A stretch of DNA of 40,218 nt. Origin: Escherichia phage CLB_P1. The notes under the pieces were generated by a model. That model made no database searches and was not told the DNA's origin. It worked only from the letters and a program-made list of their open reading frames with translations. Position numbers and translations under genes: made by a program. This document shows positions 1 to 40,218 of the stretch, piece after piece (positions within the stretch are counted from its first letter, which is position 1; the number at the start of each line of letters is the position of its first letter). The DNA is taken from sequence record KC109329.1; one strand, written 5' to 3'.

Positions 1-20
1 CTTTGAGTCTCTATCTGTAT

Positions 21-107
21 AACCATAGGTCCTACAACCATAGGTCTAACAACCTACAGTCTCACTAACCTACAGTCACAACCATAAGACACTGACATCC
101 TACAGTC
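21..107 (+). repeat. Left-end array of ~15-bp-spaced short direct repeats (AACC[A/T]A[C/G][A/G]GTC units)
   Basis: Units at 21-31, 36-46, 51-61, 67-77, 97-107 read directly; analogous in position to the CCTAAAG-type repeat arrays next to the T7 terminal repeat. Confidence 0.6.
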
Positions 108-424
108 ATAGACATACAGCTAATAGACACAAAGCCATAGACTTAAGGTCTAAGACATGTTAGTCAAAGACTATATCCTCTTAGTCACTATGGGGCCGAC
201 GATAGCTTAATCAATATTATTTCAAATTACCTATTGACTATATGTCCAGACTATGGCCTAATAGCTTCCGTCAACACGACACGGCAGTAAACGCTAGGTA
301 ACTAGCAACGACTCACCGAGATGGTGACTCACAGTAGGTCAGGACGATAGGTTGAATGGTCTAGCCAGTACGGAAGATTGCAGAAGGAACTAAGCGTACC
401 GACCTCAGAGCTGAAAGAAAGTAG

Positions 425-453
425 TTGACAAGTAGTAAGACTTAACGTAGTAT
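425..453 (+). promoter_or_regulatory. Strong sigma70-type host promoter (T7 A1-like): TTGACA, 17-nt spacer, TAGTAT
   Basis: -35 TTGACA at 425-430, 17-nt spacer, -10 TAGTAT at 448-453; sits upstream of the first early genes as the A promoters do in T7. Confidence 0.6.
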
Positions 454-538
454 GTACCACATCAACGAGAAACAATCCGGTAAAGTGCAATATATAAGGT
501 GGTGCAATGGAGCAACGCCTATTAATGAGGGTAGCATC

Positions 539-772
539 ATGATCAACCAAATCAAAACTACTAAATCAAATGTTAACGGCAACGTTTCTCACTTTATCGG
601 TGATAACGAAAGAGGCACACCATACGCCGCCGTAACCGTGCAACCAAATGGCGATTATTGGTTTACCGTGTATGGATCATACTCTTTTGGACGTCCGGCG
701 CATGATAAGATCTTGCAAGCGGTTAAGCCTACAGGGAAGAATATTACAGCAGAAAAGTTTTATAAAAAGTAG
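539..772 (+). CDS. Hypothetical early protein (77 aa), first gene downstream of the host promoter
   Basis: ATG at 539 preceded by GAGGG with 7-nt spacing; the track start at 452 overlaps the -10 box and is unlikely to be used; no recognised motif. Confidence 0.5.
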   Translation: MINQIKTTKSNVNGNVSHFIGDNERGTPYAAVTVQPNGDYWFTVYGSYSFGRPAHDKILQAVKPTGKNITAEKFYKK

Positions 773-852
773 CTTGCTTTGTGCGATCTGTTAACTTATA
801 GCGGCCTGACTGATAGTCACTAACACATACTTAACTTTGAGAGGATATAACT

Positions 853-1341
853 ATGGAACGTAACGCTAACGCATACTATGAGCTGCTGGCTGCAACCGTT
901 GAAGCATTTAACGAGCGTATTCAGTACGACGAAATAGCTGAAGGCGATGACTACCACGATGCGCTGCATGAAGTCGTAGACGGTCAGGTCCCGCACTATT
1001 ACCACGAGATTTTCACGGTGATGGCTGCTGATGGTATAGACCACGAGTTTGAGGACGCTGGGCTGATGCCTGAGACCAAGGACGTAACGCGTATACTGCA
1101 AGCTCGCATCTATGAGGCACTGTATAACGATGTGTCTAATAGCTCGGATGTAGTCTGGTTCGAGGGCGAATACTGGGTGGTTGATGCTGAGACAGGGGCA
1201 ATCATTGAGCAGGAGGGATCACTTGAGGAAGCTATTACATGCGCTAAAAAATTCTATCCGATAGGTCGCCACCTGAAGGTCGAGGACATCAACGATAACG
1301 TAGTGTTCGACCCTGCGGCTGCTGAAGAGGACTGCGAGTGA
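853..1341 (+). CDS. Ocr-like anti-restriction DNA-mimic protein (T7 gp0.3 homolog) with a ~60-aa C-terminal extension
   Basis: Residues 1-100 align with T7 Ocr (YD.I...D.HDA.H...[34 protein letters not shown]); RBS GAGAGGA upstream of ATG. Confidence 0.8.
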
Positions 1342-1484
1342 TGGTAACTTATGGTATCTGCCAGTACCACGTCACCAACGCCCGGCTTATGGTCCAGACC
1401 GGGCAGTTAACCCATGACGCGGCTATGCGTCACCTGAAGGCGGTCTACGAGGGACGCAAGCGCATACACGACAGTGAGGATAAG
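1341..1484 (+). CDS. Small hypothetical early protein (47 aa), possibly gp0.4-like
   Basis: ATG overlaps the Ocr stop (TGATG); short ORF in the early-gene position. Confidence 0.35.
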
Positions 1485-1489
1485 TAAAC

Positions 1490-1615
1490 ATGTGCCAGAT
1501 AACTTATAGCAGTGAACAGGCGTTCTACGATGGGTGCTACGAGATGATGAAGCGTGGGGCTTGCTACATAGCTAATCACCAAAGCCTGACCATAACGCTT
1601 ACAGGTGGGTACTGA
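1490..1615 (+). CDS. Small hypothetical early protein (41 aa)
   Basis: ATG at 1490 with upstream GAGGA; short ORF only. Confidence 0.3.
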   Translation: MCQITYSSEQAFYDGCYEMMKRGACYIANHQSLTITLTGGY

Positions 1616-1685
1616 GTGATAGACGAGAGGTCATCGACTGATAGGTGGCCTCAAAGATTACCACTTGCATTAATAGGAGTTAACT

Positions 1686-1853
1686 ATGAAATTTACAGTC
1701 ATCGCACTTTACGTAACCATTATTCTATCCTGGCTAACGGCGGTACTCATTGATGGGAACGCATTACGACTAGGCTGGCTGGCAGTGGACATTATATTCT
1801 CTCCGGTAGGGGTAGTGCGCGGCATCTTGATGTGGATTGGACTGGCGGGATAA
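1686..1853 (+). CDS. Small hydrophobic (membrane) protein, 55 aa
   Basis: RBS AGGAG before ATG at 1686; product MKFTVIALYVTIILSWLTAVLI... has two hydrophobic segments. Confidence 0.45.
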   Translation: MKFTVIALYVTIILSWLTAVLIDGNALRLGWLAVDIIFSPVGVVRGILMWIGLAG

Positions 1854-1856
1854 ACT

Positions 1857-2054
1857 ATGATAGCTGCACTATTGATAGCCATAGGCTATGGGCTTATCGC
1901 CTACGTGCTGGTGAGAGACATTAACAAGGCGCGTAAAGTCTACAAATTAAACTATGTACGTCTGGGTCGCTGGACTGTACGTCAACCTAACGGGCGATTC
2001 ATGCGCAACTTAGCGAACGTCTGGGATATAGCAACACTTGGGAGCAAACTGTAA
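1857..2054 (+). CDS. Hypothetical early protein (65 aa) with N-terminal hydrophobic helix
   Basis: ORF tightly packed after the previous gene; no recognised motif. Confidence 0.5.
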   Translation: MIAALLIAIGYGLIAYVLVRDINKARKVYKLNYVRLGRWTVRQPNGRFMRNLANVWDIATLGSKL

Positions 2055-2380
2055 TGAACAAGTCATACGGGATTAATCTGGTACACTCTATGGACGCAGA
2101 CATGCAAATGTTAAGCCTACTGGCTACCGGGTATCGTCACGGAACGTCAAGTCACTCCGCACGTCAACAGCAGGAGCGGGACCGTGTACTACAGGCACGA
2201 CTCCGGGCTGAGGGCCATAAGTCCGAACTGATGTGTCTGGCGTATGGTGGACGACCAATCACTGATGATGGTAAACTTCTGGTCTCAGGCTGGAAGGCGA
2301 TAGACCAACGGTCAACAATCCAGCACACGACTCATGGTGACTTCAGTCATCTTCACGCTAACCCACTGATATTAAAGTGA
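2054..2380 (+). CDS. Hypothetical early protein (108 aa)
   Basis: ORF start overlaps the previous stop (TAATG); no recognised motif. Confidence 0.5.
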   Translation: MNKSYGINLVHSMDADMQMLSLLATGYRHGTSSHSARQQQERDRVLQARLRAEGHKSELMCLAYGGRPITDDGKLLVSGWKAIDQRSTIQHTTHGDFSHLHANPLILK

Positions 2381-2385
2381 TTCTG

Positions 2386-2408
2386 ACTTAACTATCACTA
2401 TAGGACTC
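2386..2408 (+). promoter_or_regulatory. Phage RNAP promoter copy immediately upstream of the RNA polymerase gene (ACTTAACTATCACTATA/GGACTC)
   Basis: Matches the genome-wide 17-bp promoter core at -17..-1; the initiating region GGACTC differs from the GGGAGA of the strongest copy. Confidence 0.55.
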
Positions 2409-2477
2409 AAGGTCTAAGACTCCAAGTGAAAGACCAAAGAGACTTTAAGTGAAAGACTAATAACAAGGACTTTAAGT

Positions 2478-5159
2478 ATGAGCGTCATCTCTATTGACAA
2501 ACACGACTTCTCTGATGTGTCGAACGCCATTGAGCCGTTTAACCTGCTGGCTGACCACTACGGGCAAGACCTTGCAGTCAAACAGCTTCAGCTTGAGCAT
2601 GAGGCATACACTGAAGGCGAGCGACGTTTCATCAAGAACCTTGAGCGCCAGACTGAGCGCGGAGAACTGGCAGACAATCAGGTCGCCAAGCCTTTGATGC
2701 AGACTCTGGTCCCTAAGATTGCGCAAGCCGTCAAGGAGTGGCATGAAGGTCAAGACGGGAAGCTGTCAACCTCTCGTCCGAGCGTAGCGTTCACCATGTT
2801 GAGCACTGAAGAGAAGGCCGTCAAGGACCGCTCTCTGCGCATCTCCTGTGAGTCTGCTGCGGTTATCATACTGAAGGTCATCCTCTCCAAGCTGGTCAAG
2901 CCTGAAGGGATACCGATTACACCTATGGCCTCAGCGATAGGTCGCACACTTGAGGATGAAATCCGATTCGGTCGCATTCGTGACAAGGAGAAGGAGCACT
3001 TCAAGAAGGTGATAGCTGATAACCTGAACAAGAGAGCCGGGGCATCATACAAGAAAGCCTACATGCAAGCGGTCGAGACATCCATGCTGGAGCAGGGTCA
3101 ACTGGAAGATGCGTGGGGAACTTGGAGTCCGACAGAAGCGGTACACGTTGGCATCAAGATGCTTGAGATTGTCATACAGTCCACACAACTGGTCGAGCTT
3201 AAGCGTTACGGTGCTGGCAATGCAGCTGCTGACGTTGAGATGGTCCACCTGTCAGACTTCTGGGTCAAGAAGATGACACAACGTGGGTTCAGCCTTGCGG
3301 GTATTGCGCCAGTCTACCAGCCTTGCGTCGTTCCACCTAAACCGTGGACTGGTGTCGTAGGAGGTGGGTACTGGGCCAAAGGTCGCAGACCACTACCACT
3401 GATTCGCTTAGGGTCTAAGTCTGCGGTGGCGCGTTACGAAGACGTGTACATGCCTGAAGTCTATGACGCTGTGAATATCATCCAGAATACACCTTGGAAA
3501 GTTAACAAGAAGGTACTGGAAGTGGTGAACACGGTCGAGAAGCTGAACAACACGCCTATTGACGACATCCCTCAGATGGAGCCACTGAAGCCTGAAGACT
3601 ATGCGGGTGAGACTGAAGAGGAACTCAAGGCATGGAAGAAGGCTGCTGCTGGTATCTACCGCCGAGAGAAGGCCCGGCAGTCACGCAGATTGTCACTGAG
3701 CTTTATCGTTAACCAAGCGAACAAGTTTTCTCAGTTCAAGGCCATCTGGTTCCCGTACAACATGGACTGGCGCGGTCGCGTCTACGCTGTGCCGATGTTC
3801 AACCCTCAGGGTAACGACATGCAAAAGGGTCTACTGACTCTGGCAGTCGGCAAGCCTATTGGTGCCGATGGATTTAAATGGCTGAAGGTACACGGTGCAA
3901 ACTGTGCGGGTGTCGATAAAGTCACCTTCGAGGAGCGCATCAAGTGGGTGGAAGACAACCACGACAACATCATGGCTGCTGCTAAGGCACCGATGGACAG
4001 CATTGAGTGGTGGGGCAAGTTAGACTCTCCGTTCTGCTTCCTTGCGTTCTGCTTCGAGTATGCTGGCGTAATGCACCACGGATTGTCTTACTCCTGCTCG
4101 CTTCCGATAGCGTTCGATGGGTCCTGCTCTGGGATTCAGCACTTCAGCGCGATGCTTCGTGACCACATCGGTGGACATGCAGTAAACCTGACGCCTTCCG
4201 GTAAGGTCCAAGACATCTACCGCATCGTGTCTGACCGCGTTGAGGAGGAGCTTAAAGTCCTGCTGGTTAACGGCACGGACAACGAGATGGTAACTCACGA
4301 GGACAAGAAAACTGGTGAGATTACCGAACGTCTCAAGCTGGGGACACGAGAGCTGGCCCGGCAGTGGCTGACTTACGGTATGTCACGCAAGGTTACTAAG
4401 CGCTCAGTCATGACTCTGGCCTACGGGTCGAAAGAGTACGGCTTCGCAGACCAAGTTTATGAGGACATCGTGATGCCAGCGATTGACTCAGGGTCTGGCG
4501 CTATGTTCACCGAGCCAAGCCAAGCGTCTCGCTTCATGGCTAAGATGATTTGGGAAGCTGTGAGTGTGACCGTAGTTGCTGCGGTTGACGCGATGAAGTG
4601 GCTTCAAGGTGCTGCCAAGCTGCTGGCTGCTGAAGTGAAGGACAAGAAGACTGGTGAAATCCTGAAGCCTTGCCTTCCGGTACACTGGGTCACGCCTGAT
4701 GGTTTCCCGGTATGGCAGGAATACCGCAAGAAGGATACCACTCGTCTGAACCTGATGTTCTTAGGGTCCTTCAACCTTCAACCTACGGTCAACAAAGGTA
4801 CGAAGAAAGAGCTGGATAAGCACAAGCAGGAGTCAGGCATTAGCCCAAACTTCGTCCACTCACAAGATGGTAGCCACCTACGCAAGACTGTAGTCCACAC
4901 GCATCGCAAGTATGGCGTGATGTCATTCGCAGTGATTCACGATAGCTTCGGGACCATCCCGGCTGACGCTGAATATCTGTTCCGTGGTGTCCGTGAGACG
5001 ATGGTTGAGACATACCGCGACAACGATGTGCTGCTTGACTTCTACGAGCAGTTTGAATGCCAGCTTCATGAGAGCCAGCGCGACAAGTTGCCTGAGCTAC
5101 CGAAGAAAGGTAAACTGAATATCGAAGACATCTTGTCTTCAGATTTTGCATTCGCTTAA
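2478..5159 (+). CDS. Single-subunit DNA-directed RNA polymerase (T7 gene 1 homolog), 893 aa
   Basis: Full-length alignment with T7 RNAP from recall (DFS...PFN.LADHYG, PCVVPPKPWTG, WFPYNMDWRGRVYAV, HGANCAGVDKV, SPFCFLAFCFEYAGV, IHDSFGT, FAFA C-terminus). Confidence 0.97.
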   Translation: MSVISIDKHDFSDVSNAIEPFNLLADHYGQDLAVKQLQLEHEAYTEGERRFIKNLERQTERGELADNQVAKPLMQTLVPKIAQAVKEWHEGQDGKLSTSRPSVAFTMLSTEEKAVKDRSLRISCESAAVIILKVILSKLVKPEGIPITPMASAIGRTLEDEIRFGRIRDKEKEHFKKVIADNLNKRAGASYKKAYMQAVETSMLEQGQLEDAWGTWSPTEAVHVGIKMLEIVIQSTQLVELKRYGAGNAAADVEMVHLSDFWVKKMTQRGFSLAGIAPVYQPCVVPPKPWTGVVGGGYWAKGRRPLPLIRLGSKSAVARYEDVYMPEVYDAVNIIQNTPWKVNKKVLEVVNTVEKLNNTPIDDIPQMEPLKPEDYAGETEEELKAWKKAAAGIYRREKARQSRRLSLSFIVNQANKFSQFKAIWFPYNMDWRGRVYAVPMFNPQGNDMQKGLLTLAVGKPIGADGFKWLKVHGANCAGVDKVTFEERIKWVEDNHDNIMAAAKAPMDSIEWWGKLDSPFCFLAFCFEYAGVMHHGLSYSCSLPIAFDGSCSGIQHFSAMLRDHIGGHAVNLTPSGKVQDIYRIVSDRVEEELKVLLVNGTDNEMVTHEDKKTGEITERLKLGTRELARQWLTYGMSRKVTKRSVMTLAYGSKEYGFADQVYEDIVMPAIDSGSGAMFTEPSQASRFMAKMIWEAVSVTVVAAVDAMKWLQGAAKLLAAEVKDKKTGEILKPCLPVHWVTPDGFPVWQEYRKKDTTRLNLMFLGSFNLQPTVNKGTKKELDKHKQESGISPNFVHSQDGSHLRKTVVHTHRKYGVMSFAVIHDSFGTIPADAEYLFRGVRETMVETYRDNDVLLDFYEQFECQLHESQRDKLPELPKKGKLNIEDILSSDFAFA

Positions 5160-5171
5160 CAGGAGATAGTT

Positions 5172-5387
5172 ATGAAATTTGCACACAAGCAGGCTGGTGT
5201 TAATGGTGGGACTCAAATCGTGACCGTAACAGAACACAACGGCAAGGGTCTGGTGAAGACCACTGTCATCCCAACTGAGATGTCCAAGCAGCTTAACGTC
5301 CCGTTCAAGACTCTTGTATATCTGGTAGAGTCCAGCCACGAGAAGTACCTAAAGGACGCAGTGTCAAAACTGGAGCAGACCAAATGA
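5172..5387 (+). CDS. Hypothetical protein (71 aa)
   Basis: RBS AGGAGA before ATG; ORF between gene 1 and gene 1.1. Confidence 0.55.
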   Translation: MKFAHKQAGVNGGTQIVTVTEHNGKGLVKTTVIPTEMSKQLNVPFKTLVYLVESSHEKYLKDAVSKLEQTK

Positions 5388-5461
5388 CAGACCTACAGTT
5401 ACTGGCCTTGTGGCTAGGAGCACTCGCAGTATTCACTTTAATCCAACGCAGAAGAGGTTAA

Positions 5462-5484
5462 CCTAAACTATCACTATAGGATTA
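5462..5484 (+). promoter_or_regulatory. Phage RNAP promoter (CCTAAACTATCACTATA/GGATTA)
   Basis: Consensus 17-mer read directly; position corresponds to T7 phi1.1. Confidence 0.65.
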
Positions 5485-5526
5485 GACTCAAGGTCATGAC
5501 TCAAAGTCGTGGCCTTCATGATTAAC
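5483..5526 (+). promoter_or_regulatory. Conserved stem-loop, candidate RNase III processing site (R1.1-like)
   Basis: AAGGTCAT...GTGGCCTT stem that pairs only as RNA (two G-U wobbles); same element recurs at 12568 and 36254 with different loops. Confidence 0.4.
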
Positions 5527-5557
5527 CCTAAATAAACACTACTGGAGATTTAACCGT

Positions 5558-5737
5558 ATGTATCAGAACACTATCAACTTCGAGCGCATCCGTGAACGTC
5601 AGCAGACTGAAGGTTACATTCCTAAGGGCCGCAAGCTGAACAAAACTAAACGTGGTGGTGGTATCAAGGGCGCTTTCCGAAACGCTGAAGGTAAAGACTC
5701 TCTGGTTAACCAAGAGAAATACTTCGTAGGAGCATAA
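5558..5737 (+). CDS. gp1.1-like small basic protein (59 aa)
   Basis: Contains KGRKLNKTKR as in T7 gp1.1; ATG at 5558. Confidence 0.6.
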   Translation: MYQNTINFERIRERQQTEGYIPKGRKLNKTKRGGGIKGAFRNAEGKDSLVNQEKYFVGA

Positions 5738-5741
5738 CCAA

Positions 5742-6005
5742 ATGGGCCGACTTTATAGTGGCAACCTCAACGCTTTCAAAGCAGCGTGTAGCAGGCTTTA
5801 TCAGTTAGACTTCGCTGTTATATCTCAGGAGTTTCAAGACAATGTGTCTCGCCAAGAGTGTATGAAACTCAGGGTGGAGGACCGAGCTGGCAACATCTTC
5901 GCGCTTGAGACCTTCGCACACTACGATGAAGACGTGCTGTATAATACTGCAACCGACTACCTCAACGGTCTCGCTGACCAACTCGATACATGGAGCAAAG
6001 CATAA
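5742..6005 (+). CDS. gp1.2-like protein (T7 dGTPase inhibitor homolog)
   Basis: MGRLYSGNL.AFKAA...LY.LDFAVI... aligns with the T7 gp1.2 N-terminus. Confidence 0.8.
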   Translation: MGRLYSGNLNAFKAACSRLYQLDFAVISQEFQDNVSRQECMKLRVEDRAGNIFALETFAHYDEDVLYNTATDYLNGLADQLDTWSKA

Positions 6006-7057
6006 TGACAACTATTAAAACCAACCCACACCGCGCTGTAGATTACTCTGAGTCTGGCGTTAAGAAGGCACTGGAAGCAGCCGGGTCTCTGGAAGCTGAA
6101 GTGAAGTACGATGGTGTCCGGTTGAATCTTCCGGTATTCCCTACTGGTGAGACTCAATGGTTGAGCCGTGAGTCTAAACATCTCCCAGCACTTGAGTGGC
6201 TGTCAGTCCTTACCAACATCGACAACATCGTTGAGGACCAGCAAAAAGCCAGCGACTGGCGATGGTTCCTGAAGCAGGCTGGCTACGAAGGCACTGGCCT
6301 GATGATTGACGGTGAGGTCATGGTAAAGGGAGTGGACTTCAATACGTCTTCAGGTCTCATCCGAACGAAGTGGGTAAATCAAAAGAACTTTGAGTTTTCC
6401 ACTGGTGAGCACTGGGGTAAGAGCTGGAAGAAAGAGAATCTACCGTTCTGTCTTGACAAGAAGTACATCAAGGTAGTCGTCTACGGTATCGTGGACCTTA
6501 ACGTCATCCTCGACCCCAAGGCCGAAGGTCCTATCCATAGCGTCACCCGCCTGAAGGCCGAAGCTATCGTCCCTCTCCTCCAGAAATACTTCCCGGAAAT
6601 CGAATGGGTTCTTTCGGAGTCACACACGGTCTTTGACCTTGAGTCGCTCCAATCCCTGTACGAAGAGAAGCGAGCAGAAGGTCACGAAGGACTGGTGGTG
6701 AAAGACCCACTGGGCAAGTGGAAGCGTGGCAAGAAGTCAGGCATGTGGAAAATGAAGCCGAGCGAAGAGGCAGACGGCCATGTTGTTCGTCCGGTATGGG
6801 GAACGGAAGGTCTAGCCAACGAAGGTCTGGTAATTGGCTTTGACGTTATGCTTGAGAACGGGATGGAGGTCTCCGCAACTAACATTAGTCGCGCCCTTAT
6901 GTCCGAGTTCACCGAGAACGTCAAGTCGGACCCAGATTACTACAAAGGGTGGGCCTGTCAGATTACCTACATGGAGGAGACACCAGATGGAAGTTTGCGA
7001 CATCCGTCATTCGACCAATGGCGAGGTACTGAGGACAATCCTACAGTCAAGATTTAA
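6005..7057 (+). CDS. ATP-dependent DNA ligase (T7 gene 1.3 homolog)
   Basis: IKTNP, adenylation motif KYDGVR, EGHEGLVVKDP, KRGKKSGMWKMKP, GWACQITYMEETPDGSLRHPSF; start taken at the ATG overlapping the upstream stop (TAATG), not the track's 5990. Confidence 0.93.
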   Translation: MTTIKTNPHRAVDYSESGVKKALEAAGSLEAEVKYDGVRLNLPVFPTGETQWLSRESKHLPALEWLSVLTNIDNIVEDQQKASDWRWFLKQAGYEGTGLMIDGEVMVKGVDFNTSSGLIRTKWVNQKNFEFSTGEHWGKSWKKENLPFCLDKKYIKVVVYGIVDLNVILDPKAEGPIHSVTRLKAEAIVPLLQKYFPEIEWVLSESHTVFDLESLQSLYEEKRAEGHEGLVVKDPLGKWKRGKKSGMWKMKPSEEADGHVVRPVWGTEGLANEGLVIGFDVMLENGMEVSATNISRALMSEFTENVKSDPDYYKGWACQITYMEETPDGSLRHPSFDQWRGTEDNPTVKI

Positions 7058-7091
7058 GGTTGACCGGACGGCTCCTTCTGGAGTCGCCAAC

Positions 7092-7448
7092 ATGAAGGGT
7101 AAGCACTTAGGCTATCGACGCAAGGACGGCTACTGGGTTATAAGCACAACAAAGGGTCAACTCCTTGCTCACAGGGTAGTCTGGGAACTAACTCATGGTC
7201 CGATACCTGAAGGAATGGTGATTGACCATATAAACCGCGACCCTTCTGATAACCGCATTGAGAACTTACGATGTGTAACCCAGGCAGTGAACCTAACAAA
7301 CGTTCCCGTCCGTAGCCACTGCAAGTCTGGTGAGAAGTATGTGAACTTTGAGCCAAGGACTGGTAGATGGCAACTTCGGATAAAGCGTAAGTCATATGGT
7401 ACGTTCGACACCATAGCTGAGGCGGTAGCCTTGAGAGATTCATTATGA
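7092..7448 (+). CDS. HNH homing endonuclease (free-standing)
   Basis: HGPIPEGMVIDHINRDPSDNRIENLRCVTQAVN motif; lies immediately after the ligase gene. Confidence 0.8.
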   Translation: MKGKHLGYRRKDGYWVISTTKGQLLAHRVVWELTHGPIPEGMVIDHINRDPSDNRIENLRCVTQAVNLTNVPVRSHCKSGEKYVNFEPRTGRWQLRIKRKSYGTFDTIAEAVALRDSL

Positions 7449-7452
7449 CGTC

Positions 7453-7487
7453 AACCCAGTGGTCTTAGGACTGCTGGGTTTCTTTGC
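7453..7487 (+). terminator. Putative intrinsic terminator ending the early region (TE-like)
   Basis: 7-bp perfect stem AACCCAG/CTGGGTT (7453-7459 / 7474-7480) followed by TTCTTTG; same relative position as T7 TE after gene 1.3. Confidence 0.5.
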
Positions 7488-7507
7488 GTCTAGGCCACCA
7501 GCTAGAC

Positions 7508-7530
7508 CCTAAGCTATCACTATAGGACAA
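7508..7530 (+). promoter_or_regulatory. Phage RNAP promoter (CCTAAGCTATCACTATA/GGACAA)
   Basis: Consensus core read directly; -12 is G instead of A. Confidence 0.6.
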
Positions 7531-7554
7531 CCATCAACTCAAAGGAGAGACTCA

Positions 7555-7815
7555 ATGTCTAAGAACTTAATGTTTAATCGCTTTACGTCTACCTTCCACC
7601 TGTCCAACAATCCGTTCGCCTGCATCAAGCGCAACGAGAAGGTAGGGTTCTTCGGCAAGGTCGTGAAGCTGTCACCTACAGTCTACGCGCTGTTGACTCC
7701 GGGCAAGATTGAAGAGGCACGCCAGAAGAAAGACTCAGCTGTGCCTGTGGTCTACACTAAGTGGCCTCGCCTGCGTCTGGTCGTAGAGTTCGCGAAGGAG
7801 GCCTACAATGACTGA
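7555..7815 (+). CDS. Hypothetical protein (86 aa), gp1.6 position
   Basis: RBS AAGGAG before ATG; no recognised motif. Confidence 0.55.
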   Translation: MSKNLMFNRFTSTFHLSNNPFACIKRNEKVGFFGKVVKLSPTVYALLTPGKIEEARQKKDSAVPVVYTKWPRLRLVVEFAKEAYND

Positions 7816-8227
7816 GCAACAGGTAGCTATTAAACTGATTGAGCTTAACCCACAAGCCCCGAACGACCAGTGCTGTCCCGGTACTACCTGTCCGGGTATT
7901 TCCTGCGATGAATGCCCATTCGATGAAGGAGACCTGACGTTTGGCGACATTCGAAAGCAGTACGCTCCCAAGCATACGGTAGAAGACGATGGTGTTCGCA
8001 AGCCATCTCACTATCAGGTCTTTGATGGCGTGGAATCCATTGAGATTATCGCTCGGTCCATGACTGTCAGCGAGTTCCGTGGTTTCTGCATGGGTAACGT
8101 CCTTAAGTATCGACTCCGAGCTGGTAAGAAGTCCGAGCTGGCTACTTTGGAGAAGGACCTAAACAAAGCAGCCTTCTATCAGGAGCTGTTCGACCTTCAT
8201 AAAGGTAAGTGCTATGACTCCAAGTAG
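7808..8227 (+). CDS. gp1.7-like protein (putative nucleotide kinase family) with N-terminal Cys-rich motif
   Basis: C-terminal half resembles the conserved gp1.7/DUF3310-type region from recall; CCPGTTCPGISCDECP cysteine cluster. Confidence 0.5.
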   Translation: MTEQQVAIKLIELNPQAPNDQCCPGTTCPGISCDECPFDEGDLTFGDIRKQYAPKHTVEDDGVRKPSHYQVFDGVESIEIIARSMTVSEFRGFCMGNVLKYRLRAGKKSELATLEKDLNKAAFYQELFDLHKGKCYDSK

Positions 8228-8305
8228 CTGGTGCTTTAGACAGTGGGCCTCAACCGGGAATGTGGACTACCTGTCCATGTACCATATGTGGAAGGAGAAA
8301 GGACT

Positions 8306-8464
8306 ATGAGCATTGAAGAAAAGAAATACATCGTGGAGCTTGAGGGTCGCATTCAGTCCTTCGAGGTTCCGGTGTACGCAAAGTCTCTTGAAGAGGCTAC
8401 CCTGAAGTCCCAAGAGTATGAGGATGCAGGGTTTGTGGTAGGACGGATTCGTCCTGAGACCTAA
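8306..8464 (+). CDS. gp2-like host RNA polymerase inhibitor (52 aa)
   Basis: SFEVPVYA...EA....AGF.VGRIRP matches the T7 gp2 core; RBS GGAGAAAGG. Confidence 0.7.
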
Positions 8465-8482
8465 ACTATCACTGTAGGACAG
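8460..8482 (+). promoter_or_regulatory. Phage RNAP promoter variant (CCTAAACTATCACTGTA/GGACAG), -3 G
   Basis: One mismatch to the consensus core at -3; upstream of the SSB gene as T7 phi2.5 is. Confidence 0.5.
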
Positions 8483-8522
8483 ACGTCCAGTTAGTAACTT
8501 TTAAATTAGGAGATTTACACCA

Positions 8523-9224
8523 ATGGCTAAAGAGCAACTGAAGACTTTCACCACTCCGGTAGCTGGTATCGTTGAGCCTTACGCATGGCTGAACAAAGCA
8601 GACACCAAGTTCAACGAGCGTGGTGAGCATAAAGTCAACCTGACATTCGACCTGAGCGACCCGAAGGTCCGCAAGATGATTGATGTCTTGCAGAAGATTC
8701 ACGACGATGCGTATGCGAAAGCACTCGCAGACCACGAGAAGAACCCACCTCAGGTTCAGCGTGGCAAGAAGCCTATCGAACCACGTGAAGGCGACATGCC
8801 GTGGATTGAGAACGGTGACGGCACTGTTACCCTGAAGTTCAAATGCTTTGCGTCTTACTTGAAAGACGGCAAGTCCGAGCCTATCGTATTACGGTTCTAT
8901 GACACCGATGCTAAACTCATCCGTGACGTCCCGAATATTGGCGCTGGGTCTAAGCTGAAGGTCAAGTTTAAAGTCCTGCCGTTTAAGTGGAACGCTGCGA
9001 CTGGTGCAAGCGTTAAGCTCCAACTTGAGTCCTGCCTTCTGGTAGAACTGAAGGAGTGGAAAGGTGATGGCACTGGTGGTGATGGTGGTTGGGGTGACGA
9101 TGAAGACATCGGCTCCGGTGGCTACAAAGCGTCAACCGACGGTGACTTCGGGTCTGATGACTTCGGTGACGATGGTTCCGAAGGTGGTGACGACTCCAGC
9201 TCTGGTGGCGATTACGACTTCTAA
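8523..9224 (+). CDS. Single-stranded DNA-binding protein (T7 gene 2.5 homolog)
   Basis: AEPYA, RGKKP..P.EGDMP...NGDGT...FKC.AS, KWNA.TGASVKLQLES.LLVEL and acidic C-terminal tail ending in F. Confidence 0.95.
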   Translation: MAKEQLKTFTTPVAGIVEPYAWLNKADTKFNERGEHKVNLTFDLSDPKVRKMIDVLQKIHDDAYAKALADHEKNPPQVQRGKKPIEPREGDMPWIENGDGTVTLKFKCFASYLKDGKSEPIVLRFYDTDAKLIRDVPNIGAGSKLKVKFKVLPFKWNAATGASVKLQLESCLLVELKEWKGDGTGGDGGWGDDEDIGSGGYKASTDGDFGSDDFGDDGSEGGDDSSSGGDYDF

Positions 9225-9676
9225 TGACCCAATGGTCTGCAAAACGGGGGCACTCTGTGGGTGCCTACCGCTCTGGACTTGAAGCCAAGAACCAGCAGTG
9301 GCTGGAACAGAACGGCGTCAAAGCGGAGTACGAAAGCCATTATATCAACTATGTGATTCCGGCTTCCGACCACAAGTACACACCAGACTTTATCCTTCCA
9401 AACGGTATCATCGTGGAGACCAAAGGTATCTTCGATAGTGATGACCGTAAGAAGCACCTTCTGGTACGAGAACAGCACCCAGAGTTAGACATCCGGTTCG
9501 TGTTCTCAAGTTCCCGCTCCAAGTTATACAAAGGGTCTCCGACCACGTATGGCGCATGGTGCGAAAAGAACGGCTATAAGTATGCCGATAAGTTCATCCC
9601 GGTTGAGTGGCTGCGAGAGGCGACTGTACGTCTGCCTTCAGGTATACTCATCCCCAAGAAGAAAGGAGTTAAGTGA
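9224..9676 (+). CDS. Endonuclease I, Holliday junction resolvase (T7 gene 3 homolog)
   Basis: GAYRSGLE, YTPDF.LPNGI.VETKG...SDDRKKHLL.REQHPELDIR.VFSSSR.KLYKGSPT.YG near-identical to T7 gp3 motifs. Confidence 0.95.
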   Translation: MTQWSAKRGHSVGAYRSGLEAKNQQWLEQNGVKAEYESHYINYVIPASDHKYTPDFILPNGIIVETKGIFDSDDRKKHLLVREQHPELDIRFVFSSSRSKLYKGSPTTYGAWCEKNGYKYADKFIPVEWLREATVRLPSGILIPKKKGVK

Positions 9677-9900
9677 TGACTCAGGAAGTTAAGGTCGTTC
9701 GTCAGCGTCTGACCATTGATAAAATCCCGGTAGGCTATGCGTTTATCGTCCACGGTAAGCCGGGTGAAGTGTACGTGAAGATTAGTAACTCTCACGTCTT
9801 CAACCATAAGTTACTCCAGATGCACACCACGGATGCTAACCGCTTCCAACGTCATCTGAACCTCGTAGCTGTAGAGCTGGTGGTGTATGATGGTGAGTAA
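9673..9900 (+). CDS. Hypothetical protein (75 aa) between endonuclease I and lysozyme
   Basis: Strong RBS AAAGGAG before ATG at 9673; no T7 counterpart recalled. Confidence 0.6.
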   Translation: MMTQEVKVVRQRLTIDKIPVGYAFIVHGKPGEVYVKISNSHVFNHKLLQMHTTDANRFQRHLNLVAVELVVYDGE

Positions 9901-10348
9901 GGTGCAATTCAACCCACGGTCCCGGACTGACGCTATCTTCGTTCACTGTAGTGCAACCAAACCGTCTCAGGACATCGGGGTAGACACTATCCGCATGTGG
10001 CACAAGCAGCAGGGATGGCTGGACGTAGGCTACCACTTCGTCATCAAGCGAGATGGTACTGTGGAAGAGGGTCGCCCGGTAGATGTAGTGGGGTCCCACG
10101 TTAAGGATTGGAACTCCCGGTCCGTAGGCGTCTGCCTTGTTGGTGGAATCGACGCTAAGGGCAAGTTTGAAGCCAACTTCACGCCTGCTCAGATGAACGC
10201 TCTACGAAACAAGCTGGCTGAACTGAAGGCCCTGTACCCTCAGGCAGACATCAAGGCTCACCACGATGTAGCACCAAAGGCTTGCCCAAGTTTTGACTTA
10301 CAACTCTGGCTGTCTACCAATGAACTGGTAACTTCCGACCACGGTTAA
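9887..10348 (+). CDS. N-acetylmuramoyl-L-alanine amidase / T7 lysozyme (gene 3.5 homolog)
   Basis: VQF..R..TDAIFVHCSATKPSQ, QGWLDVGYHF.IKRDGTVE, HHDVAPKACPSFDL, NELVTSD as in T7 lysozyme. Confidence 0.95.
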   Translation: MMVSKVQFNPRSRTDAIFVHCSATKPSQDIGVDTIRMWHKQQGWLDVGYHFVIKRDGTVEEGRPVDVVGSHVKDWNSRSVGVCLVGGIDAKGKFEANFTPAQMNALRNKLAELKALYPQADIKAHHDVAPKACPSFDLQLWLSTNELVTSDHG

Positions 10349-10372
10349 TAAACTCTAAAGGAGAACAACTAA

Positions 10373-10588
10373 ATGATTAAACTTATTGAATTTCTTGGTC
10401 GTCTGGTGGTGCGTGGTTATCGTCGTGCTGCGGTACTGGAGCGAAAGGTAGAAAAGAAGACTGCTGACGGTGCGGCTGATGCTGCTGCTCTGGCTGACAA
10501 GCTGACCATCGCGTCACTGGAAGCGGGCATGAAGGCACGTCAAGCTGACACCAAAGCTGACCAGTTGGCCCAGTTCTTCAAAGCCTAA
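10373..10588 (+). CDS. Hypothetical protein (71 aa)
   Basis: RBS AAGGAG before ATG; Ala/Lys-rich predicted helical product. Confidence 0.55.
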   Translation: MIKLIEFLGRLVVRGYRRAAVLERKVEKKTADGAADAAALADKLTIASLEAGMKARQADTKADQLAQFFKA

Positions 10589-10606
10589 ACTATCACCTTA
10601 GGGATG
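10584..10606 (+). promoter_or_regulatory. Degenerate phage promoter-like site (CCTAAACTATCACCTTA/GGGATG)
   Basis: Upstream half matches consensus exactly; -4/-3 are CT instead of TA. Confidence 0.35.
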
Positions 10607-10653
10607 GGACCATGAGTCCTGTCCCTTTGTTCGCATTTGTGATTAAGGAGTGA

Positions 10654-12357
<1,704 letters not shown>

Positions 12358-12401
12358 GCGTGATATAGCTGATTATAAGAATTTTATGGAGGACACCATT
12401 A

Positions 12402-12566
12402 GTGTTAAAGAAACTTAAAGCTCGATACCATCGGTTCATGTACAAATGGTGGAGCGAAGAAGCAACCTGCCTGTCGAACATTCTGGGAGACCAAAGGTTC
12501 GACTCTAAGGCATGGAAGAAAGCTAACCGGAAGTTTATGTATCACTTCTTGCGTACAGACTTCTAG
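12402..12566 (+). CDS. Small hypothetical protein (GTG start, 54 aa)
   Basis: GGAGGA with 8-nt spacing before GTG at 12402; an in-frame ATG at 12438 is an alternative start. Confidence 0.3.
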   Translation: MLKKLKARYHRFMYKWWSEEATCLSNILGDQRFDSKAWKKANRKFMYHFLRTDF

Positions 12567-12567
12567 G

Positions 12568-12614
12568 TCTAGACTCAAGGTCATTCACATTGAGTGGCCT
12601 TTATGATTAGACTA
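12568..12614 (+). promoter_or_regulatory. Conserved stem-loop, candidate RNase III processing site (R4.7-like)
   Basis: AGACTCAAGGTCAT-loop-GTGGCCTTTATGATTA; same stem as at 5483 and 36254 with a different loop. Confidence 0.4.
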
Positions 12615-12629
12615 AACGGAGGATTAACC

Positions 12630-13031
12630 ATGTTTGATTGCATTGAGTGGACCGGGTGTCGAGATAGTTTCGGCTACGGTATGCGAAAGGTCAACGGGAA
12701 GGTCCGTAGACTGCATCTGATAGCCTTCGAGGAGGCGAATGGTCCGATACCAGAGGGAATGGTCGTGAGGCACAAATGCGACAACCCAGCGTGCTACAAT
12801 CCAGAACACTTGGAGCTGGGGACAAGGGCTGAGAACAATCACGATAGAGACATTAGAGGTCGAACCGCTAAAGGCGTGCGACATGGAAGCTCTAAGCTTA
12901 CACCTGAAATAGTACAAGAGGCCAAGGTGCTTTACGCAGGAGGTGGCTGGACTCACCGCTCCTTAGGTAAGAAGTATGGAGTGGGTCACCGCACACTGGC
13001 TAGAGCAATTGGAGGAGAAACATGGACTTAA
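12630..13031 (+). CDS. HNH homing endonuclease (free-standing, between primase/helicase and DNA polymerase)
   Basis: NGPIPEGMVVRHKCDNPACYNPEHLELGTRAENNHD motif; GGAGGA RBS 7 nt before ATG at 12630. Confidence 0.8.
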   Translation: MFDCIEWTGCRDSFGYGMRKVNGKVRRLHLIAFEEANGPIPEGMVVRHKCDNPACYNPEHLELGTRAENNHDRDIRGRTAKGVRHGSSKLTPEIVQEAKVLYAGGGWTHRSLGKKYGVGHRTLARAIGGETWT

Positions 13032-15034
13032 GTAACGTATATGGGTCTGACATCGAGACCAATGGTCTACTTGATACAGTCTCCCAGTTTCACTGTGGGG
13101 TCCTGATTAACGCCGAGTCGAATGAGACCCTTAAGTATGGGGTAGCTCCGATGGTCGGTATCGTCGGTGGCTTCAAAGAGTATGTTCATAAAGTGGAAGA
13201 GATTGCCGCATCTCCTGATGGTATGCTGGTATTCCATAACGGTATCAACTATGACGTCCCGGCTATCGACAAGCTGAAGCGTCTGTACTTTGGTAAACGA
13301 TTTAACTTCCCGAAACACAAGATGATTGATACCTTGGTGCTGGGCCGCTTGATGTATCCAAACATTAAGTTCTCAGACATGGGCGCGGTGAAAGCTGGTC
13401 GTCTGCCACCTAAGATGATGGGGCGCCAGTCTCTTGAGGCTTGGGGCTATCGTCTAGGTGAGATGAAGGGTGAGTACAAACACGATTACGTTGCCAAATG
13501 CAAGGCTGAAGGTATCGAATATAAGGCTGGGGACGAATGGTTGTTCCCGTCTCAGGAGATGCTGGACTATAACGTTCAAGACGTTGTGGTCACACTGGCG
13601 TTGTTCAAGAAGTTCCTGACTGACAAGTATTACTTCCAGTCTGAACAGTTCGCTTTCGACCAGATTTATGCGTTGCGTCTGGAACATGATGCTGCGTGGA
13701 CCTGTGCGAAGATGGAACGTAACGGCTATCCGATGAACACCGAGATGGTCGAAGGCTTATATCGTGAACTCACCGTCAAACGTGCAGAGCTGCTGGACAA
13801 GCTGCGTTCGACTTTCGGTAGCTGGTATGCACCGAAGGGAGGCAAGGAGTTCTTCAAGCACCCACGTACAGGCAAGGACCTTCCTAAGTATCCGCGAGTC
13901 GTGTATCCTAAGGTCGGTGGCATCTTTAAGAAGCCGAAGAACAAAGCTCAACGATTAGGTCTTGAGCCTTGCGAGTTCGACTCACGAGACACGATGGAAG
14001 GAGCGCCATTCACGCCAATAACTTACGTTGAGTTTAATCCGGGAAGCGGAGACCACTTAGCGAAAGTCCTGATGGAGCGTGGCTGGGAACCTGTGGACTT
14101 CACTGACACCGGGAAGCCTGTAGTCGATGACGAGACGTTAGAACACGTTAAGTTACCAGACGAAGAGGCTCAGGCTTGCGTAGAGCTGGTCCGTGAGTAT
14201 CTGGTAGTCCAGAAGCGCATCGGTCAGGCGGCTGAAGGTAAGAACGCATGGTTGAAACTTGTAGGTCCAGACGGACGTATGCACGGTTCAATCAACCCAT
14301 GTGGTGCAGTAACCGGACGTGCGACCCATAGTACACCAAACATGGCTCAGGTCCCGGCTAACGGTGCCCCATACGGTGAGACTTGCCGTGGTGCTTTCGG
14401 TGCAGCGTGGAACAAGAAGGACGGCAAGCCAGACCCTTGGATTCAAGTAGGTGTGGATGCCTCAGGTCTTGAGCTTCGTTGTCTGGGGAACCGAGCGGCT
14501 CCGTTTGATGGTGGTGACTATGCGAAGACTGTAGTCGAAGGTGACATCCACTGGGCAAACGCAGTCAACGCTGGACTAGCACCTAACGTCCCACGCGACA
14601 AGTCTAGCCATGACCATGATGCTTTCCGTAATAACGCTAAGACGTTCATCTATGCGTTCCTGTATGGTGCAGGGGCCGCTAAGATTGGACTGATAGTCGG
14701 AGGTGGTAAGAAGGAGGGTTCAGCTCTCATGAAGAAATTCATTGAGGGTACACCAGCTATCAAGGACCTCAGGGAAGCTGTACAGAACACGCTCATCTCC
14801 GAGTCCAAATGGGTGGACGGTGAGAACATCGTGAAGTGGAAACGTCGCTGGCTGAAAGGTCTGGATGGTAGACGCATTCACATCCGGTCGCCACACTCAG
14901 CACTTAACGCTCTACTTCAGGGTGACGGTGCGGTTGTCTGTAAACACTGGATTGTTGAGACTGAACGTATGCTTGAAGAGGCCGGGTATGTCCACGGCTG
15001 GGAAGGAGACTTTGCGTACATGGCATGGGTGCAT
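13022..15034 (+). CDS. DNA polymerase (T7 gene 5 homolog), exon 1 (codons 1-671; a TAA stop follows in the intron)
   Basis: DIETNGLLD exonuclease motif, YNVQDVVVT, PRTGK.LPKYPR, KVGGIFKKPKNKAQR, GRATH, DASGLELRC, NAKTFIYAFLYGAG, GDFAYMAWVH as in T7 gp5. Confidence 0.95.
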
Positions 15035-15632
15035 TAACATCATGGTGCACATTAAATCTGGTGAACTCGGTGAACTCCTAATGGGACAATACCGAGCCAA
15101 GCCATAGGGAGGATGTATGAGAGGCAAGAAGTTAATTCTTGAGGCCACTGAGACTGGCTGCATAATCCCTACGTCACATAAATTGAATCAGGATGGATAC
15201 TTCCGAAAGAGGACTAACGGTGTCCTTGAGATGTATCATAGAACTGTATGGATTAAAGCTAATGGTCCAATACCTGAAGGTTTCGAAGTAGACCACAAGT
15301 GTCGTAATAGAGCTTGTTGCAACGTCGAACATCTACAAGTATTATACCGGGACTCACACTTAGTCAAGACCAACAAAGAGCGATACGCTGCTAGGAAGCT
15401 AGAAGCACGAGACTACTGGGTAGAGACTGGGTGTACTGGAACGAAGTTAGCCGAAGTATTCAATGTGTCGTTCTCAGCCGCCTGTGGGTGGATTAGAGAG
15501 TGGAAGGCGTAGAGACTATCCGAAAGGAGTAGGGCCGTGGGTGAGATTCCCACGTAACCCGAAGCGCCAGACAGTCACCTCAAAGACTGATGATATAGTC
15601 CGACACTTCCAGTAATGGGAGAATACAGAAAG
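15035..15632 (+). mobile_element. Putative group I intron with embedded HNH homing endonuclease gene, interrupting the DNA polymerase gene
   Basis: Exon ends in U (15034); exon GUGCAU pairs with GUGCAC at 15045-15050 (U-G at the splice site); G at 15632; joining 15034 to 15633 restores the conserved polymerase C-terminus in frame. Confidence 0.65.
15117..15512 (+). CDS. HNH homing endonuclease encoded within the polymerase intervening sequence
   Basis: NGPIPEGFEVDHKCRNRACCNVEHL motif; RBS GGGAGG before ATG; lower GC than flanking sequence by eye. Confidence 0.85.
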   Translation: MRGKKLILEATETGCIIPTSHKLNQDGYFRKRTNGVLEMYHRTVWIKANGPIPEGFEVDHKCRNRACCNVEHLQVLYRDSHLVKTNKERYAARKLEARDYWVETGCTGTKLAEVFNVSFSAACGWIREWKA

Positions 15633-15788
15633 GATGAGTTACAGATTGCTTGTCGTACTCAAGAAATAGCAGAACGTACAGTAGAAATTGCTCAACTTGC
15701 TATGCGTAAGGTGGGTGAGTTCTATAACTTTAAATGTGTCCTTGATACCGAAGGTAAGATTGGACCAACGTGGAAGGAGTGTCACTAA
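15633..15788 (+). CDS. DNA polymerase exon 2 (C-terminal 51 aa: DELQIACRTQEIAE...FKCVLDTEGKIGPTWKECH)
   Basis: Colinear with T7 gp5 C-terminus (DEIQVGCRTEEIAQ...FRCLLDTEGKMGPNWAICH); an in-frame ATG at 15615 could alternatively give a separate 57-aa peptide. Confidence 0.7.
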   Translation, partial: DELQIACRTQEIAERTVEIAQLAMRKVGEFYNFKCVLDTEGKIGPTWKECH

Positions 15789-16072
15789 TGGCTATTACTA
15801 AACGTATTCGTGTGAGTTTTGACCTGAAGATGGTCGTTAGCTCAAAGGAAGAGGAGACCATGTGTCGCCAACTGGCTGAGATGACTAAAGCCTACGCTGA
15901 GGGTGAGAAGCTGGATGGACTTCAGTTGGCTCTGGTCAAAGCAGCAATCGAGTCAGGCCCTGAGTCTGCTCTTGAAATTGCCGTCAAGAAGGTCATCAAA
16001 AAGGAGCTGGTAGATGCCTTTGGTGACGACCAGTTCGGTGTGTCAAACCTGCGATTCGAGGTCAAACGATGA
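15788..16072 (+). CDS. gp5.5-like protein (94 aa)
   Basis: Position after gene 5 and similar N-terminus (MA.TKR..VSFD) to T7 gp5.5 from recall; ATG overlaps the polymerase stop. Confidence 0.5.
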   Translation: MAITKRIRVSFDLKMVVSSKEEETMCRQLAEMTKAYAEGEKLDGLQLALVKAAIESGPESALEIAVKKVIKKELVDAFGDDQFGVSNLRFEVKR

Positions 16073-16278
16073 GTGAATACTTACGGGTCCTTGCGGCCCT
16101 TAAGTCCTGCCCGAAGACCTTCCAGTCCAACTACGTCCGCAACAATGCGGCACTGGTGGCTGAGGCTGCGAGTCGTGGACATCTGAGCTGCCTGTCTATG
16201 GACGGGCGTAACAACGGTGCGTGGGAGATTACAGCTGCTGGCACCAAGTTCCTGAACCAACACGGAGGCTGTCTATGA
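16069..16278 (+). CDS. gp5.7-like protein (69 aa)
   Basis: YL.VL.A.KSCPKTFQSNYVRNNA.LVAEAASRGH.SCL...GRN.GAWEITA.GT.FL...GGC matches T7 gp5.7 closely. Confidence 0.75.
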   Translation: MSEYLRVLAALKSCPKTFQSNYVRNNAALVAEAASRGHLSCLSMDGRNNGAWEITAAGTKFLNQHGGCL

Positions 16279-16511
16279 GTGAGCTGGATTTACTGAAGAA
16301 GTTTGACGAACTTATGTCACATCTTAATGGCGAAGAGAACCCACGGGCAGAAGAGTTCCGCGAGGCGCTATGGGCGAAGTTAGACTCTGCCGCCGATGAT
16401 AAACTCTGGCGTGAGTGCCTGGAGTCTGGCGGGGTGGACAACTGGTCTGGGTTCTCTGAGTCACTGTCGGAAGGTGGTTATTACAAGGAGTACGACCATG
16501 ACTTCTGGTAA
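16275..16511 (+). CDS. Small acidic protein (78 aa), gp5.9 position
   Basis: RBS GGAGG 6 nt before ATG at 16275; position matches T7 gene 5.9 but no sequence match was established. Confidence 0.45.
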   Translation: MSELDLLKKFDELMSHLNGEENPRAEEFREALWAKLDSAADDKLWRECLESGGVDNWSGFSESLSEGGYYKEYDHDFW

Positions 16512-17367
16512 GAAGATAGCTCTGGTGCTGGATGGTGACTATCTGGTCTTCTCTTCTATGGCTGCTGCCGAGGACGAGACAGACTGGGGTGATGACATCT
16601 GGACCCTTATCTGCGACCACGAGAAGTCCCGTCGTATCCTTGAGAACACCATCGCTGAAATCATTAAGAAGCGAAAGGCGTGGAAAGACGCTAAGATTGT
16701 GATGTGCTTCACCGACGATGAGAACTGGCGCAAGTCCATCCTGCCTACCTATAAGGCCAACCGTAAAGGTTCTCGCAAGCCTGTAGGTTACAAGAAGTTC
16801 GTAGCCGAAGTGATGGCTGACCCACGGTTCAACAGCTTCCTGCGGCCAACGCTGGAGGGAGATGACTGTATGGGTATCATCGGGACACGACCTCAGATTG
16901 TAGGTTGTGACCATGCGGTTCTGGTATCCTGCGATAAGGACTTCAAGACCATCCCTAACTGTGAGTTCTTCTGGTTAACCACTGGTGAAATCCTGAGTCA
17001 TACGACTGCTGAGGCAGACTACTGGCACATGGAGCAGACCATCAAGGGTGACACTACAGATGGCTACGGCGGGATTCCGGGGATGGGTGAGGACACCACT
17101 CGTGCGTTCCTTGACGAGCCGTACTACTTCGTGCAGGAGAGCCGTGAGCTTAAGACTGGTAAGAACAAAGGCCAGATTAAGACTGAGTGGAAGAAGTATC
17201 CAAAGCGTGAAGACATGACGCTGTGGGACTGCATGGTTACTCTGGCGGCTAAAGCTGGGATGACCGAGGAGGAACTTCTGGTCCAAGCTCAGGTCGCTCG
17301 TATTTGCCGAGCCTCCGACTATGACCCTAAGTCCAAGGAGGTCATCCTGTGGACACCATCCATGTGA
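16498..17367 (+). CDS. 5'-3' exonuclease (T7 gene 6 homolog)
   Basis: LDGDYLVF, CFTDD.NWRK, YKANRK...KPVGY, LEGDD.MG, SCDKDFKTIPNC.F.W.TTG.IL, IKGD.TDGY.GI.G, LWDC, KAGMTEE. Confidence 0.95.
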   Translation: MTSGKKIALVLDGDYLVFSSMAAAEDETDWGDDIWTLICDHEKSRRILENTIAEIIKKRKAWKDAKIVMCFTDDENWRKSILPTYKANRKGSRKPVGYKKFVAEVMADPRFNSFLRPTLEGDDCMGIIGTRPQIVGCDHAVLVSCDKDFKTIPNCEFFWLTTGEILSHTTAEADYWHMEQTIKGDTTDGYGGIPGMGEDTTRAFLDEPYYFVQESRELKTGKNKGQIKTEWKKYPKREDMTLWDCMVTLAAKAGMTEEELLVQAQVARICRASDYDPKSKEVILWTPSM

Positions 17368-17493
17368 TATACTGGGCCGGACTGCTGGCCCTTTACTGCA
17401 TGTACAAGTGGTTCGGGTCGAACAACCGTCCTAAGCACTGAGTCTAACCGATAGTCATATCCTATCAATCCAATAGTCATCCATAGGTGAAAC

Positions 17494-17516
17494 ACTAAAC
17501 TATCACTATAGGGACT
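17494..17516 (+). promoter_or_regulatory. Phage RNAP promoter (ACTAAACTATCACTATA/GGGACT)
   Basis: Consensus core read directly; precedes the gene 6.5-6.7-7 cluster. Confidence 0.65.
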
Positions 17517-17577
17517 TTAGGACCTAAGATATGACTATAAGATAGACTTTAGTCTTAACTTAAAGAGGAGATTCAAG

Positions 17578-17850
17578 ATGGCGATTAATGCTATTGAAAA
17601 CGTTGTTAAGCAGTTACAGGAAGAAAGACTTGATGTCCCGAACATCTCCCAGTCTGCCATCCAGTTCATGCACGTACTGTTCAACGCAAGCTATGCTGAG
17701 AAGACGGGAGCTATCAGCCTCCTCAAGCAGCAAGGCTACAGCGATGCGTTCATTGCCGGGTTCATCAAGGGTCTCCAGTATTGTTCTGACACTCTCGACT
17801 CTGCGATTGCTATGCGTCGTGAGCTGAAAGATACCGTTCAGTTCGATTAA
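17578..17850 (+). CDS. Hypothetical protein (90 aa), gp6.5 position
   Basis: RBS AAGAGGAG before ATG; position after the promoter. Confidence 0.6.
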   Translation: MAINAIENVVKQLQEERLDVPNISQSAIQFMHVLFNASYAEKTGAISLLKQQGYSDAFIAGFIKGLQYCSDTLDSAIAMRRELKDTVQFD

Positions 17851-17864
17851 CTGTAGGAGGGACT

Positions 17865-18089
17865 ATGTGTTTCAGTCCAAAGATTAGCACTCCGAAGCCT
17901 TCGGTCCAAGCACCTGAACCAGCACCTCTGAGTGAGGAAGTTGCGTCAGTTGACATCGGGGCTGAATCGGATGTGGACACAAACGAGACCAAAGGTATCA
18001 AAGACCTTAAGGTTAAGAAGGAGTCTGCACCTAAAGATAAATCGTCAGTGAGCCGCGCTATGCGAGCCTCTGGCGTAAACATGGGGTAA
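17865..18089 (+). CDS. gp6.7-like virion protein (74 aa)
   Basis: N-terminus MCFSPKI.TPK and EPAPL..EV.SV matches T7 gp6.7. Confidence 0.75.
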   Translation: MCFSPKISTPKPSVQAPEPAPLSEEVASVDIGAESDVDTNETKGIKDLKVKKESAPKDKSSVSRAMRASGVNMG

Positions 18090-18093
18090 GACA

Positions 18094-18498
18094 ATGCTAC
18101 CATATCTCAACTCACGCGAAGGTCGCCACATGTGCGCCTGTCGCCTCTGGGAAGACGGGCAGTCTAACTTCAAGTCATTCGAGGACTTCAAGGCTCATAC
18201 TTACCGTATGGCTGACGAGTTCGATGGTGAAGAGTACACAATATACGATGTCTCAGGTCAACCAGTAGCGTATCTCTACATGCTGGCTACCGCATCTTGG
18301 CACCGACCGACTCCCGGTCTTGACCTTTCAATCGTCGCTATTCGCCGTGACTCGCAGTCCTCCCGCAAGGTTCTTGAGACTGTCAGACACATCATAGACG
18401 AAGAGTGCAAGCGTTGGGGTCTTGGCTGGTATTCTCGTGTCAAGCATGTTTCCGGGTCGGTAGACATCGTAACAACTAAGGAGATTAATCGTGGGTAA
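18094..18498 (+). CDS. Hypothetical protein (134 aa), gp7 position
   Basis: ORF in the gene 7 position between 6.7 and 7.3; no motif recognised. Confidence 0.55.
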   Translation: MLPYLNSREGRHMCACRLWEDGQSNFKSFEDFKAHTYRMADEFDGEEYTIYDVSGQPVAYLYMLATASWHRPTPGLDLSIVAIRRDSQSSRKVLETVRHIIDEECKRWGLGWYSRVKHVSGSVDIVTTKEINRG

Positions 18499-18739
18499 AT
18501 CAATCAGTAAGGCCTTCAAGAAAGTGGTGAAAAGTACGCTAGGGACCGTTGGTCTTGGCTCTGACGATGCGCCTAAGGTTGTTGAGGCTCAGACCCCAGC
18601 AGCACCAGTGGAAGTACCGAACGACAAAGTGGAGGATGTGGATACTGAAACAACCGCATCTGATGAGAAGAAAGTGAAGCGTTCTGGTAAGCGTAGCCTT
18701 CAGGTCTCTCGCACCTCTGGTGGCGGTATTTCTATTTAA
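18491..18739 (+). CDS. gp7.3-like tail/virion protein (82 aa)
   Basis: MGK...KA.KKV.KS start and C-terminal SL.V.R.SGGGI.I as in T7 gp7.3. Confidence 0.7.
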   Translation: MGKSISKAFKKVVKSTLGTVGLGSDDAPKVVEAQTPAAPVEVPNDKVEDVDTETTASDEKKVKRSGKRSLQVSRTSGGGISI

Positions 18740-18750
18740 GGAGGTGATTA

Positions 18751-20319
18751 ATGGCTGAACGTGAAGGGTTCGCTGCTGAAGGAGCCAAAGCGGTCTATGA
18801 CCGACTGAAGAACGGTAGACAGCCATATGAGACACGCGCTCAGAACTGTGCTGCTGTCACTATCCCGTCACTGTTTCCTAAGGAGTCAGACAACTCATCT
18901 ACTGAGTATACCACTCCGTGGCAATCCGTAGGTGCTCGCTGCTTGAACAACTTGGCTGCAAAGCTGATGTTGGCGTTATTCCCTCAGTCACCGTGGATGA
19001 GACTGACAGTCTCCGAATATGAGGCAAAGACCTTGAGTCAGGACTCAGAGGCTGCTGCTCGTGTTGACGAAGGACTGGCTATGGTCGAGCGTGTATTGAT
19101 GGCCTACATGGAGACTAACAGTTTCCGTGTCCCATTGTTCGAGGCCCTGAAGCAGCTTATCGTCTCAGGTAACTGCCTGCTCTACATTCCTCCTCCAGAA
19201 CAAGGAACCTACAGTCCGATGCGGATGTACCGATTAGTGTCTTACGTTGTTCAACGTGATGCGTTCGGTAACATCTTGCAGATTGTGACTCTCGACAAGG
19301 TAGCGTTTAGTGCTCTACCGGAAGACGTGAAGTCTCAACTCAACGCAGACGACTATGAGCCTGACACCGAGCTTGAAGTGTATACGCACATCTACCGTCA
19401 AGACGACGAGTATCTACGCTACGAGGAAGTGGAAGGAATTGAGGTAGCAGGGACCGATGGTTCCTACCCGCTGACTGCATGTCCGTACATCCCGGTACGA
19501 ATGGTTCGACTGGATGGTGAAGACTACGGTCGTTCTTACTGCGAGGAGTATCTGGGAGACCTGAACTCTCTGGAGACGATTACAGAAGCTATCACCAAAA
19601 TGGCTAAGGTAGCCTCCAAGGTGGTGGGCCTCGTTAACCCGAACGGCATCACGCAACCTCGACGTCTGAACAAGGCGGCTACAGGTGAGTTCGTGGCTGG
19701 TCGCGTTGAGGACATCAACTTCCTGCAACTGACGAAAGGTCAGGACTTTACGATTGCTAAGTCGGTGGCTGACGCTATCGAGCAACGTCTAGGCTGGGCC
19801 TTCCTTCTCAATAGTGCTGTTCAGCGTAATGCTGAGCGAGTCACTGCCGAAGAGATTCGTTATGTTGCTGGCGAACTGGAGGCGACCTTAGGTGGCGTGT
19901 ACTCAGTACAGTCACAAGAGCTTCAGTTACCTATCGTCCGTGTGCTGATGAACCAGCTTCAGTCTGCTGGCATGATTCCTGACCTTCCGAAAGAAGCGGT
20001 AGAGCCTACTGTCTCCACTGGTCTGGAAGCGTTAGGTCGTGGTCAAGACTTAGAGAAGCTGACTCAGGCAGTCAACATGATGACCGGGCTACAGCCTCTG
20101 CAACAGGACCCAGACATTAACTTGCCGACCCTGAAGCTGCGACTGCTGAATGCCTTAGGTATTGACACTGCTGGGTTGCTGCTGACTCAGGACGAGAAGT
20201 TGCAACGTATGGCTGAACAATCCGCTCAAGGAGCTGTGGTCAACGGTGCGTCTGCTGCTGGTGCTAACATGGGAGCTACTGTTGGACAAGTAGCTGGTGA
20301 GGACGTGGCTCAAGCCTAA
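18751..20319 (+). CDS. Portal (head-to-tail connector) protein, T7 gene 8 homolog
   Basis: 522 aa; position and length match T7 gp8; RBS AAGGAGG upstream. Confidence 0.93.
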   Translation: MAEREGFAAEGAKAVYDRLKNGRQPYETRAQNCAAVTIPSLFPKESDNSSTEYTTPWQSVGARCLNNLAAKLMLALFPQSPWMRLTVSEYEAKTLSQDSEAAARVDEGLAMVERVLMAYMETNSFRVPLFEALKQLIVSGNCLLYIPPPEQGTYSPMRMYRLVSYVVQRDAFGNILQIVTLDKVAFSALPEDVKSQLNADDYEPDTELEVYTHIYRQDDEYLRYEEVEGIEVAGTDGSYPLTACPYIPVRMVRLDGEDYGRSYCEEYLGDLNSLETITEAITKMAKVASKVVGLVNPNGITQPRRLNKAATGEFVAGRVEDINFLQLTKGQDFTIAKSVADAIEQRLGWAFLLNSAVQRNAERVTAEEIRYVAGELEATLGGVYSVQSQELQLPIVRVLMNQLQSAGMIPDLPKEAVEPTVSTGLEALGRGQDLEKLTQAVNMMTGLQPLQQDPDINLPTLKLRLLNALGIDTAGLLLTQDEKLQRMAEQSAQGAVVNGASAAGANMGATVGQVAGEDVAQA

Positions 20320-20337
20320 ACTATCACTATAGGAACA
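20315..20337 (+). promoter_or_regulatory. Phage RNAP promoter (CCTAAACTATCACTATA/GGAACA)
   Basis: Consensus core; upstream of the scaffold gene (phi9 position). Confidence 0.65.
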
Positions 20338-20434
20338 CCGAAAGTAAGAGCGACTAAGCCGACCATATGGTAGCCGTTAGTTCCACACTGCAAGTAGGTG
20401 TTTACCTATTAACGACTTAAAGGAGAACGACTCA

Positions 20435-21322
20435 ATGTCTCAATCAGTTTATGCCGAGTTCGGCGTTAGCTCTAATGCAATCACTGGTTCCGTTGAGGAC
20501 CTGAACGAACACCAAAAGTCTATGCTTGAACAGGACGTAGCTGTTCGTGATGGTGACGACGCTATTACCTTCAAGCAACTGGAAGCCGAAAACGAAGAGG
20601 CTACCGAAGAAGACGAGAACGTCGAAGAGGCTGAAGGTGAAGAAGAAGACCACGAGTCCGATGACGAAGAGTCTGAGACCGATGGTGAGCAGCCTGAGTT
20701 CATTGAACTGGGTGATGCACCGAAAGAGCTGACCGAAAGTGTCACCGCTCTGGATGAAAACGAAGCTGCATTCGACGACATGGTGTCTTCTGCTGTGGAA
20801 GCTGGCAAGGTCACTGCTGATGAAATTACCGCTATCAAGGCTGAATACGCCAAGGACGGTAAGCTGTCTGACGCATCCTACGCTAAGTTGCAGGAAGCAG
20901 GTTACACCAAGCGTTTCGTAGATTCGTTTGTCCGTGGTCAGGAAGCTCTGGCTGAACAGTATGCTGCTGGAGTGGTTCGCTACGCTGGTGGAGCTGAACA
21001 GTTTAACCGCATTCTGTCTCACCTTGAGTCAACCGACCCGTCAACTCGTGAGGCACTGGAAGCTGCTATCGTTCGTAAGGACATTGCGACTACCAAAGCT
21101 CTGCTGAATCTGGCTGGCAAGACTCTTGGTAAAGCTGTAGGCGTTAAACCTCAGCGTACCATCACCAATCAGGCTAAACCTGTGGTAGCACCTAAGGCTC
21201 CTAAGACCGAAGCATTCAGCTCTAAGGCTGACATGATTAAGGCTATGAGTGACCCGCGATACCTGCGTGACGCTAAGTACACGATGGAAGTGCGCGCTAA
21301 GGTAGCTGCATCGAGCCTGTAG
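20435..21322 (+). CDS. Capsid assembly (scaffolding) protein, T7 gene 9 homolog
   Basis: 295-aa highly acidic protein with an EEDE-rich region between portal and capsid genes. Confidence 0.88.
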   Translation: MSQSVYAEFGVSSNAITGSVEDLNEHQKSMLEQDVAVRDGDDAITFKQLEAENEEATEEDENVEEAEGEEEDHESDDEESETDGEQPEFIELGDAPKELTESVTALDENEAAFDDMVSSAVEAGKVTADEITAIKAEYAKDGKLSDASYAKLQEAGYTKRFVDSFVRGQEALAEQYAAGVVRYAGGAEQFNRILSHLESTDPSTREALEAAIVRKDIATTKALLNLAGKTLGKAVGVKPQRTITNQAKPVVAPKAPKTEAFSSKADMIKAMSDPRYLRDAKYTMEVRAKVAASSL

Positions 21323-21323
21323 G

Positions 21324-21346
21324 ACTAAACTATCACTATAGGGAGA
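21324..21346 (+). promoter_or_regulatory. Phage RNAP promoter, best consensus copy (ACTAAACTATCACTATA/GGGAGA), phi10 equivalent
   Basis: Full core plus GGGAGA initiating sequence, followed by an AU-rich leader and strong RBS before the capsid gene. Confidence 0.75.
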
Positions 21347-21448
21347 CCAAGAGACAGACTCAAGGTTTCCCTATTACTTCAGTCCATACGGATTGGGCGT
21401 ACAGTAAGTAATAAACTTTATCTTTCAATTGAATAGGAGAATTATCAT

Positions 21449-22498
21449 ATGGCAAACGTTCCGGGTCAGAAAATTGGTACAGACCAAGGTAAAGGCAAAT
21501 CCAGTTCCGACGCTCTGGCGTTGTTCCTGAAGGTCTTTGCTGGTGAAGTCCTGACCGCATTCACTCGCCGCTCTGTAACGGCTGACAAGCATATTGTCCG
21601 TACCATTCAGAACGGTAAGTCTGCTCAGTTCCCGGTCATGGGTCGCACCTCTGGTGTGTATCTGGCTCCCGGTGAGCGACTGTCCGATAAGCGCAAAGGT
21701 ATCAAACATACCGAGAAAGTGATTACCATTGACGGTCTGCTGACTGCTGATGTGATGATTTTCGACATTGAAGACGCGATGAACCACTATGACGTGGCTG
21801 GTGAGTATTCCAACCAGCTAGGTGAAGCTCTGGCTATCGCTGCTGATGGTGCGGTTTTAGCTGAAATGGCTATCCTGTGCAACCTTCCGGCTGCATCCAA
21901 CGAGAACATCGCTGGTCTTGGCAAAGCGTCTGTGCTGGAAGTTGGTACTAAAGCCGACCTGAACACTCCGGCTAAGCTGGGTGAAGCAATCATCGGTCAA
22001 CTGACCATTGCTCGTGCGAAGCTGACATCCAACTACGTTCCTGCTGGCGACCGTTACTTCTACACCACGCCGGACAACTACTCTGCAATCCTCGCGGCTC
22101 TGATGCCGAACGCTGCTAACTATGCTGCGCTGATTGATCCAGAGACTGGTAACATCCGTAACGTAATGGGCTTCGTGGTTGTTGAAGTTCCACACTTGAC
22201 TCAGGGTGGTGCTGGTGAAACTCGTGGTGATGACGGCATCACTATCGCTTCCGGTCAGAAGCACGCCTTCCCGGCTACTGCTACTGGTGATGTTAAAGTT
22301 GCGCTGGACAACGTTGTGGGCCTGTTCTCTCACCGTTCTGCCGTAGGCACTGTTAAGCTGCGTGATTTGGCGCTGGAACGTGACCGTGACGTCGATGCTC
22401 AGGGCGACCTGATTGTTGGTAAGTACGCTATGGGTCACGGTGGTCTGCGTCCAGAAGCAGCAGGCGCACTGGTTTTCACAGCAGCGTCAGCGGGTTAA
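21449..22498 (+). CDS. Major capsid protein 10A
   Basis: GTDQGKG, LALFLKVF.GEVLTAF.R, GKSAQFPV.GRT, KHTEKVITIDGLLTADV, NHYDV, MPNAANYAALIDPE.G.IRNVMGF.VVEVPHLT.GGAG, GHGGLRPEAAGA as in T7 gp10A. Confidence 0.97.
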   Translation: MANVPGQKIGTDQGKGKSSSDALALFLKVFAGEVLTAFTRRSVTADKHIVRTIQNGKSAQFPVMGRTSGVYLAPGERLSDKRKGIKHTEKVITIDGLLTADVMIFDIEDAMNHYDVAGEYSNQLGEALAIAADGAVLAEMAILCNLPAASNENIAGLGKASVLEVGTKADLNTPAKLGEAIIGQLTIARAKLTSNYVPAGDRYFYTTPDNYSAILAALMPNAANYAALIDPETGNIRNVMGFVVVEVPHLTQGGAGETRGDDGITIASGQKHAFPATATGDVKVALDNVVGLFSHRSAVGTVKLRDLALERDRDVDAQGDLIVGKYAMGHGGLRPEAAGALVFTAASAG

Positions 22499-22761
22499 CG
22501 ACCTTTAAGGCCCTCTCTACCGAGGGTCCTACCTTAGAGACGTATAGTTCTACGGTGGGAACCAGCTTGAAGGTTGACTTCCCTGAGCTTTCAGATGTGA
22601 CCGACTGGTCACTGCTTGATGTTGCTACGCCTGATGGTGTTAGTTACTCCCGTAGAACCAACAGTCTCTACTTCAGGGCCACCTCTGGCGTGGAAGGTCT
22701 AGTGATTGTTGAGTATGACGGTTCGCCTGTGCGTTCCTTCAACGTATCTTTCACAAACTAA
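21449..22761 (+). CDS. Minor capsid protein 10B made by a -1 ribosomal frameshift at G GUU UUC (22471-22477)
   Basis: -1 frame is open from the slippery site to TAA at 22759-22761 (94-aa extension); heptamer is identical to the T7 gene 10 frameshift site. Confidence 0.6.
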
Positions 22762-22764
22762 TTG

Positions 22765-22806
22765 AAACCCCTTGGGTGCCTTCGGGTGCTTGAGGGGTTT
22801 TTTTTG
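22765..22806 (+). terminator. Intrinsic terminator after the capsid gene (T-phi equivalent)
   Basis: AAACCCCTTGGGTGCCTTCGGGTGCTTGAGGGGTTT hairpin followed by TTTTTTTT; closely resembles the T7 T-phi hairpin. Confidence 0.85.
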
Positions 22807-22820
22807 CTTAAGGAGGGCCT

Positions 22821-23387
22821 ATGGCTCAATACATTCCACTAAATGCTAACGATGACTTAGATGCCATCAACGATATGTTAGCTGCTATCGGTGAACCAGC
22901 AGTCCTACAGCTTGACGAAGGTAACGCTGACGTCTCGAACGCTCAACGTATCCTGCATCGTGTCAATCGTCAGGTCCAAGCTAAAGGCTGGAACTTTAAC
23001 ATCAACGAAGCTGCTGTCCTGACGCCTGATGTCCAAGACAACAGGATTCGATTCCTGCCGTCTTACCTTCGGGTCATGACTGCTGGTGCTACCAGTTACT
23101 ACAGCAACATGGGGGGCTATCTCTATGACCTGTCCACTCAGTCCACGACATTCACTGGACCAATTACAGTCGAACTGGTGGAGATGAAACCGTTCGCTGA
23201 GATGCCTGTAGTATTCCGTGACTACATCGTTACCAAGGCCAGCCGTGAGTTCAACGCTAAGTTCTTCGGTAGCCCAGAGTCTGAACTGTACCTTCGTGAG
23301 CAGGAAGCAGAACTCTATCAGCAGGTCATGGAATACGAGATGGACACTGGTCGCTACAACATGATGTCCGACATCGGGAGGGACTAA
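22821..23387 (+). CDS. Tail tubular protein A (T7 gene 11 homolog)
   Basis: A.NDILA.IGEP, NA.RIL...NRQ.Q..GW.FNI.E, GGY.YD...QS, VTKASR.FN..FFG.PE, MEYEMD.G.YNM as in T7 gp11. Confidence 0.9.
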   Translation: MAQYIPLNANDDLDAINDMLAAIGEPAVLQLDEGNADVSNAQRILHRVNRQVQAKGWNFNINEAAVLTPDVQDNRIRFLPSYLRVMTAGATSYYSNMGGYLYDLSTQSTTFTGPITVELVEMKPFAEMPVVFRDYIVTKASREFNAKFFGSPESELYLREQEAELYQQVMEYEMDTGRYNMMSDIGRD

Positions 23388-23614
23388 TGGCTAGTCACAA
23401 CCTGAAGATTCACCGCCGACACTTTGGCCCGGTACAACTAGGTCTAAAGACAGCAGAGCTGAGACTTAACGACCGGGACTTTAAGGTTGGCGACTGGCTT
23501 ATCCTGAATGAGTGGGACAACGGGTATACTGGACAACAGGTAGCGCGTAAGGTTATCCACATTGCTGACGTTGGTGACATCGCTGAAGGATACGTCCTAA
23601 TGAGTATGATTTAA
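23387..23614 (+). CDS. Hypothetical 75-aa protein between tail tubular genes A and B (possible ASCH/PUA-like small domain)
   Basis: ATG overlaps gp11 stop; no counterpart between T7 genes 11 and 12; domain guess is from general resemblance only. Confidence 0.5.
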   Translation: MASHNLKIHRRHFGPVQLGLKTAELRLNDRDFKVGDWLILNEWDNGYTGQQVARKVIHIADVGDIAEGYVLMSMI

Positions 23615-23623
23615 GGAGGGCCT

Positions 23624-25981
23624 ATGCCGCTTATCACACAAAGCATAAAAAATCTTAAGGGTGGCATTAGCCAACAGCCTGACATCCTGAGGTTCTCAGA
23701 CCAAGGCGAGGAGCAAGTTAACTGCTGGTCATCAGAGAGTGATGGCCTCCAGAAGCGTCCACCTACAGTCTTCAAGAGACGTCTTAACATCGACGTTGGG
23801 AGTAACCCTAAGTTCCACCTGATTAACCGTGACGAGCATGAGCAGTATTACATCGTGTTCAATGGGTCCAACATTCAGGTAGTTGACTTGAGTGGTAATC
23901 AATACTCAGTTTCCGGTGCGGTAGATTACGTTACGTCGTCCAACCCGAGAGATGACATCCGTGTCGTTACTGTGGCAGACTATACGTTCGTCGTTAACCG
24001 TAAGGTTGTCGTTAAAGGTGGAAGCGAGAAGTCACACTCTGGTTATAATCGTAAAGCTCGTGCTTTAATTAACCTGCGTGGTGGACAGTATGGTCGCACC
24101 CTTAAGGTAGGAATCAACGGAGGAGTTAAGGTTTCGCATAAGTTGCCAGCAGGTAATGATGCCGAGAATGACCCTCCTAAGGTTGATGCTCAGGCTATCG
24201 GTGCAGCTCTAAGAGACCTTCTTGTTGCTGCTTACCCTACCTTCACGTTCGACCTTGGGTCTGGCTTCCTGTTAATCACTGCCCCTTCAGGTACTGACAT
24301 TAACTCAGTGGAGACGGAGGATGGATACGCTAACCAGCTAATCAGCCCAGTCCTCGACACGGTGCAAACAATCTCTAAGTTGCCTCTTGCAGCTCCAAAT
24401 GGGTACATCATTAAGATTCAAGGTGAGACCAACAGTAGCGCCGATGAATACTACGTGATGTATGACTCCAACACTAAGACGTGGAAGGAGACAGTAGAGC
24501 CGGGAGTAGTCACTGGGTTCGATAACACCACAATGCCGCATGCTCTGGTGAGACAATCTGACGGCTCCTTTGAGTTCAAGACTCTGGACTGGTCTAAGCG
24601 TGGTGCTGGTAATGATGACACAAACCCTATGCCTAGCTTCGTGGATGCTACGATTAACGATGTGTTCTTCTACAGGAACAGGCTAGGTTTCTTGTCAGGC
24701 GAGAACGTAATCATGAGCCGTTCAGCCAGCTACTTTGCGTTCTTCCCTAAGAGTGTGGCGACACTGAGCGATGATGATCCTATTGACGTAGCTGTAAGTC
24801 ATCCTAGAATCTCAATCCTTAAGTATGCCGTTCCGTTTAGCGAGCAGCTACTACTTTGGTCGGATGAGGTGCAGTTCGTGATGACAAGCTCAGGGGTCCT
24901 TACCTCGAAGTCTATCCAGCTTGATGTAGGCTCAGAGTTTGCCTTAGGAGATAATGCCAGACCGTTCGCTGTAGGACGCTCAGTCTTCTTCTCAGCACCT
25001 CGTGGGTCATTCACCAGCATTAAGCGATACTTCGCTGTAGCAGATGTGTCTGACGTGAAGGATGCCGATGATACCACTGGTCACGTACTGTCCTATATCC
25101 CTAACGGGGTGTTTGACATTCAGGGAACAGGAACTGAGAACTACATCTGCGTCAACTCTACAGGTGCATACAACCGAATCTACATCTACAAGTTCTTGTT
25201 TAAGGACGGCGTACAGCTTCAAGCCTCTTGGTCGCACTGGGAGTTCCATAAAGACGATAAGATTCTGGCATCTGCGTCTATTGGCTCTACCATGTTCATC
25301 GTTCGTCAGCACCAAGGTGGCGTGGATATTGAGCACCTTAAGTTCATCAAGGAGGCAACTGACTTTACGTCAGAGCCATATAGACTCCACGTTGACTCCA
25401 AGGTGTCTATGGTTATCCCAATTGGCTCATATAACGCTGACACCTATAAGACTACGGTGGACATTGGTACTGCTTATGGCGGCAACGCTCCGTCTCCCGG
25501 TCGGTACTATCTGATTGACAGTCAGGGTGCTTATGTAGACCTTGGTGATCTGACTAGCACCTCCACTGTTGTTACCGTTAATGGCGATTGGTCAGGACGT
25601 ACAGTGTTCATCGGAAGGGCTTACCTGATGTCATACAAGTTCTCAAGGTTCCTTATTAAGATTGAAGATGATAGTGGAACTCAGTCTGAAGACACTGGTC
25701 GTCTACAGCTTCGTCGTGCTTGGGTAAACTACAAGGACACTGGTGCTCTTAGACTCATTGTCAGAAACGGTGAGAGGGAGTTCGTGAACACCTTCAACGG
25801 GTATACCCTTGGTCAGCAAACCATAGGCACTACCAACATTGGGGATGGTCAGTATCGCTTCGCTATGAATGGTAACGCATTAACCACGAGTCTAACCTTA
25901 GAGTCCGACTATCCTACCCCAGTGTACATCGTTGGATGTGGCTGGGAGGCTTCATACGCTAAGAAAGCTCGTTCCGTCTAA
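23624..25981 (+). CDS. Tail tubular protein B (T7 gene 12 homolog)
   Basis: 785 aa following gp11 with RBS AAGGAGG; length and position match T7 gp12. Confidence 0.92.
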   Translation: MPLITQSIKNLKGGISQQPDILRFSDQGEEQVNCWSSESDGLQKRPPTVFKRRLNIDVGSNPKFHLINRDEHEQYYIVFNGSNIQVVDLSGNQYSVSGAVDYVTSSNPRDDIRVVTVADYTFVVNRKVVVKGGSEKSHSGYNRKARALINLRGGQYGRTLKVGINGGVKVSHKLPAGNDAENDPPKVDAQAIGAALRDLLVAAYPTFTFDLGSGFLLITAPSGTDINSVETEDGYANQLISPVLDTVQTISKLPLAAPNGYIIKIQGETNSSADEYYVMYDSNTKTWKETVEPGVVTGFDNTTMPHALVRQSDGSFEFKTLDWSKRGAGNDDTNPMPSFVDATINDVFFYRNRLGFLSGENVIMSRSASYFAFFPKSVATLSDDDPIDVAVSHPRISILKYAVPFSEQLLLWSDEVQFVMTSSGVLTSKSIQLDVGSEFALGDNARPFAVGRSVFFSAPRGSFTSIKRYFAVADVSDVKDADDTTGHVLSYIPNGVFDIQGTGTENYICVNSTGAYNRIYIYKFLFKDGVQLQASWSHWEFHKDDKILASASIGSTMFIVRQHQGGVDIEHLKFIKEATDFTSEPYRLHVDSKVSMVIPIGSYNADTYKTTVDIGTAYGGNAPSPGRYYLIDSQGAYVDLGDLTSTSTVVTVNGDWSGRTVFIGRAYLMSYKFSRFLIKIEDDSGTQSEDTGRLQLRRAWVNYKDTGALRLIVRNGEREFVNTFNGYTLGQQTIGTTNIGDGQYRFAMNGNALTTSLTLESDYPTPVYIVGCGWEASYAKKARSV

Positions 25982-26005
25982 CTTATTGATTGGCCTATAG
26001 ATTCA

Positions 26006-26028
26006 CCTTAACTATCACTATAGGGACT
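26006..26028 (+). promoter_or_regulatory. Phage RNAP promoter (CCTTAACTATCACTATA/GGGACT)
   Basis: Consensus core; phi13 position. Confidence 0.65.
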
Positions 26029-26067
26029 ATAGGCCCTTTAAGTTATAATACTTTAAGAGGAGACTTT

Positions 26068-26538
26068 ATGTATATTCGTAAAGCTACGGAACCGGATGTC
26101 CACTACTTTCTGTGGCATCTTTCAGCAGATGATGTTAACGAATGCAAAGCAAACTACGGGTCAACCGTGGGTCTCTCTGAGAGACTGCTTAAGCATCTAT
26201 CTCCATCATCTGTGGTTTTAACGAACGGTGTAGGTGAAGTGTTTGCCTATGGTGGAAACCAAGGGGATAACGTATGGTTCTTGACTTCAGGTCTGGTCTA
26301 TAAGCTGAGACCTAAAGAGAAGCGAGAGTTCATAAAGTGTATCTCTGAGTACAGGGACTTAATGTTAGACCAATACGGGACCATCTGGAACTACGTGTGG
26401 TCAGGCAATAAGTCTCACATTAAATTCTTGAAGTTGCTTGGCGCTAAATTCCATGATGATTGGACTGTAAGCCCAGTAACTGGTGAGCGTTTTCAACTAT
26501 TCACTATCTCTAAGGAGGACGTATGTGCGAGCCAGTAA
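26068..26538 (+). CDS. Internal virion protein A-like (gene 13 position), 156 aa
   Basis: RBS AAGAGGAG before ATG at 26068; position between gene 12 and gp14. Confidence 0.55.
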   Translation: MYIRKATEPDVHYFLWHLSADDVNECKANYGSTVGLSERLLKHLSPSSVVLTNGVGEVFAYGGNQGDNVWFLTSGLVYKLRPKEKREFIKCISEYRDLMLDQYGTIWNYVWSGNKSHIKFLKLLGAKFHDDWTVSPVTGERFQLFTISKEDVCASQ

Positions 26539-27107
26539 GTATCGGCATGGGTATTATGGCTGTAGCTGGTGCCACTATGTCCGCATCCCAACAGGCCAAG
26601 GCTGAAGGAGCAGCAATTGACGCTCAGAACCGACAGGCTCAGGAAATGGTTAAGCAGATGAACTACTCTGACGCCAACCTGAGGATGCAGGAGCGAGACC
26701 TGAAGGAGCAGCAGATGGCTGAACTGACAGAGACCACGCTCAACGGTATCCGCAATCAGGGTATGGTCCGAGCTGCGGTGTCTGAGTCCGGTCTGGAAGG
26801 TAACTCTATGGACAGGATTGAACGTCAGGTCGCAGGAGATACAGTCAAGGAGCGAGCAGGGATTACCGAAAGTTACAACCGCGACTATGCGGCTATCTTC
26901 GGGAACCGTATCGCCAACATTGAGAACACCAAGTCTGCTATCCGTGGTCAAGGTAAAATCATCAAGACCAGCCCACTGGCTCATGCACTTAATGTTGCTA
27001 GTGCCGGGATGCAGGGATACGCTGCTGGTAAGTCAATCTCTGGGGCATCAAGCTCTGGTGCTGCACCGATTAGTGCTGCTAAAGGCACGCCTACAGGTCA
27101 TAGCTAA
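26523..27107 (+). CDS. Internal virion protein B (T7 gene 14 homolog)
   Basis: SQQAKAEG, QNRQAQEM, ESGLEGNSMDRIERQV, E.YNRDY.AIF as in T7 gp14. Confidence 0.85.
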   Translation: MCEPVSIGMGIMAVAGATMSASQQAKAEGAAIDAQNRQAQEMVKQMNYSDANLRMQERDLKEQQMAELTETTLNGIRNQGMVRAAVSESGLEGNSMDRIERQVAGDTVKERAGITESYNRDYAAIFGNRIANIENTKSAIRGQGKIIKTSPLAHALNVASAGMQGYAAGKSISGASSSGAAPISAAKGTPTGHS

Positions 27108-27118
27108 GAGGAGGACTA

Positions 27119-29401
27119 ATGGCTAGTAATATTGAATCAGCTCTGGCTAATCGGACTATGGGTCGTGGCAGAGCGCCGGGTAAAACTATCGCCGTCAACT
27201 ATCAAGCAGCCAGCGTTCAGGCTCAGACTGGTGACTCCGGTCTGGCTCGTGCGTTAACCAACTTCGTTGAGTCTGGGACTGGATTGTACAAGCAGTTCAA
27301 GGACGAGGAGAAGACACGGGCCGACGAGCGGTCTAACGAGATTATCCGTAAGCTGACACCTCAGCAAAGACGTGAGGCTATCCAGAACGGCACACTGCTG
27401 TATCAGGACGACCCTTACGCTATGGAAGCACTTCGAGTCAAGACAGGTCGTAACGCTGCCTTTGCAGTGGATGACGAGATTAACGTTAAGATTCAGAACG
27501 GTGAGTTCCGTACACGTCAGGAAATGGAAGAGTATCGCCACCAGCGACTTCAGGACGCCGCTAAGTCCTATGCTGAAGAGGCGGGTATTAACCCTACCGA
27601 TGAGTTCTTCCAGCGCGGGTTCAACGATAACATCACAGACCGCAACATCGCTATCTATGGGTCTTTCAATAAGTATTTCAGCAAGCAGTCTGAAGAGACA
27701 GCAATGTTGAACACTCGTATTGAGATGAACTCGTTCCTTAACGATGGGGACCTGATGCGTTCGCCTGAGTCTGGAAAGACCTTCATGGCCTACCTTCGGG
27801 ATGGGCTGACGACTGCTGCTATCCCTTCGGACCAGCGAGCACGAGAGGTCATCACCCAGACTGTCCGTGACGCAATCCAGAAGTCAGGAGGCTCAAACTT
27901 CCTACAGCAAGTCCGTGGCGAGCGTATCACCCTTAACGGCATTGATGCTACCATCGAAGAGATTGTAGGCCCTGACGTCTTCAATGCTGCTGTGGTTGAG
28001 GCTCAAGGTACTGAGTACAAGCTGGTGGCTAAGTATCAGGAAGACTTATCGTTAGGCGTTCAGTCTGCGATTCTTCAGGACGACCCAACCATCGGTCTGG
28101 CCCAGATTCAGAAACTCAAGGAGCAGAACAACCTGCTTCAACCGGGTGAAGAACTCACTCCCCAGCGTCAGATGCTCATTAACGCCGAAGCCACCTTACT
28201 AGAAGCGGTAAAACGTAAGTCTGCTGAACAGGCGAAGGAGAACACTAAGTTAATCCAGACCCAGAACAAGCAACTGGTCATTGACCAAGTGTATCAGCGA
28301 CGTCTGGCTGGGGACAACGTGTCCACCAACTATGAGGACCTTCCGGTCTCAGATGCTACAGGAGAGTTCAAGCGTTCGGACATGAACAACTATGCGTCTG
28401 CCAAGCTACAGCAGATTGACCAGATGGACATCCCTGAGGCCGCTAAAGACGCTCAGAAGGTGGCATTGTTAAGAGCTGACACTAACAACGGTCCTTTCCG
28501 TAATGCCTTCCAGACGCTGACTCAGGACGCTGCTGGTGAGTGGCAAGCTGCGGTCATCCGTGGGCAGTACGACCCAGACAAGATGCAACGCTTCGAATCT
28601 CTTCGTCGTGCCTACACTCAGGACCCTTCAAGTTTCGCTGCTCTGTATCCTGACCAAGCTCAGTTGTTCTCTACGTTCGACCAGATGGACAAGATGGGTC
28701 TGGACCCTCAGACGATGATTGAAGCTGATAAGCAAGCTGCAAGTCAAAGCCGTGAGATGCGAATGGAGTCAGACAAGGCGTGGCAGGAGTTGAAGAATGA
28801 CTCCAAGAACACCCAGTTGTCTCGCCTACCAACGTCTCTGGACGCAAGTGCTCGTAAGGTCTGGGACTCATGGTACTATCGTACAGGTAACGCTGACGCT
28901 GCAACGCAGCAGACTCAACGCTGGCTGAATGAGAACACCGTAACGTTCCAGTCTGAAGGTTCTGACGGTAAGTCAATCGGCATGGTGTCCAAGCACCAGC
29001 TTATGGTCGGGGATAACCCAGAGTCGTGGCAGGTGGGTCGAGACATTATCGACACAGCTCGTCAGCAACTCATTAAGGCCAACCCTTGGGTAGTGAACTC
29101 TCAGTTGTCCGTTGTTGAACAGAACGGCTCTATCTTCCTCCAAGACGCTACAGGTACTATTCGCATTCGCTACGATAAAGAACTTGTAGGTAAACTCTAC
29201 CGCGAACAACAGCAGAAGGCACAAGATGCCGCATATGCTCAGGCAGAACGTGACGCTAACAAGCGAGCGCGTATCGTCGGGACTAAAGCTGCTGGTGACA
29301 AACGTCGAGCTGACCGAGAGGCCAACATCGAGAAGCGCGGTGGGATGTACAATGACGTCTCACTGGAGGGTATCGCAAACGTACTAATCGGTAAGGAGTA
29401 A
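27119..29401 (+). CDS. Internal virion protein C (T7 gene 15 homolog)
   Basis: 760 aa, RBS AGAGGAGG; position and size match T7 gp15. Confidence 0.88.
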   Translation: MASNIESALANRTMGRGRAPGKTIAVNYQAASVQAQTGDSGLARALTNFVESGTGLYKQFKDEEKTRADERSNEIIRKLTPQQRREAIQNGTLLYQDDPYAMEALRVKTGRNAAFAVDDEINVKIQNGEFRTRQEMEEYRHQRLQDAAKSYAEEAGINPTDEFFQRGFNDNITDRNIAIYGSFNKYFSKQSEETAMLNTRIEMNSFLNDGDLMRSPESGKTFMAYLRDGLTTAAIPSDQRAREVITQTVRDAIQKSGGSNFLQQVRGERITLNGIDATIEEIVGPDVFNAAVVEAQGTEYKLVAKYQEDLSLGVQSAILQDDPTIGLAQIQKLKEQNNLLQPGEELTPQRQMLINAEATLLEAVKRKSAEQAKENTKLIQTQNKQLVIDQVYQRRLAGDNVSTNYEDLPVSDATGEFKRSDMNNYASAKLQQIDQMDIPEAAKDAQKVALLRADTNNGPFRNAFQTLTQDAAGEWQAAVIRGQYDPDKMQRFESLRRAYTQDPSSFAALYPDQAQLFSTFDQMDKMGLDPQTMIEADKQAASQSREMRMESDKAWQELKNDSKNTQLSRLPTSLDASARKVWDSWYYRTGNADAATQQTQRWLNENTVTFQSEGSDGKSIGMVSKHQLMVGDNPESWQVGRDIIDTARQQLIKANPWVVNSQLSVVEQNGSIFLQDATGTIRIRYDKELVGKLYREQQQKAQDAAYAQAERDANKRARIVGTKAAGDKRRADREANIEKRGGMYNDVSLEGIANVLIGKE

Positions 29402-29405
29402 CATA

Positions 29406-32400
29406 ATGGCGACTCGTGGTATTCGCAATAACAATCCGGGTAACATCCGGGTAAGTAAGGACCAATGGGAAGGAATGACTGGAGATGATGGCGCATTCGT
29501 CACCTTCGATAGTCCAGAGTCTGGCGTCCGAGCTTTAGGTAAAAACCTGCTGTCCTACGGTCGCCAAGGTTATGATTCCATCGAGAAGATTATCAACAGA
29601 TGGGCACCTCCTAACGAGAACGACACTAAGGCTTATATTGACTCAGTGGTGGCTGCAACTGGTATTCCAGCTACACAGAGTCTCGACCTATCGGACCCTG
29701 ACACCCTGTCTTCTCTGGCACAAGCTATCAGCTTCCATGAGACAGGCTCACGGTACGACCCTGAAGTCTATCAGAAGGGAGTCGCACGGGCACTCAACGG
29801 CATTAGCCCAAAGACTCCACCAGTAAGCGCTAACGTATTTGACGCACTCACGGAAGGATTAAAGTCGAAACCTAAAGTATCTCTGGGTGAGAACCTTCCG
29901 ACCGCTGCTGGTTTGAACATTGAGGGTCAAGCACCTGAAGCTCCCAACGAATCGTTCGGTGAGATGTTCTATAAGGCTACTGGAGAGACCATGCAGGAGC
30001 GAGAGGAGCGCTCTACGTGGTTCGGTTTTGGTTCTGCTACAGAAGCTGAAGTGAAGAACTCTATGGTAGGCGTGGCTATCCGCGCTGGTCAGACTGAGGA
30101 CTCACTGGATGTCATTGGCGACGTGTTCAACCCGACCCGATGGAACAACCACAAGTGGTCCCGCGAGGAGTTAGACCAGATTCGTAACGCTGGGGTCCTG
30201 CCTCAGTATTACGGGGTTATCACTGGCGGCTCCCCTCAGAACCTGACCGAGCTGATTAACTTGGCGCTGGAGAACCAGAAGTTAGACGCTGAGAAGTCTA
30301 AGGCCGGGACTGGCGCTCAACTGGCTGCTGGTGTAATTGGTGCTGGTGTGGACCCTCTAACCTACGTTCCTATCGCTGGACAGGTAGGCAAAGGTGGTAA
30401 GCTCGTCAACAAGATGTTCACCGTGGCTGCTCAATCTGGCGCTCTGGCTGGTGCCTCTGAGTTGGCTCGCACCTCAGTTGCTGGTGGTGATGCTTATGTG
30501 GCTGAGGCTATTATGGGTGGCGCTCTCTTCGGTGGCGGGATGACTGCTATCGGCGATGCTATCGGCAAGGCCCTCGGTAAGTCTACCAATGAGTTCGCTG
30601 GCCCAGCTACACGTCTGGAAGCCCGCGAGACCGCTCGTAACGTTGATGGGCAGGACCTGTCTCGCCTACCTATTCAGGAAGGTGAGCAGACCTTTAGTCA
30701 CCAAGGCGTTAAGTTCGCTGACGTGCCGAATGAGCCGGGAAGTGTACGACTGGAAGATGGCTCAATCCTGATTGGTGAGAACCCTCTGAACCCTAAGACA
30801 CGTCAAGTCTTTGACGAAGTGATTGAGCCGGAACGTGCCGCTGCTGGTGTGAACCTTGGTGGACTTACCGAGATTGGCCTGAAGCTGCTTCGGTCTGAGA
30901 ACCCTGAGATTCGTGGAGTAGCTGCTGACTTAGTGCGTTCACCGACTGGTATGCAGTCTGGGGCCTCAGGTAAAATCGGGACCACTGCGTCTGACGTATT
31001 CGAGAGACTTCGTGCTGTAGACCATCGGTTCTACAACGACATCGACGATGCGGTTACTGAGGCGCTCAAAGACCCATACTTCCAGACAGCATTCTGGCGA
31101 GACTCTGGAGCATTCCGTCAGGACATCTACCAGCGCGTGTCTATGGCTATCGAAGATGGTAGCGGAAACCTGAAGTCTGAACTGACTCCGGGAGAACTGA
31201 AAGTCTATGACCTACTGAAGAACCAGTTTGACGCCAAGCGTGAGATGATGGAGAACCCAGCTATGTTTGGTCGGCCAGACGCTCAGTCTATCTTTCCGGG
31301 TAGCCGCTTCAAGGGAACCTACGTCCCTCATGTGTATAGCAAACAGATGAAGGAGCTGTACATCAAGGAGCTTGGGAGTCCAGAGGCACTACAGGAGGCC
31401 ATCAAGAAGTCATGGCTTACCAGCTATGCGTCTCGACCTGAAGTCAAGAAACGCGTGGACGAGGCACTCTTAGAGGCTGACCCTACGTTGACTCCAGAGG
31501 GACTTGCTGCTGCGGTCGATAAGTACGCCAATGATAAGGCTTACGGTATCTCTCACACCGAGCAGTTCGAACGCTCCTCCGTAATGGAAGAGAACATCAA
31601 CGGTCTTGTGGGTCTGGAGAACAACAGCTTCCTTGAGGCTCGTAACCTGTTTGATAGCGATATGTCAATCGTTCTGCCGAACGGTCAGACCTTCAGTGTC
31701 AACAATCTGCGTGAGTGGGACATGGATAAGATTGTCCCTGCTTATAACCGTCGAGTTAATGGTGACATTGCTATCATGGCTGGTACAGGGAAGACTACGA
31801 AGGAAATGAAGGATTTAGTTGAGACCATGATGAACAAGGCTGGGGATGACGGTAAGTTGAAAGGTGAGGTATCGACCTTACGTGACACCTTGAAGATTCT
31901 CACTGGTCGTGCTCGACGTGATGGGGCTGATGATGCAGCCTTCGCTACAGTGATGCGCACAATGACAGACCTATCGTTCTTCGCTAAGAATGCCTACATG
32001 GGTGTTCAGAACTTAACGGAGATTGGTGGTATGCTGGCCCGTGGTAACGTTCGTGCGCTGCTGCATGGAGTCCCTATTTTCCGTGACCTAGCCTTCCGTA
32101 ACAAGAAGGTAGGGGCCTCAGAGATTAAGGACCTGCACAATGTTATCTTCGGTAAGGAACTTGATGACTCAATCCGTCCGTCTAAACAGGATGTCATCGA
32201 CCGACTACGAGCTTACAGCGCCTTGAGTAAACCTACGGCTACGGCTTTAGGCTCTGCCAAGTATTACACTGGTGAACTTGCCGTACGCTCTCCGTTCACT
32301 AAAGTCCTCAACGGTACGACCAACTACCTGTTAGATGCTGGACGTCAAGGCTTCCTGTCTGACATCGTGGAGCATAGCCTGACTGGTAGTAAGCGTAAGT

Positions 32401-33293
32401 TCGATGACCGATGGCTGAAGACCGCTGGTATCTCTGACGAGCAGTGGAATGGAATTAAGTCCCTAATCCGTGAGTCAGTGACTCGTGGTCCAGACGGGAA
32501 GTATACCATCAAGGATAAGAAGGCGTTCAGTCAGGACCCAAGGGCTATGGACCTGTGGCGTATGGGCGACACCATCGCTGACGAAACGTTACTCCGTCCT
32601 CATAAGCTGAGCAACATGGACGCCAAGGCTTATGGTCCTCTGGCTAAGACTGTCCTTCAGTTTAAGAACTTCGTCATCAAGTCCATCAATGGGCGTACCA
32701 TGCGAACCTTCTATAACGCCACGAAGAACAACCGAGCGATGGATGCTGCTCTGTCCACTGTGATGTCTATGGGTCTTGCTGGTATCTACTACATGGCTCA
32801 GGCACACATCAAGGCTTACGCTATGCAGGATGGTCGTGACCGTGAGTACCTGAAGCAGGCCCTGAACCCTACGATGATTGGCTATGCCGCTCTGTCCCGT
32901 AGCTCCCACTTGGGTGGACCACTTGGGGTCGCTAACATTCTTGGTGGTATCGCTGGGTATGAGGACACTAAGATGCTCCGTTCATCTATCCTGCCCCGTT
33001 CGCCTACAGAGAAGCCTGAACGTGCCATCGCGTATGGTGCAGCTACAAGTGACCCTGTGATGAATGTTGTTGGTAACTTCTTGGAGCAGGTTCCAGCTTT
33101 CGGATATGCTGCTAACGTTGGCGCTTCGGCTTACAACTTGGCTGGCTACCTCAAGGCTGATACTCGTGTCAACGAGCGTGACTACATGACCGGGATGTAT
33201 AATACGTTCCGTGAACTGGTTCCGAACGACCCAATTACCCAGAAGCTGTTGCTTGGAACGTTTGAGGAGCAAGGTATCCACATCAAGGACTAA
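29406..33293 (+). CDS. Internal virion protein D (T7 gene 16 homolog) with a non-canonical N-terminal ~195-aa domain
   Basis: From about residue 200 aligns with T7 gp16 (STWFGFG..EAE, PTRWN.H.W..EEL, GVDPL.YVP, RLEARETARN, SPTGMQSGASGK, YGISH..QF, GLVG.ENNSFLEARNLFDSD, GNVRAL, RSPFTK.LNGTTNYLLDA); the N-terminus lacks the lytic-transglycosylase motif recalled for T7. Confidence 0.9.
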   Translation: MATRGIRNNNPGNIRVSKDQWEGMTGDDGAFVTFDSPESGVRALGKNLLSYGRQGYDSIEKIINRWAPPNENDTKAYIDSVVAATGIPATQSLDLSDPDTLSSLAQAISFHETGSRYDPEVYQKGVARALNGISPKTPPVSANVFDALTEGLKSKPKVSLGENLPTAAGLNIEGQAPEAPNESFGEMFYKATGETMQEREERSTWFGFGSATEAEVKNSMVGVAIRAGQTEDSLDVIGDVFNPTRWNNHKWSREELDQIRNAGVLPQYYGVITGGSPQNLTELINLALENQKLDAEKSKAGTGAQLAAGVIGAGVDPLTYVPIAGQVGKGGKLVNKMFTVAAQSGALAGASELARTSVAGGDAYVAEAIMGGALFGGGMTAIGDAIGKALGKSTNEFAGPATRLEARETARNVDGQDLSRLPIQEGEQTFSHQGVKFADVPNEPGSVRLEDGSILIGENPLNPKTRQVFDEVIEPERAAAGVNLGGLTEIGLKLLRSENPEIRGVAADLVRSPTGMQSGASGKIGTTASDVFERLRAVDHRFYNDIDDAVTEALKDPYFQTAFWRDSGAFRQDIYQRVSMAIEDGSGNLKSELTPGELKVYDLLKNQFDAKREMMENPAMFGRPDAQSIFPGSRFKGTYVPHVYSKQMKELYIKELGSPEALQEAIKKSWLTSYASRPEVKKRVDEALLEADPTLTPEGLAAAVDKYANDKAYGISHTEQFERSSVMEENINGLVGLENNSFLEARNLFDSDMSIVLPNGQTFSVNNLREWDMDKIVPAYNRRVNGDIAIMAGTGKTTKEMKDLVETMMNKAGDDGKLKGEVSTLRDTLKILTGRARRDGADDAAFATVMRTMTDLSFFAKNAYMGVQNLTEIGGMLARGNVRALLHGVPIFRDLAFRNKKVGASEIKDLHNVIFGKELDDSIRPSKQDVIDRLRAYSALSKPTATALGSAKYYTGELAVRSPFTKVLNGTTNYLLDAGRQGFLSDIVEHSLTGSKRKFDDRWLKTAGISDEQWNGIKSLIRESVTRGPDGKYTIKDKKAFSQDPRAMDLWRMGDTIADETLLRPHKLSNMDAKAYGPLAKTVLQFKNFVIKSINGRTMRTFYNATKNNRAMDAALSTVMSMGLAGIYYMAQAHIKAYAMQDGRDREYLKQALNPTMIGYAALSRSSHLGGPLGVANILGGIAGYEDTKMLRSSILPRSPTEKPERAIAYGAATSDPVMNVVGNFLEQVPAFGYAANVGASAYNLAGYLKADTRVNERDYMTGMYNTFRELVPNDPITQKLLLGTFEEQGIHIKD

Positions 33294-33311
33294 ACTATCA
33301 CTATAGGAAAC
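33289..33311 (+). promoter_or_regulatory. Phage RNAP promoter (ACTAAACTATCACTATA/GGAAAC)
   Basis: Consensus core; phi17 position upstream of the tail fiber gene. Confidence 0.65.
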
Positions 33312-33357
33312 GGGAGGCGCTACCATAGGTCTCCATTTAAATCACAAAGGAGGCATA

Positions 33358-34335
33358 ATGTCCACGATTACACAATTCCCTTCAGGAAACACTCAGTACA
33401 GGATTGAGTTCGACTACCTAGCCAGAACGTTTGTTGTTGTTACGCTGGTGAATAGCTCTAACCCTACCCTTAACCGTGTACTGGAAGTTGGTCGAGATTA
33501 CCGATTCCTTAATCCAACGATGATTGAGATGTTGGTTGACCAATCAGGTTTCGACATCGTTCGTATTCACCGTCAGACTGGAACTGACTTAGTGGTAGAC
33601 TTCAGGAATGGCTCAGTGTTGACAGCTAGCGACCTGACCAATGCAGAGCTTCAGGCTATCCATATTGCAGAAGAAGGTCGAGACCAAACGGTTGACTTAG
33701 CGAAGGAATATGCCGATGCTGCTGGTGACTCTGCTGGCAACGCTAAGGATAGCGAGGACGAAGCACGACGAATCGCTGAGAGTATCAAGGCAGCTGGTCG
33801 AATTGGCTATATTACCCGTCGCTCCTTCGAGAAAGGCTTCAACGTTACAACATGGAACGAGGTCCTGTTATGGGAAGAGGATGGTGAGTATTACCGCTGG
33901 GATGGTACGCTTCCAAAGAACGTTCCTGCTGGTTCAACTCCTAACACCGCTGGGGGCATTGGTTTAGGTGCGTGGGTTGGCGTTGGTGATGCATCATTGC
34001 GCAGCAATTTATCAGAAAATGATGGCGCCTTGATAGTAGGTGGAGCTATTCTTGAATGCCAAACGGTAGCACAGGCGCAAGAGATATCTGGTTTAACGGA
34101 AGGTCGAAAGGTAAGAACATACTATTATAATGTCCCAGTTGTAACAGATTGGGTGTTCACCCCCACCGCGCCGTCCGGTGGGGTTTTCTACATTCCCGCT
34201 GTCGGTGGTTACTTGATATTAATGACGCCTAACTTCGCTTCCGCTGGCATTATTGAAGGTGAATATGTTCCGCTAAACGCCGCACATAACCGTAATGTAA
34301 TTCAAAAAACTGGTAAGAGACACAAGATTCAGTAA
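33358..34335 (+). CDS. Tail fiber protein, conserved N-terminal tail-attachment domain with divergent, shorter C-terminal part (325 aa)
   Basis: N-terminal ~150 aa align with T7 gp17 (F.YLAR.FVVVTL, DYRF, LVDF..GS.L.A.DL, H.AEE.RD); remainder unlike T7 and lower GC from about 34000. Confidence 0.85.
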
Positions 34336-34337
34336 AT

Positions 34338-35636
34338 TTGAATATGGAGCAACAGGTTACTTTTTATGTTCTCGGCTCTATTCATCCATTACGAGATAAT
34401 ATAGAAATACACCACGAAGCTGGGGTTACAGTTATGGGGCGTTACGATGACCCCACGGTAGGTCCAGAAATTATGGGGTTAAACTCCGGCGGTATGTGGT
34501 CCTTTGCACACTTTCTCAACCCTGATGCAACGGTTTGGGATGACAATAACTACACAATTACAGCTGTTATGAAAAATGTTACCTACGTTCTTAACGGAAA
34601 GATAGGTACAGAATATAACTCCATTCATTCTAAACCGCACAACAACAACCCTATTGGTTTCTTTACTTGTGAAAACTGTAGCGTTGTCGGCTCTGGCGGG
34701 GTTATTGGGTCTGACCACCGAGGCATTAACGTAGATGGTGCAGGGGATAATTGCCGTATAGATATCGGGTACGCTACAGGAACCAGCAACAACCCGATTC
34801 AAATGAAAATAAACGCTGAACGCTACGCTTTTGTTAAAGTTGGTGCGGTCTATGGGGTTAAGTTTGATGGCGGTCAAACAAAGGCTGTGGTGTGGTGCGG
34901 CGGTGGGCGTGTTGATGTAGAAGTCGGTAACTACAGGTGGGATGGGGTGAATAAACCAATCCTCGCTTACGGCAACGGTTGCCAGGAAATAACTTTAAAG
35001 GCTGGCATAATATCCGGCGTTTCGCAATTAATACGTCAGTACAATACCCCTGTAGCTAGAGTTCTGTCAGCATGGGTTAATAATACAGACTCTCTCATAA
35101 ACAAAGCAGAAGATTCTGACAAGGAAGGTGTGACCAAGATTTCTGAGATTCGAGGTGTGAACGCCGTCGACACGGTACTAACTAGCGCATTCTATGATGA
35201 AACGAAATTAGCGAATCAAGATGTTGTTACTATAACCGGAAACGATTTCAGAAACGCTGGACCATCATTCCTTTACTTTAAAGGTAAAACAGCTGGTGGT
35301 GCTATTAGGTTGTGGAACGTTAATAACAACCTCGACCCTGTAGGTCTTGCGGACCTTTCAGACTGGAATATTTTGCTGGGGCAAAGTGTCGTTACTACAG
35401 TTTCAGCAACTTCTTTCACGTACACTATGTCCCGTAGATATGAAAATATCACAATTGCCGTAACGGAATCCGCCACCCTACGGTATGTTACGGTTAGCTT
35501 ACGAGCGCACCTGTCGTCGTCAACTACGGCGTCATACATAGTCGGCGGCACGTCTATGACTGTCTCGAGGTCCGGCGATATTTTTACTTTTACGGTTAAC
35601 TCCGGAACTATAAATTTTTACGTATTACATAACTAA
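34338..35636 (+). CDS. Putative separate tailspike / receptor-binding protein (432 aa) in a low-GC module
   Basis: Long ORF directly after the short tail fiber gene; Gly/Asn/Val/Thr-rich; visibly AT-richer than the genome; own terminator. Start may be the ATG at 34344. Confidence 0.55.
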   Translation: MNMEQQVTFYVLGSIHPLRDNIEIHHEAGVTVMGRYDDPTVGPEIMGLNSGGMWSFAHFLNPDATVWDDNNYTITAVMKNVTYVLNGKIGTEYNSIHSKPHNNNPIGFFTCENCSVVGSGGVIGSDHRGINVDGAGDNCRIDIGYATGTSNNPIQMKINAERYAFVKVGAVYGVKFDGGQTKAVVWCGGGRVDVEVGNYRWDGVNKPILAYGNGCQEITLKAGIISGVSQLIRQYNTPVARVLSAWVNNTDSLINKAEDSDKEGVTKISEIRGVNAVDTVLTSAFYDETKLANQDVVTITGNDFRNAGPSFLYFKGKTAGGAIRLWNVNNNLDPVGLADLSDWNILLGQSVVTTVSATSFTYTMSRRYENITIAVTESATLRYVTVSLRAHLSSSTTASYIVGGTSMTVSRSGDIFTFTVNSGTINFYVLHN

Positions 35637-35643
35637 AAAACAA

Positions 35644-35674
35644 AACCCCGCTTCGGTGGGGTTAGTTTATCATC
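35644..35674 (+). terminator. Intrinsic terminator closing the tail fiber/tailspike module
   Basis: ACCCCGC-TTCG-GTGGGGT stem-loop (UUCG tetraloop) followed by a U-rich tract. Confidence 0.6.
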
Positions 35675-35786
35675 AGAAGGGGGTATTGAATCATCGAAGG
35701 TTGTGGAGGTAGAGGCTAACTACACGCTGACCAACGTATGGTAACAACTTTGGGTCACGGACGACCCGCTTTAAACTGGAGGTTTT

Positions 35787-35981
35787 ATGATTGAGTTAGA
35801 CTTCAAGAATGAGGTCCTTAAAGCCTCTCCTATCGTCGGGACCGCTGCGGCTGATGGTGCCAGTCGGTTCTTCTTCGGACTTACACTGAACGAATGGTTC
35901 TACGTTGCAGCTATCGCGTACACCGTTGTCCAGATTGGTGTGCTAGTCTACAAAACGATTAAAGGAGGAGGTAAAACATGA
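35787..35981 (+). CDS. Class II holin (T7 gene 17.5 homolog)
   Basis: LDF.NE..KA.PIVGT...D...R.FFGL.LNEWFYVAAIAYTVVQIG as in T7 gp17.5. Confidence 0.85.
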   Translation: MIELDFKNEVLKASPIVGTAAADGASRFFFGLTLNEWFYVAAIAYTVVQIGVLVYKTIKGGGKT

Positions 35982-36241
35982 CGCAGATGGACTTAGAGAA
36001 GTTCCTCTTAATGCTAGATACTGAACGTGCTCGACTCATGCTGCAAGACCTGCGGGATGACTCTAAGCGTTCACCTCAGCTTTACAACGCCATTGAGAAG
36101 CTACTGGCTCGTCACAACTTCGTGCTAAGCAAGGTGTCTGTTGACGAGAAGACGCTCGCTGATATGGAGGCCCTGAACGCAGAGTACGATAAGGTGCTCT
36201 CCGCTACGGAAGATAATGACACTGGGTATGGAGTGCAATAA
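35978..36241 (+). CDS. Terminase small subunit (T7 gene 18 homolog)
   Basis: F..MLDT, RSPQLYNAI.KLL.RH.F as in T7 gp18. Confidence 0.85.
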   Translation: MTQMDLEKFLLMLDTERARLMLQDLRDDSKRSPQLYNAIEKLLARHNFVLSKVSVDEKTLADMEALNAEYDKVLSATEDNDTGYGVQ

Positions 36242-36253
36242 ATCTCTTAAGTG

Positions 36254-36298
36254 TTAGACTCAAGGTCATTACTGTATGTAGTGGCCTTTATGGTTAAC
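36254..36298 (+). promoter_or_regulatory. Conserved stem-loop, candidate RNase III processing site (R18.5-like)
   Basis: AGACTCAAGGTCAT-loop-GTGGCCTTTATGGTTA; third copy of the motif. Confidence 0.4.
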
Positions 36299-36351
36299 AC
36301 TAACTAGTGGAGGAGACTCTACGTGAAATCTGATAAACCGGGAGGGCACCT

Positions 36352-36804
36352 ATGCTCGAATTTCTAAAGAGAGCGGCTCCGTGGTTACTCGCAGCAGTGA
36401 TGTTTGCTGGGGGCTACCACACCGCTAACAATAAGTGGGAGGCTAAGGTCAATGCAGAATACACCTCGAATCTTAAGGCATCGGAGGATACAAGGCTTGC
36501 TGTCCAAGCTGAAGTCAACAAAGTGTCCAAACGGTTTCAGGACGAAATGTCCTCGCTGGAAGGCAGCACTGATAGGATTATTGCTGACCTTCAGTCTGAC
36601 AATAAGCGGTTGCGCATCCGAGTCAAACCTACGAGTGGAACCACGCAAAGTGACGGTCGATGCGTCATTGATGGTTACGCCGAACTTGACGAACGAGATG
36701 CTAAACGTCTTATCGCCATCGGACTGAAAGGGGACTCTTGGATTAAAGCACTACAGGATACTATTCGAAAACTTCAACAAGACAAGGAGAAAGACAATGG
36801 GTAA
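36352..36804 (+). CDS. Rz-like i-spanin (T7 gene 18.5 homolog)
   Basis: MLEFL, EGSTDRII.DL.SDNKRLR.RVK, DGRAELD.RDAKR, GD.WI.ALQDTIR.LQ as in T7 gp18.5. Confidence 0.88.
   Translation: MLEFLKRAAPWLLAAVMFAGGYHTANNKWEAKVNAEYTSNLKASEDTRLAVQAEVNKVSKRFQDEMSSLEGSTDRIIADLQSDNKRLRIRVKPTSGTTQSDGRCVIDGYAELDERDAKRLIAIGLKGDSWIKALQDTIRKLQQDKEKDNG
36452..36727 (+). CDS. Rz1-like o-spanin lipoprotein embedded in the +1 frame of the Rz-like gene (gene 18.7 homolog)
   Basis: PRWK.ALIGL.L....TISGCASES (lipobox ISGC) and SLMV.PNLT.EMLNV as in T7 gp18.7; start ATG at 36452 inferred. Confidence 0.65.
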   Translation: MQNTPRILRHRRIQGLLSKLKSTKCPNGFRTKCPRWKAALIGLLLTFSLTISGCASESNLRVEPRKVTVDASLMVTPNLTNEMLNVLSPSD

Positions 36805-37588
36805 TATTATTACTTTGAAAACTGACGTAGTTTGGCATTTTGCTACTGGTACACCCTCTGGACTGAAGAACGCATCCGGTCACTTGTTATCTGGTACAAT
36901 ATACGTGAAAGTCCCAGCTAACGCCGAGTCTACAAGGATTACACTAAGCGACGGTACGTCTGCTACTGGTAATTTCTCCGATGGTGGCGGCTGGCCTCTA
37001 CAATCAGGCAGTGTACGTCTGGAAGTGGTTGGTAACACAGAAGACGACTTCCTTATTCTTAAAGTCACCAAGCTGAATGACAGTGGCGTCGGACTTGTTA
37101 AGGTAGAGTATACTTATCGGGAGTCACGTCCTGTATCCCACGCTGAGTATTCTCTGGATACCTTCAACTGGTCAGGAACCCAAGTGTGTGCGGCTGGTCA
37201 GTTCACTAACCTAATGACTCTACCTTTAGTGAAGGGAGTGGATAGCGGCGTCGTTACTATCTCCGAAGGAAAGATGCTGTTCCCAGCTAAAGAGGGACTC
37301 AGTAGTGTAAACTTCGTCGTTCGGTTCGCTGGTGAGTTCCCTACAGCCTCAGCTCATAAGTGGCGATTGCAGCTTCGTAGACCAGATAACACTACCCTAT
37401 CTTCCGTGACGGACACAGATGACCAGCAGTCATTCACCATTCGTGAGGCAGCCATCCATAGCTACATAGCTAATACAGACGACCCGTTCGTTACTACTGG
37501 CATCATGCTTGGCATTGAAGTTACCGGGTCTGAGGACCTTACTCTGTCCTCCCTGACTGTTCGCGTTGACTGCATCTTTAACTCTTAA
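36797..37588 (+). CDS. Hypothetical protein of unknown function (263 aa) between the spanin genes and terminase large subunit
   Basis: ATG overlaps the spanin stop (ATGGGTAA); long uninterrupted ORF with genome-typical composition; no recognised motif and no T7 counterpart at this position. Confidence 0.6.
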
Positions 37589-37599
37589 GAGGTGAAGCA

Positions 37600-39363
37600 T
37601 TGAGTAAAGACTTAGTGGCGCGTCAGGCGCTAATGACTGCACGTATGAAGGCAGACTTCGTGTTCTTCCTGTTCGTCCTGTGGAAAGCTCTGTCACTCCC
37701 AGTCCCGACTCGCTGTCAGATTGACATGGCGAAGAAACTATCGGCTGGGGACAACAGGCGCTTCATCCTACAGGCGTTCCGTGGTATAGGGAAGTCCTTC
37801 ATTACGTGTGCCTTCGTTGTCTGGAAGCTATGGAACAACCCAGACTTGAAGTTCATGATTGTGTCTGCCTCAAAGGAACGAGCCGATGCTAACTCCATCT
37901 TCATCAAGCGTATCATCGACCTCATGCCTCAGCTTCGGGAACTCAAACCTAAGCAGGGACAGCGAGATGCGGTTATCAGCTTCGACGTTGGACCAGCCAA
38001 GCCAGACCACTCACCTTCGGTTAAGTCAGTTGGTATCACAGGTCAGTTGACTGGTAGTCGTGCTGACATCTTGATTGCCGATGACGTAGAGGTTCCGAAC
38101 AACTCAGCGACTCAGGCTGCACGAGACCGTCTGTCAGAGCTTGTGAAAGAGTTCGACGCTATCCTGAAGCCGGGAGGTACAATCATCTATCTGGGTACTC
38201 CTCAGAACGAGATGACCTTGTATCGTGAGCTGGAAGGCCGTGGGTACACCACTACTATCTGGCCTGCTCGTTATCCACGCGACAGGAAGGACTGGCAGTC
38301 TTACGGCGACCGTCTGGCACCGATGCTTCAGGCAGAGCTTGAAGAGGACCCTGAGGCCTTCTACTGGCGTCCGACCGATGAAGTTCGCTTCGACGATACT
38401 GACCTGAAGGAACGTGAGCTGTCCTATGGTAAAGCTGGCTTCGCTCTACAGTTCATGCTTAACCCGAACCTGAGTGATGCCGAGAAGTACCCTCTGAAGC
38501 TCCGTGACCTTATCGTAGCAGACTTGGACCCAGCATCCAGCCCAATGGTCTACCAATGGTTGCCTAACCCTCAGAACAAGCGTGAGGACGTTCCTAACGT
38601 TGGACTCATGGGCGACTCATACCACACGTACCAGACTGTAGGTTCTGCCTTCAGTTCGTACACCCAGAAGATTCTGGTCATTGACCCTAGCGGTCGTGGT
38701 AAGGATGAAACTGGTTATGCGGTACTGTATCAGCTCAACGGCTACATCTTCGCTATGGAAGTCGGAGGTATGCGTGGTGGTTATGAAGACTCTACTCTGG
38801 AAGCGCTAGCTAAGATTGGTCGTAAGTGGAAGGTCAACGAATACGTCATTGAGGGTAACTTCGGTGATGGTATGTACCTTGAGCTATTCAAGCCTGTAGC
38901 GGCCCGTATCCATCCTGCGGCTGTAACTGAAGTGAAGAGTAAGGGTCAGAAAGAACTCCGCATCTGTGACGTTCTGGAGCCTATCATGGGGTCTCACAGA
39001 CTTATCGTCAACGCTGCTGCTATCGTCCAAGACTATCAGACAGCCGCTGATAAGGATGGTGTTCGTAACCCTATCTACTCTCTCTTCTACCAGATGACAC
39101 GTATCTCTCGTGAACGCGGAGCCTTGGCACACGATGACCGACTTGATGCGCTGGCTATCGGTGTACAGTTCTTCGTTGAGTCTATGGCTAAGGATGCCAA
39201 CAAAGGCGAACGTGAAGTCACTGAGGAGTGGCTGGAGGAACAGATGGAGAACCCACGGAAAGGCTTCGAGTCCATCCACACTGAGTTCTGGGACAATGGG
39301 GTCCGGGTAACTCACAATACGGACGACGAGCTGGGACTAGGGGCTTACGTTACGTTCCACTAG
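37600..39363 (+). CDS. Terminase large subunit (T7 gene 19 homolog), probable TTG start
   Basis: Walker A-like [16 protein letters not shown], nuclease-domain region; 587 aa like T7 gp19; GAGGTGA RBS 5 nt before TTG at 37600, no RBS before the first in-frame ATG. Confidence 0.93.
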
Positions 39364-39453
39364 CTGAATAACTATAGGCGAAAACTGAATTAATAAGCAG
39401 TTAGTAACCTATAGTTACTACCAGTCTAACCTACTGTTTTACAAGGAGTTTGG

Positions 39454-39476
39454 ACTTAACTATCACTATAGGGAAG
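39454..39476 (+). promoter_or_regulatory. Phage RNAP promoter near the right end (ACTTAACTATCACTATA/GGGAAG), phiOR equivalent
   Basis: Consensus core read directly; located between terminase and the right-end small gene as in T7. Confidence 0.65.
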
Positions 39477-39656
39477 ACCCCCGGTTACTTATAGTATTAC
39501 TGTAGTGAATATACATATGCAGACTTTATGCAAGACCTTAGGAGGCAGACTCAGAGTTCTTACCTAAGGCTTGCACCGATGGAAGGAGGGTGATATTAAT
39601 CATAATCCCTCCAATACAGATAGTCACCGACCATAGATACAGGAGGTATGTAGCAT

Positions 39657-39815
39657 ATGGAAAAGACCAAAGCTGTACTTAAAGCTCTGGCGACCAATCG
39701 AGCTACATACAGGTTTCTTGCTGCTGTTCTACTTGCTGCTGGCGTTACTGCTGGAAGTAAGTGGGTCGGGTGGGTCGAGACTCTCGTATGTTCTCTGGTG
39801 TCTGAGTGTAATTAA
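39657..39815 (+). CDS. Small membrane protein (52 aa), gene 19.5 position
   Basis: ATG at 39657 with AGGAGG 10 nt upstream; hydrophobic core FLAAVLLAAGVTAG; not in the supplied track because it is under 60 aa. Confidence 0.5.
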   Translation: MEKTKAVLKALATNRATYRFLAAVLLAAGVTAGSKWVGWVETLVCSLVSECN

Positions 39816-39972
39816 CGCAATCATGGTAACAATCAACGAAAGCAAGACCTAAGGTCAGTTCATAGCTGACGCTACTCTACTGACCTTAGCTACTGTAGTC
39901 AAGGACTTTAGGTAACACCTTAAGAGAAGCTCACTTAGGGTCATCCTACTGATTGGTCTATCCTAGTGTCGC

Positions 39973-40016
39973 CTGACCTACGGTCCTTGACCTACAGTGG
40001 CTGTGGCCTACAGTAG
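39973..40016 (+). repeat. Right-end short direct repeats (CCTAC[G/A]GT units)
   Basis: Units at 39977, 39991 and 40008; same motif family as the left-end array at 21-107. Confidence 0.5.
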
Positions 40017-40052
40017 TGACGATGAGTTTTGGACCAAAAGTTTGAGACCACA

Positions 40053-40218
40053 TCTCACAGTTCAAGAACCTAAAGTCTCCCCATAGGCCCTCTTTCAGTC
40101 CAGACCAAAGGCCCTACCCCAGTCTATCATAAGGTTGGACCGATGGTCAAGACGTTAGGTCGACGATAGGTTGAGGCTATGGCTTAGGGAAGGACGATAG
40201 GTTGGGACTATTGGTCTT
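40053..40218 (+). repeat. Probable terminal repeat (one copy present; genome appears rotated so that it lies at the window end)
   Basis: Begins TCTCACAGTT...CCTAAAGT, matching the first bases of the T7 terminal repeat (TCTCACAGTG...CCTAAAGT); exact extent cannot be set from a single copy. Confidence 0.4.

Follow-up and report, generated by a model that had tools for sequence, protein, structure and literature searches.

The first ~850 bp of the bacteriophage T7 genome enter the cell independently of transcription; the remainder is pulled in by host RNA polymerase. Its gene 0.3, whose translation is stimulated by RNase III cleavage, encodes Ocr, a strongly acidic DNA mimic that covers type I restriction-modification (R-M) and BREX systems, and further small proteins of classes I and II (gp0.4, gp2 and gp5.7) are host-takeover binders. 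In Kayfunaviruses such as K1F, a gene of similar size to the one described here, gp0.2 (81 aa), usually occupies the interval between the early promoter and Ocr, and its function is likewise unassigned. A varying accessory slot near conserved flanks is the signature described for counter-defence regions (bioRxiv 10.1101/2023.04.06.535777). The gene compared here with these systems belongs to Escherichia phage CLB_P1, a T7-like podophage of the genus Kayfunavirus that targets the O104 O-antigen of E. coli 55989 (PMC11990801). Positions refer to the window, the whole stretch of 40,218 nucleotides (KC109329.1) that was analyzed.

ORF 539-772 comprises 77 codons from ATG (539-541) to TAG (770-772), with a GAGGG ribosome-binding site (RBS) at 527-531 and a 7-nt spacer (532-538) before the ATG (Table 1). 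It is placed in the class I region, with the RNA polymerase gene downstream at 2478-5159, and the next ORF (853-1341) matches PF08684. The original prediction had described a 77-aa ORF with a GAGGG RBS at 7-nt spacing, the first ORF behind a strong host-type promoter at 425-453 and ahead of an Ocr-like gene; all of its coordinates were confirmed, the ORF list of the window contains no plus-strand ORF of at least 25 aa upstream of 452, and the promoter is both the best-scoring site in 1-2600 and conserved in four relatives.

Table 1. Positions of features in the early region of CLB_P1, numbered from the first base of the window.
Feature	Position	Strand	Basis or remark
Host-type (sigma-70) early promoter TTGACA-17-TAGTAT, native Kayfunavirus	425-453	+	10/12 positions; homologous in relatives
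Foreign 5' leader with stem-loop 497-520 (AGGUGGUGC...GCAACGCCU) and RBS GAGGG (527-531)	475-538	+	Stephanstirmvirinae intergenic element
CDS, 77-aa soluble basic protein (pI 9.65), phrog_9227	539-772	+	NCBI name CLBP1_0.15
3' flank co-transferred with the gene	773-801	+	761-801 aligns to phiWec186 L001:6223-6263
Native Ocr leader: orphaned 3' arm of hairpin, 806-824 (CTGACTGATAGTCACTAAC), and Ocr RBS	802-852	+	Relatives, folding
Ocr-like anti-restriction gene, 162 aa, next on the same early transcript	853-1341	+	PF08684, E 5.3e-31; phrog_2568, E 1.2e-52

The longest open frame of this ORF starts at ATG 452, and NCBI CLBP1_0.15 is annotated as 106 aa from there. Because ATG 452 overlaps the -10 hexamer (448-453), and because all homologs of the 77-aa protein begin at the methionine of MI(E/N)QIK, the true start is probably ATG 539 and the public 106-aa start is probably too long. 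The N-terminal 29 residues of the annotated CLBP1_0.15 (452-538) are probably not translated. A practical gain is the correction of the start codon in the public annotation.

The protein matches phrog_9227 (E 2.5e-46), residues 1-77 aligning to profile positions 1-76/77, and homologs were found with tblastn in 223 phage records. Pairwise dN/dS values of the gene range from 0.045 to 0.18, a sign of strong purifying selection; comparison with the Phapecoctavirus copy gives 0.045 (4.7 non-synonymous and 20.3 synonymous differences), and comparisons with copies in other genera give 0.06-0.18. Given the phrog_9227 match, the homologs and the low dN/dS, comparison of the sequences indicates that ORF 539-772 is a real gene, beyond chance. 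Iterated searches of 5.8 billion proteins returned ~30 clusters of 74-95 aa, and an exhaustive HMM search of 1.84 billion representatives (30 matches) added distant family members of 67-88 aa. The long matches of the latter search (409-2256 aa) were rejected; they are Ig-like/invasin repeat surface proteins with repeat-summed noise on the GDYW-T-V hairpin.

The promoter scan of 1-2600 had 425-453 as its best sigma-70-like site and showed no overall enrichment over shuffled sequence (3 found vs 4.2 expected); the promoter is credible because its sequence and position are kept in K1F, PH1061, EPr2 and T147P5 (homology 409-465/481). Transcription would start at about 460. With this promoter and RBS, the 77-aa gene would be read by host RNA polymerase as the very first phage product. 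If CLB_P1 DNA enters as that of T7 does, the promoter and the whole ORF (end 772) would be inside the cell before Ocr (start 853), and by this analogy the 77-aa protein would be made before the Ocr gene has entered. Rfam had no match in window 1-2500. Upstream, at 157-290, the ORF of K1F gp0.1 is split by a frameshift in CLB_P1: frame 1 from 157 reads MLVKDYILLVTMGPTIA to a stop, and the conserved remainder, DDSLINIISNYLLTICPDYGLIASVNTTRQ to a stop, is in another frame, from 198. Either gp0.1 is a pseudogene in CLB_P1, or it is no real gene and its DNA is conserved for another reason.

The original prediction had taken the gene as native to the phage family, which does not hold: it is a myophage-derived insert, and a single T7-like record carries it. 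Among the 238 records matching window 1-1400, only CLB_P1 covers the gene, which is absent from the ~237 other T7-like records, and with 400-900 as query the T7-like relatives align only from ~790 on. Window 538-801 is 88-90% identical at the nucleotide level to a gene annotated "hypothetical protein" in E. coli myophages of ~145-154 kb, the DNA-level matches including the phages Paula, PaulScherrer, Nernie and phiWec. The 77-aa protein is 96% (aa) and its gene ~88-90% (nt) identical to Phapecoctavirus genes; phiWec186 is classified in Stephanstirmvirinae, Phapecoctavirus. The G+C content of the gene is 41% (GC3 42%) in a phage of 50%, and donor copies have 39-42%; for comparison, the GC/GC3 values are 51/56% for Ocr and 53/63% for the RNA polymerase gene. 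Over positions 400-900 and 1-1400 the sequence agrees 100% with Kayfunavirus CLBP1 (OZ035730.1), apparently a separate deposit of the same phage, and this identity over both junctions argues against an assembly chimera.

These alignments show ~475-801 to be a foreign early-gene cassette made up of leader, RBS, 77-aa ORF and 29 nt of 3' flank. It was captured by short-homology recombination from a large E. coli myophage of the Stephanstirmvirinae type. The leader (~475-541) has 81-84% identity to an intergenic promoter/leader element of Stephanstirmvirinae, e.g. phiWec186 L001:3571-3638; the RBS stretch ATTAATGAGGGTAGCATCATG (21 nt) is identical between the two, folding gives a comparable stem-loop in the phiWec186 element, and sequence comparison did not find the leader (475-538) in Kayfunavirus relatives. 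Because this element in phiWec186 lies 2.4 kb from the gene, ahead of a different small ORF, a real, still unsampled donor probably had the leader directly before the gene. The left recombination junction falls within ~466-481, as Kayfunavirus homology runs past the promoter to ~465-481. At the right junction, the match to the donor extends as far as 801, 29 nt beyond the stop codon, and Kayfunavirus homology is back at 790-796; the microhomology ACTTATAG (794-801) is common to donor-type and Kayfunavirus sequences. The mapped junctions, one at the promoter-proximal leader and the other in a hairpin loop, offer a clean case of short-homology cassette capture.

That loop belongs to the hairpin that precedes Ocr in relatives. 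In K1F the hairpin (L002:1020-1113) folds with -26.9 kcal/mol, and there is another copy ahead of gp0.2. The equivalent region of CLB_P1 (775-852) reaches -10.5 kcal/mol, a weak fold because the insertion replaced the 5' arm and left the 3' arm alone. By position, K1F-type hairpins are probably RNase III sites like those of T7. With the 5' arm lost, the new gene and Ocr are probably not separated by RNA processing, and Ocr expression or translation may be affected. In the CLB_P1 Ocr homolog, the Pfam ocr domain covers residues 8-96 only, and the ~65 C-terminal residues have no family assignment.

The slot between the conserved promoter and the Ocr leader has four states among the Kayfunaviruses compared. 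It is empty in PH1061 and EPr2, where Ocr comes first as in T7; it holds gp0.2 (81 aa, phrog_10124) in K1F, EcSW4 and ASO2B, gp0.2 followed by a 92-aa ORF (phrog_9817) between gp0.2 and Ocr in T147P5 (L014:971-1249), and the phrog_9227 gene in CLB_P1 only. K1F gp0.2 comes with an RNase III-like hairpin of its own ahead of it, whereas the CLB_P1 gene has a myophage-type leader, and gp0.2 was rejected as a distant homolog (BLASTP E 0.95, hhalign probability 1.5%). New here is the origin of the 77-aa gene as a foreign cassette from myophages, present in CLB_P1 alone among T7-like records, with both junctions mapped and in a variable slot; that this is a real gene, a foreign cassette and an occupant of a variable slot is, taken together, close to certain.

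Gene content thus varies between conserved flanks in close relatives, and the 77-aa gene is both horizontally transferred and dispensable: the remaining T7-like records lack it, and a Vequintavirus contig has a truncated copy. It resembles the genes of described accessory regions in being small, non-essential and exchanged, in a hotspot and beside a known counter-defence neighbor, and differs from them in that its sequence is conserved and not fast-evolving (bioRxiv 10.1101/2023.04.06.535777). The sequence is not among the supplements of the ~200-gene enterobacteriophage accessory screen reported there.

With T7 Ocr the gene shares a class I position before the phage RNA polymerase, a host-type promoter upstream and a small size; the two proteins have no sequence or fold similarity. 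In contrast to the acidic Ocr, the 77-aa protein is basic (pI 9.65, net +5), and the ocr profile (PF08684) does not match it at E values up to 1 while matching the neighboring ORF at 5e-31. An acidic DNA mimic of the Ocr type was rejected on this charge and because the family pI of 5.2-9.7 shows that charge is not conserved; the same spread makes a generic electrostatic nucleic-acid binder unlikely.

The family is found in Vequintavirus, Phapecoctavirus, Justusliebigvirus and the jumbo Asteriusvirus phages, and also in an unrelated lineage of ~43-kb phages. Members such as JES2013 ORF166, 121Q gp272 and muut gp125 share 57-96% aa identity, the same length and the conserved residues, and every phrog_9227 homolog carries the annotation hypothetical protein. 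The gene occurs in the majority of the E. coli Vequintavirus, Stephanstirmvirinae and Asteriusvirus genomes sampled; portal-protein counts of ~118 Vequintavirus and ~133 Stephanstirmvirinae records, which allow only a rough estimate of gene-less genomes, set against the 223 records and with the jumbo phages added, indicate that it is common and not universal in the donor groups. A Vequintavirus-like contig (L005:3001-3168, Logan SRR22355841) has a copy truncated to 55 aa and lacks several downstream small genes, and this natural deletion variant shows that the gene is dispensable in that Vequintavirus.

There were no copies in 5,426 complete E. coli genomes, the single PLSDB match (CP057073.1) is a 137.6-kb record of Vequintavirus-like size and identity, and the five IMG/VR loci are all from large myophages; the family is therefore confined to virulent coliphages. 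No tblastn match was obtained in phage records named for Klebsiella or Cronobacter, though such relatives are in the collection. Several records of the phage collection (MG065xxx, OR84xxxx and OR850875) are coliphage-type sequences labelled as Campylobacter, Listeria or Salmonella phages, and identical contigs occur under several host names, so that the host labels of these records are unreliable. Literature searches on the phrog/VOG identifiers and the locus tag found nothing, and those on Kayfunavirus and Vequintavirinae early genes found no functional data.

The 77-aa protein has no signal peptide or membrane segment (GRAVY -0.65). An AF2 model built from 27 sequences (pLDDT 90.9, pTM 0.80) has strands at residues 5-9, 16-22, 27-34 and 40-44, short ones at 47-48 and 68, and helices at 53-62 and 70-76; a model with 8 sequences only (pLDDT 60) was too poor to use. 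The protein is thus modelled as compact and cytoplasmic, with four antiparallel strands forming a sheet and then a helix, a short strand and a second helix. Conserved residues are G14, P28, Y29, V32, V34, G38, Y40, W41, Y45, G46, F50 and H55, and in the C-terminal part I58, P64, G66, I69 and T70.

The absence of a recognizable motif, already remarked in the original prediction, extends to the databases: Pfam, NCBIfam, PADLOC and PDB profile searches gave sub-threshold noise only (Vgb lyase propeller blades, a periplasmic binding protein and the Ig-domain F-strand 'G-x-Y-x-C-x-V'), and none of them assigned a sequence family. Foldseek against the PDB returned nothing below E 0.3, its top match, the uracil-DNA glycosylase inhibitor Ugi, being rejected at E 0.3, TM 0.38-0.41 and 41 aligned columns, and the BFVD fold search returned family members only. 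No characterized anti-defence protein was matched among PDB sequences, in Pfam or NCBIfam, or in the fold searches.

GNAT enzymes hold the pyrophosphate of acetyl-CoA with motif A (R/Q-x-x-G-x-G/A), which lies in the loop joining beta4 to alpha3. The 77-aa protein could be a minimal module of this kind that binds acetyl-CoA or another acyl or nucleotide cofactor and either acetylates a host target or sequesters a small molecule. Its loop YGSYSFGRPAH (45-55) does not fit motif A, with G51 and R52 varying in the family; it is about half the size of the GNAT core, the minimal GNAT-like YjdJ (5i0c) included, and lacks the acetyl-CoA-binding motif; and neither the acetyltransferase Pfam models nor a significant Foldseek match connects it or its family to that core. 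On the model, the GNAT resemblance is best treated as a topological lead and not as membership, and such a cofactor-binding role appears quite improbable.

The 77-aa protein, which has no catalytic or cofactor motif, may instead bind an E. coli component stoichiometrically, early in infection. This reading follows from the lack of a catalytic signature and from a gene that is early, dispensable, mobile and found only in virulent E. coli phages, a combination that fits a host-directed binding protein. The likeliest target would be some function of host immunity beyond type I R-M and BREX, the systems that Ocr covers, which would make this a counter-defence accessory gene. Counter-defence is ranked first because the gene is dispensable and sits in a hotspot next to Ocr. 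We hold this reading tentatively, at close to an even chance; an anti-defence role is plausible from the sequence, and the original placement of the gene in a region of host-directed early functions agrees with a slot that is variable among Kayfunaviruses and a cassette that was horizontally acquired. Against counter-defence, the family evolves more slowly than such genes typically do and is distributed less patchily.

Those same properties suit a general host-takeover factor, which would inhibit or redirect a conserved E. coli housekeeping component (transcription, division, a nuclease or a protease) and not immunity. It is ranked second because of the broad conservation and purifying selection: across four genera, the majority of large E. 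coli myophages carry the gene, it appears to be early in the donors, with its own sigma-70 promoter, and its absence from the Klebsiella- and Cronobacter-named records suggests a target at the level of the species E. coli and not of particular strains. Such a factor is nevertheless unlikely, though a serious candidate, as Kayfunaviruses can do without the gene, one Vequintavirus contig has it in truncated form, and the CLB_P1 slot, adjoining Ocr and varying between close relatives, has the counter-defence signature (bioRxiv 10.1101/2023.04.06.535777). The cassette might also be a neutral passenger, the tolerated product of an illegitimate recombination that contributes nothing to CLB_P1. It occurs once among ~237 T7-like records, and its insertion broke the 5' arm of the conserved pre-Ocr hairpin, a loss that has the look of collateral damage and not of design. 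The compact T7-like genomes quickly shed useless DNA, however, and here the reading frame is unbroken and differs from the phiWec186 copy by 3 residues against ~20 synonymous changes, the strong RBS is kept under the only strong early promoter, and the public OZ035730 record has the identical sequence; we regard a passenger as improbable. Least probable of all is a role in inter-phage competition or superinfection exclusion, in which the protein, expressed first, would block co-infecting phages: a gene that is expressed early and moves horizontally between virulent coliphages occurring together would suit it, but most known exclusion proteins act at the envelope, whereas this one has no envelope-directed or membrane-spanning segment, and the gene is absent from prophages of the E. 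coli genomes searched.

Whether directed at immunity or at takeover, the 77-aa protein could define a new family of small inhibitors that act on the host and are used by >200 large virulent coliphages, useful enough for a T7-like phage to capture as its first product ahead of Ocr; this is possible, at somewhat less than an even chance. The groups of rV5, phAPEC8/phi92 and 121Q hold hundreds of functionally unassigned small early genes, and one that moved into a 40-kb T7-like phage, into the first-expressed slot beside Ocr, and stayed intact is a prioritized candidate for counter-defence or takeover. CLB_P1 is a tractable phage in which to study this myophage gene, and if the family is indeed one of inhibitors, it would offer a minimal 40-kb background for finding the target and a first functional handle on the early-gene arrays of the rV5-, phAPEC8/phi92- and 121Q-like myophages.

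In the large phages, the constant setting of the gene is a same-strand array of small unannotated ORFs, and no annotated neighbor of the family gene was found in six phage groups and two metagenome contigs. Where CLB_P1 has a lone cassette, these genes stand in long arrays, with their own sigma-70 promoter or in small operons: the phiWec186 gene has its own TTGACA-17-TATTAT promoter (11/12 positions), and in 121Q a 12/12 consensus promoter lies one gene upstream, which indicates that the gene is early in donor phages as well. The early regions of L001, L010, L011, L012, L017, L019 and L020 were compared over ~3 kb on either side of the gene. Early small-gene families are common to Vequintavirus, Phapecoctavirus, Justusliebigvirus and Asteriusvirus, and their order and number differ; this suggests cassette-wise shuffling of early genes, often with one consensus sigma-70 promoter per cassette. 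At phiWec186 L001:3556-3740, an unannotated small hydrophobic ORF (MLEKIFTVAVVGLALSVGVVATMANMILSSHGIG) lies behind the leader element and has its own TTGACA-16-TAAACT promoter.

Follow-up and report, generated by a model that had tools for sequence, protein, structure and literature searches.

The window, which is the whole 40,218-nucleotide stretch of Escherichia phage CLB_P1 analyzed here, carries a gene for a single-subunit RNA polymerase (gp1), eleven predicted promoters of 23 bp and a predicted terminator (Table 1). The promoter at 8460 overlaps the stop codon of a gene 2-like open reading frame and lies upstream of the ssDNA-binding protein gene (8523). The one at 10584 precedes the primase/helicase gene (10657), and phi17 precedes the tail-fibre gene (33358). 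Gene 17 encodes a 325 aa adaptor-type gp17, followed by a 432 aa open reading frame, and HNH endonuclease open reading frames are present in the window as well. The physical repeat at the right end begins near 40053. A simple sigma-70 and terminator scan gave fewer hits than shuffled sequences; only the Tphi-like hairpin and a promoter-like site at the left end (425–453) were taken from it. An early terminator (TE equivalent) was not detected after the ligase gene, and an Rfam scan of the whole window at the gathering threshold found nothing.

Kayfunavirus CLBP1 (OZ035730.1) matches the window at 100% identity in the 10 kb that were compared, and many other Kayfunavirus records show 91–93% identity over 90–98% of a 10-kb query from the window. 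The K1F terminal repeat is found in the window at 95% identity. Nucleotide similarity of the 10-kb query to members of the genus, together with a T7-like synteny, places the phage in Kayfunavirus.

Table 1. Predicted promoters (positions −17 to +6) with their predicted starts, RNA polymerase gene and terminator in the window.
Feature	Position	Strand	Remarks
Promoter phi1, ACTTAACTATCACTATAGGACTC	2386..2408	+	start G 2403, 75 nt upstream of RNA polymerase gene
Gene 1, single-subunit RNA polymerase, K1F type	2478..5159	+	893 aa; Pfam and homology
Promoter, phi1.1-like, CCTAAACTATCACTATAGGATTA	5462..5484	+	start 5479
Promoter, phi1.6-like, CCTAAGCTATCACTATAGGACAA	7508..7530	+	variant G at −12; start 7525
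Promoter, phi2.5-like	8460..8482	+	variant G at −3; start 8477
Promoter before gene 4, CACCTTAGG	10584..10606	+	weakest match, 31.0 bits; start 10601
Promoter phi6.5, ACTAAACTATCACTATAGGGACT	17494..17516	+	start 17511
Promoter phi9	20315..20337	+	overlaps last 5 nt of gene 8; start 20332
Promoter phi10, ACTAAACTATCACTATAGGGAGA	21324..21346	+	start 21341, upstream of major capsid gene (21449)
Tphi-like terminator	22764..22809	+	17-pair stem, then T8 run; between genes 10 and 11
Promoter phi13	26006..26028	+	start 26023
Promoter phi17	33289..33311	+	overlaps last 5 nt of gene 16; start 33306
Promoter phiOR	39454..39476	+	start 39471, ~580 nt before right-end repeat

A search with the exact 20-mer pattern MCTWAACTATCACTATAGGR gives eight matches in the window (2386, 5462, 17494, 20315, 21324, 26006, 33289 and 39454), all on the + strand, and 100 shuffled sequences gave a mean of 0.00 matches. 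When up to 2 mismatches are allowed in the 15-mer core AACTATCACTATAGG, the sites at 7508 (−12 A>G), 8460 (−3 A>G) and 10584 (−4 T>C and −3 A>T) are added, resulting in 11 sites, none of them on the − strand. When a log-odds matrix is derived from these sites, they score 31.0–37.4 bits, and the next best positions in the window reach 15.0 and 11.8 bits. The pattern searches and the wide gap in matrix score thus indicate that eleven is the correct count. A preliminary description of this DNA had listed the same eleven copies at these coordinates, all on the + strand, and had proposed a motif search as a check of the number; both scans bear it out, with a chance expectation of nil. The sites at 8460 and 10584, given there as variant and degenerate, display 1 and 2 core mismatches; 7508, given there as a full match, carries the G at −12. 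A candidate twelfth site at 12834 (AACAATCACGATAGA) was rejected, having 3 mismatches, a position inside an HNH open reading frame and a matrix score below 8 bits, with ~0.8 such hits expected by chance. Position 17523, 29 nt beyond phi6.5, holds a degenerate copy that reaches 15 bits only and was left out of the count.

Every site is situated at a gene boundary, 30–186 nt upstream of a + strand open reading frame start. The earlier term "intergenic" is roughly right; the sites at 8460, 10584, 20315 and 33289, however, share 5 nt with the end of the upstream open reading frame, stop codon included, and the 21324 motif begins 1 nt past the stop codon of gene 9. The information content is ~36 bits, compared with 36.7 bits for the T7 promoter set. 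The elements display what characterizes T7-type 23-bp promoters, i.e. a −17 to +6 element that is conserved, lies upstream of genes in a single orientation and has the core CACTATAG and a G at +1. Multiple copies of the motif per contig are also found in ~25 contigs of IMG/VR, almost all of which measure 39–40 kb.

The core differs from that of T7 at 4 of 15 positions, from T3 at 3, from K11 at 5 and from SP6 at 5. Ten of the eleven sites read ACTAT at −12 to −8, the sequence of K1F-type cognate promoters, and one reads GCTAT; PMC11880802 Table 2 and the genome of K1F served as sources for the K1F promoter sequence. In all eleven sites −16 is C and −15 is T, positions at which T7 has A and A. 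The difference from T7 at −12 to −8 had been pointed out before and stands, but −17 to −14 differs too and had been missed. The proposed comparison with the consensi of other T7-like phages shows a recognition region different from those of T7, T3, K11 and SP6. The T7 and K11 cores give no match in the window at up to 2 mismatches. An SP6-like hit with 2 mismatches at 17046 is taken as chance, and T3-core hits at 3 mismatches are the K1F-type sites themselves, except for 33388 and 37237.

The gp1 sequence shows both Pfam domains above their curated cut-offs, RNA_pol (PF00940) with 357.8 bits (cut-off 22, 1e-106) and RPOL_N (PF14700) with 54.4 bits (cut-off 30.1). A phmmer comparison with the T7 RNA polymerase chains 1aro and 1cez gives E = 0 over residues 1–893, and with this full-length homology gp1 is a T7-like single-subunit RNA polymerase. 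Identities are 98.8% to K1F, 98.4% to CR44b, 94.4% to Ro45lw and 64% to T7. The catalytic residues D537, K631, Y639 and D812 (T7 numbering, as used throughout) are all conserved.

Over T7 residues 735–780 gp1 and K1F are the same, and the specificity loop is identical. Within 744–761, the segment exchanged in the published graft, gp1 departs from T7 by Q744T, Q754S, R756N and I761V. The hairpin is of the K1F type, being identical to K1F over 744–761 with S754, N756 and V761, and R746, N748 and Q758 are kept. The polymerase peptide quoted previously, NLQPTVNKGTKKELDKHKQESG, is found in the 893 aa open reading frame and displays the R756 to N change, but it starts at residue 756 and omits 744–755. 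Of the three residues named there as specificity determinants, R756 is changed, but N748 and Q758 are conserved. Since N748 is kept though −11 and −10 differ from T7, the three canonical residues do not account for the whole residue–base code. In the N-terminal part, the AT-rich recognition loop is rebuilt (KAK-RGKRPT in T7, DGKLSTSRPSV in gp1) and is directly followed by an insertion of 11 residues. Direct observations of this analysis are the sites, their conservation and the identity of the specificity loop with that of K1F.

A polymerase/promoter pair of this type has been published. T7(K1F), a loop graft carrying 754S/756N/761V, is active on its own promoter with 17-fold induction and is orthogonal to others (Temme et al., 2012, PMC3458549), and the graft is listed with its cognate ACTAT in a later compilation (NAR 2025, PMC11880802 Table 2). 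With the K1F loop, T7 RNA polymerase uses ACTAT promoters and shows orthogonality to T7, T3 and N4-type pairs (PMC3458549; PMC11880802 Table 2). Purified native Ro45lw RNA polymerase transcribes in vitro from ACTTAACTATCACTATAGGGA, and +1 is G by 5′-end sequencing (Takatsuki et al., JBC 2025, PMC12272871). Another Kayfunavirus has promoters with the same consensus CTWAACTATCACTATAGG (PMC13298934). Thus pairing of the loop with ACTAT and initiation at the +1 G have been demonstrated by experiment for near-identical proteins, and gp1 itself would be expected to behave likewise. By the same analogy gp1 probably initiates at its own sites and discriminates against T7 promoters, as do its relatives Ro45lw in vitro and the T7(K1F) chimera in vivo. 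The literature surveyed, which did not include the original description of the K1F genome (Scholl and Merril, 2005) or Chen and Schneider (2005), contains neither mapped transcripts nor an in vitro transcription assay for CLB_P1 or the native K1F enzyme.

The −12 to −8 sequence is invariant in ten of the eleven sites and is kept in four genomes whose flanks are 77–90% identical, T7-type and K11-type sites are absent from the window, and the loop swap alone redirected T7 RNA polymerase to ACTAT promoters. These points make it improbable that the sites are promoters of a polymerase that cross-recognizes T7 or T3 promoters, with the −12 to −9 difference a product of neutral drift, even though the core differs from T3 at 3/15 positions only, non-cognate pairs of the Temme set are still relatively active with an orthogonality index of 8 (PMC11880802), and T7 RNA polymerase displays a variable background on test promoters (PMC12272871). 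A specificity distinct from T7, T3, SP6 and K11, as first suggested, is supported by the core differences, the loop changes and the published experiments, and was already known.

In T7, some phage promoters (phiOL, phi1.1A/B and phiOR) also serve replication initiation and concatemer processing. That the motifs are dispersed non-transcriptional repeats (replication origins, packaging or recombination signals, homing-endonuclease targets) merely resembling promoters would agree with this, with the 39454 site close to the right end and with the HNH endonuclease open reading frames, but is highly improbable and largely refuted already by the published in vitro transcription, as all eleven sites are oriented as the genes and lie just upstream of open reading frame starts, share CACTATAGG with T7 promoters, and the same sequence drives transcription both in vitro, with the 94%-identical Ro45lw RNA polymerase, and in vivo, with the K1F-loop chimera. 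Were the sites to act in replication too, this would come second to their function as promoters, as it does in T7.

We therefore consider, with a probability of about 0.96, that the window is a complete Kayfunavirus genome (K1F-like, T7 supergroup) and that the eleven 23-bp motifs are promoters of its own RNA polymerase gp1. On the T7 model, host RNA polymerase would transcribe the left-end early genes including gene 1, and the phage polymerase would then bind each −17 to +6 element as duplex DNA. The N-terminal AT-rich recognition loop would contact −17 to −13, and the C-terminal specificity hairpin would read −12 to −7 in the major groove. The CACTATA sequence, common to T7, would melt, and the first G of GG(G/A) would be the start of RNA synthesis. 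At −12 to −9, the change from CGAC in T7 to ACTA is matched by the hairpin changes Q754S, R756N and I761V, and C at −7 and T at −8 are retained along with R746, N748 and Q758. The three sites that deviate from the core consensus precede DNA-metabolism genes, and strong consensus sites are found before genes 6.5, 9, 10, 13 and 17, with a strong terminator after gene 10. This layout of consensus and variant sites with the terminator could produce a T7-style middle and late gene expression. We infer the timing of expression, the relative promoter strengths and the individual residue–base contacts.

The specificity of gp1 is the known K1F/Kayfunavirus type and is not new. The finding is correct but ordinary, because the K1F-like promoter/polymerase pairing is already published, experimentally tested and in synthetic-biology use. 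The K1F pair has served as a standard orthogonal part since 2012, in vitro characterization of a near-identical native enzyme followed in 2025, and a sister genome already carries annotations for the eleven sites, so the result carries little weight as a discovery. It mainly shows that raw sequence allows the recovery of a whole regulon of phage promoters, together with the loop change that matches it. Because −16 C and −15 T are invariant and the N-terminal loop is rebuilt, we tentatively propose that the natural K1F-type system has a second specificity determinant, the upstream element. We further propose positive autoregulation by the promoter 75 nt upstream of gene 1, and would not put this reading at even odds. 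If true, the hairpin and the recognition of the upstream element diverged together, grafts of the loop alone capture only a part of the natural orthogonality, and the conserved promoter before gene 1 gives a positive autoregulation of the polymerase which is absent from T7 at that position. The −17 to −13 element, the N-terminal loop and the gene 1 self-promoter could help in the design of better-insulated polymerase/promoter pairs.

Between genomes the promoter 23-mers are 97.8–99.2% identical and the ±100 nt flanks 76.6–89.8%. Kayfunavirus K1F (NC_007456) has all eleven sites in unchanged order, with identical 23-mers at 9 of 11 (the others with 1 and 3 differences), and shares with the window a split gene 5 carrying an HNH insert. 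Unlike the tail-fibre module of the window, its gp17 is a 1064 aa endosialidase, and early-region open reading frames differ too; these differences leave the promoter system untouched. Citrobacter phage CR44b (HG818823) has all eleven sites one-to-one, already annotated as "predicted promoter", before genes 1, 1.1, 1.6, 2.5, 4A, 6.5, 9, 10, 13 and 17 and after gene 19. Its 23-mers are 99.2% identical overall to those of the window and identical at 10 of 11 sites; unlike in the window, gene 5 is uninterrupted and there are extra homing endonucleases. The 2386 23-mer is identical in K1F and CR44b (predicted promoter at 1814–1836 in the latter), and both carry the 10584 variant.

Escherichia phage Ro45lw, of the same genus, shares 10 of the 11 sites and has seven promoters annotated. 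Its minimal promoter equals the 39454 site over −17 to +4, its site before gene 1 has A at −2, and the variant base of 7508 is found there as well as in K1F and CR44b. At the before-gene-4 position Ro45lw gives no match within 2 mismatches and has a site before gene 5 instead, so the 10584-type site appears dispensable or mobile. Over T7 residues 735–780 its polymerase shows two conservative differences from gp1, M750L in the Q744–I761 hairpin and T>S aligned with T7 K765.

The T7(K1F) pair (Temme et al., 2012, PMC3458549; Segall-Shapiro 2014, PMC4299498) has the same 754S, 756N and 761V hairpin and the same ACTAT at −12 to −8, but it is a chimera with a T7 backbone, the T7 sequence TAATA at −17 to −13 and the T7 N-terminal AT-rich loop. 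The natural system in the window reads (A/C)CT(A/T)A at −17 to −13 and has a different N-terminal loop. T7 itself shares the enzyme family, the 23-bp architecture and the −8 to +2 sequence TCACTATAGG, and its consensus differs at −17 to −14 and −12 to −9. The phi10 of the window reads GGGAGA at +1 to +6, as do T7 class III promoters, and the Tphi-like terminator lies where T7 Tphi and the annotated Ro45lw terminator do. The agreement with the T7 promoter map claimed at the outset holds for ten sites (phi1.1, 1.6, 2.5, before gene 4, 6.5, 9, 10, 13, 17 and OR), which with Tphi occupy the same gene-relative places, but not for 2386. This site lies directly before gene 1, a place without a phage promoter in T7. 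There are 11 promoters in the window against 17 in T7, and phiOL, phi1.3, phi3.8, phi4c, phi4.3 and phi4.7 are absent from it.

The pattern (C/A)CT(A/T)AACTATCACTATAGG(G/A) gives eight exact matches in the window, on the + strand only, and none in 100 dinucleotide-preserving shuffles. A wider search with the 15-nt core, tolerating ≤2 mismatches, adds three sites. With a log-odds matrix derived from all eleven, the sites score 31.0–37.4 bits, whereas the runner-up positions on both strands reach 15.0 and 11.8 bits; because of this gap eleven is the right count, in agreement with the eleven copies of the preliminary description. A candidate twelfth site at 12834 was rejected, as its three mismatches are at chance level (0.8 expected). 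This promoter-like match is situated within the HNH_3 open reading frame at 12594–13031. A degenerate second promoter copy (CCTAAGATATGACTATAAGATAG, 15 bits) is found at 17523–17545, 29 nt downstream of the phi6.5 promoter, and by analogy with T7 phi1.1A/B may be the leftover of a tandem promoter duplication.

Promoter sites, named by the window start of each 23-bp motif (−17 to +6), and the polymerase gene
Feature	Window position	Strand	Deviation in core	Basis
Exact site	2386	+		pattern search
Exact site	5462	+		pattern search
Variant site	7508		−12 A>G	core search, ≤2 mismatches
Variant site	8460		−3 A>G	core search, ≤2 mismatches
Variant site	10584		−4 T>C and −3 A>T	core search, ≤2 mismatches
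Exact site	17494	+		pattern search
Exact site	20315	+		pattern search
Exact site	21324	+		pattern search
Exact site	26006	+		pattern search
Exact site	33289	+		pattern search
Exact site	39454	+		pattern search
Single-subunit RNA polymerase (gp1), 893 aa	2478–5159			Pfam RNA_pol and RPOL_N matches

Each of the eleven sites has a + strand open reading frame starting 30–186 nt downstream. Their description as intergenic is only roughly right, since four of them (8460, 10584, 20315 and 33289) overlap the final 5 nt of the upstream open reading frame. DNA-metabolism genes lie downstream of all three core-variant sites, and consensus sites precede genes 6.5, 9, 10, 13 and 17. The phi10 promoter shares GGGAGA at +1 to +6 with T7 class III promoters, and after gene 10 a hairpin of 17 pairs with a T8 run behind it (22764–22809) is the counterpart of T7 Tphi. 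T7 has 17 sites against the 11 of the window, and its phiOL, left of gene 1, has no equivalent in the window. T7 lacks a phage promoter directly ahead of gene 1; the window has one there, 75 nt before the gene. This full-consensus site, in the interval 2386–2478 ahead of the polymerase's own gene, is kept in phages K1F (NC_007456) and CR44b (HG818823) and annotated in the latter; its equivalent in Ro45lw (MK301532) has an A at −2 and is unannotated. It could provide positive autoregulation of the polymerase gene.

K1F and CR44b show all eleven sites in unchanged order, with identical variant bases at 7508, 8460 and 10584. Ro45lw shows 10 of the 11; no match at ≤2 mismatches is found before its gene 4, but a one-mismatch site (GCTTAACTATCACTGTAGGATAG) is present just upstream of gene 5 (12445–12467), thus promoter positions turn over within the genus. 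The 23-mers are more similar than their ±100 nt flanks in comparisons with K1F (98.4% against 89.8%), CR44b (99.2% against 87.7%) and Ro45lw (97.8% against 76.6%), and the promoters are therefore held more constant than their surroundings. The CR44b record labels all 11 as 'predicted promoter', ahead of genes 1, 1.1, 1.6, 2.5, 4A, 6.5, 9, 10, 13 and 17 and behind gene 19; seven promoters are annotated for Ro45lw. In IMG/VR, about 25 contigs carry the promoter 18-mer in several copies each, and nearly all of them are 39–40 kb long.

The consensus is the same as that of T7 at −13 and −8 to +2 and differs at −12 to −9 and −17 to −14. The preliminary description had the change around −12 to −8 but left out the one further upstream, where all sites of the window have C at −16 and T at −15 and T7 has A at both. 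T7 RNAP contacts −17 to −13 through its N-terminal AT-rich recognition loop, as seen in the structure of the T7 promoter complex (1cez). The corresponding gp1 loop (residues about 90–125) is strongly unlike T7, and 11 residues are inserted just behind it. From sequence comparison, this loop and −17 to −13 may form a second co-evolved specificity element outside the published loop grafts.

gp1 matches T7 RNAP crystal-structure chains over its full length, with identities of 98.8% to K1F gp1, 98.4% to CR44b, 94.4% to Ro45lw and 64.0% to T7, and the alignment shows D537, K631, Y639 and D812 of the catalytic set all kept. Across T7 residues 735–780, gp1, K1F and CR44b do not differ. In the specificity hairpin (Q744–I761), gp1 differs from T7 by Q744T, Q754S, R756N and I761V and shares R746, N748 and Q758. 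The loop peptide reported earlier contains R756>N but starts at T7 756, so 744–755 are missing, and most of its other differences lie past residue 761, outside the segment that the published graft exchanged.

Over a 10-kb stretch, the window shows 100% identity to Kayfunavirus CLBP1 (OZ035730.1) and 91–93% identity to many annotated Kayfunavirus genomes. The K1F left end (TCTCACAGT...) maps to 40053, therefore the window is a circularly permuted complete linear genome; a terminal repeat of ~179 bp, in single copy, spans its end and start (40053–40218 and 1–13). The receptor-binding module (33358–35636) is unlike that of K1F, with a short 325-aa gp17 carrying the T7 tail-fibre N-terminal domain and a Tail_spike_N adaptor domain, then a 432-aa open reading frame with no Pfam match in place of the 1064-aa endosialidase of K1F. 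Such a layout suggests that the tail spike has two parts and that the host is not K1-capsulated E. coli.

Two separate segments within 13022–15785 make up the DNA polymerase gene, CR44b gp5 residues 1–671 aligning to 13022–15034 and 672–722 to 15633–15785. The Rfam group I intron model gives a full-length match to the 598-nt insert (15025–15622, E = 4e-7; 35.7 bits, under the gathering score of 50), which contains an HNH_3 endonuclease open reading frame (15117–15512); the insert looks like a group I intron with a homing endonuclease. The joined gene 5 CDS of the K1F record implies the same arrangement. A free-standing 145-aa HNH_3 homing-endonuclease open reading frame (12594–13031), resembling CR44b gene 7.7B, is directly upstream of gene 5 and overlaps its start.

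By homology with T7, host RNAP would read the left-end early genes, gene 1 included; a sigma-70-like site, TTGACA-17-TAGTAT, is found there at 425–453. The phage RNAP would then bind the 23-bp elements, and CACTATA, common with T7, would melt, with a start at GG(G/A).

The distinct specificity proposed in the preliminary description is supported by work on related pairs. T7 RNAP with the K1F hairpin (Q744–I761) grafted in, termed T7(K1F), was paired with a promoter in which T7 −12 to −7 was exchanged for the K1F subfamily consensus; induction was 17-fold and the pair was orthogonal to T7, T3 and N4-type pairs (Temme 2012, PMC3458549). The graft consists of 632S, 754S, 756N and 761V, with cognate ACTAT (NAR 2025 Table 2, PMC11880802), and the window displays the same three loop substitutions (754S, 756N, 761V) and the same ACTAT. 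With purified Ro45lw RNAP, 5′-end sequencing puts +1 at G and the minimal promoter is ACTTAACTATCACTATAGGGA (Takatsuki 2025, PMC12272871), which equals the window 39454 site across −17 to +4. Promoter repeats of another Kayfunavirus are CTWAACTATCACTATAGG (2026 genome paper, PMC13298934). In phages almost identical to this one, the K1F-type promoter/RNAP system has thus been described, annotated and characterised by experiment before.

Follow-up and report, generated by a model that had tools for sequence, protein, structure and literature searches.

A probable class II-type promoter for the phage RNA polymerase directly upstream of gene 1 in the K1F-like Escherichia phage CLB_P1

The genome of bacteriophage T7 carries a phage promoter, phiOL, at nt 405, from which transcription can proceed rightward through gene 1, the gene for the phage RNA polymerase, located 2.8 kb further along. 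A sequence-only reading of the present DNA, according to which the phage promoters of T7 begin only downstream of gene 1, was thus mistaken on this point, since phiOL precedes the gene, although not directly. In the records of T7, K11, BA14 and Yepe2, phiOL is placed between the terminal repeat and the host promoters, with no promoter annotated directly before gene 1. Promoters situated directly upstream of the polymerase gene have been described in other phages. The promoter phi1 of Pseudomonas phage LUZ100 occupies such a position and a positive-feedback model has been proposed for it (PMC10134795), while the phage-specific promoter phi-A8 of Vibrio phage phiA318, directly upstream of the polymerase gene and a kinase gene, was read as a device of positive feedback or autoregulation (PMC4099482). 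The same circuit has been engineered as the T7 autogene (PMC1500874, PMC6395690), a polymerase gene behind its own promoter that needs a first dose of polymerase.

The closest described counterparts are found in the records of K1F-like phages. EcoDS1 (EU734172), with its gene 1 at 2336, has an annotated 'promoter phi' shortly upstream of this gene, at 2244-2266, and no annotated phiOL; a promoter before gene 1 is also annotated in the PE3-1, CR44b and CR8 records, and K1F has the identical promoter sequence at the same place. In a 2026 genome note on another Kayfunavirus, the repeat is listed without comment where the gene upstream of the polymerase gene ends (PMC13298934). No transcript mapping for any Kayfunavirus was found in the literature. 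The gene 1 promoter is real but already known, being annotated in the records of its relatives, and the novelty implied by the sequence-only reading does not hold; the sole part that may be new is that the promoter core overlaps a candidate hairpin of the processing type.

The window analysed here, i.e. the whole stretch of 40,218 bp, represents a complete genome of a K1F-like podovirus of the T7 group. Its left 5.2 kb are 100% identical to Kayfunavirus CLBP1 (OZ035730, a record without annotation) and, gene 1 included, show ~93% nucleotide identity to coliphage K1F and many relatives. Short direct-repeat arrays (ACCATAGGTC, ACCTACAGTC, CATAGAC), typical of the terminal regions of the T7 group, are present at the left end (20-135). 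The window seems to hold a single copy of the terminal repeat, since no exact repeat is common to its two ends. The sequence CACTATGGG at 186, considered as a promoter, was rejected as belonging to the concatemer-junction region. Gene 0.38, which precedes the site under study, is annotated in the K1F, EcoDS1 and CR8 records, and no gene 0.7 kinase was seen among the ORFs of the short early region. An ORF for an HNH endonuclease (6834-7448; Pfam HNH_3, 2.4e-22) is located between the ligase gene and the terminator TE; it looks like an inserted homing endonuclease, since in EcoDS1 the TE directly follows the ligase gene with no HNH ORF between them. The coordinates of the features relevant to the analysis are collected in Table 1.

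Table 1. Positions in the 40,218-bp window of the genes and of the predicted control elements around gene 1
Feature	Coordinates	Strand	Basis and remarks
Host RNA polymerase early promoter, A-type	234..270	+	93% identical to EcoDS1 host RNAP promoter at 469-505
Second host early promoter	425..453	+	TTGACA, 17-nt spacer, TAGTAT; sigma-70 consensus 10/12; homologous to EcoDS1 609-647
Early gene, gp0.38 homologue	2054..2380	+	PHROG 7066, 2e-44; stop codon 5 nt before promoter
Predicted phage RNA polymerase promoter, -17..+6, class II type	2386..2408	+	ACTTAACTATCACTATAGGACTC; +1 = G2403 (T7 numbering)
Candidate RNA hairpin, 58 nt, irregular	2395..2452	+	In read-through (host-initiated) RNA only; -16.4 kcal/mol, z -2.08
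Leader, 75 nt, of the predicted phage-initiated gene 1 mRNA	2403..2477	+	Begins GGACUCAAGG; Shine-Dalgarno AAGGA 2464-2468
Gene 1, single-subunit RNA polymerase, 893 aa	2478..5159	+	Pfam RNA_pol 1.1e-106, RPOL_N; PHROG 414, E-value 0
phi1.1-equivalent promoter, next after the gene 1 promoter	5462..5484	+	Canonical R1.1-type hairpin follows at 5485-5523, starting GACTCAAGG
TE-type terminator, end of the host-polymerase early unit including gene 1	7453..7486	+	12-bp stem, then UUUCUUUG
gp2, inhibitor of host RNA polymerase	8243..8464	+	PHROG 1307 'RNA polymerase inhibitor', 2e-23
gp3.5 amidase/lysozyme	9887..10348	+	Pfam Amidase_2, 1.9e-17; position corresponds to gp3.5 of EcoDS1

The sequence-only reading had placed a near-consensus promoter about 70 nt upstream of the start codon of the polymerase gene, and such a site was confirmed at 2386-2408, with a leader of exactly 75 nt between G2403 and the ATG of gene 1 at 2478. 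Nine further sites in the genome match (A/C)CT(A/T)A(A/G)CTATCACT(A/G)TAGG(G/A), with +1 at 5479, 7525, 8477, 17511, 20332, 21341, 26023, 33306 and 39471. On a weight matrix derived from these nine, the 2386 site scores 32.5 bits, inside the range of their own leave-one-out scores (29.2-37.4 bits), and the next best sites of the genome score 24.1 (a weak promoter before gene 4) and 14.5 bits. Positions -17..+2 are identical to those of the phiOR-type copy at 39454-39472. The promoter is on the + strand, co-oriented with the genes, and occupies the intergenic gap after gene 0.38, ending 69 nt before the ATG; no terminator-like site was found in the 75-nt leader that separates it from gene 1. 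A sigma-70 scan of 2380-2410 detected no host promoter, and no acceptable -35/-10 spacing was seen there by eye; in the T7 record, the corresponding position is occupied by a minor host promoter, C. The weak promoter before gene 4, CCTAAACTATCACCTTAGGGATG (10584-10606, +1 at 10601, 56 nt before the gene at 10657), carries CTT rather than TAT at -4..-2 and corresponds to the EcoDS1 'phi' at 11107-11129. With this weak eleventh site included, the window's ten sites and the 11 annotated phage promoters of EcoDS1 correspond one-to-one.

The strength of the promoter had been called uncertain on the ground that its start, GGACTC, departs from GGGAGA. This worry proved unfounded. All four promoters of the class II region start with GGA (2403 GGACTC, 5479 GGATTA, 7525 GGACAA and 8477 GGACAG), as do two late promoters, and GGG starts are found at 17511, 26023 and 39471 and, as GGGAGA, at 21341 upstream of the capsid gene. 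Since the class II-region promoters all start in this way, the 2403 start is not anomalous and the site, which also has the left to early-middle position of its class, is by its sequence a typical class II-type promoter of this genome.

The distribution of the promoter was examined in loci retrieved from IMG/VR with the polymerase protein as query (80 loci, 58-99% identity). In each of the 20 K1F-like loci (88-99% identity), a phage promoter is present whose +1 falls between -75 and -81 relative to the ATG, and CR8, of the genus Caroctavirus, with a polymerase of 79% identity, has one at -93 from the true ATG. A further 16 contigs came from metagenomes scanned with the gene 1 start; with these included, the promoter is present in all the loci sharing the gene 1 start (40/40), and the leader is almost invariant over them. 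The 111 bases comprising promoter, leader and gene 1 start are 100% identical in EcoDS1, where the same genes (0.38 and 1) flank them. In GenBank, 220 phage records contain the promoter/leader region. Some of these are assigned to unlikely hosts (e.g. PV615262 'Acinetobacter phage vB_Aba_01KA' and two 'Enterococcus' records) with a region 96-99% identical, which suggests mislabelled hosts or mixed lysates.

The correspondence between the promoter and the specificity of the enzyme is of particular relevance here. Grafting of a K1F-type specificity loop into the T7 polymerase results in orthogonal transcription from a K1F-consensus promoter (PMC3458549). Three specificity loops and three promoter types were found in three lineages, each with its own type before gene 1. 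In the window, the loop RLNLMFLGSFNLQ occurs with promoters of the type AACTATCACTATAGG and a copy before gene 1 at -75; in the loci L019 and L039, the loop RLDLMFLGTFRLQ (T3-like D, T7-like R) occurs with AACCCTCACTATAGG in all promoters and a copy at -75/-76; in CR8, the loop RIKLMFMG-VQYR occurs with GAAGGTACACTATAGG in all promoters and a copy at -93. The specificity bases at -12..-8 have therefore shifted together with the specificity loop in two diverged lineages, the N-to-D/N-to-R variant of L019/L039 and CR8. Because the copy tracks the specificity of the enzyme through three states, the gene 1 promoter appears to be used by the phage polymerase. That it might instead be an inactive relic or a chance copy of a promoter, devoid of any role, is hardly credible: no specific point speaks in its favour, the exact 23-mer was obtained in 0 of 100 shuffles, and both the presence of the site in every one of the 40 loci and its co-variation with polymerase specificity in three lineages argue against it. 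There is strong evidence of function, and the site is best regarded as a true promoter for the RNA polymerase that the phage itself encodes, predicted to be of the K1F specificity class.

A departure within this pattern is seen in the subgroup L013-L015, L021 and L022, in which the gene 1 promoter has an A at -2 (CACTAAAGG) and differs from the subgroup's other promoters lying up to 3 kb downstream of gene 1; owing to this departure, the copy may possess a lower strength there. The same sequence at about -81 from the gene 1 ATG was also observed in L091, L093 and L094, the polymerase of the subgroup being 93-94% identical.

Beyond the Kayfunavirus and CR8 loci, no core match fitting a promoter consensus was found within ~600 nt upstream of gene 1 in the T7-, T3- and K11-like IMG/VR loci, where the upstream copies are only of the phiOL type, ~2.2-2.9 kb from gene 1. 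Closer matches to the core pattern, at -299 in L046 and at -211 in L008, were discarded as they fit no promoter consensus. An unbiased shared-word test gave long repeats in the Kayfunavirus and CR8 loci only, and no promoter upstream of the polymerase gene was found in SP6 within 3 mismatches. Five loci (L025, L026, L029, L038 and L040) have no recognisable promoter core and lie outside this comparison. The T3-like contig L041 has two T3-type promoters unusually near gene 1, at -617 and -1569; the probable reason is that the contig is circularly permuted and its early region shortened (phiOR, then phiOL).

The Kayfunavirus left end (1-2385 of the window, and the corresponding part of EcoDS1, locus L003) is without a phiOL, and in the records examined this absence coincides with the presence of a promoter adjacent to gene 1. 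A scan of 1-2385 with the weight matrix detected no phage promoter, the best score of -7.1 bits ruling out a hidden phiOL, and the 2386 site is, like phiOL in its own genomes, the leftmost phage promoter. The site could be a displaced equivalent of phiOL, whose main job is the priming of a replication origin or concatemer processing and packaging, with transcription of gene 1 only incidental. The lack of phiOL in the window and in EcoDS1 agrees with such a displacement, phiOL and the gene 1-adjacent promoter look mutually exclusive between T7, K11, BA14 and Yepe2 on the one hand and the K1F-like phages on the other, and phiOL of T7 is linked to a secondary origin. However, the site is 2.2 kb inside the genome, downstream of both host promoters (234-270, 425-453) and of five early ORFs, and it keeps near gene 1 (~-75 to -93) in Kayfunavirus and Caroctavirus despite the differing content of their early regions. 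Moreover, the leader has 37% G+C, inside the 36-49% range of the other promoter leaders, and shows no special A+T tract, by which an origin-like A+T-rich tract after the promoter was rejected. A displaced phiOL is improbable on this evidence. The sequence-only reading had left a choice between an autoregulatory loop and a role in replication or packaging; its first part stands in so far as conservation and co-variation with the specificity loop support a working promoter that would be able to feed back, while nothing specific favours the second, the leader being no more A+T-rich than others and the promoter being near gene 1 and not near a genome end.

The organisation of the transcription unit is compatible with such a feedback. 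No terminator-like site was found between the host promoters and gene 1, and the TE (fold of 7445-7492: -24.2 kcal/mol, z -5.6; aligning with the EcoDS1 TE at 7668-7697) is placed only after gene 1.3 and the HNH gene. Since the host promoters lie upstream and the terminator only past gene 1, the host polymerase can make the first gene 1 mRNA, as in T7. The arrangement has, at the sequence level, the components of an autogene: a polymerase ORF preceded by its cognate promoter without an intervening terminator, a leader devoid of significant structure, and host-type promoters further upstream from which the bootstrap could proceed. It is quite probable that 2386-2408 is a functional class II (middle) promoter serving positive feedback on gene 1 after bootstrapping by the host polymerase, with initiation at 2403, the feedback and its brake all predicted. 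In the proposed mechanism, the host RNA polymerase would start at ~234-270 and 425-453 and transcribe genes 0.3 to 0.38, gene 1 and the region up to the TE (~7453-7486), and this host-made transcript would give rise to the first molecules of the phage polymerase. The new polymerase would then bind 2386-2408 and start at G2403, producing gene 1 mRNA with a 75-nt, mostly unstructured leader. The resulting positive feedback loop would keep up the supply of gene 1 mRNA and of the downstream class II genes after gp2 shuts off the host polymerase, from which time, judging from the biology of T7, the phage promoter would be the sole source of gene 1 mRNA. T7 lysozyme preferentially silences class II promoters, and by analogy the loop would probably be limited by the gp3.5 lysozyme damping the promoters of this class. 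Any benefit of the loop is not general, because T7, K11, BA14 and Yepe2 manage without a gene 1-adjacent promoter; the movement of T7 gene 1 behind T7 promoters, the subject of Endy et al. 2000, reportedly did not raise fitness.

The recurrent motif noticed in the leader is indeed overrepresented. GACTCAAGG, found at 2404, has 46 occurrences with at most one mismatch against 12.3 +/- 3.9 expected, and five exact copies on the + strand (2404, 5485, 12572, 21357 and 36257). Three of these copies (5485, 12572 and 36257) begin GACTCAAGGTCAT...GTGGCCTT(T/C)ATG(A/G)TTA, with hairpin folds of z -2.3 to -3.3 (-3.28 for the hairpin at 5485-5523 after the phi1.1 equivalent). The stretches 5485-5523, 12572-12612 and 36257-36297 have the form of canonical T7 R1.1-type hairpins (GACTCAAGGTCAT...GTGGCCTTTATGATTA), and their two-arm sequence presumably matches the R1.1 RNase III substrate of T7; they are likely, from this resemblance, to be RNase III processing sites. 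When the whole window was compared with Rfam at gathering thresholds, no match was obtained; R1.1-type hairpins have no Rfam family. In the leader of the capsid gene, the copy at 21357 falls within the 5' stem-loop. The opening of the gene 1 leader, GACUCAAGGUC, is the 5' arm of the canonical copies at 5485, 12572 and 36257, an arm common to T7 R1.1 as well. The copy at 2404, however, shares only this 11-nt 5' arm: the canonical two-arm sequence GACUCAAGGUCAU...GUGGCCUUUAUGAUU is not present in the gene 1 leader, whose 3' arm, AGACCAAAGAGACUU, is unlike the canonical GUGGCCUUUAUGAUU and whose stem is weaker. A structured leader in the phage-initiated RNA was rejected, the folds having z-scores of +0.62 and -0.13 relative to shuffled sequences.

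A hairpin can be drawn only when transcription enters from upstream. The candidate at 2395-2452 has the promoter core UCACUAUAGG (-8..+2) as its 5' lower arm and CUUUAAGUGA as its 3' arm, and requires the promoter bases -8..-1, which are missing from phage-initiated RNA. The equivalent hairpins of the L013-type and L019-type variants have z-scores of -2.66 and -2.02. RNAalifold retained both stems, the lower and the upper, over 15 variants; one compensatory pair was seen, besides several G.U to G-C changes arising from a few events. In the L013 subgroup, the T-to-A change at -2 of the promoter has its counterpart in an altered 3' arm, resulting in an 11-bp perfect stem; the leader of this subgroup is remodelled, its 3' arm CTTTAGTGATA being perfectly paired with TATCACTAAAG. 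The leader of the window holds two copies of AAGTGAAAGAC (2427-2439 and 2449-2461), either AGUGA of which could pair with the UCACU of the promoter, and L019 and L039 have the second copy only. Since the corresponding stretch upstream of gene 1 in T7 also contains an RNase III-type hairpin sequence, the hairpin is possibly a counterpart of the T7 R1 site, at which cleavage might occur; with one compensatory event and a few G.U to G-C changes behind it, this assignment is put forward as a hypothesis.

The hairpin raises the alternative that RNA structure is the main reason for the conservation of the sequence, the core being the lower stem of an RNase III-type hairpin, the R1 counterpart, in host-made mRNA, with phage initiation marginal. 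It would account for the z-score of -2.08 when -8..-1 are transcribed against -0.13 for the phage-initiated leader, for the matched change in the L013 subgroup and for the similarly placed T7 sequence. Yet the hairpin uses only -8..+2 while -17..-9 are equally conserved, in L019, L039 and CR8 these upstream bases have changed to the promoter specificity of the respective lineage, and the leader hairpin of CR8 is wholly downstream of the promoter; in addition, the z-scores are modest and the compensatory event is single. Conservation chiefly for RNA structure is therefore very improbable, and a promoter function remains the preferred explanation. A combination of the two is conceivable, in which the promoter core would serve at the same time as the 5' lower arm of an R1-like hairpin and gene 1 mRNA would exist in two purposely different forms, the host-initiated one carrying the full hairpin and being processed by RNase III, and the phage-initiated one, which starts within the hairpin at G2403, having an open and unprocessed leader. 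The matched -2 T-to-A and 3'-arm changes in one subgroup fit such a dual use, which is offered as a tentative and rather unlikely proposal. If true, the two gene 1 messages would be processed or translated differently, and constraints of RNA structure would act on the promoter sequence.

The gene 1 promoter opens no new kind of mechanism. Its significance lies in that the textbook rule for T7, according to which gene 1 is a purely host-transcribed early gene, is not valid across the subfamily, the whole K1F clade and Caroctavirus having a polymerase gene with its own promoter and no phiOL. The K1F clade is thus a natural test bed for positive feedback of the polymerase in a lytic programme. 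In addition, K1F-type polymerases serve as orthogonal parts, so that the native promoter and leader are relevant to engineers, and the promoter annotation is worth carrying into unannotated records such as that of CLBP1.

A comparison with the known systems helps to place the site among them. With the 'phi' of EcoDS1 it forms a homologous element without any substantive difference, the annotations in the EcoDS1, PE3-1, CR44b and CR8 records being sequence-based. It resembles the class II promoters of T7 (phi1.1A/B, phi1.3, phi1.5, phi1.6 and others) in being a 23-bp element with a CACTATAGG core in the left part of the genome and in having initially transcribed bases unlike the GGGAGA of class III, such promoters often being followed by an RNase III hairpin; it differs in the -12..-8 bases, which are K1F-specific (AACTAT, not CGACT), and in its place before gene 1, whereas every class II promoter of T7 comes after it. 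With phiOL of T7, K11, BA14 and Yepe2 it shares the leftmost position, the rightward direction and a location upstream of gene 1 from which that gene could in principle be transcribed, but phiOL lies 2.4-2.9 kb before gene 1 and the present site 75 nt before it, in a genome without phiOL. LUZ100 and phiA318 have a comparable arrangement but are distant phages with promoter sequences unrelated to the 2386 site; for the LUZ100 promoter, moreover, gating by a MarR-type repressor in a temperate context has been proposed, whereas the early region of the present genome shows no evident repressor or integrase. The T7 autogene has the same circuit, but it is synthetic, whereas the bootstrap here would be provided by read-through from host promoters within the same transcription unit, and the loop, unlike that of the autogene, would run for only a few minutes of the lytic cycle.

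Follow-up and report, generated by a model that had tools for sequence, protein, structure and literature searches.

What is the hairpin that the RNA of Escherichia phage CLB_P1 can form at positions 5478-5529, ahead of gene 1.1, and why does it recur twice more in the same genome? The whole stretch of DNA analyzed here (KC109329.1; 40,218 nucleotides) is referred to as the window, and its initial annotation had described a recurrent stem-loop at 5483-5526, 12568-12614 and 36254-36298 and had compared the three places with the T7 RNase III sites R1.1, R4.7 and R18.5. We estimate a probability of about 90% that the three hairpins, together with a diverged fourth one at 1609-1674, are RNase III processing signals in polycistronic mRNAs and are homologous to T7 R1.1, R4.7 and R18.5. 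This reading is supported by the near-identity to mapped T7 sites, by a common fold, by synteny with T7 and T3, by the recovery of T3 sites and by covariation.

At all three places the motif reads as it had been described, and it occurs well above chance. The sequence GACTCAAGGTCAT is found exactly three times in the window, always on the + strand, and when up to two mismatches are allowed there are 12 matches versus 1.3 expected from shuffles. Its partner GTGGCCTTYATGRTTA is exact at the same three places and, including a copy with three mismatches at 1645, reaches 4 matches versus a shuffle expectation of 0.7. Spacers of 11, 9 and 11 nt separate the two core 8-mers in sites 1, 2 and 3, respectively. 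Most of this spacer is an extension of the stem in which the bases differ between the copies yet are complementary (GACU/AGUC, UCA/UGA, UAC/GUA), and the actual apical loops left after this pairing measure 3-5 nt. The two U.G pairs reported for the core AAGGUCAU/GUGGCCUU stem are present. The heptamer CTCAAGG alone has 11 occurrences on the + strand and 12 on the - strand, where about 2.5 per strand would be expected (calculated by hand for a 7-mer in 40 kb); this enrichment of about 4-5-fold on both strands is a general feature of the word and is unrelated to the hairpins.

RNA folding, which had been proposed as a check on the motif, gave a stable common structure for the + strand at all three sites, and the centroid folds define an element that is larger than first described, in which an asymmetric 4/5 internal loop separates a lower stem of 7-8 bp from an upper one of 11-12 bp. 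The internal loop is formed by ACUC on its 4-nt side and by YAUGR (CAUGA, UAUGA or UAUGG) on its 5-nt side, and the distal part of the lower stem differs and co-varies between the three copies. Site 1, the R1.1 homologue (5478-5529, +), pairs 5478-5485 with 5522-5529 in the lower stem and 5490-5501 with 5505-5516 in the upper stem, which is closed by the apical loop CAA, and its internal loop places ACUC (5486-5489) opposite CAUGA (5517-5521); the fold has an energy of -18.8 kcal/mol (z -3.83) and the covariance model described below scores it at 66.3 bits. In site 2, the R4.7 homologue (12566-12613, +), the lower stem joins 12566-12572 with 12607-12613 and the upper stem 12577-12587 with 12591-12601, the apical loop is CAU and the internal loop consists of ACUC (12573-12576) and UAUGA (12602-12606), with values of -19.8 kcal/mol, z -4.62 and 67.7 bits. 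The most stable of the three is site 3, the R18.5 homologue (36250-36301, +; -23.1 kcal/mol, z -5.64, 69.2 bits), with a lower stem of 36250-36257 and 36294-36301, an upper stem of 36262-36272 and 36278-36288, the apical loop UGUAU, and ACUC (36258-36261) facing UAUGG (36289-36293). None of 200 shuffles folded as well as the + strand RNA of the sites. For the - strand, energies of -15.7, -10.4 and -12.2 kcal/mol (sites 1-3; z -1.1 to -2.3) were obtained. The initial annotation had stated that the stem pairs only in + strand RNA; the direction is right, but the word "only" was too strong because the - strand still forms a weaker hairpin at these energies, the two U.G pairs weakening the opposite-strand structure without abolishing it. 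A search with Rfam 15 at gathering thresholds gave no family match anywhere in the window.

A 1-kb segment around site 1 matches Kayfunavirus CLBP1 (OZ035730.1, a record without annotation) with 100% identity, and K1F-group coliphages show 93-96% identity to the window over this test segment; we therefore regard the window as the genome of a T7 relative (Studiervirinae). All its genes lie on the + strand and follow the T7 order, running from an ocr-like 0.3 gene through RNA polymerase (2478-5159), dGTPase inhibitor, ligase, primase/helicase, DNA polymerase and small terminase to an Rz-like spanin. When the flanking genes were named via PHROGs and then compared with the gene and site maps of T7 and T3, the gene context given earlier for the three sites (before 1.1, after 4 and before 18.5) was borne out. 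Upstream of site 1 are the RNA polymerase gene and an ORF of 71 aa, and downstream of it are an ORF of 59 aa and the gene of the dGTPase inhibitor (1.2). Site 2 has primase/helicase and an ORF of 54 aa on its 5' side, with genes for an HNH endonuclease and for DNA polymerase on its 3' side, and site 3 separates the small terminase gene (18) from that of the Rz-like spanin (18.5). All three are thus intergenic on the transcribed strand and syntenic with R1.1, R4.7 and R18.5 of T7 and T3. Between site 3 and the start of the spanin gene at 36352 (36309-36352, +) there are two Shine-Dalgarno-like runs, GGAGGAG followed by GTG near 36323 and GGGAGGG before the ATG, an arrangement suggesting that a short ORF may precede 18.5 and overlap its start.

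In the T7 genome, both blocks of the motif occur together at 863/880, 1438/1458, 5858/5877, 13864/13882, 18512/18553 and 36827/36846, positions which we take to be R0.3, R0.5, R1.1, R4.7, R6.5 and R18.5, and the block at 5858-5891 lies between gene 1 and gene 1.1. The T7 coordinates of Dunn and Studier (1983) are reportedly 890, 1468, 5887, 13892, 18563 and 36856, and all six of them land on the same base of the motif in the T7 register. Since annotation of RNase III sites is absent from the T7 RefSeq and V01146 records, the T7 site names used here are based on the motif positions, on the published nucleotide 5887 and on these coordinates. The R1.1 cleavage position is given as T7 nt 5887 in PMC8708148, and this nucleotide is the U of CCUUUAU/G in the shared block.

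An alignment of the window sites with those of T7 displays invariant CTCAAGG and G.G..CTT.A.G blocks, and site 2 has 31 core nucleotides (14 + 17) in common with T7 R1.1. The 10 upper-stem pairs that adjoin the internal loop are identical between site 2 and T7 R1.1, as are the first 8 of them in sites 1 and 3; according to PMC8708148 and PMC1540722, it is in this part of the helix that the proximal and distal boxes, which set reactivity, are located. T7 R1.1, R4.7 and R18.5 and T3 R1.1, when folded by the same method, also consist of a lower stem, a 4/5 loop and an upper stem, in agreement with the description of R1.1 RNA as a 60-nt molecule with an asymmetric 4 nt/5 nt internal loop in which E. 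coli RNase III cuts a single bond to yield fragments of 47 and 13 nt (PMC6121014; PMC4858673). The model scores of the window sites (66-69 bits) are in the same range as those of the T7 sites. The signals of T7 and of the window therefore share the ACUCAAGGUC...GUGGCCUUYAUGRUU blocks, the two-stem hairpin with its 4/5 asymmetric loop and with U.G pairs that favour pairing of the + strand, and an intergenic location adjoining the same genes. In contrast, the lower-stem sequences and the apical loops differ, with compensatory changes, and the window contains three strong sites and one diverged site of this type whereas T7 has six. Unlike T7, the window has no consensus-type site around the promoter before gene 6.5 and none before gene 0.3, and site 2 precedes the HNH endonuclease gene at the place where T7 has gene 4.7.

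T3 provided a reference with annotated sites, as its RefSeq record (NC_003298) contains ten stem-loops labelled 'RNase III recognition site'. A covariance model built only from the sites of the window and of T7 recovered R0.5, R0.3, R4.7, R6.5, R18.5 and R1.1 of T3 at 48-66 bits and, more weakly, R1.3 and R1, and at E < 1 it found nothing in T3 beyond these eight annotated sites. As in the window, where the promoter at 5466-5480 runs into site 1, the T3 promoter phi1.1 overlaps the start of R1.1. T3 differs from the window in the CUUAAGG and UUUGUGAUU variants present in its R1.1 and in the number of sites, ten being annotated in T3 as against three strong and one diverged in the window.

A family set was assembled by a pattern scan of IMG/VR, followed by application of the model over 83 sources, which gave 102 sites, 90 of them distinct. 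In the 90 distinct sites 94.8% of the cells are paired, versus 29-50% when the partners are slid, although the alignment was seeded with a pattern requiring the conserved blocks and was fitted to the model, so that column conservation and part of the pairing percentage arise by construction and only the variable stem columns provide independent support. Compensatory changes are seen in 18 of the 19 pairs, including all nine pairs of the lower stem, and none of 500 shuffles reached the observed values for pairing and covariation. Among the same distinct sites G.U cells number 263 and A.C cells 31, and the same helices would be 81% paired on the opposite strand versus 95% on the + strand. The large excess of G.U over A.C, together with the covariation, indicates that the + strand RNA is the functional molecule.

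These data bear directly on the possibility that the repeats act at the level of DNA, for instance by binding proteins, by serving replication or as hot spots of recombination or homing, the RNA fold being incidental. In favour of such a role, the blocks are conserved beyond the apparent need of RNase III, an enzyme for which PMC8708148 describes no strong positive consensus, and the primary replication origin of T3 is situated near gene 1.05/1.1. However, frequent switches from G-C to G-U preserve pairing in + strand RNA only, the lower-stem pairs change in a compensatory manner with the sequence itself left free, and every family match in the window, T7 and T3 at E < 1e-3 is on the gene-carrying strand. 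We consider a DNA-level explanation exceedingly improbable and retain the interpretation as RNase III sites.

A different label has been attached to a close relative of site 1. In the record of phage vB_EcoA_ASO2B (MZ726794.1), the homologue of site 1 (836-872) is annotated as 'rho-independent terminator; discovered using WebGeSTer'. In K1F records annotation of RNase III sites is absent, and a search of the literature on K1F and RNase III, the K1F genome paper (Scholl and Merril, 2005) lying outside its scope, returned unrelated reviews only. Besides the ASO2B label, a moderately U-rich stretch after the stem (UUUAUGAUU) would fit with the hairpins being intrinsic transcription terminators. 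A terminator scan, however, finds no terminator-like site at any of the three loci because an adequate T-run after the stem is lacking, and the U residues directly following GGCC are paired with the AA of the upper stem. Also, the lower stem and the internal loop, features that terminators do not need, are conserved and covarying, the homologous elements bear the label of RNase III recognition sites in the T3 record, and the sole annotated terminators of T7 and T3 (TE, which follows gene 1.3, and Tphi, which follows gene 10) are located elsewhere. Promoter distribution is informative as well. Between 10588 and 17498 no other consensus promoter was found, with a single match at 12834 that has three mismatches, and none other was found between 33293 and 39458. 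It follows that transcription has to pass through site 2 to reach DNA polymerase and through site 3 to reach genes 18.5/19, and efficient termination there would cut off essential genes. Given the missing T-run and the read-through required downstream of sites 2 and 3, we rejected the terminator reading, to which we assign a very low probability, and the ASO2B terminator is most likely a misannotated R1.1-type RNase III hairpin.

The promoters were located by a word search for phage RNA polymerase promoters, which gave 12 matches in the window versus 0.8 expected, and the aligned promoters have cctaAACTATCACTATAGG in common. One promoter core, AACTATCACTATAGG, is at 5466-5480 (+), and the homologous position in ASO2B is annotated as a K1F promoter consensus match. 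By analogy with T7 promoters, transcription from this promoter would start at G5479; transcripts would then begin within the lower stem of site 1 and contain almost the whole hairpin. Directly after site 1, at 5521-5548 (+), the sequence TTAACCCTAAATAAACACTACTGGAG resembles the upstream promoter (TTAACCTAAACTATCACTATAGGA) at about 13 of 18 positions after one indel, and the 3' strand of the lower stem of site 1 overlaps it. Judged from this resemblance, TTAACCCTAAATAAACACTACTGGAG may be a decayed second promoter. In T7, R1.1 is located between phi1.1A and phi1.1B, and site 1 is likewise placed between a promoter and the promoter-like TTAACCCTAAATAAACACTACTGGAG. A further perfect core AACTATCACTATAGG is present at 2390-2404 (+), 74 nt upstream of the RNA polymerase gene (2478-5159), and could allow the polymerase to transcribe its own gene in a positive feedback. 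In the records of T7 and T3, the features before the RNA polymerase gene are host promoters and R1 only, whereas the window has a phage-type promoter and no R1-like hairpin at this place; the region before gene 1 gave no convincing alignment with R1 of T7 or T3.

If the three elements are processed like their T7 counterparts, transcription of the + strand would let each of them fold into an interrupted helix of about 20 bp, to which RNase III of the host would bind. The enzyme would cut one strand only, on the 3' side of the internal loop (CCUUYAU/GRUUA), because the asymmetric 4/5 loop interrupts the duplex at the target. Transfer of the register from T7 nt 5887 predicts cuts at U5519/G5520 in site 1, at U12604/G12605 in site 2, 25 nt before the ATG at 12630, and at U36291/G36292 in site 3 (all +). 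The upstream mRNA would carry the complete upper hairpin at its 3' terminus, an arrangement that in T7 gives protection from 3' exonucleases, and the downstream mRNA would begin 25-60 nt before the start codon, with the ribosome-binding site free. Cleavage, its exact position and its effects on mRNA stability and translation are thus inferred from homology with T7, in which both the early and the late polycistronic precursors undergo such processing, RNase III being helpful but not essential for T7 (PMC4858673). The stems of rRNA operons and other dsRNA targets resemble the window sites in offering about two helical turns of double-stranded RNA to the same enzyme (PMC1540722). Unlike T7-type signals, other RNase III substrates are generally cut in both strands with a 2-nt stagger and have no sequence consensus (PMC8708148). 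With an internal loop of the T7 type, only one phosphodiester is cut and a hairpin remains at the 3' end (PMC1540722).

Might the hairpins serve mainly without being cut, as stabilisers of 3' or 5' ends or as translational or protein-binding operators, with RNase III cleavage absent or secondary? Bulge motifs that permit binding of RNase III and block cleavage are known (PMC1540722), which gives this idea some ground. A second point in its favour comes from the early region, where none of the ORFs of at least 40 aa (452-2380, +) matches a protein kinase family, the largest ORF encoding the 162-aa ocr-like protein. For this reason the phage seems, as judged from its ORFs, to be without a homologue of the T7 0.7 kinase, an enzyme that phosphorylates and stimulates RNase III. 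Against the idea stand the upper-stem pairs shared with T7 R1.1 (10 in site 2, 8 in sites 1 and 3) and an internal loop of T7 size and sequence in all three sites. We judge a mainly cleavage-independent role improbable. It is a separate matter whether the hairpins, in addition to their role in RNase III cleavage, could have another function that is sequence-specific. The ACUCAAGGUC and GGCCUUYAUGRUU blocks, which represent the internal loop and the stem next to it, vary little between paralogous sites or between genera (T7, T3 and the K1F group), and such conservation is far tighter than RNase III reportedly requires. A second function is therefore conceivable, albeit unlikely in our opinion, and recognition by a phage or host protein or homogenisation by gene conversion between the sites are possibilities for it.

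The diverged fourth site, GAGGUCAUC...GGUGGCCUC (1609-1674, +), which is absent from the initial annotation, was matched by the model at 29.2 bits (E 2.3e-5). The ocr-like 0.3 gene and a pair of small ORFs precede it, a 55-aa ORF (1686-1853) follows, and the sides of its loop are ACGA and AAAGA. Its AGGTC and GTGGCCT blocks are invariant and common to R1, R1.3 and R0.5 of T7 and T3, its fold is only marginally better than those of shuffles (z -1.59), and conservation of the region extends to 190 phage records.

The initial annotation had also pointed to shorter elements, GACTCAAGG, following two promoters. These 9-mers do exist, at 2404-2412 and 21357-21365, the latter 15 nt downstream of the end of the promoter core that starts at 21328, which is at 21342 and not at 21341, but an RNase III-like nature of the elements was not supported. 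Both were rejected as sites: a 3' GUGGCCUU partner is missing, the covariance model gave no match to them even at E 10, and their folds, with z values of -0.35/-0.61 and -1.78, were not better than those of shuffles. Three further copies of the 9-mer are present on the - strand, all within genes (6637-6645, 19031-19039 and 21022-21030).

Two other hairpins were noted in the window. At 25992-26035 (+), an inverted repeat GGCCUAUAG...CUAUAGGCC encloses the promoter at 26010-26024 and folds at -16.8 kcal/mol (z -2.5). The same layout is found in T3, where the annotated RNase III site R13 encloses phi13, and by this analogy the repeat may be an R13-type site without the consensus motif. At 10600-10626 (+), a perfect 11-bp hairpin GGGAUGGGAC...GUCCUGUCCC (-17.5 kcal/mol, z -3.3) starts with the first bases transcribed from the promoter-like site (10588-10602) ahead of the primase/helicase gene, a position resembling that of the T3 stem-loop annotated as RNase III site R3.8.

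The element studied here is a classic RNase III processing signal of the T7 type, which is already well known, and for this reason it adds no new biology. Its practical value lies in annotation, as the probable ends of the mature phage mRNAs become defined once the three or four sites are marked. The useful outputs are a corrected annotation, the diverged fourth site at 1609-1674 and the predicted cut positions, and a label such as the terminator in the ASO2B record would mislead transcription modelling or the engineering of therapeutic phages directed against the K1 capsule.

Follow-up and report, generated by a model that had tools for sequence, protein, structure and literature searches.

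The DNA studied here, which we call the window, is a stretch of 40,218 nt from Escherichia phage CLB_P1 (CLBP1, record KC109329.1). The GenBank record of Kayfunavirus CLBP1, OZ035730.1, is 100% identical to it in the 1-kb stretch around the HNH gene and has no annotation. The genes of the window are arranged as in a T7-like phage: RNA polymerase, ligase, ssDNA-binding protein, endonuclease I, lysozyme, primase/helicase and DNA polymerase. The primase/helicase is found in positions 10657..12357 and the first exon of the DNA polymerase in 13022..15034 on the plus strand. Between them there are three features, also on the plus strand: a conserved small ORF of 54 aa (12402..12566; PHROG 13039, function unknown), a conserved imperfect hairpin (12566..12613) and an intact ORF of 133 aa which codes for an HNH endonuclease (12630..13031, stop included). 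The initial annotation, made from the sequence alone, had placed a free-standing HNH endonuclease wedged between primase/helicase and DNA polymerase. Its coordinates are exact and so is the position, except that the small ORF and the hairpin intervene on the primase/helicase side.

The small ORF is annotated as a CDS of 165 nt in P7124, EPr2, CR44b and UKE1; it is outside the mobile unit which is described below. The hairpin lies just 5' of the Shine-Dalgarno sequence (SD) of the HNH ORF, with a minimum free energy of -22.6 kcal/mol and a z-score of only -2.2. It is present in all relatives, carriers and non-carriers of the HNH gene alike, and thus belongs to the flank; possibly it resembles a processing site for RNase III of the T7 type. 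Its 3' half was used as an exact anchor of 22 nt, which is matched in 16 IMG/VR contigs. A peculiarity of this neighbourhood is found at about 12290..12400, in the 3' end of the primase/helicase and the spacer which follows: pairwise identity falls there to 54-72% among relatives which are otherwise 95% identical, probably as a result of indels in the spacer after gene 4.

The HNH ORF has clear translation signals: an SD GGAGG in 12618-12622, a spacer of 7 nt, an ATG in 12630 and a TAA stop in 13029-13031. The ATG of the DNA polymerase is found in 13022, so that both ORFs overlap by 10 nt (ATGGACTTAA), an overlap already noticed in the initial annotation; the two peptide strings which it quoted are also present in the ORF. 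A longer version starting with GTG in 12594, given in a mechanical list of ORFs, was rejected: the upstream extension is not conserved, and the start is unsupported because the largest Met-initiated ORF in EPr2 and Bas105 begins at the equivalent of ATG 12630 and has 133 aa. An antisense ORF in 12624..12956 was also discarded, as it has no support. The HNH ORF is separate and has its own stop, and the reading frame of the polymerase restarts in 13022: the gene is free-standing, outside any intron or intein. No intron match was found in Rfam for the region 12300-13100, and at gathering thresholds there were no Rfam matches in the whole window.

The protein belongs to the Pfam family HNH_3 (PF13392) with a score of 63.4 bits versus a cut-off of 24.8 (E=1.5e-17, residues 27-70), and it matches the PHROG families of HNH endonucleases at about 1e-29. 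The AlphaFold2 model has a pLDDT of 92.7 and shows an N-terminal beta-hairpin, a beta-beta-alpha finger (strands 45-48 and 61-64, helix 66-75, all with pLDDT above 90), a basic linker and three helices (92-103, 109-116 and 120-127). On this prediction the plus strand would code for a nuclease domain in aa 1-75, formed by the hairpin and a beta-beta-alpha-metal finger (12630..12854), followed by the linker in aa 76-91 (RGRTAKGVRHGSSKLT; 12855..12902), where pLDDT is lower (83-88), and by a three-helix HTH DNA-binding domain in aa 92-127 (12903..13010). The C-terminal tail had been described as HTH-like in the initial annotation. The predicted helices agree with that description, and so do the Foldseek comparison, in which this domain matches many HTH domains, the profile matches to HTH proteins including I-HmuI, and the CR44b record, which annotates an HTH in aa 107-128; Pfam HTH_7 is also present in one homologue (P0024). 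Of the 266 homologues found most are aligned over 97-99% of the query: both domains, and their arrangement, are conserved. In an alignment of 59 homologues the residues C4, H48, C50, C55, H60, L61, N69 and D72 are invariant. The general-base histidine (H48) and the metal-ligand asparagine (N69) are kept in the predicted fold. The reading of this protein as an HNH (His-Me finger) nuclease joined to an HTH DNA-binding domain is thus supported by prediction.

A direct search of the protein sequence against PDB found nothing, and a query with the 50-aa core gave only chance matches. The best Foldseek match is I-HmuI (PDB 1U3E; 1u3e_M, probability 0.98, 144 columns), and a profile match extends across both domains (14-131 versus 36-160, E=0.0035). 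I-HmuI is the HNH endonuclease of 174 aa encoded in the DNA-polymerase intron of phage SPO1 and known for nicking. Both proteins share the HNH finger, the linker, the C-terminal HTH, an elongated monomer-type organization and a link to a phage DNA polymerase gene. They differ in several ways: identity is 15%, I-HmuI is encoded in an intron and it does not have the Cys/His zinc pattern. Furthermore the Asp-His pair of I-HmuI corresponds to Arg47-His48, so that catalytic details may differ, because the metal-ligand Asp is replaced by Arg in the subfamily studied here. We have rejected its filing as an intron endonuclease of the I-HmuI type: the gene is free-standing and the likeness is one of architecture.

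I-PpoI occupies ranks 2-5 in Foldseek. The core VVRHKCDNPACYNPEHLELGTRAENN aligns with it without gaps: H48, C50, C55, H60 and N69 correspond to H98, C100, C105, H110 and N119, with an I-PpoI sequence which is consistent with the coordinates of the PDB match. In I-PpoI these residues are the general-base histidine, three zinc ligands and the metal-binding asparagine. The His-Cys box family (PF05551, zf-His_Me_endon) gives a score of 22.7 versus a cut-off of 27, with an identical core spacing H-x-C-x4-C-x4-H-x8-N. I-PpoI is different in other respects: it is a dimeric enzyme from a nuclear rDNA intron and has no HTH.

The closest relatives are found in other phages. Gene 7.7B of CR44b (CDM21552.1) is an orthologue which is annotated in its record as a predicted homing endonuclease; other orthologues are present in EPr2, UKE1, ST17, CHX131, phiYIO1-1, Bas105, BDX03P1 and T147P5. 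All these orthologues have 82-96% aa identity, the same site and the same overlap with gene 5, with no difference of substance. At a larger distance there are the gp7.7-type proteins of the T7 group (gp7.7 of phage 13a, the homing endonuclease of Dickeya phages Katbat and Dagda), in the same virus subfamily. They show 44-50% identity over 97-99% of the length and have the same HNH and HTH domains. However their genes sit elsewhere, for instance between 7.3 and 8 or beside genes for tail or internal virion proteins, so that the gene in CLBP1 is a different insertion. We have not considered it an orthologue of T7 gene 7.7: it lies between genes 4 and 5, and with an identity of only 44-50% the nearest gp7.7 is a relative at the level of a paralogue.

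This genome has two other HNH genes. Gene A (7092..7448, 118 aa) lies directly after the DNA ligase, belongs to HNH_3 and has its best match in PHROG 99. Gene C (15117..15512, 131 aa) has HNH_3 and an HTH-like region, and it is found inside a group I intron of 598 nt (15035..15632, RF00028). The match of the intron covers the full model and appears only in a permissive search: its 35.7 bits (E=2.8e-7) do not reach the gathering score of 50. The polymerase is thus join(13022..15034, 15633..15788), split between VH and DE in motif C. We will call B the gene in 12630..13031. The initial annotation had assigned the three genes to a single family at different loci, and all of them are indeed HNH_3. 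They are related at the domain level only: B and C have 49% identity over 49 core aa, A and B 27%, and the best PHROG family is different for each one. Each gene has its own orthologues, with at least 87-95% identity, in different subsets of relatives. Gene A is 72% identical to gene 1.45 of phiYeO3-12 and is found in only about 11 close relatives, including phages without B (PE3-1, JSS1 and PH1061); it is absent at that position in P7124. The ORF of the intron (C) has orthologues of at least 95% identity in 13 phage records. A recent duplication within the genome was rejected, since pairwise identities are too low and the distributions are independent. Repeated invasion or intragenomic spread had both been suggested initially. 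The separate sets of orthologues speak for invasion, whereas the low pairwise identity speaks against spread: because A, B and C are distant and present in different relatives, independent invasions are favoured over copying within the genome. As judged from these sequences, a repeated and independent invasion of this genome by HNH genes is supported.

The 1-kb stretch around the HNH gene is matched by 218 phage records, nearly all of them K1F-like Autographiviridae. Twelve of them cover the gene, always at the same site, while the next 28 records listed match both flanks over about 609 bp and not over 1001 bp. With tblastn the same 12 records appear at 82% identity or more; the following matches, at 50% or less, are gp7.7-type HNH genes at other loci and in unrelated phages. 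The comparison of insertion sites across relatives, proposed in the initial annotation, thus shows one fixed site with a polymorphism of presence and absence. The low proportion of carriers bears on another possibility, namely that this is a conserved core gene, an accessory gene of replication or an HNH protein associated with the terminase, as found in HK97-like phages. Its location in the replication module, directly 5' of the polymerase and in translational overlap with it, is what could be expected of such a gene. Nevertheless it is absent from about 95% of the close relatives, whose polymerase genes are intact, the terminase gene (37600..39363) is far away and there are sequenced phage genomes with alleles which lack the gene. 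We consider this possibility hardly conceivable; to judge from the available genomes the gene is optional, not core.

The organization of the site becomes apparent when carriers and naive loci are compared. From GenBank and IMG/VR we have assembled 11 loci with the gene and 16 naive ones. Naive loci have the sequence SD-ATG[T/A]TTGAC[C]TTAAG..ATCTGGGGT-TCTGACATCGAGACC, which is translated as M[F/I]DL[K/Q][S/N]IWG-SDIET; the polymerase start of the P7124 or K1F type is ATGTTTGACCTTAAGAGTATCTGGGGT. In all carriers the old SD of the polymerase and ATG[T/A]TTGA serve as the start of the HNH ORF. The cassette interrupts the ancestral ORF of the DNA polymerase (gene 5) after nucleotide 8-9, and it makes carriers longer than naive loci by a net 389 bp. 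The captured translation-initiation region is found in 12618..12637 (plus strand) and contains the SD GGAGG, the 7-nt spacer and ATGTTTGA: in non-carriers this stretch is the polymerase SD with the first 8 nt of the polymerase ORF, in CLBP1 it starts the HNH ORF. At the other end the last HNH codons (..G G E T W T-stop) contain a replacement SD (GGAGGAG) and ATG for the polymerase in 13011..13024 (plus strand). The sequence there is GGAGGAG-N4-ATGGACTTAAGTAACGTATATGGG, from which the polymerase starts again as MDLSNVYG-SDIET. As a result the N-terminus is recoded from MFDLKSIWG to MDLSNVYG: codons 2-8, in 13025..13045 (plus strand), give DLSNVYG versus FDLKSIWG and form the proposed immunity or target region. 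The sequence shared with naive polymerases begins with TCTGACATCGAGACC in 13046..13060 (plus strand). It codes for SDIET, the Exo I motif, and bounds the cassette by homology on the right-hand side. Since the 3' end of the cassette supplies a new SD, an ATG and seven recoded codons, a carrier still makes its essential polymerase.

The logic of the junctions is identical in the 11 carrier and 16 naive loci, across two backgrounds of the upstream sequence. These upstream alleles, type I (..GGAGGATTAACCATGTTTGA) and type II (..TAGGAGACATTATGATTGAC), are each found with and without the HNH gene, and the HNH ORF agrees in its first 8-9 nt with the local upstream allele, either type I or type II. 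Fixed differences between carriers and naive loci are found in 9 sites, all of them in the 30 nt upstream of TCTGACATC (11 carrier versus 15-16 naive loci). No further fixed differences or co-conversion tracts appear in the next 800 nt of the polymerase, nor in 500 nt leftward. Since the fixed differences and the layout of the junctions are limited to this stretch, the mobile unit is the HNH ORF together with the recoded start of the polymerase. For this locus we found no description of a gene which captures the SD and ATG of the downstream gene and replaces its N-terminal codons. The initial annotation missed that the gene lies inside the ancestral polymerase start and does not merely adjoin it, as well as the alleles with a "scar" and no HNH gene, and the annotation available in CR44b.

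The alleles with a scar were detected with a query of 60 nt across the recoded start. Besides the carriers it retrieves three more records, Milel, Bia and TM1, which keep the recoded start and do not have the HNH gene. In all three ATGGACTTAAGTAACGTATA[C/T]GGG is joined directly to the old SD. The allele of Milel (OX460914.1, positions 2490..2530 of locus L028) reads ..GGAGGATTAACC followed directly by ATGGACTTAAGTAACGTATACGGG, that of TM1 (MT808983.1, positions 2488..2530 of locus L029) reads ..GGAGGATTAAC followed by ATGGACTTAAGTAACGTATATGGG. The junctions differ by 1 nt, since TTAACC precedes ATG in one case and TTAAC in the other. This difference fits crossovers at different points, one in ATG and another in AAC, between the two SD-ATG regions which a carrier has. 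It suggests that the gene was precisely deleted twice, independently. In principle these alleles could be ancestral instead; in that case there would be no explanation for the fact that the HNH gene follows, in its first 8-9 nt, the local naive polymerase start in both backgrounds. We also looked for the carrier parent of Milel and TM1 by flank identity: the flanks are too mosaic to point to a single one.

The history of the HNH gene is different from that of its surroundings. Neighbour-joining trees were built for both flanks, with 1500 nt on the left and 1350 nt on the right. Carriers are interleaved with non-carriers in the two trees, and for several carriers the nearest neighbour in the tree is a non-carrier. 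The HNH copies form four allele groups, with dS values from 0.02 to saturated, while the adjacent polymerase has a dS of 0.12-0.31 in every pair. When identity is followed in sliding steps, the ORF stands out as an island with sharp limits: 98-100% within allele groups, 61-82% between groups and 91-98% in the flanks. A metagenomic phage, with primase and polymerase only 79-82% identical to the window, also has an HNH gene at the same site, with a polymerase which starts as MDLNNIYG. This HNH gene has about 70% identity with every Kayfunavirus allele, a distance hardly greater than that between Bas105 and CLBP1. The diverged alleles, the flat dS of the polymerase and the use of the same site in a phage of 79-82% identity indicate that the occupation of the site is old and that alleles have moved among backbones. 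The history of the gene is thus decoupled from that of its flanks, as in a horizontal movement. The same metagenomic phage has a further HNH_3 ORF (121 aa, positions 748..1113 of locus L030) which overlaps the start of the primase/helicase; it appears to be a second homing-endonuclease gene (HEG) placed against the start of a gene essential for replication.

The gene is also well preserved. Its dN/dS is 0.03-0.17 among 10 orthologues, which points to purifying selection at the sequence level, and all 11 copies are intact and full-length. We have therefore considered as very improbable that an old invasion has left here a decaying and inactive remnant, or that the protein is an HTH DNA-binding protein with a dead nuclease. 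It is true that many fixed homing endonuclease genes degenerate, and that phiYIO1-1 has an in-frame duplication of 11 aa in its HTH; however none of the 11 copies is shortened, the catalytic and zinc residues are invariant and dN/dS is far below 1. The duplication just mentioned is a peculiarity of gp23 of phiYIO1-1 (positions 2821..3255 of locus L023): 33 nt within the HTH recognition region are repeated in tandem (GEKYGVGHRTI twice). Such a variant may be inactive or have a changed specificity.

Very probably, then, the ORF is a free-standing HNH homing-endonuclease gene of the gp7.7-like family, with the architecture of I-HmuI, carried on a mobile cassette which homes to the naive start of the polymerase gene. 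Both homing and its cleavage target are proposed here from the way in which phage HNH homing endonucleases work. By analogy, in a mixed infection the monomeric enzyme would bind the naive polymerase gene at its 5' end, over an extended and asymmetric site. The putative target would lie around ATG[T/A]TTGAC-[C]TTAAG..ATCTGGGGT, where the hyphen marks the division within the site, just upstream of the Exo I motif, as suggested by the position of the cassette and by the differences linked to it. The naive allele would be nicked or cut, and recombinational repair from the carrier genome would copy the cassette. We propose that immunity of the carrier has two sources, a site split by the insertion and 9 recoded positions; we infer that carrier and emptied alleles would both be resistant to the enzyme.

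Two observations speak against homing: long co-conversion tracts are not seen outside the cassette, and mosaic flanks could also arise by ordinary recombination. A different possibility is a homing endonuclease with its target elsewhere, for instance at the intron site in motif C of the polymerase. There, between VH and DE, a group I intron interrupts the same polymerase, and the HNH gene inside it has a related architecture. Moreover free-standing phage HEGs can cut away from their own gene; a free-standing enzyme of T3 reportedly cuts at an intron insertion site. On the other hand the cassette has linked sequence only where the polymerase begins, at its 5' end. Most carriers of B are intron-less (CR44b, EPr2, UKE1, ST17 and phiYIO1-1, with polymerase CDSs of 2169-2184 nt), while CLBP1 and CHX131 have the intron: the cassette is independent of intron status, which counts against a target in motif C. 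We find a target of this kind improbable.

A gene which benefits the phage would also be expected to show strong purifying selection and allele lineages of great age. The nuclease might have been kept in order to cut the DNA of co-infecting relatives, by marker exclusion or interference competition, or else the DNA of the host, so that homing would be secondary. Marker exclusion and interference competition have been described for endonucleases of the I-HmuI type and for other endonucleases of phage introns. The low dN/dS across alleles with saturated synonymous sites agrees with a benefit of this kind, as does the persistence of several deeply diverged alleles at one site in genomes which are otherwise 94-97% identical. 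Nevertheless only about 5% of the relatives carry the gene, and its precise losses are viable. A benefit for the phage is compatible with homing, since one cleavage event would do both; as the main reason for the presence of the gene we consider it unlikely, although less so than a target in motif C. A homing cassette directed to the naive polymerase start is the reading which we keep.

Similar genes have been described in other phages. The Seg and Mob proteins of T4, such as MobE, are encoded by free-standing HEGs which spread by "intronless homing" (PMC2790892). Hafnia phage Ca, a Kayfunavirus, has an HEG of 397 bp between the lysis and terminase genes, and genomes with and without this fragment are found in one stock (PMC8861465). 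Like the gene studied here they are optional, intergenic or overlapping genes beside a conserved essential gene, present in some close relatives and absent in others, and their start and stop codons overlap the neighbours. The cassette in CLBP1 differs from them in that it captures the SD and ATG of the downstream gene and replaces its N-terminal codons. In the slot where Hafnia phage Ca has its HNH gene of 397 bp (PMC8861465), between an Rz-like lysis gene and the large terminase, the window has an ORF of 263 aa and unknown function (36797..37588; PHROG 17779, E=2e-22). In the searched literature we found no experimental work on cleavage, nicking or biased inheritance for the HNH protein or its orthologues.

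In part these results are already known: the orthologue in CR44b is annotated as a homing endonuclease and free-standing HNH endonucleases are common in T7-like phages, so that the general picture changes little. What is added are the capture of the start codon, the emptied alleles and the old allele lineages, a tidy set of details which will not surprise a specialist. The locus offers a clean comparative example, with naive, occupied and secondarily emptied alleles, the last presumably resistant, and it shows how a selfish gene can enter the very start of an essential gene without harm. For phage engineering and therapy genomics the ORF may be flagged, from its distribution in the sequenced genomes, as dispensable, and in mixed infections recombination near gene 5 may be biased by it. 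Finally it is possible, although we rather doubt it, that the cassette is more than a passive selfish gene: with the captured ribosome-binding site and start codon, and with a replacement start inside its last codons, it would couple the translation of the essential polymerase to itself, its anciently diverged alleles, which persist at one site in nearly identical genomes, might have different specificities and act in a competition among co-infecting Kayfunavirus phages, and the emptied alleles would be escape variants. If this were true, the locus would be a compact natural system in which the naive, occupied and lost or resistant stages of the homing-endonuclease cycle are all found.

Follow-up and report, generated by a model that had tools for sequence, protein, structure and literature searches.

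The DNA polymerase gene, gene 5, lies in two pieces on the plus strand of the window, by which we mean the whole 40,218-nucleotide stretch of Escherichia phage CLB_P1 DNA that was analysed (KC109329.1; CLBP1 in the following). The window phage is a K1F-like Kayfunavirus and close kin of coliphage K1F. Between the two pieces of the gene are 598 nt that carry a reading frame of their own, and the locus comprises the following features.

13022..15034, plus strand: gene 5 (DNA polymerase) exon 1; 671 codons, ending ...GDFAYMAWVH with the His codon CAU
15035..15632, plus strand: predicted group I intron, subgroup IA2, 598 nt; assigned from the exact indel against SH5, the RF00028 match, covariation and identity to the K1F copy
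15107-15112, plus strand: Shine-Dalgarno-like GGGAGG, read from the sequence; directly 3' of the P6a 5' strand and four bases upstream of the ATG
15117..15512, plus strand: putative HNH homing-endonuclease ORF, 131 aa; HNH_3 (PF13392), in the P6a loop
15633..15788, plus strand: gene 5 exon 2; 51 codons (DELQIACRT...TWKECH) and a stop at 15786-15788

The polymerase ORF 13022..15037 (671 aa) is closed by the TAA at 15035-15037, directly after ...FAYMAWVH, and from 15633 the same strand encodes DELQIACRTQEIAE...TWKECH. Joining 15034 to 15633 yields a polymerase of 722 aa. As determined by comparison with the T7 DNA polymerase chains 6n7w, 2ajq and 1skr (the last with the sequence of 1t7p), this product follows T7 gp5 in an ungapped, end-to-end 722-aa alignment that runs straight through the junction (E = 5e-272), where the joined product reads ...FAYMAWVHDELQ... 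and the T7 chain ...FAYMAWVHDEIQ.... The alignment places the interruption (MAWVH/DELQ; here and in the alleles below the slash marks the junction) in motif C, between T7 His653 and Asp654. We take His653 to be Pol I position 881, the His of motif C. In family A polymerases motif C comprises the residues HDE, the Asp is a catalytic metal ligand, and the residues aligned to T7 Asp654 and Glu655 are catalytic. Since the insertion separates the His from the Asp of this motif, the 671-aa product lacks the equivalents of Asp654 and Glu655, and a working gene 5 polymerase should require splicing. The G+C content falls from 51.6% in exon 1 and 50.1% in the window to 46.5% in the intron and 45.5% in its ORF.

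The boundaries of the insert are defined to the base. Compared with the polymerase gene of Citrobacter phage SH5, which is uninterrupted and at this site reads ...GTC CAC/GAC GAA TTG CAG..., the window has exactly 598 additional nt, 15035..15632, and bases are neither missing nor repeated at the junction. The final base of exon 1 (15034) is U, intron bases 1-3 (15035-15037) are a UAA that stops exon-1 translation in frame, and the final intron base (15632) is G, the terminal guanosine or omega G, which precedes exon 2 in all aligned copies. An earlier note on this DNA, made from the letters alone, had described the stop after FAYMAWVH, the 598-nt gap with a continuation on the same strand, the colinearity of the joined exons with T7 gp5 and the G before the 3' junction; direct reading bears out the first and the last, and the comparisons with SH5 and with T7 establish the other two.

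Nine annotated phage copies of the intron were assembled: the window, BUCT788, CHRF_10037, 13a, Aeromonas PT2, Vibrio Vp_R1, Aeromonas MQM1, E. coli SU7 and Edwardsiella DT115P1. They are 598-644 nt long, and all nine sit at the same H/DE junction, after CAU and before GAY GAR. The phages that carry them belong to the Autographiviridae (Kayfunavirus, Teseptimavirus, Aeromonas and Edwardsiella phages), the Grimontviridae (Vp_R1) and the Gordonclarkvirinae (SU7), with MQM1 unclassified. In IMG/VR, a scan with the core 18-mer GATGATATAGTCCGACAC gave at least 120 matches; among the matches listed, most were other IA2 introns in other genes and about a quarter had a GAYGAR exon context. Only nine distinct same-site copies were taken from them, the remainder yielding no census, and together with the nine annotated copies they form a set of 18. 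The His codon before the intron is CAU in 18 of 18 intron-containing alleles. Intron-less alleles read GTACAT/GATGAA in T7, ATACAC/GACGAA in T3 and GTCCAC/GACGAA in SH5, so that the His codon is CAC in SH5 and T3 and CAT in T7. The distribution of the element is patchy: at least 80% of the region is covered in 15 of 246 matching records, and a distant BLAST search with the intron matched 69 phage records, 43 of them holding most of it.

A secondary structure was derived by hand by comparing the homologous copies. The elements that it predicts are listed here in order along the intron; paired strands are separated by a slash.

15029-15036 / 15043-15050, plus strand: P1; exon GUGCAU and intron UA paired with the internal guide UGGUGCAC
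15038-15041 / 15633-15636, plus strand: P10; CAUC in the P1 loop with GAUG at the start of exon 2, by complementarity
15057..15105, plus strand: 5' half of the ribozyme core (P3 5' strand, P4, P5, P6 5' strand, P6a 5' strand)
15057-15063 / 15565-15571, plus strand: P3
15066-15072 / 15090-15096, plus strand: P4
15076-15079 / 15083-15086, plus strand: P5
15097-15098 / 15506-15507, plus strand: P6
15102-15105 / 15500-15503, plus strand: P6a, whose loop holds the ORF
15500..15632, plus strand: 3' half of the ribozyme core (P6a', P6', P7, P7.1, P7.2/P7.2a, P3', P8, P9, terminal G)
15514-15519 / 15595-15600, plus strand: P7
15520-15527, plus strand: P7.1, with a GAAA loop
15529-15531, plus strand: GUA linker joining P7.1 and P7.2
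15532-15560, plus strand: P7.2 and P7.2a
15572-15576 / 15585-15589 (15572-15589), plus strand: P8
15606-15611 / 15616-15621, plus strand: P9, with a GUAA loop
15632, plus strand: terminal G

By its sequence, 15035..15632 is a group I intron of subgroup IA2 with a complete predicted architecture. The core of P3-P4-P5-P6 and P7-P8-P9, with its P3/P7 pseudoknot, has every helix present and fully paired in the window. P2 is absent, and the spacing between P1 and P3 is only 6 nt. Within P1, for which the earlier note had proposed a U-G wobble at the 5' splice site, U15034.G15045 indeed marks that site and is U.G in 18 of 18 copies, and three pairs of P1 covary in the same set. The weakest helix is P10, with 4 bp, of which three of the four are conserved and the fourth is often unpaired (74% of cells paired). 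The signature of subgroup IA2 is a P7.1 and a P7.2 linked by G-U-A (PMC3428280). Both helices lie between P7 and P3' in the window and are joined by GUA, and P7.2a covaries.

To these helices we applied measures of covariation, with the alignments made on ORF-deleted constructs and the structure mapped onto them. Standard pairs occupy 97.3% of cells in the nine copies and 96.1% in the 18 copies, compared with 35-43% and 37-47%, respectively, in controls whose partners were slid by 1-3 columns, a contrast that is inflated, mainly in the share of cells paired, because the structure was derived from the same sequences. Changes on both sides occur in 26 of 64 pairs (60 cells) among the nine copies and in 28 of 64 pairs (139 cells) among the 18, and none of 500 shuffles reaches the observed value on any measure in either set. 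The group I signal is far beyond chance. Compensatory changes are present in P3, P4, P5, P6, P6a, P7.2a, P8 and P9; P3, for example, is UCUGGUG/CGCCAGA in the window, CUUUGUG/CGCAAAG in PT2 and CUCAUUG/CGGUGAG in Vp_R1. P7, complementary at 6 of 6 positions, and P7.1 are invariant among the copies, so that covariation is uninformative for these two helices.

A covariance-model search for the P3-P7 core, named in the earlier note as a check, led to the same element. The Rfam model RF00028 matches 15025-15622 over its full positions 1-253 (E = 3.4e-7, 35.7 bits). An Rfam scan of the window at the gathering threshold reported nothing, because 35.7 bits lies below the gathering score of 50 bits, which is a curation cut-off and not a biological property. 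The low score probably results from the missing P2 together with the ORF of about 400 nt, which has no counterpart in the model and is treated as an insertion. Two homologues exceed the gathering score, namely those of Aeromonas phage MQM1 (61 bits) and Salmonella phage Arash (58.9 bits); their introns occupy the same site or the same gene, and the Arash copy is ORF-less. Thermodynamic folding of the ORF-deleted intron recovered P1, P4, P5, P7.1, P7.2 and P9 (z = -2.2). The long-range or pseudoknotted helices P3, P6, P7 and P8 were not recovered in this minimum free energy fold, as is expected for the method. The group I reading of the earlier note is thus upheld by RF00028, by a covarying IA2 structure and by the near-identical annotated intron of K1F.

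The ORF in the P6a loop matches HNH_3 (PF13392) with E = 1e-15 and 57.4 bits against a cut-off of 24.8, and its translation contains the motif ...DHKCRNRACCNVEHL.... With the GGGAGG upstream and the low G+C content given above, this agrees with the description in the earlier note of an HNH endonuclease frame with its own ribosome-binding site. The frame is interwoven with the ribozyme: its final codons supply the strands P6a' (15500-15503) and P6' (15506-15507), and it ends at a UAG (15510-15512) in J6/7. The HNH ORF is intact in all copies, and the dN/dS values of 0.06-0.17 against diverged copies point to purifying selection, consistent with a functional protein. K1F-type ORFs share 75-77% protein identity with the T7-group copies. 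Upstream of gene 5, CLBP1 also carries a further HNH gene (12594-13031), which is free-standing; K1F is absent from the records that hold most of this region.

A scan with the phage promoter consensus AACTATCACTATAGGGA, as annotated in Ro45lw, located 12 sites across the window, of which the nearest good ones to the intron are at 10588 and 17498; it found none inside the intron. The intron and its ORF would hence be transcribed within the gene 5 message. The sequence CCATAGGGAGG upstream of the ORF was considered as an internal phage promoter and rejected, as the intron contains no consensus site and sigma-70-like matches are near chance.

On the basis of these data, we propose that a mobile IA2 group I intron interrupts gene 5 between the His and Asp codons of motif C and that splicing joins the exons, a reading to which we assign a probability of roughly 0.93. 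That CLBP1 splices at this site we infer from the group I mechanism and from its relatives in phages PhiI and W31. According to this model, gene 5 and the intron would be transcribed together from upstream phage promoters. In the folded RNA, free guanosine would attack the phosphodiester after U15034, which the U.G wobble would hold in P1; the freed 3'-OH of exon 1 would then attack after G15632, with P10 aligning exon 2, and exon ligation would produce the mRNA for the 722-aa polymerase. Ribosomes on unspliced RNA would halt at the UAA (15035-15037) and release the 671-aa product without the Asp654 and Glu655 equivalents. The HNH protein, translated from its own ribosome-binding site, may nick or cut the intron-less gene 5 of co-infecting relatives near the site, and repair would copy the intron in. 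Such homing would account for the patchy distribution, which together with the purifying selection on the ORF gives it indirect support.

A variant of this scheme, which we consider quite unlikely, is that splicing is incomplete or conditional and that gene 5 deliberately gives both the 722-aa polymerase and the 671-aa protein. If so, the shorter protein would, by the alignment to T7 gp5, retain the exonuclease region at its N-terminus and the greater part of the polymerase domain while lacking motif C. The UAA at intron bases 1-3, together with the ORF running through P6a' and P6', could then partition transcripts between polymerase and endonuclease: as the endonuclease reading frame crosses both strands, its translation should unfold the core.

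Very improbable in our estimate is a polymerase split without splicing, in which a free-standing endonuclease cassette divides gene 5 and polypeptides of 671 aa and 57 aa (from ATG 15615) assemble. Two CDS are indeed annotated in AM084414, NC_007636, Ro45lw and SU7, and ATG 15615 is in frame with exon 2, so that some records start a 57-aa 'gp5.4' there. However, no Shine-Dalgarno sequence can be read upstream of this ATG, which is buried in the P9 stem, and both features argue against independent translation of exon 2; the lack of a phage promoter site within the intron likewise speaks against its separate expression. Moreover, the break would fall between neighbouring active-site residues (T7 His653 and Asp654), the sequences on either side of the ORF build a complete, covarying group I core, and the U and G at the boundaries as well as the pairing of P1 and P10 with both exons would be left unexplained.

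We regard it as just as improbable that the intron has decayed, so that it splices inefficiently and reduces gene 5 to what is in effect a pseudogene, or that a helper or host polymerase is used. The Rfam score under the gathering value and the absence of P2, which is present in some relatives, could be read in this way. Yet P2-less copies are common to many isolated phages, including 13a, BUCT788 and Ro45lw, the core helices all pair fully and the exons are intact and conserved. Furthermore, the ribozyme segments are the same as in the copy of K1F, which is an isolated lytic phage. An intein or other protein-level insertion removed after translation, for which nothing speaks beyond the interruption of a conserved polymerase motif, is ruled out, as are frameshifting and bypass, by the in-frame UAA that forms the first codon of the insert and by its size, and the insert moreover has a conserved RNA structure and an independently started and translated ORF in which HNH is the only domain.

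With an intron that splices as the preferred reading, gene 5 should be annotated as join(13022..15034,15633..15788). Many related records, for example those of BUCT788, Ro45lw, NC_007636, SU7, DT115P1, PT2 and Vp_R1, either give a truncated 'DNA polymerase' and a short additional product, named 'DNA polymerase', 'gp5.4' or 'hypothetical protein', or do not show exon 2 at all. The practical value of the present analysis is therefore one of annotation, and the Kayfunavirus CLBP1 record OZ035730.1, which is 100% identical to the window, is unannotated. The scientific addition is small, given that mobile IA2 introns at exactly this polymerase site of the T7 group have been on record since 2004 and that the annotation of the nearly identical K1F copy dates from 2005.

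The element is thus already known, through an annotated copy in K1F and through relatives in PhiI and W31 that are reported to self-splice. The K1F intron is 99.3% identical over all 598 nt and shares the insertion site, the 131-aa HNH ORF and exon 2. Its ribozyme segments do not differ from those of the window; the substitutions (4 nucleotide, 2 amino-acid) are all in the ORF. The K1F record DQ111067 (Scholl and Merril 2005) joins both parts of the polymerase CDS and annotates a 'homing endonuclease' inside it. The K1F polymerase intron is called a 'putative' group I intron in PMC4925675, and we found no stronger account of splicing for the K1F copy. The intron of Teseptimavirus 13a is about 80% identical, and its record EU734174 joins the exons likewise.

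A free-standing counterpart of the intron ORF exists in T3. Gene 5.3 of this phage lies immediately downstream of an uninterrupted gene 5. Over 95 aa its product is 49% identical to that of the intron ORF, likewise an HNH_3 protein, and the two are homologues, but the T3 protein lacks the C-terminal ~37 aa, the part that overlaps P6a' and P6' in the intron. The T3 gene 5.3 endonuclease is presumably F-TslI of Bonocora and Shub 2009. The earlier note places a free-standing endonuclease in T7 as well as in T3. This holds for T3, where gp5.3 is the HNH protein, but not for T7, whose gene 5.3 occupies the same position and encodes an unrelated PD-(D/E)XK protein.

Group I introns with HNH genes are also present in the family A polymerase genes of SPO1 and SP82 (I-HmuI, I-HmuII), Bastille (I-BasI), Pf-WMP3 (I-PfoP3I) and phiL7. 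These introns are inserted at Pol I positions 674 and 676 (PMC3428280). Pf-WMP3 resembles the window in having an IA2 intron with the ORF in P6a and without P2 (PMC3428280).

The described features of the PhiI and W31 introns (AY769989, AY769990) are those to which we liken the window. In PMC3428280, which cites Bonocora and Shub 2004, both introns are stated to self-splice, to belong to subgroup IA2, to carry an HNH ORF in P6a and to be inserted at Pol I site 881. They encode I-TslI (Bonocora and Shub 2004, 2009, as cited in PMC3428280 and PMC8136825), and according to the latter the I-TslI of PhiI nicks its DNA target and has a core site of 9 bp. The window intron has in common with PhiI and W31 the IA2 subgroup, the HNH ORF in P6a and the insertion at the motif C His, and it is for these two phages that splicing and nicking activity have been shown.

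Gene 5 is accompanied by a second HNH_3 endonuclease gene besides the one carried within its intron:
12594-13031, + strand, free-standing HNH_3 endonuclease gene (145 aa), directly 5' of gene 5.
This upstream gene overlaps the gene 5 start codon (13022), and in the record of phage CR44b it is labelled 'predicted homing endonuclease'. Over a core of 52 amino acids its product shares 48% identity with the intron HNH protein, and gene 5 is therefore flanked or invaded here by two homing-type nucleases. Most of the region 12594-13031 is present in only 12 of 128 related records, and K1F is not one of those 12.

The string AACTATCACTATAGGGA, a phage RNA-polymerase promoter, matches the window 12 times at ≤3 mismatches, compared with 0.06 matches expected by chance, and all 12 lie on the + strand:
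2390, 5466, 7512, 8464, 10588, 12834, 17498, 20319, 21328, 26010, 33293 and 39458, + strand, promoter matches at ≤3 mismatches.
The match at 12834, which has 3 mismatches and is located within the upstream HNH ORF, may be a chance match.

Two small ORFs around the 3' half of the ribozyme and exon 2 are annotated as proteins in some K1F-type records:
15463-15615, + strand, '5.0 unknown', 50 aa.
15615-15788, + strand, 'gp5.4' or 'DNA polymerase', 57 aa.
The 50-aa ORF spans the P6'-P9 part of the ribozyme core, and the 57-aa ORF corresponds to exon 2 with six intron codons added upstream; both are probably annotation artefacts. BUCT788, Aeromonas phage PT2, Vibrio phage Vp_R1, E. coli phage SU7 and Edwardsiella phage DT115P1 carry the intron at the same site, the polymerase H|DE junction, but their annotated polymerase is truncated; these records list exon 2 as a small 'DNA polymerase' CDS of its own or leave it unannotated.

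In some same-site copies, namely those of Aeromonas phage MQM1, DT115P1 and the IMG/VR sequences L037 and L095, P1 and P3 are separated by a P2 hairpin; this hairpin is absent from the K1F and 13a types. The polymerase CDS of MQM1 is annotated in three pieces, so this gene holds a second intron upstream. An ORF-less relative of the gene 5 intron, about 270 nt long, is found in Salmonella phage Arash (OQ632216, about 1066-1320; RF00028, 58.9 bits). Its insertion site, in motif B of a family A polymerase (...AKSVTF|GLLYGA...), differs from that in the window. As the two polymerase halves are given as separate CDS, 'DNA polymerase nu' and 'DNA polymerase theta', the Arash element looks like an unannotated intron.

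The 18-mer GATGATATAGTCCGACAC, covering J8/7, the P7 3' strand and J7/9, is present in at least 120 viral contigs of IMG/VR (L013-L132). Among the matches listed, most are away from the polymerase H|DE site, so that GATGATATAGTCCGACAC is a string generic to the cores of IA2 introns in phages; it could provide a cheap probe for unannotated introns.

Downstream of gene 5, T7 gp5.3 (gene 5.3; 2184-2540 in the T7 sequence L133), annotated as a hypothetical protein, matches the PD-(D/E)XK endonuclease family PF11645 (E = 1e-10). It is unrelated to T3 gp5.3, an HNH protein that occupies the same slot.

Follow-up and report, generated by a model that had tools for sequence, protein, structure and literature searches.

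Bacteriophage T7 makes its minor capsid protein by ribosomal frameshifting near the end of gene 10 (Condron, Atkins & Gesteland 1991, reviewed in PMC5009743), where G_GU forms the X_XX part of the shift site G_GU U_UU C (PMC5009743). In the T7 relative Kvp1, -1 slippage at TTTTCA, on the same U-run, was proven by mass spectrometry of 10B (PMC2579914), and in K1F the frameshifted end has served for display, both of GFP fused to the C-terminus of 10B, which yielded fluorescent virions (PMC6277420), and of adhesins fused to the end of gene10b and borne on the virion (PMC13370021). The gp10B proteins of T3 and phiYeO3-12 likewise gain an Ig-like domain when ribosomes move into the -1 frame close to the 3' end of gene 10, and T3 10B, together with A2 and A118, falls within the class of phage Ig-like domains appended by frameshift that PMC13320782 cites from Fraser et al. 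2006.

Two GenBank entries come closer still to the locus described here. The 10B entry of Citrobacter phage CR8 (YP_009004195.1; genus Caroctavirus) is a joined CDS in which the tttt run is marked, and its note reads 'matches in mass spectrometry analysis; predicted translation by a -1 internal frameshift' and leaves extension-specific peptides unmentioned; we found no paper in the literature describing this proteomics. The corresponding entry of Escherichia phage Peacock (QEG09703.1), a joined CDS named 'minor capsid protein', has the same length as the product predicted below and cites CR8 in its note. As displayed, the product names and notes of the two entries make no mention of a fold. 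These joined CDSs indicate that a long 10B of this type was already known to annotators and has rarely been applied, and among the best 120 matches in a set of 5.8 billion proteins the fused form was absent, all being of 10A length.

Here we analyse gene 10 of Escherichia phage CLB_P1 within the 40,218-nt stretch of record KC109329.1 (hereafter the window). The 10B frameshift with this tail is essentially a known feature, a further case of the 10A/10B arrangement of the T7 family; what is added is a predicted Ig-like fold for the tail, its wide distribution and frequent mis-annotation, the boundaries of the cassette that appears to carry it, and a conserved hairpin that is not canonically placed.

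Gene 10 of CLB_P1 and its probable shift site

The features of the locus are collected in the table below. Between positions 21300 and 22900 the window is 100% identical to Kayfunavirus CLBP1 (OZ035730.1, a record without annotation) and 94-97% identical to many K1F-like Kayfunavirus coliphages (Studiervirinae, T7 group). The promoter upstream of the gene is one of seven related phage promoter sites in the window, against 0.03 expected, and phi10 is annotated at the equivalent relative position in T7 and T3; a ribosome-binding site is annotated at the corresponding place in the Peacock record. The 10A product belongs to the Pfam Gp10A-like family (E 3e-105), and the capsid proteins of PDB entries 9vvq, 7y23 and 2xvr align with its residues 1-344. 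The Tphi-like terminator begins 3 nt past the 10B stop, contains a CCCC at 22768-22771 and is identical in sequence in K1F.

Features of the gene 10 region in the CLB_P1 window
Feature	Coordinates	Strand	Basis
Phage RNA-polymerase promoter, phi10 equivalent, 5' of gene 10	21329..21346	+	Exact pattern match, ACTATCACTATAGGGAGA
Gene 10 Shine-Dalgarno AGGAGA	21435..21440	+	Direct sequence reading
Gene 10A, major capsid protein, 349 aa, 0 frame	21449..22498	+	ORF list
Slippery heptamer G GUU UUC (GGTTTTC)	22471..22477	+	Phase checked, aligned to T7/K1F sites
Linker in the -1 frame, trans-frame residues 1-20 (HSSVSGLTTFKALSTEGPTL), predicted disordered	22477..22536	+	
Hairpin, core GGCCCUC ucuacc GAGGGUC	22507..22530	+	RNAfold prediction
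Predicted Ig-like beta-sandwich in the -1 frame, trans-frame residues 21-94, and TAA stop of 10B	22537..22761	+	
Tphi-like intrinsic terminator, 17-bp stem and T8	22764..22805	+	Terminator scan

The heptamer lies 19 nt upstream of the 10A stop, and since its first base is the third base of a 0-frame codon it is read in the phase cuG GUU UUC. The -1 frame is free of stops from 22423, immediately after a TAA at 22420-22422, to the TAA at 22759-22761. Reading from 21449 to 22477 and then re-reading 22477 gives a 10B of 437 aa with 94 trans-frame residues, a net gain of 88 aa over 10A, and a junction of ...GALVF|HSSVSG...; the tryptic peptides expected of such a protein would include, for example, ALSTEGPTLETYSSTVGTSLK in the tail and ...PEAAGALVFHSSVSGLTTFK across the junction. 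A first-pass annotation made from the letters alone had placed the heptamer at these positions and in this phase, and had given the extent of the open -1 frame, the 437-aa product and its 94-aa extension; on recomputation the position and phase agreed and every figure was right. It had also stated that T7 uses the identical heptamer and gains about 53 aa by it. Our alignment places GGTTTTC at the matching position in T7, whose 10B is 53 aa longer than its 10A and has 56 trans-frame codons, so that the claim of a longer and unrelated extension in CLB_P1 also held, at 94 against 56 trans-frame residues with no sequence kinship between them.

The site aligns in the same phase with those of T7 (…GAVVF|QSGVML…) and K1F (…GALVF|QPSGVS…). 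In T7, as here, the heptamer precedes the end of 10A by a few codons, at positions that align, and the -1 ORF likewise ends just 5' of a Tphi terminator containing CCCC. CR8 and Peacock share the heptamer, the frame relation and a homologous tail, CR8 although it belongs to another genus. The CR8 tail, which likewise follows the heptamer in phase, has 50% identity to that of the window (E 1.5e-26), and that of Peacock, whose DNA is 96.8% identical to the window, is about 97% identical.

Conservation of the heptamer and of the frame behind it

A tblastn search found the 94-residue tail in 454 phage records, at 75-100% identity in Kayfunavirus and about 40% in Klebsiella Przondovirus. For closer comparison we used 69 loci, made up of the window, GenBank records and 56 IMG/VR contigs, with the 68 domain-carrying loci spanning Kayfunavirus, Przondovirus and Caroctavirus CR8. 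GGTTTTC was present in phase, 9-18 nt 5' of the 10A stop, in 65/69; three loci differ in the first base alone (A GUU UUC in L026, C GUU UUC in L062 and L068), and L061, first missed by the anchor motif, does carry the heptamer. From the shift point to a conserved VTDW motif the -1 frame is uninterrupted in 68/68 loci, and the 0 and +1 frames contain stops over the same interval in all 68. The -1 ORF measures 91-103 codons among the loci with an in-phase heptamer, and linkers of four lengths (37, 39, 40 and 52 codons) all preserve the frame. Because the nearest -1 stop lies 21 nt upstream in some loci and a 0-frame stop 9 nt downstream in others, a shift site common to them must fall within about 30 nt, and over that interval the heptamer is the only motif whose A-site codon is able to re-pair after a -1 slip.

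The heptamer is also conserved at bases that the protein does not require. Its GTT and TTC are invariant among 64 unique sequences, in which 21 of the 23 conserved four-fold-degenerate codons within the last 60 codons of 10A vary at the third base; one of the two invariant codons is the Val GTT of the heptamer, and the three remaining conserved Val codons at the end of 10A vary freely at their third base. The heptamer is thus under synonymous constraint, beyond the amino-acid requirement. GGTTTTC as such is not enriched, occurring twice in the window against 4.5 expected (both strands), and it is the phase, position and conservation of the heptamer, together with the conserved coding -1 ORF behind it, that set it beyond chance, rather than its sequence alone.

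Three other explanations of these patterns were weighed. It is improbable that the -1 ORF is an unexpressed relic or a by-product of slipping, with any 10B that is made being functionless, even though T7 10B is dispensable in the laboratory, K1F has no such domain, and L023 and L064 carry only a truncated copy of it. Besides the synonymous constraint on the heptamer, the domain bears the mark of purifying selection, its diversity being concentrated at the third codon position (0.226 against 0.099/0.086 at the first and second positions, and 0.125 against 0.038/0.035), and it has been retained at 40-50% identity over three genera and 454 records.

More familiar from the databases is the treatment of the downstream ORF as an independent small gene, which in CLB_P1 would encode 68 aa from GTG 22555 and owe nothing to a frameshift. 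Most GenBank records of relatives give a separate CDS of 68-87 aa, named 'hypothetical protein' or 'minor capsid protein', and 152/152 database homologues of the tail are stand-alone ORF calls. The start positions of these calls differ by lineage, falling at five or more places (alignment columns 8, 12, 20, 23 and 27), and none is conserved, whereas the tail ORF always overlaps the end of 10A in the -1 frame behind the heptamer. In the window the -1 frame offers no ATG, GTG or TTG between 22423 and GTG 22555, and that GTG has no Shine-Dalgarno sequence; moreover, predicted beta-strand 1 (residues 22-26) and the match of the tail to the profile phrog_7473 (from residue 15) both begin upstream of it.

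The stretch from the 10A stop to GTG 22555, whose -1 frame is stop-free in the 68 loci, also varies in the manner of a coding sequence in that frame. In Kayfunavirus its diversity at codon positions 1/2/3 is 0.141/0.123/0.242, and in Przondovirus 0.069/0.034/0.156, the same pattern as in the domain. Of the variant codons in the linker, 23 are synonymous and 39 nonsynonymous when read in the -1 frame; the other two frames give 10 and 50 (p = 0.009) and 7 and 53 (p = 0.001). A crude count of variable sites by codon position in the linker is not significant (p = 0.46 and 0.25) because two divergent sequences leave nearly all sites variable, and the diversity-weighted and synonymous/nonsynonymous measures were used in its place. 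Spanning about 19 codons, the coding signal of the linker appears supportive rather than decisive by itself. Taken with the variable starts, it leaves an independent gene a very unlikely account of the tail.

Runs known to support transcriptional slippage are far longer than the four Ts at the shift point. Slippage of the phage RNA polymerase on that run is a most unlikely substitute for a ribosomal event, although one extra U in the transcript would bring the downstream protein into the identical frame. What is conserved is the full heptamer, always in one phase relative to the codons and with both the G that precedes GUU and the C that follows UUU, a pattern that is the signature of tandem tRNA re-pairing; T7 gene 10, moreover, is counted among the cases of ribosomal frameshifting (PMC5009743).

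The reading that we prefer, and consider very probable from comparison with relatives, is that gene 10 of CLB_P1 encodes two capsid proteins, 10A and, by a -1 slip at G GUU UUC, 10B; the first-pass annotation, which had called the site a programmed -1 frameshift giving a longer 10B, draws support from the same comparison. Most ribosomes would read 21449-22498 to yield the 349-aa 10A, and a minority would slip back one base with tRNA-Val and tRNA-Phe on GUU and UUC, the two tRNAs re-pairing in tandem from GUU to GGU in the P site and from UUC to UUU in the A site. P-site re-pairing is imperfect, GUU to GGU keeping two of three positions. These ribosomes would go on to read CAC AGC... in the -1 frame as far as the TAA at 22759-22761 and release the 437-aa 10B, in which the whole HK97-fold capsid body would be kept and the last 6 residues of 10A replaced by a flexible linker of about 20 residues and a predicted Ig-like beta-sandwich of about 74. 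For CLB_P1 itself, we infer the production and level of 10B from its relatives.

On a practical level, this reading would correct the annotation of CLB_P1 to one gene with two capsid proteins and no separate 68-aa 'hypothetical protein', and the same correction would apply to most of the 454 domain-bearing records in Kayfunavirus, Przondovirus and Caroctavirus.

The predicted Ig-like tail and its probable cassette boundaries

AlphaFold2, run on an alignment of 37 sequences, models residues 1-17 of the tail as disordered (pLDDT below 50) and residues ~21-94 as a seven-strand all-beta domain with pLDDT of about 90; for the tail as a whole the mean pLDDT is 79.9 and the pTM 0.61. The structural neighbours of the predicted domain are Ig-like. 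By sequence, tail residues 15-94 match positions 2-82 of the 82 in phrog_7473 (E 9.1e-35), a family without assigned function. A Pfam search with the tail returned nothing at E up to 1 and so placed it in no Ig-like sequence family (Big_2, I-set, FN3 or PKD), and the structures found by a sequence search of the PDB cover the 10A body only, none reaching the tail. An exhaustive profile search of 1.84 billion representatives gave only 13 matches, which besides short phage ORFs are large proteins with 3-9 matched stretches each, carrying BACON, Big_2, Invasin_D3/Big_1/Filamin or Big_3 repeats. The predicted fold and these remote matches to repeat proteins thus suggest that the tail is a divergent member of the bacterial Ig-like superfamily, on the basis of a predicted structure and weak remote matches.

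Comparison with K1F, the type species of the same genus, brings out the probable boundaries of the tail segment. The two phages share 337/349 residues of 10A and an identical shift site, but K1F has a T7-type tail of 48 residues where the window has the phrog_7473 Ig-like cassette. Their DNA is about 95% identical up to GGTTTTCA and unrelated over the tail, and from AAC TAA to the end of the terminator the two once more agree exactly, which points to the tail being a cassette with the shift site at one end and the Tphi-like terminator at the other. These boundaries fit the published view, cited from Fraser et al. in PMC5009743, that recombination moves Ig-like domains and at times captures them out of frame. 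The domain is halved in L023, and this loss together with its absence from K1F indicates that under some circumstances the phages can do without it.

Within the one subfamily, 10B tails are of three kinds: the short non-Ig tail of T7 and K1F, the Big_2 tail of T3 and the phrog_7473 tail of the window. The T7 tail of 56 trans-frame residues (EETLTPAQEAARTRAAN...) is unrelated to the 94-residue linker and predicted Ig-like domain of CLB_P1, and this want of homology to the T7 tail concerns the definition of the T7 10B protein family, not the mechanism. T3 slips at C CCA AAG, on a lysine codon, unlike the G GUU UUC of the window, and its tail belongs to Pfam Big_2 (E 4e-10), whereas that of CLB_P1 has no Pfam family. 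Homology between these two Ig-like tails was considered and rejected, there being no BLASTP match, an HMM score of -0.5 bits and an hhalign probability of 0.3%. The window thus joins a T7-type slip site to a functional class of tail like that of T3, from a different family. Sharp cassette boundaries and three unrelated 10B tails illustrate how a frameshift site can offer accessory domains a place to dock.

In gp10 of the T7 type the C-terminus lies on the exterior of the shell, a property on which display with T7 and K1F relies, and the Ig-like domain would therefore be expected to be exposed on the capsid, in sub-stoichiometric numbers that depend on how often ribosomes slip. From the analogy to other phage Ig-like domains that bind carbohydrate, mucin or cell surfaces (PMC13320782, PMC13370021), we infer that it may be a weak accessory adhesin whose ligands would be glycans, either on the host surface or in mucus. 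Many of the phages that carry the domain are therapeutic candidates against E. coli, Klebsiella, Salmonella and Enterobacter, and an Ig-like domain on their surface could affect how well they adhere to mucus, capsule or biofilm, and with it pharmacokinetics and immunogenicity. K1F, which is without the domain, serves as a non-adherent scaffold for foreign Ig-like adhesins; its close relatives would carry a natural one in the same place.

RNA elements near the heptamer

No stable structure was found 5-9 nt 3' of the heptamer, and the fold of the 68 nt downstream of it is unremarkable (z = -1.3). A Shine-Dalgarno-like stimulator upstream was considered and set aside, as the only candidate is an AGG 6 nt upstream, where the codons vary freely. 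The hairpin predicted in the window starts about +30-31 nt from the heptamer, too distant for the canonical spacer of 5-9 nt. A downstream hairpin is nevertheless present in every lineage, beginning at +19 nt in Przondovirus. In the lineage of the window 90.5% of cells are paired (14 sequences), with zero compensatory changes.

The Przondovirus hairpin, of 18 bp, is paired in 98.9% of cells (34 sequences), and two adjacent pairs have changed on both sides, from A-U to G-C (n=11) and from C-G to U-A (n=9), with G·U intermediates. None of 500 shuffles (0/500) equalled the real alignment in cells paired, in cells with a change on both sides or in covariation score; the two measures that count pairs or pair types did no better than the 500 shuffles, and the changes may represent perhaps only one or two evolutionary events. 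They alter the amino acids of the linker (T to V and S to P), a hint that selection may act on the RNA.

A second element lies further away. In T7, frameshifting is affected, for a reason that is unexplained, by a CCCC of the Tphi terminator that stands over 200 nt 3' of the shift site (PMC5009743), and the equivalent CCCC of CLB_P1 lies 291 nt 3' of the heptamer. The efficiency of the slip may be low, and a short reporter spanning 22440-22520, as the first-pass annotation had proposed, could under-report its frequency.

A broader reading, which we offer tentatively and hold to be rather unlikely, is that phrog_7473 is a distinct family of capsid-displayed Ig-like adhesins that moves between T7-family phages as a cassette, with the heptamer and Tphi as its recombination boundaries, its copy number per capsid tuned at longer range by the hairpin at +19-31 nt and/or the terminator CCCC instead of by a classical stimulator next to the site. 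If it were true, these phages would be natural counterparts of the engineered K1F::Ig-like display phages, and the locus would lend itself to the study of the still unexplained effect that a distant element has on frameshifting in T7 gene 10.

Predicted hairpins in the linker-coding region

In 34 loci of the Klebsiella-phage genus Przondovirus, the region coding for the linker of the 10B tail is predicted to form a hairpin that starts 19 nt past the GGTTTTC heptamer, with pairing in alignment A3 at 98.9%. Compensatory changes, together with G-U intermediates, are found at two neighbouring pairs, and they alter the amino-acid sequence that the -1 frame encodes for the linker (SARTVTPSEYE versus SARVVTPPEYE). 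The distance of this hairpin from the heptamer exceeds that for a canonical frameshift stimulator. The window's own linker-coding region contains two predicted hairpins that adjoin one another, and the 137-nt stretch around them folds better than shuffled sequences (z = -3.1); no covariation for these hairpins was found in the window's lineage.

Locations of predicted and variant features in the window and in compared loci
Feature	Location	Strand	Description
Phage RNA-polymerase promoter-like sites (n = 7)	window 5467, 17499, 20320, 21329, 26011, 33294, 39459	+	
75-aa ORF	window 23387-23614		flanked by tail tubular genes 11 and 12; DUF3850 (E 5e-19) and ASCH matches
Predicted hairpin 1	window 22507-22530		within linker-coding region
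Predicted hairpin 2	window 22527-22560		within linker-coding region; adjoins hairpin 1
Second GGTTTTC	window 34182-34188		inside ORF 33307-34335
Przondovirus hairpin	L007:1321-1363; alignment A3 columns 27-69		18 bp; predicted pairing, 34 loci
L023	IMGVR_UViG_2974604219_000001, 1501-1659		natural truncation variant of the 10B tail
L064	IMGVR_UViG_3300045988_007064		natural truncation variant; final beta-strand replaced

Variation in the tail and the heptamer

Two IMG/VR loci carry altered tails. The tail of L023 is deleted from codon ~54 on, into the terminator, and 10B would therefore continue into downstream sequence. Together with L064, this variant suggests that the domain is dispensable, or else that the two contigs contain assembly errors. 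The heptamer also varies at its first base, which is A in locus L026, where the tail is longer at 103 codons, and C in L062 and L068; in all three the -1 frame still leads into a homologous domain, implying either that frameshifting is reduced or that it depends solely on slippage in the A site.

Elsewhere in the window, a second GGTTTTC lies within a tail-fibre/tailspike-adaptor gene (Pfam Phage_T7_tail and Tail_spike_N) in the phase xxG GTT TTC, matching the slip-prone phase of the capsid site. The -1 frame behind it closes after only ~15 codons, which means that a slip there would truncate the protein, and this occurrence is probably incidental.

Annotation of the tail in public records

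Our survey of GenBank entries from hits H3-H40 and H41-H100, and of proteins P0001-P0120, revealed systematic mis-annotation of the tail, either as a separate “hypothetical protein” of 68-87 aa or with 10A named “minor capsid protein”. Among the records inspected, a joined frameshift CDS is present only in Escherichia phage Peacock and Citrobacter phage CR8.

Several records containing the domain are also anomalous. OR786095.1 (78% identity) is labelled “Staphylococcus phage MBBL139”, which is implausible for a domain of enterobacterial phages, as is the “Flammeovirga agarivorans” label of the partial protein P0029. PQ039553.1, at 78,696 bp, is double the normal genome length and carries the domain at two places. 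Mislabelling, contamination or concatemeric assembly is the likely explanation for these three records.

Promoter-like sites and an additional ORF

The seven promoter-like sites of the window have ACTATCACTATAGG in common, and only the one preceding gene 10 has the full ...GGGAGA. T7 has no gene at the position of the 75-aa DUF3850/ASCH ORF, whereas several Kayfunavirus relatives of the window also encode it.

Follow-up and report, generated by a model that had tools for sequence, protein, structure and literature searches.

A stand-alone DUF3850 (ASCH superfamily) gene between the tail tubular protein genes of the Kayfunavirus phage CLB_P1

Introduction

In phage T7, the genes for the tail tubular proteins A (gp11) and B (gp12) follow each other immediately, as the preliminary description of the DNA analyzed here had pointed out; the spacer has 23 nt and contains no open reading frame. 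In the Escherichia phage CLB_P1 (Kayfunavirus CLBP1, sequence record KC109329.1), a K1F-like podovirus of the T7 type, a small gene for a protein of 75 amino acids lies between them. This raises the question of whether its product belongs to the tail and, if not, which function such a small protein could have. The window for the analysis was the whole stretch of 40,218 nucleotides. The gene itself is ordinary and already known, many relatives having an annotated copy of this routine accessory ORF, and the interest of the locus lies in the DUF3850 family to which its product belongs.

Results

The gene is found exactly where it had been described, and the ORF translation equals the sequence quoted for it (Table 1). 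Its start codon overlaps the gp11 stop, as had also been reported, by one common base (TAA at 23385-23387, ATG at 23387-23389; TAATG). This overlap couples initiation to the end of gp11, and the Shine-Dalgarno sequence is located within the final gp11 codons, GGG AGG GAC TAA. Among the relatives compared, the coding of the terminal Gly-Arg of gp11 co-varies with the need for such an embedded Shine-Dalgarno sequence. Where the following gene has an ATG overlapping the stop of gp11, the two codons are always GGG AGG/AGA; where it is preceded by a spacer with a separate ribosome binding site, they are GGT CGA. At the other end, the described distance of 9 nt is correct, but it runs from the stop codon (TAA, 23612-23614) to the start codon of gp12 at 23624 and not to the gp12 ribosome binding site, which lies inside this gap. 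The gp11 protein is 50% identical to that of T7 and 99% identical to that of K1F, and the N-terminal 200 amino acids of gp12 are 56% identical to T7 gp12. With 48.7%, the GC content of the 75-aa gene (28th percentile) is near the genome value of 50.1%; therefore, there is no compositional sign of a recent foreign origin. An antisense ORF at 23410-23580 (56 aa) is unlikely to be a gene, because the genes identified or annotated in this phage and in relatives are all on the plus strand.

Table 1. Features of the CLB_P1 window around the gene for the 75-aa protein.
Feature	Position	Strand	Basis or remark
Phage-RNA-polymerase promoter copy, phi10-like	21320..21344	+	Repeat family CTAAACTATCACTATAGGGA; precedes capsid gene as T7 phi10 does
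Tphi-like hairpin with T-run	22764..22801	+	Terminator-like site, 17 pairs; between capsid gene and gp11, same position as T7 Tphi
gp11 (tail tubular protein A), 188 aa	22821..23387	+	ORF list; tail-protein annotation in LM33_P1
Shine-Dalgarno GGGAGG of the 75-aa gene	23376..23381	+	Sequence; in gp11 Gly-Arg codons, 5 nt upstream of ATG
DUF3850/ASCH gene	23387..23614	+	ATG start; product 75 aa, 8.6 kDa, pI 6.9
Codons of octapeptide G19-L-K21-T-A-E24-L-R26 and DUF3850-specific N28-D29-R30	23441..23476	+	Putative active/binding site
gp12 Shine-Dalgarno AAGGAGG	23613..23619	+	Sequence; overlaps stop of the 75-aa gene
gp12 (tail tubular protein B), 785 aa	23624..25981	+	ORF list; tail-protein annotation in relatives

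The 75-aa gene is contained in a late transcription unit headed by the promoter copy at 21320, which is one of ten copies of its repeat family. The following copy (26002-26026) is located upstream of the gp13 homologue in a phi13-like position, and there is none between the two. Since the Tphi-like hairpin lies upstream of all three, transcripts of gp11, the 75-aa gene and gp12 have to come from polymerase that reads through it, which is also the case in T7. A scan for sigma-70 promoters and terminators gave counts no higher than in shuffled sequences, the sole meaningful site being this hairpin 5' of gp11. An Rfam scan of the whole 40,218 nt had no match at gathering scores, so no known RNA element lies within or near the gene.

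About 154 of about 217 Kayfunavirus-type genomes in GenBank carry the gene, counted as phage genomes with an orthologue of 80% identity or more, and it is absent from about 30%. The orthologues in relatives are mostly 93-97% identical to the CLB_P1 protein and are labeled as hypothetical, as "RNA-binding protein" (LM33_P1, YP_009324512.1), as DUF3850 (Providencia phage EPr2), as gene 11.05 (CR44b) or as "unknown product" (EcoDS1). In these four annotated Kayfunavirus phages, the gene likewise lies between gp11 and gp12 and is coupled by TAATG. The orthologues of LM33_P1, EcoDS1 and EPr2 show no substantive difference from the CLB_P1 gene, whereas 11.05 of CR44b is a divergent allele with 45% identity, which lacks N28-D29-R30 and K7. 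The gene is missing in T7 and also in the type species of the genus, K1F, whose sequence looks like a precise deletion; the K1F-type junction without it reads ...GGGAGGGACTAATGCCG.... ZG49, YZ1 and other phages are also without it, and it was lost repeatedly within the genus. The preliminary description had called the gene inserted. This holds relative to T7 and K1F but not as a fixed feature, the slot being polymorphic within the genus. The gene is a presence/absence polymorphism inside the genus and a very common phage accessory gene. The phages of the Citrobacter SH3/4/5 paper lack the 75-aa gene.

A small beta-barrel of the ASCH/PUA-like type had been suggested for the product, and two Pfam profiles above their curated cut-offs support this. 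DUF3850 (PF12961), which was among the families named at that time, matched with E = 4.8e-19 and 68.8 bits (gathering cut-off 22.9), with residues 4-73 on profile positions 2-76 of 77. ASCH (PF04266, PUA-like clan) matched with E = 7.9e-6 and 26.9 bits (cut-off 21.2). The protein also matched PHROG 986 (5.8e-35), and no match was found in NCBIfam. The sole sequence match in the PDB was 3IUW (1.5e-10 with the single protein, 5.9e-21 with a profile), a DUF3850-type "activating signal cointegrator" of E. faecalis. It has the same motifs H-x-L-K, K-T-x-E-x-R-x-N-D-R and G-D but is bacterial or prophage-borne, unlike the phage-borne protein studied here; a literature search for functional studies of this structural-genomics entry found none. 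Both the PUA-like beta-barrel fold of the ASCH superfamily and the fold of 3IUW, a solved DUF3850 member, were recovered for the 75-aa protein, which is almost certainly a stand-alone, minimal beta-barrel of this superfamily. In the AF2 model, confidence is lowest at residues 21-30 (mean pLDDT 57). A word-indexed homologue search gave 30 close relatives only, and the breadth of DUF3850 was seen in an exhaustive profile search (16,944 cluster representatives at 50% identity).

Conservation was determined over 156 DUF3850 representatives with a pairwise identity of at most 50%. H4, L6, K7, K21, E24, R26, N28, D29, R30, G35, D36, L40, E42 and G49 are each 92-99% conserved, and all 14 are present in the CLB_P1 protein. 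The ASCH octapeptide G-x-K-x-x-[E/T/S]-x-R occurs as G19-L-K21-T-A-E24-L-R26. K21, E24, R26, N28, D29 and R30 are each kept in 94-99% of the representatives; for the Lys-Glu dyad formed by K21 and E24 the value is 96-97%, with Glu at position 24 in 96%. Aromatic residues are conserved at positions 13 (F/Y, 100%) and 69 (Y/F, 94%). In an hhalign comparison, the octapeptide is in register with G19-R-K21-T-I-T24-I-R26 of YqfB.

The profile score, the orthologues, the dN/dS ratio and the invariant residues rule out that the ORF arose by chance. It is a real accessory gene of the Kayfunavirus phages, which is maintained by selection and yet dispensable. The view that it is a passenger without function, decaying but tolerated by the slot or once brought in by a neighboring homing endonuclease, would fit the repeated losses, the degenerate lineage of CR44b without the NDR motif and K7, and the single alleles carrying R30L or D31G. 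In addition, a few phages have an Endonuclease_7 ORF sharing this slot, and LI10P1 contains a fused remnant. However, the mean dN/dS is 0.13 (14 alleles), the family invariants are all intact in CLB_P1 and in most alleles, and about 70% of the genus kept the gene. The endonuclease is rare (2 full and 2 remnant records), and therefore its carriage does not explain the prevalence of the 75-aa gene. A mere passenger is thus highly improbable.

Its location within the tail-tube gene pair, its coupling to the gp11 stop and its co-transcription with late structural genes could point to a tail or virion component or to a tail-assembly factor. Yet K1F and L006 have no such gene, although their gp11 and gp12 (first 200 aa) are 97-99% identical to those of CLB_P1; because these and other phages do without it, the gene is dispensable. 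In the annotation of CR44b, mass-spectrometry matches are flagged for gp10A, gp11 and gp12, and none for 11.05. Homologues in unrelated siphoviruses, myoviruses and other phages are located in replication/recombination modules, beside helicase, primase, polymerase, SSB, resolvase or Nin genes. On account of these two observations, the protein is probably not a part of the tail, and an ASCH barrel with enzyme-like invariant residues also speaks against such a role. Conservation across T7-like phages and occurrence in virions, which mark the virion and tail proteins of the T7 group, were not found for it. For phage B1, mass spectrometry of virions was based on bands and did not even detect gp11 and gp12; it is therefore uninformative on the 75-aa protein. 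Taken together, the product is very likely non-structural and dispensable, a function in the tail is extremely improbable, and its place between the tail genes seems to reflect no more than where the gene happened to be inserted.

Discussion

Judged by its conserved residues, the 75-aa protein would most plausibly be a small enzyme directed at the bases of nucleic acids or nucleotides. A flipped-out or free (modified) pyrimidine base would be held in a cleft by G-x-K21-x-x-E24-x-R26, N28-D29-R30, H4, K7, D36 and E42, and the Lys21-Glu24 dyad would hydrolyze an exocyclic N-acyl group. To our knowledge, ac4C34 of elongator tRNA-Met is the only tRNA ac4C site of E. coli. The model for such a reaction is given by the GKER-type ASCH proteins, recently reported as tRNA ac4C deacetylases. 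TthASCH, EOLA1 and TRIP4 need both Lys and Glu of their GKER octapeptide to remove ac4C from tRNA, and the nucleoside-positioning aromatics of TthASCH are Tyr14 and Tyr81 (10.64898/2026.02.27.708502). TthASCH (2DP9), EOLA1 and TRIP4-ASCH likewise combine the ASCH beta-barrel with G-x-K-x-x-E-x-R, their essential residues corresponding to K21 and E24. In contrast to the bare 75-aa barrel, they comprise 120-160+ aa with extra helices, and the phage protein has H4, K7, N28, D29, R30, D36 and E42 as additional invariants. The 19 ASCH proteins tested in that study were bacterial, archaeal or human, none of them from phages or DUF3850. Free ac4C is not hydrolyzed by two members of the GKER group, ZmASCH and TRIP4-ASCH, and the authors themselves warn that the ac4C activity may be an evolutionary remnant (10.64898/2026.02.27.708502).

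By analogy to these proteins, we infer that the 75-aa protein probably acts on flipped-out bases as a small hydrolase or reader, using the Lys-Glu dyad. Hydrolysis by this dyad is a tentative prediction, and ac4C specifically is unlikely to be the substrate, which could equally be a modification of DNA or of a nucleotide. Against an RNA substrate speaks that the protein is neutral (pI 6.9) and thus offers no obvious basic surface for RNA binding. Where DUF3850 is fused to another domain, this is mostly a DNA-binding one (ParB_N, LexA_DNA_bind, HTH_Crp_2 and MarR_2; see also PMC12704722). Together with the DNA-replication neighbors in phages, these fusion partners indicate DNA rather than tRNA. 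The literature on DUF3850, on ASCH and phages, on ac4C and bacteriophages and on PUA-like anti-defence was searched, and no experimental work on any DUF3850 protein was found.

The barrel could also act without catalysis and bind a modified base, nucleotide or nucleic acid as a counter-defence, either sequestering methylated mononucleotides, e.g., m6dAMP, or masking modified sites. PUA/ASCH-clan domains often recognize modified bases, and EVE and YTH domains are among the matches of the 75-aa protein. Metis senses m6dAMP by a PUA-like domain and acts in T7 infection (10.1101/2025.11.05.686725), and PUA-Cal-HAD likewise senses m6dAMP (10.64898/2026.01.15.699771). This nucleotide serves as an alarm for both host PUA-domain defences when T7-like phages degrade the chromosome (10.1101/2025.11.05.686725; 10.64898/2026.01.15.699771). 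A patchy distribution with several losses and a single degenerate allele is what accessory or counter-defence genes typically show. An anti-defence role was speculated for ParB-DUF3850 fusions by the authors of a ParB-CTPase survey (PNAS 2025, PMC12704722). These prophage fusions contain the same phage-enriched DUF3850 domain, whereas the 75-aa protein stands alone, without a ParB or ParA partner. However, ten near-invariant charged or polar residues, including the Lys-Glu dyad, within 75 amino acids look catalytic. PADLOC-DB gave no significant match, the sole one (PDC-M07B; E = 0.012, 13.7 bits) being marginal, and no phage PUA-like anti-defence protein was found in the literature. A pure reader or sponge is therefore rather unlikely.

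A single-strand-specific ribonuclease like ZmASCH (5GUQ), which would degrade or process RNA of the host or the phage at a late stage of infection, is very unlikely. ZmASCH has the GKER octapeptide and is reported to be an ssRNA nuclease (PMC5615036, as described in 10.64898/2026.02.27.708502), and in RefSeq and PHROG the family goes under the name "RNA-binding protein". But this name is only homology-derived. ZmASCH is about twice the size and has extra helices, while the phage protein is about half as long, is neutral and has DNA-related neighbors and fusion partners. Furthermore, ASCH proteins of the YqfB type gave no RNA binding or RNase activity (PMC9599836). YqfB itself (E. coli, 1TE7/9KYF) is the model for a free-nucleoside N4-acetylcytidine amidohydrolase, which could feed pyrimidine salvage for phage DNA synthesis. 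Its catalytic residues are Lys21, the nucleophile Thr24, Arg26 and the acid Glu74 (PMC9599836). K21 and R26 align with their counterparts in YqfB, but the nucleophile of its GKTR octapeptide is replaced by Glu, and the phage protein stops at residue 75 without the helical insert that bears Glu74. The hhalign probability is just 51% over 38 columns; the alignment stops at residue 47/49, with no counterpart of the helical segment 60-90 of YqfB. An identity as a YqfB-type enzyme was rejected on these grounds and is hardly to be expected.

As regards the biological role of the predicted base-directed hydrolase or reader, it is quite unlikely that the ASCH barrel is a phage counter-measure against modified nucleotides or RNA, which either sequesters or chemically disarms alarm mononucleotides, methylated (e.g., m6dAMP) or acylated, or erases ac4C34 of the host elongator tRNA-Met late. 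If true, DUF3850 would have its first function, which would also represent a novel type of anti-defence or host-takeover activity in phages; in the case of ac4C34 erasure, decoding would be reprogrammed late in infection. Host-takeover functions are not usually expressed late. DUF3850 is among the most widespread small phage-enriched domains, with a solved structure and enzyme-like invariant residues, and the 2026 report of tRNA ac4C erasure by ASCH proteins prompts a biochemical assay (10.64898/2026.02.27.708502). The Kayfunavirus phages provide a natural experiment, with near-isogenic gene-bearing genomes, the K1F-type deletion, the degenerate allele of CR44b and the fused remnant of LI10P1. 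Deletion/complementation tests for a phenotype or a biochemical assay should thus pose few difficulties, in their setup as well as in their interpretation. The unannotated record OZ035730.1 is 100% identical to CLB_P1 over the 1,401-nt query from gp11 through the DUF3850 gene to gp12.

Identity and conservation of the 75-aa gene product

A 1.4-kb segment around the 75-aa gene shows 100% identity with Kayfunavirus CLBP1 (OZ035730.1) and 92-98% identity to many K1F-like phages of Escherichia, Salmonella, Enterobacter and Citrobacter. On the basis of these identities the window is assigned to a T7-type podovirus of the genus Kayfunavirus (Autographiviridae, Studiervirinae). The left end of the genome does not coincide with the start of the window.

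In the preliminary description the gene product was proposed to be a small ASCH/PUA-like barrel, to be checked with Pfam profiles. This was borne out by an end-to-end match to DUF3850 (E=4.8e-19; 68.8 bits against a cut-off of 22.9), while ASCH also scored above its cut-off. PHROG 986 was matched with 5.8e-35, and in an exhaustive profile search E<=1e-3 was reached by 16,944 cluster representatives and E<=1e-10 by 7,412. The only sequence relative in the PDB is 3IUW of E. faecalis, a structural-genomics entry under the name "activating signal cointegrator"; it is matched at E=1.5e-10 by the single protein and at 5.9e-21 by the profile. BFVD matches are phage DUF3850/ASCH proteins only, with gene 11.05 of Citrobacter phage CR44b in first place.

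The protein has 8.6 kDa and is neutral (pI 6.9). Fourteen residues (H4, L6, K7, K21, E24, R26, N28, D29, R30, G35, D36, L40, E42 and G49) are each conserved to 92-99% in 156 representatives, and all of them are present in the window protein, which also contains an ASCH octapeptide of the 'GKER' type (G19-L-K21-T-A-E24-L-R26). It differs from the common allele only at R11 and I57, both variable positions, and is in full accord with the family consensus. The ORF is a real gene, with a mean dN/dS of 0.13 over 14 alleles from related genomes (0.025 for gp11 over the same genomes); that it is carried as a functionless passenger is less likely. Among otherwise near-identical alleles, one carries R30L, at a family-invariant residue, and one D31G, which may be inactive natural variants or sequencing errors. 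The divergent CR44b allele keeps the termini, K21 and R26, carries E24D and has lost K7 and N28-D29-R30 (now S-I-P); it is either decaying or altered in function.

The gene is already known in databases. It is labelled 'RNA-binding protein' by RefSeq in LM33_P1, Vec13 and ST31, gene 11.05 in CR44b, 'DUF3850' in EPr2 and EV136_1 and 'activating signal cointegrator' in JSS1. Since relatives are annotated, a Pfam entry and a crystal structure are available for the family, and the window copy matches the consensus, the finding is correct but ordinary.

Table. Coordinates of features in the window and in loci (L) of related genomes
Feature	Location	Strand	Remarks
75-aa gene	23387..23614	+	ATG start, ORF list
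Shine-Dalgarno GGGAGG of 75-aa gene	23376-23381		5 nt upstream; within last gp11 Gly-Arg codons
Strong hairpin with T-run	22764-22801		counterpart of T7 Tphi
Phage-RNA-polymerase promoter copies	5458, 7504, 8456, 10580, 17490, 20311, 21320, 26002, 33285, 39450 (and about 2380)		core CTAAACTATCACTATAGGGA
Slippery GGTTTTC	22471-22477	+	
68-aa ORF	22555-22761	+	-1 frame of capsid gene
ORFs of 153, 142 and 131 aa	6987-7448, 12603-13031, 15117-15512	+	common 37-nt repeat
CR44b gene 11.05	L035:1054-1278 = L026:3567-3782		divergent allele, 45% identity to window protein
R30L allele	L011:3567-3791		
D31G allele	L009:589-813		
Endonuclease_7 ORF	L033:1133-1573		Hafnia phage yong1; homing-endonuclease-like
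Fused remnant	L034:~899-1050		Kayfunavirus LI10P1; MASHN-HETGEVRGLLCRHCN...

Gene junctions and transcription

The ORF list gives the protein sequence previously quoted for 23387-23614, with an ATG. The upstream junction reads ...GAC ATC GGG AGG GAC TAATG GCT..., in which, as described before, the gp11 stop (23385-23387) and the ATG (23387-23389) overlap; they have one base in common. Likewise, T7 indeed has gp12 straight after gp11, genes 11 and 12 being 23 nt apart with nothing between. The preliminary description also placed the end of the gene 9 nt before the gp12 RBS. The spacing of 9 nt holds for the gp12 start codon, whereas the gp12 RBS overlaps the stop: GGAGGGCCT lies between TAA (23612-23614) and the gp12 ATG at 23624.

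Comparison of 23370-23384 with nine related loci (L005, L015, L016, L019 and L021-L025) showed that Gly-Arg of the gp11 C-terminus (DIGRD) is encoded by GGG AGG or GGG AGA wherever the next start overlaps the gp11 stop, and by GGT CGA in all genomes with a separate RBS for gp12 in a spacer. This synonymous-site covariation tracks the need for an embedded Shine-Dalgarno sequence, which is therefore under selection, and this supports translation of the 75-aa ORF.

The promoter family CTAAACTATCACTATAGGGA is present in ten copies in the window, which are handy for mapping of transcription units. Since the copies nearest to the 75-aa gene lie 5' of the capsid gene (21320) and 5' of gene 13 (26002), with none in between, and the Tphi-like hairpin precedes gp11, the gene must be co-transcribed with gp11 and gp12 by read-through in the late operon.

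An exact 16-nt repeat, TTAAGGAGGGCCTATG, at 22808-22823 and 23611-23626 comprises the RBS and start of gp11 and of gp12, and its copies flank gp11 plus the DUF3850 gene. By chance, 40 kb should contain about 0.2 pairs of this kind, a figure that the Shine-Dalgarno consensus raises; the repeat may be a trace of cassette assembly or a coincidence. An antisense 56-aa ORF within the 75-aa gene (23410-23580, -) is most likely spurious, because every gene identified or annotated in the window and its relatives is on the + strand.

A polymorphic slot in Kayfunavirus

Among GenBank phages, ~217 records contain gp11 and ~154 the 75-aa protein at >=80% identity, which corresponds to roughly 70% occupancy of the slot. 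In IMG/VR, the gene is present in 13 of the 24 loci having both flanking genes and absent in 11. Comparison of 23376-23626 with loci L003, L005, L006, L013, L022, L026, L033 and L034 told five states apart, so that the genus has at least five. The slot is either empty, with a short spacer, its own RBS and the gp11 end GGT CGA GAC TAA (state 0), or holds the DUF3850 gene alone, as in the window (state 1). In state 2 (Hafnia phage yong1, E. coli phage KM02), an Endonuclease_7 ORF (Pfam PF02945, E=2.6e-20) lies between DUF3850 and gp12. State 3 (LI10P1) is a deletion scar, in which a fusion joins the first five DUF3850 codons to the C-terminal half of this endonuclease. The Endonuclease_7 arrangement is rare, with two full and two remnant records among GenBank phages; phage B1 may belong to state 2 as well, judged by a 158-aa hypothetical ORF at this position in its published table. 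State 4 is that of K1F, the type species, in which the 75-aa gene is absent (junction ...GGGAGGGACTAATGCCGCTT...) and gp12 starts where the gene begins in the window. Its GGGAGG codons are kept, and the first 200 aa of gp12 are 97.5-99% identical to those of carriers. The likeliest origin of this state is a secondary deletion that ran precisely between the two RBS-ATG repeats, GGAGGGaCTaATG and GGAGGGcCTATG.

The gene is found with both gp12 lineages (in locus L013, gp12 shows 74% and the 75-aa gene 84% identity), and the 45%-identical allele of CR44b, whose gp11 has 81% identity, occupies this slot too. Acquisition is thus old in the genus, and reassortment by homologous recombination and several losses came after it. 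The slot coincides with a recombination boundary, since gp11 is 97-99% identical while the N-terminal 200 aa of gp12 can be 74% or 98% identical. Base composition of the gene shows nothing unusual. Beyond the genus, the closest relatives (57-64% identity) belong to enterobacterial siphoviruses, like Erwinia Midgardsormr38, Kagunavirus K1ind2, Hafnia TS33 and Klebsiella 1611E-K2-1, and to the Slopekvirinae podovirus Salmonella phage KKP 3828. The presence/absence series in Kayfunavirus is a convenient system for studying DUF3850 function in general.

Possible function

All inspected homologues outside Kayfunavirus with informative neighbours are located in replication, recombination or nin-like modules: between DNA polymerase and helicase (Hafnia TS33), between helicase and primase (Klebsiella VLCpiS13e), 3' of the replicative helicase and 5' of NinX/NinB (Midgardsormr38), near SSB and resolvase (Listeria LP-030-3), near a DNA methyltransferase and YopX (phiEf11), or in an early block with polynucleotide kinase at its end (Tunavirus BIFF). 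Moreover, gp11 and gp12 of phages without the gene are essentially like those of carriers. In the CR44b record, 10A, 11 and 12 are flagged with 'matches in mass spectrometry analysis' and 11.05 is not, a weak sign because a 74-aa protein is easily missed. From these observations we conclude that the product is a non-structural accessory protein whose place among the tail genes is incidental; a tail component is less likely.

The domain of 75 residues has ten near-invariant charged or polar positions, which resemble an active site. The octapeptide is in register with that of YqfB (hhalign), K21 and R26 being conserved. However, Glu replaces the YqfB nucleophile Thr24 and the helical insert with the acid Glu74 is absent, which rules out a YqfB-type enzyme. 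ASCH proteins of both octapeptide classes were described in a February 2026 preprint to strip ac4C from tRNA, with the octapeptide Lys and Glu as essential dyad in the GKER class (TthASCH, EOLA1, TRIP4), in an assayed set without phage or DUF3850 proteins (10.64898/2026.02.27.708502). By analogy, the most economical mechanism would be a hydrolase which holds a flipped base or nucleoside while K21 and E24 act on it, N4-acylated cytosine being the best-precedented substrate. We regard such a dyad hydrolase as a tentative possibility and ac4C specifically as an unlikely substrate, because several points count against a tRNA target. Elongator tRNA-Met of E. coli carries ac4C at its wobble position (PMC2500205), but the phage protein is neutral, its homologues neighbour DNA-metabolism genes, and the fusion partners of DUF3850 are mostly DNA-binding (ParB_N, LexA_DNA_bind, HTH_Crp_2, MarR_2), with ParB-CTPase-DUF3850 fusions enriched in prophages (PMC12704722). 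In addition, the preprint's own authors remark that in some ASCH members the deacetylase may be a vestige (10.64898/2026.02.27.708502). A ZmASCH-like nuclease acting on ssRNA is less likely. The main alternative to a hydrolase is a non-catalytic reader or sponge. PUA-like domains of Metis and PUA-Cal-HAD sense m6dAMP from phage-induced chromosome degradation (10.1101/2025.11.05.686725; 10.64898/2026.01.15.699771), and Metis answers T7 infection (10.1101/2025.11.05.686725); it is conceivable that a small phage PUA-like protein binds or destroys a signal of the m6dAMP type.

Other features of the window

In the capsid gene, the -1 frame is open from 22423 to 22761 (+), through the 10A stop (22496-22498), and contains G GTT TTC, which we take to be the slip site of T7 gene 10. 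The 68-aa ORF in this frame therefore looks like the 10B frameshift extension and not a separate gene. Its counterpart in LM33_P1 is labelled an independent hypothetical protein by RefSeq, whereas 10B of CR44b is labelled a -1 frameshift product. Three further ORFs, scattered over the early and middle region, share a 37-nt repeat coding for (H/N)GPIPEG(M/F)-x-(I/V)-x-H and by sequence look like HNH-type homing endonucleases.
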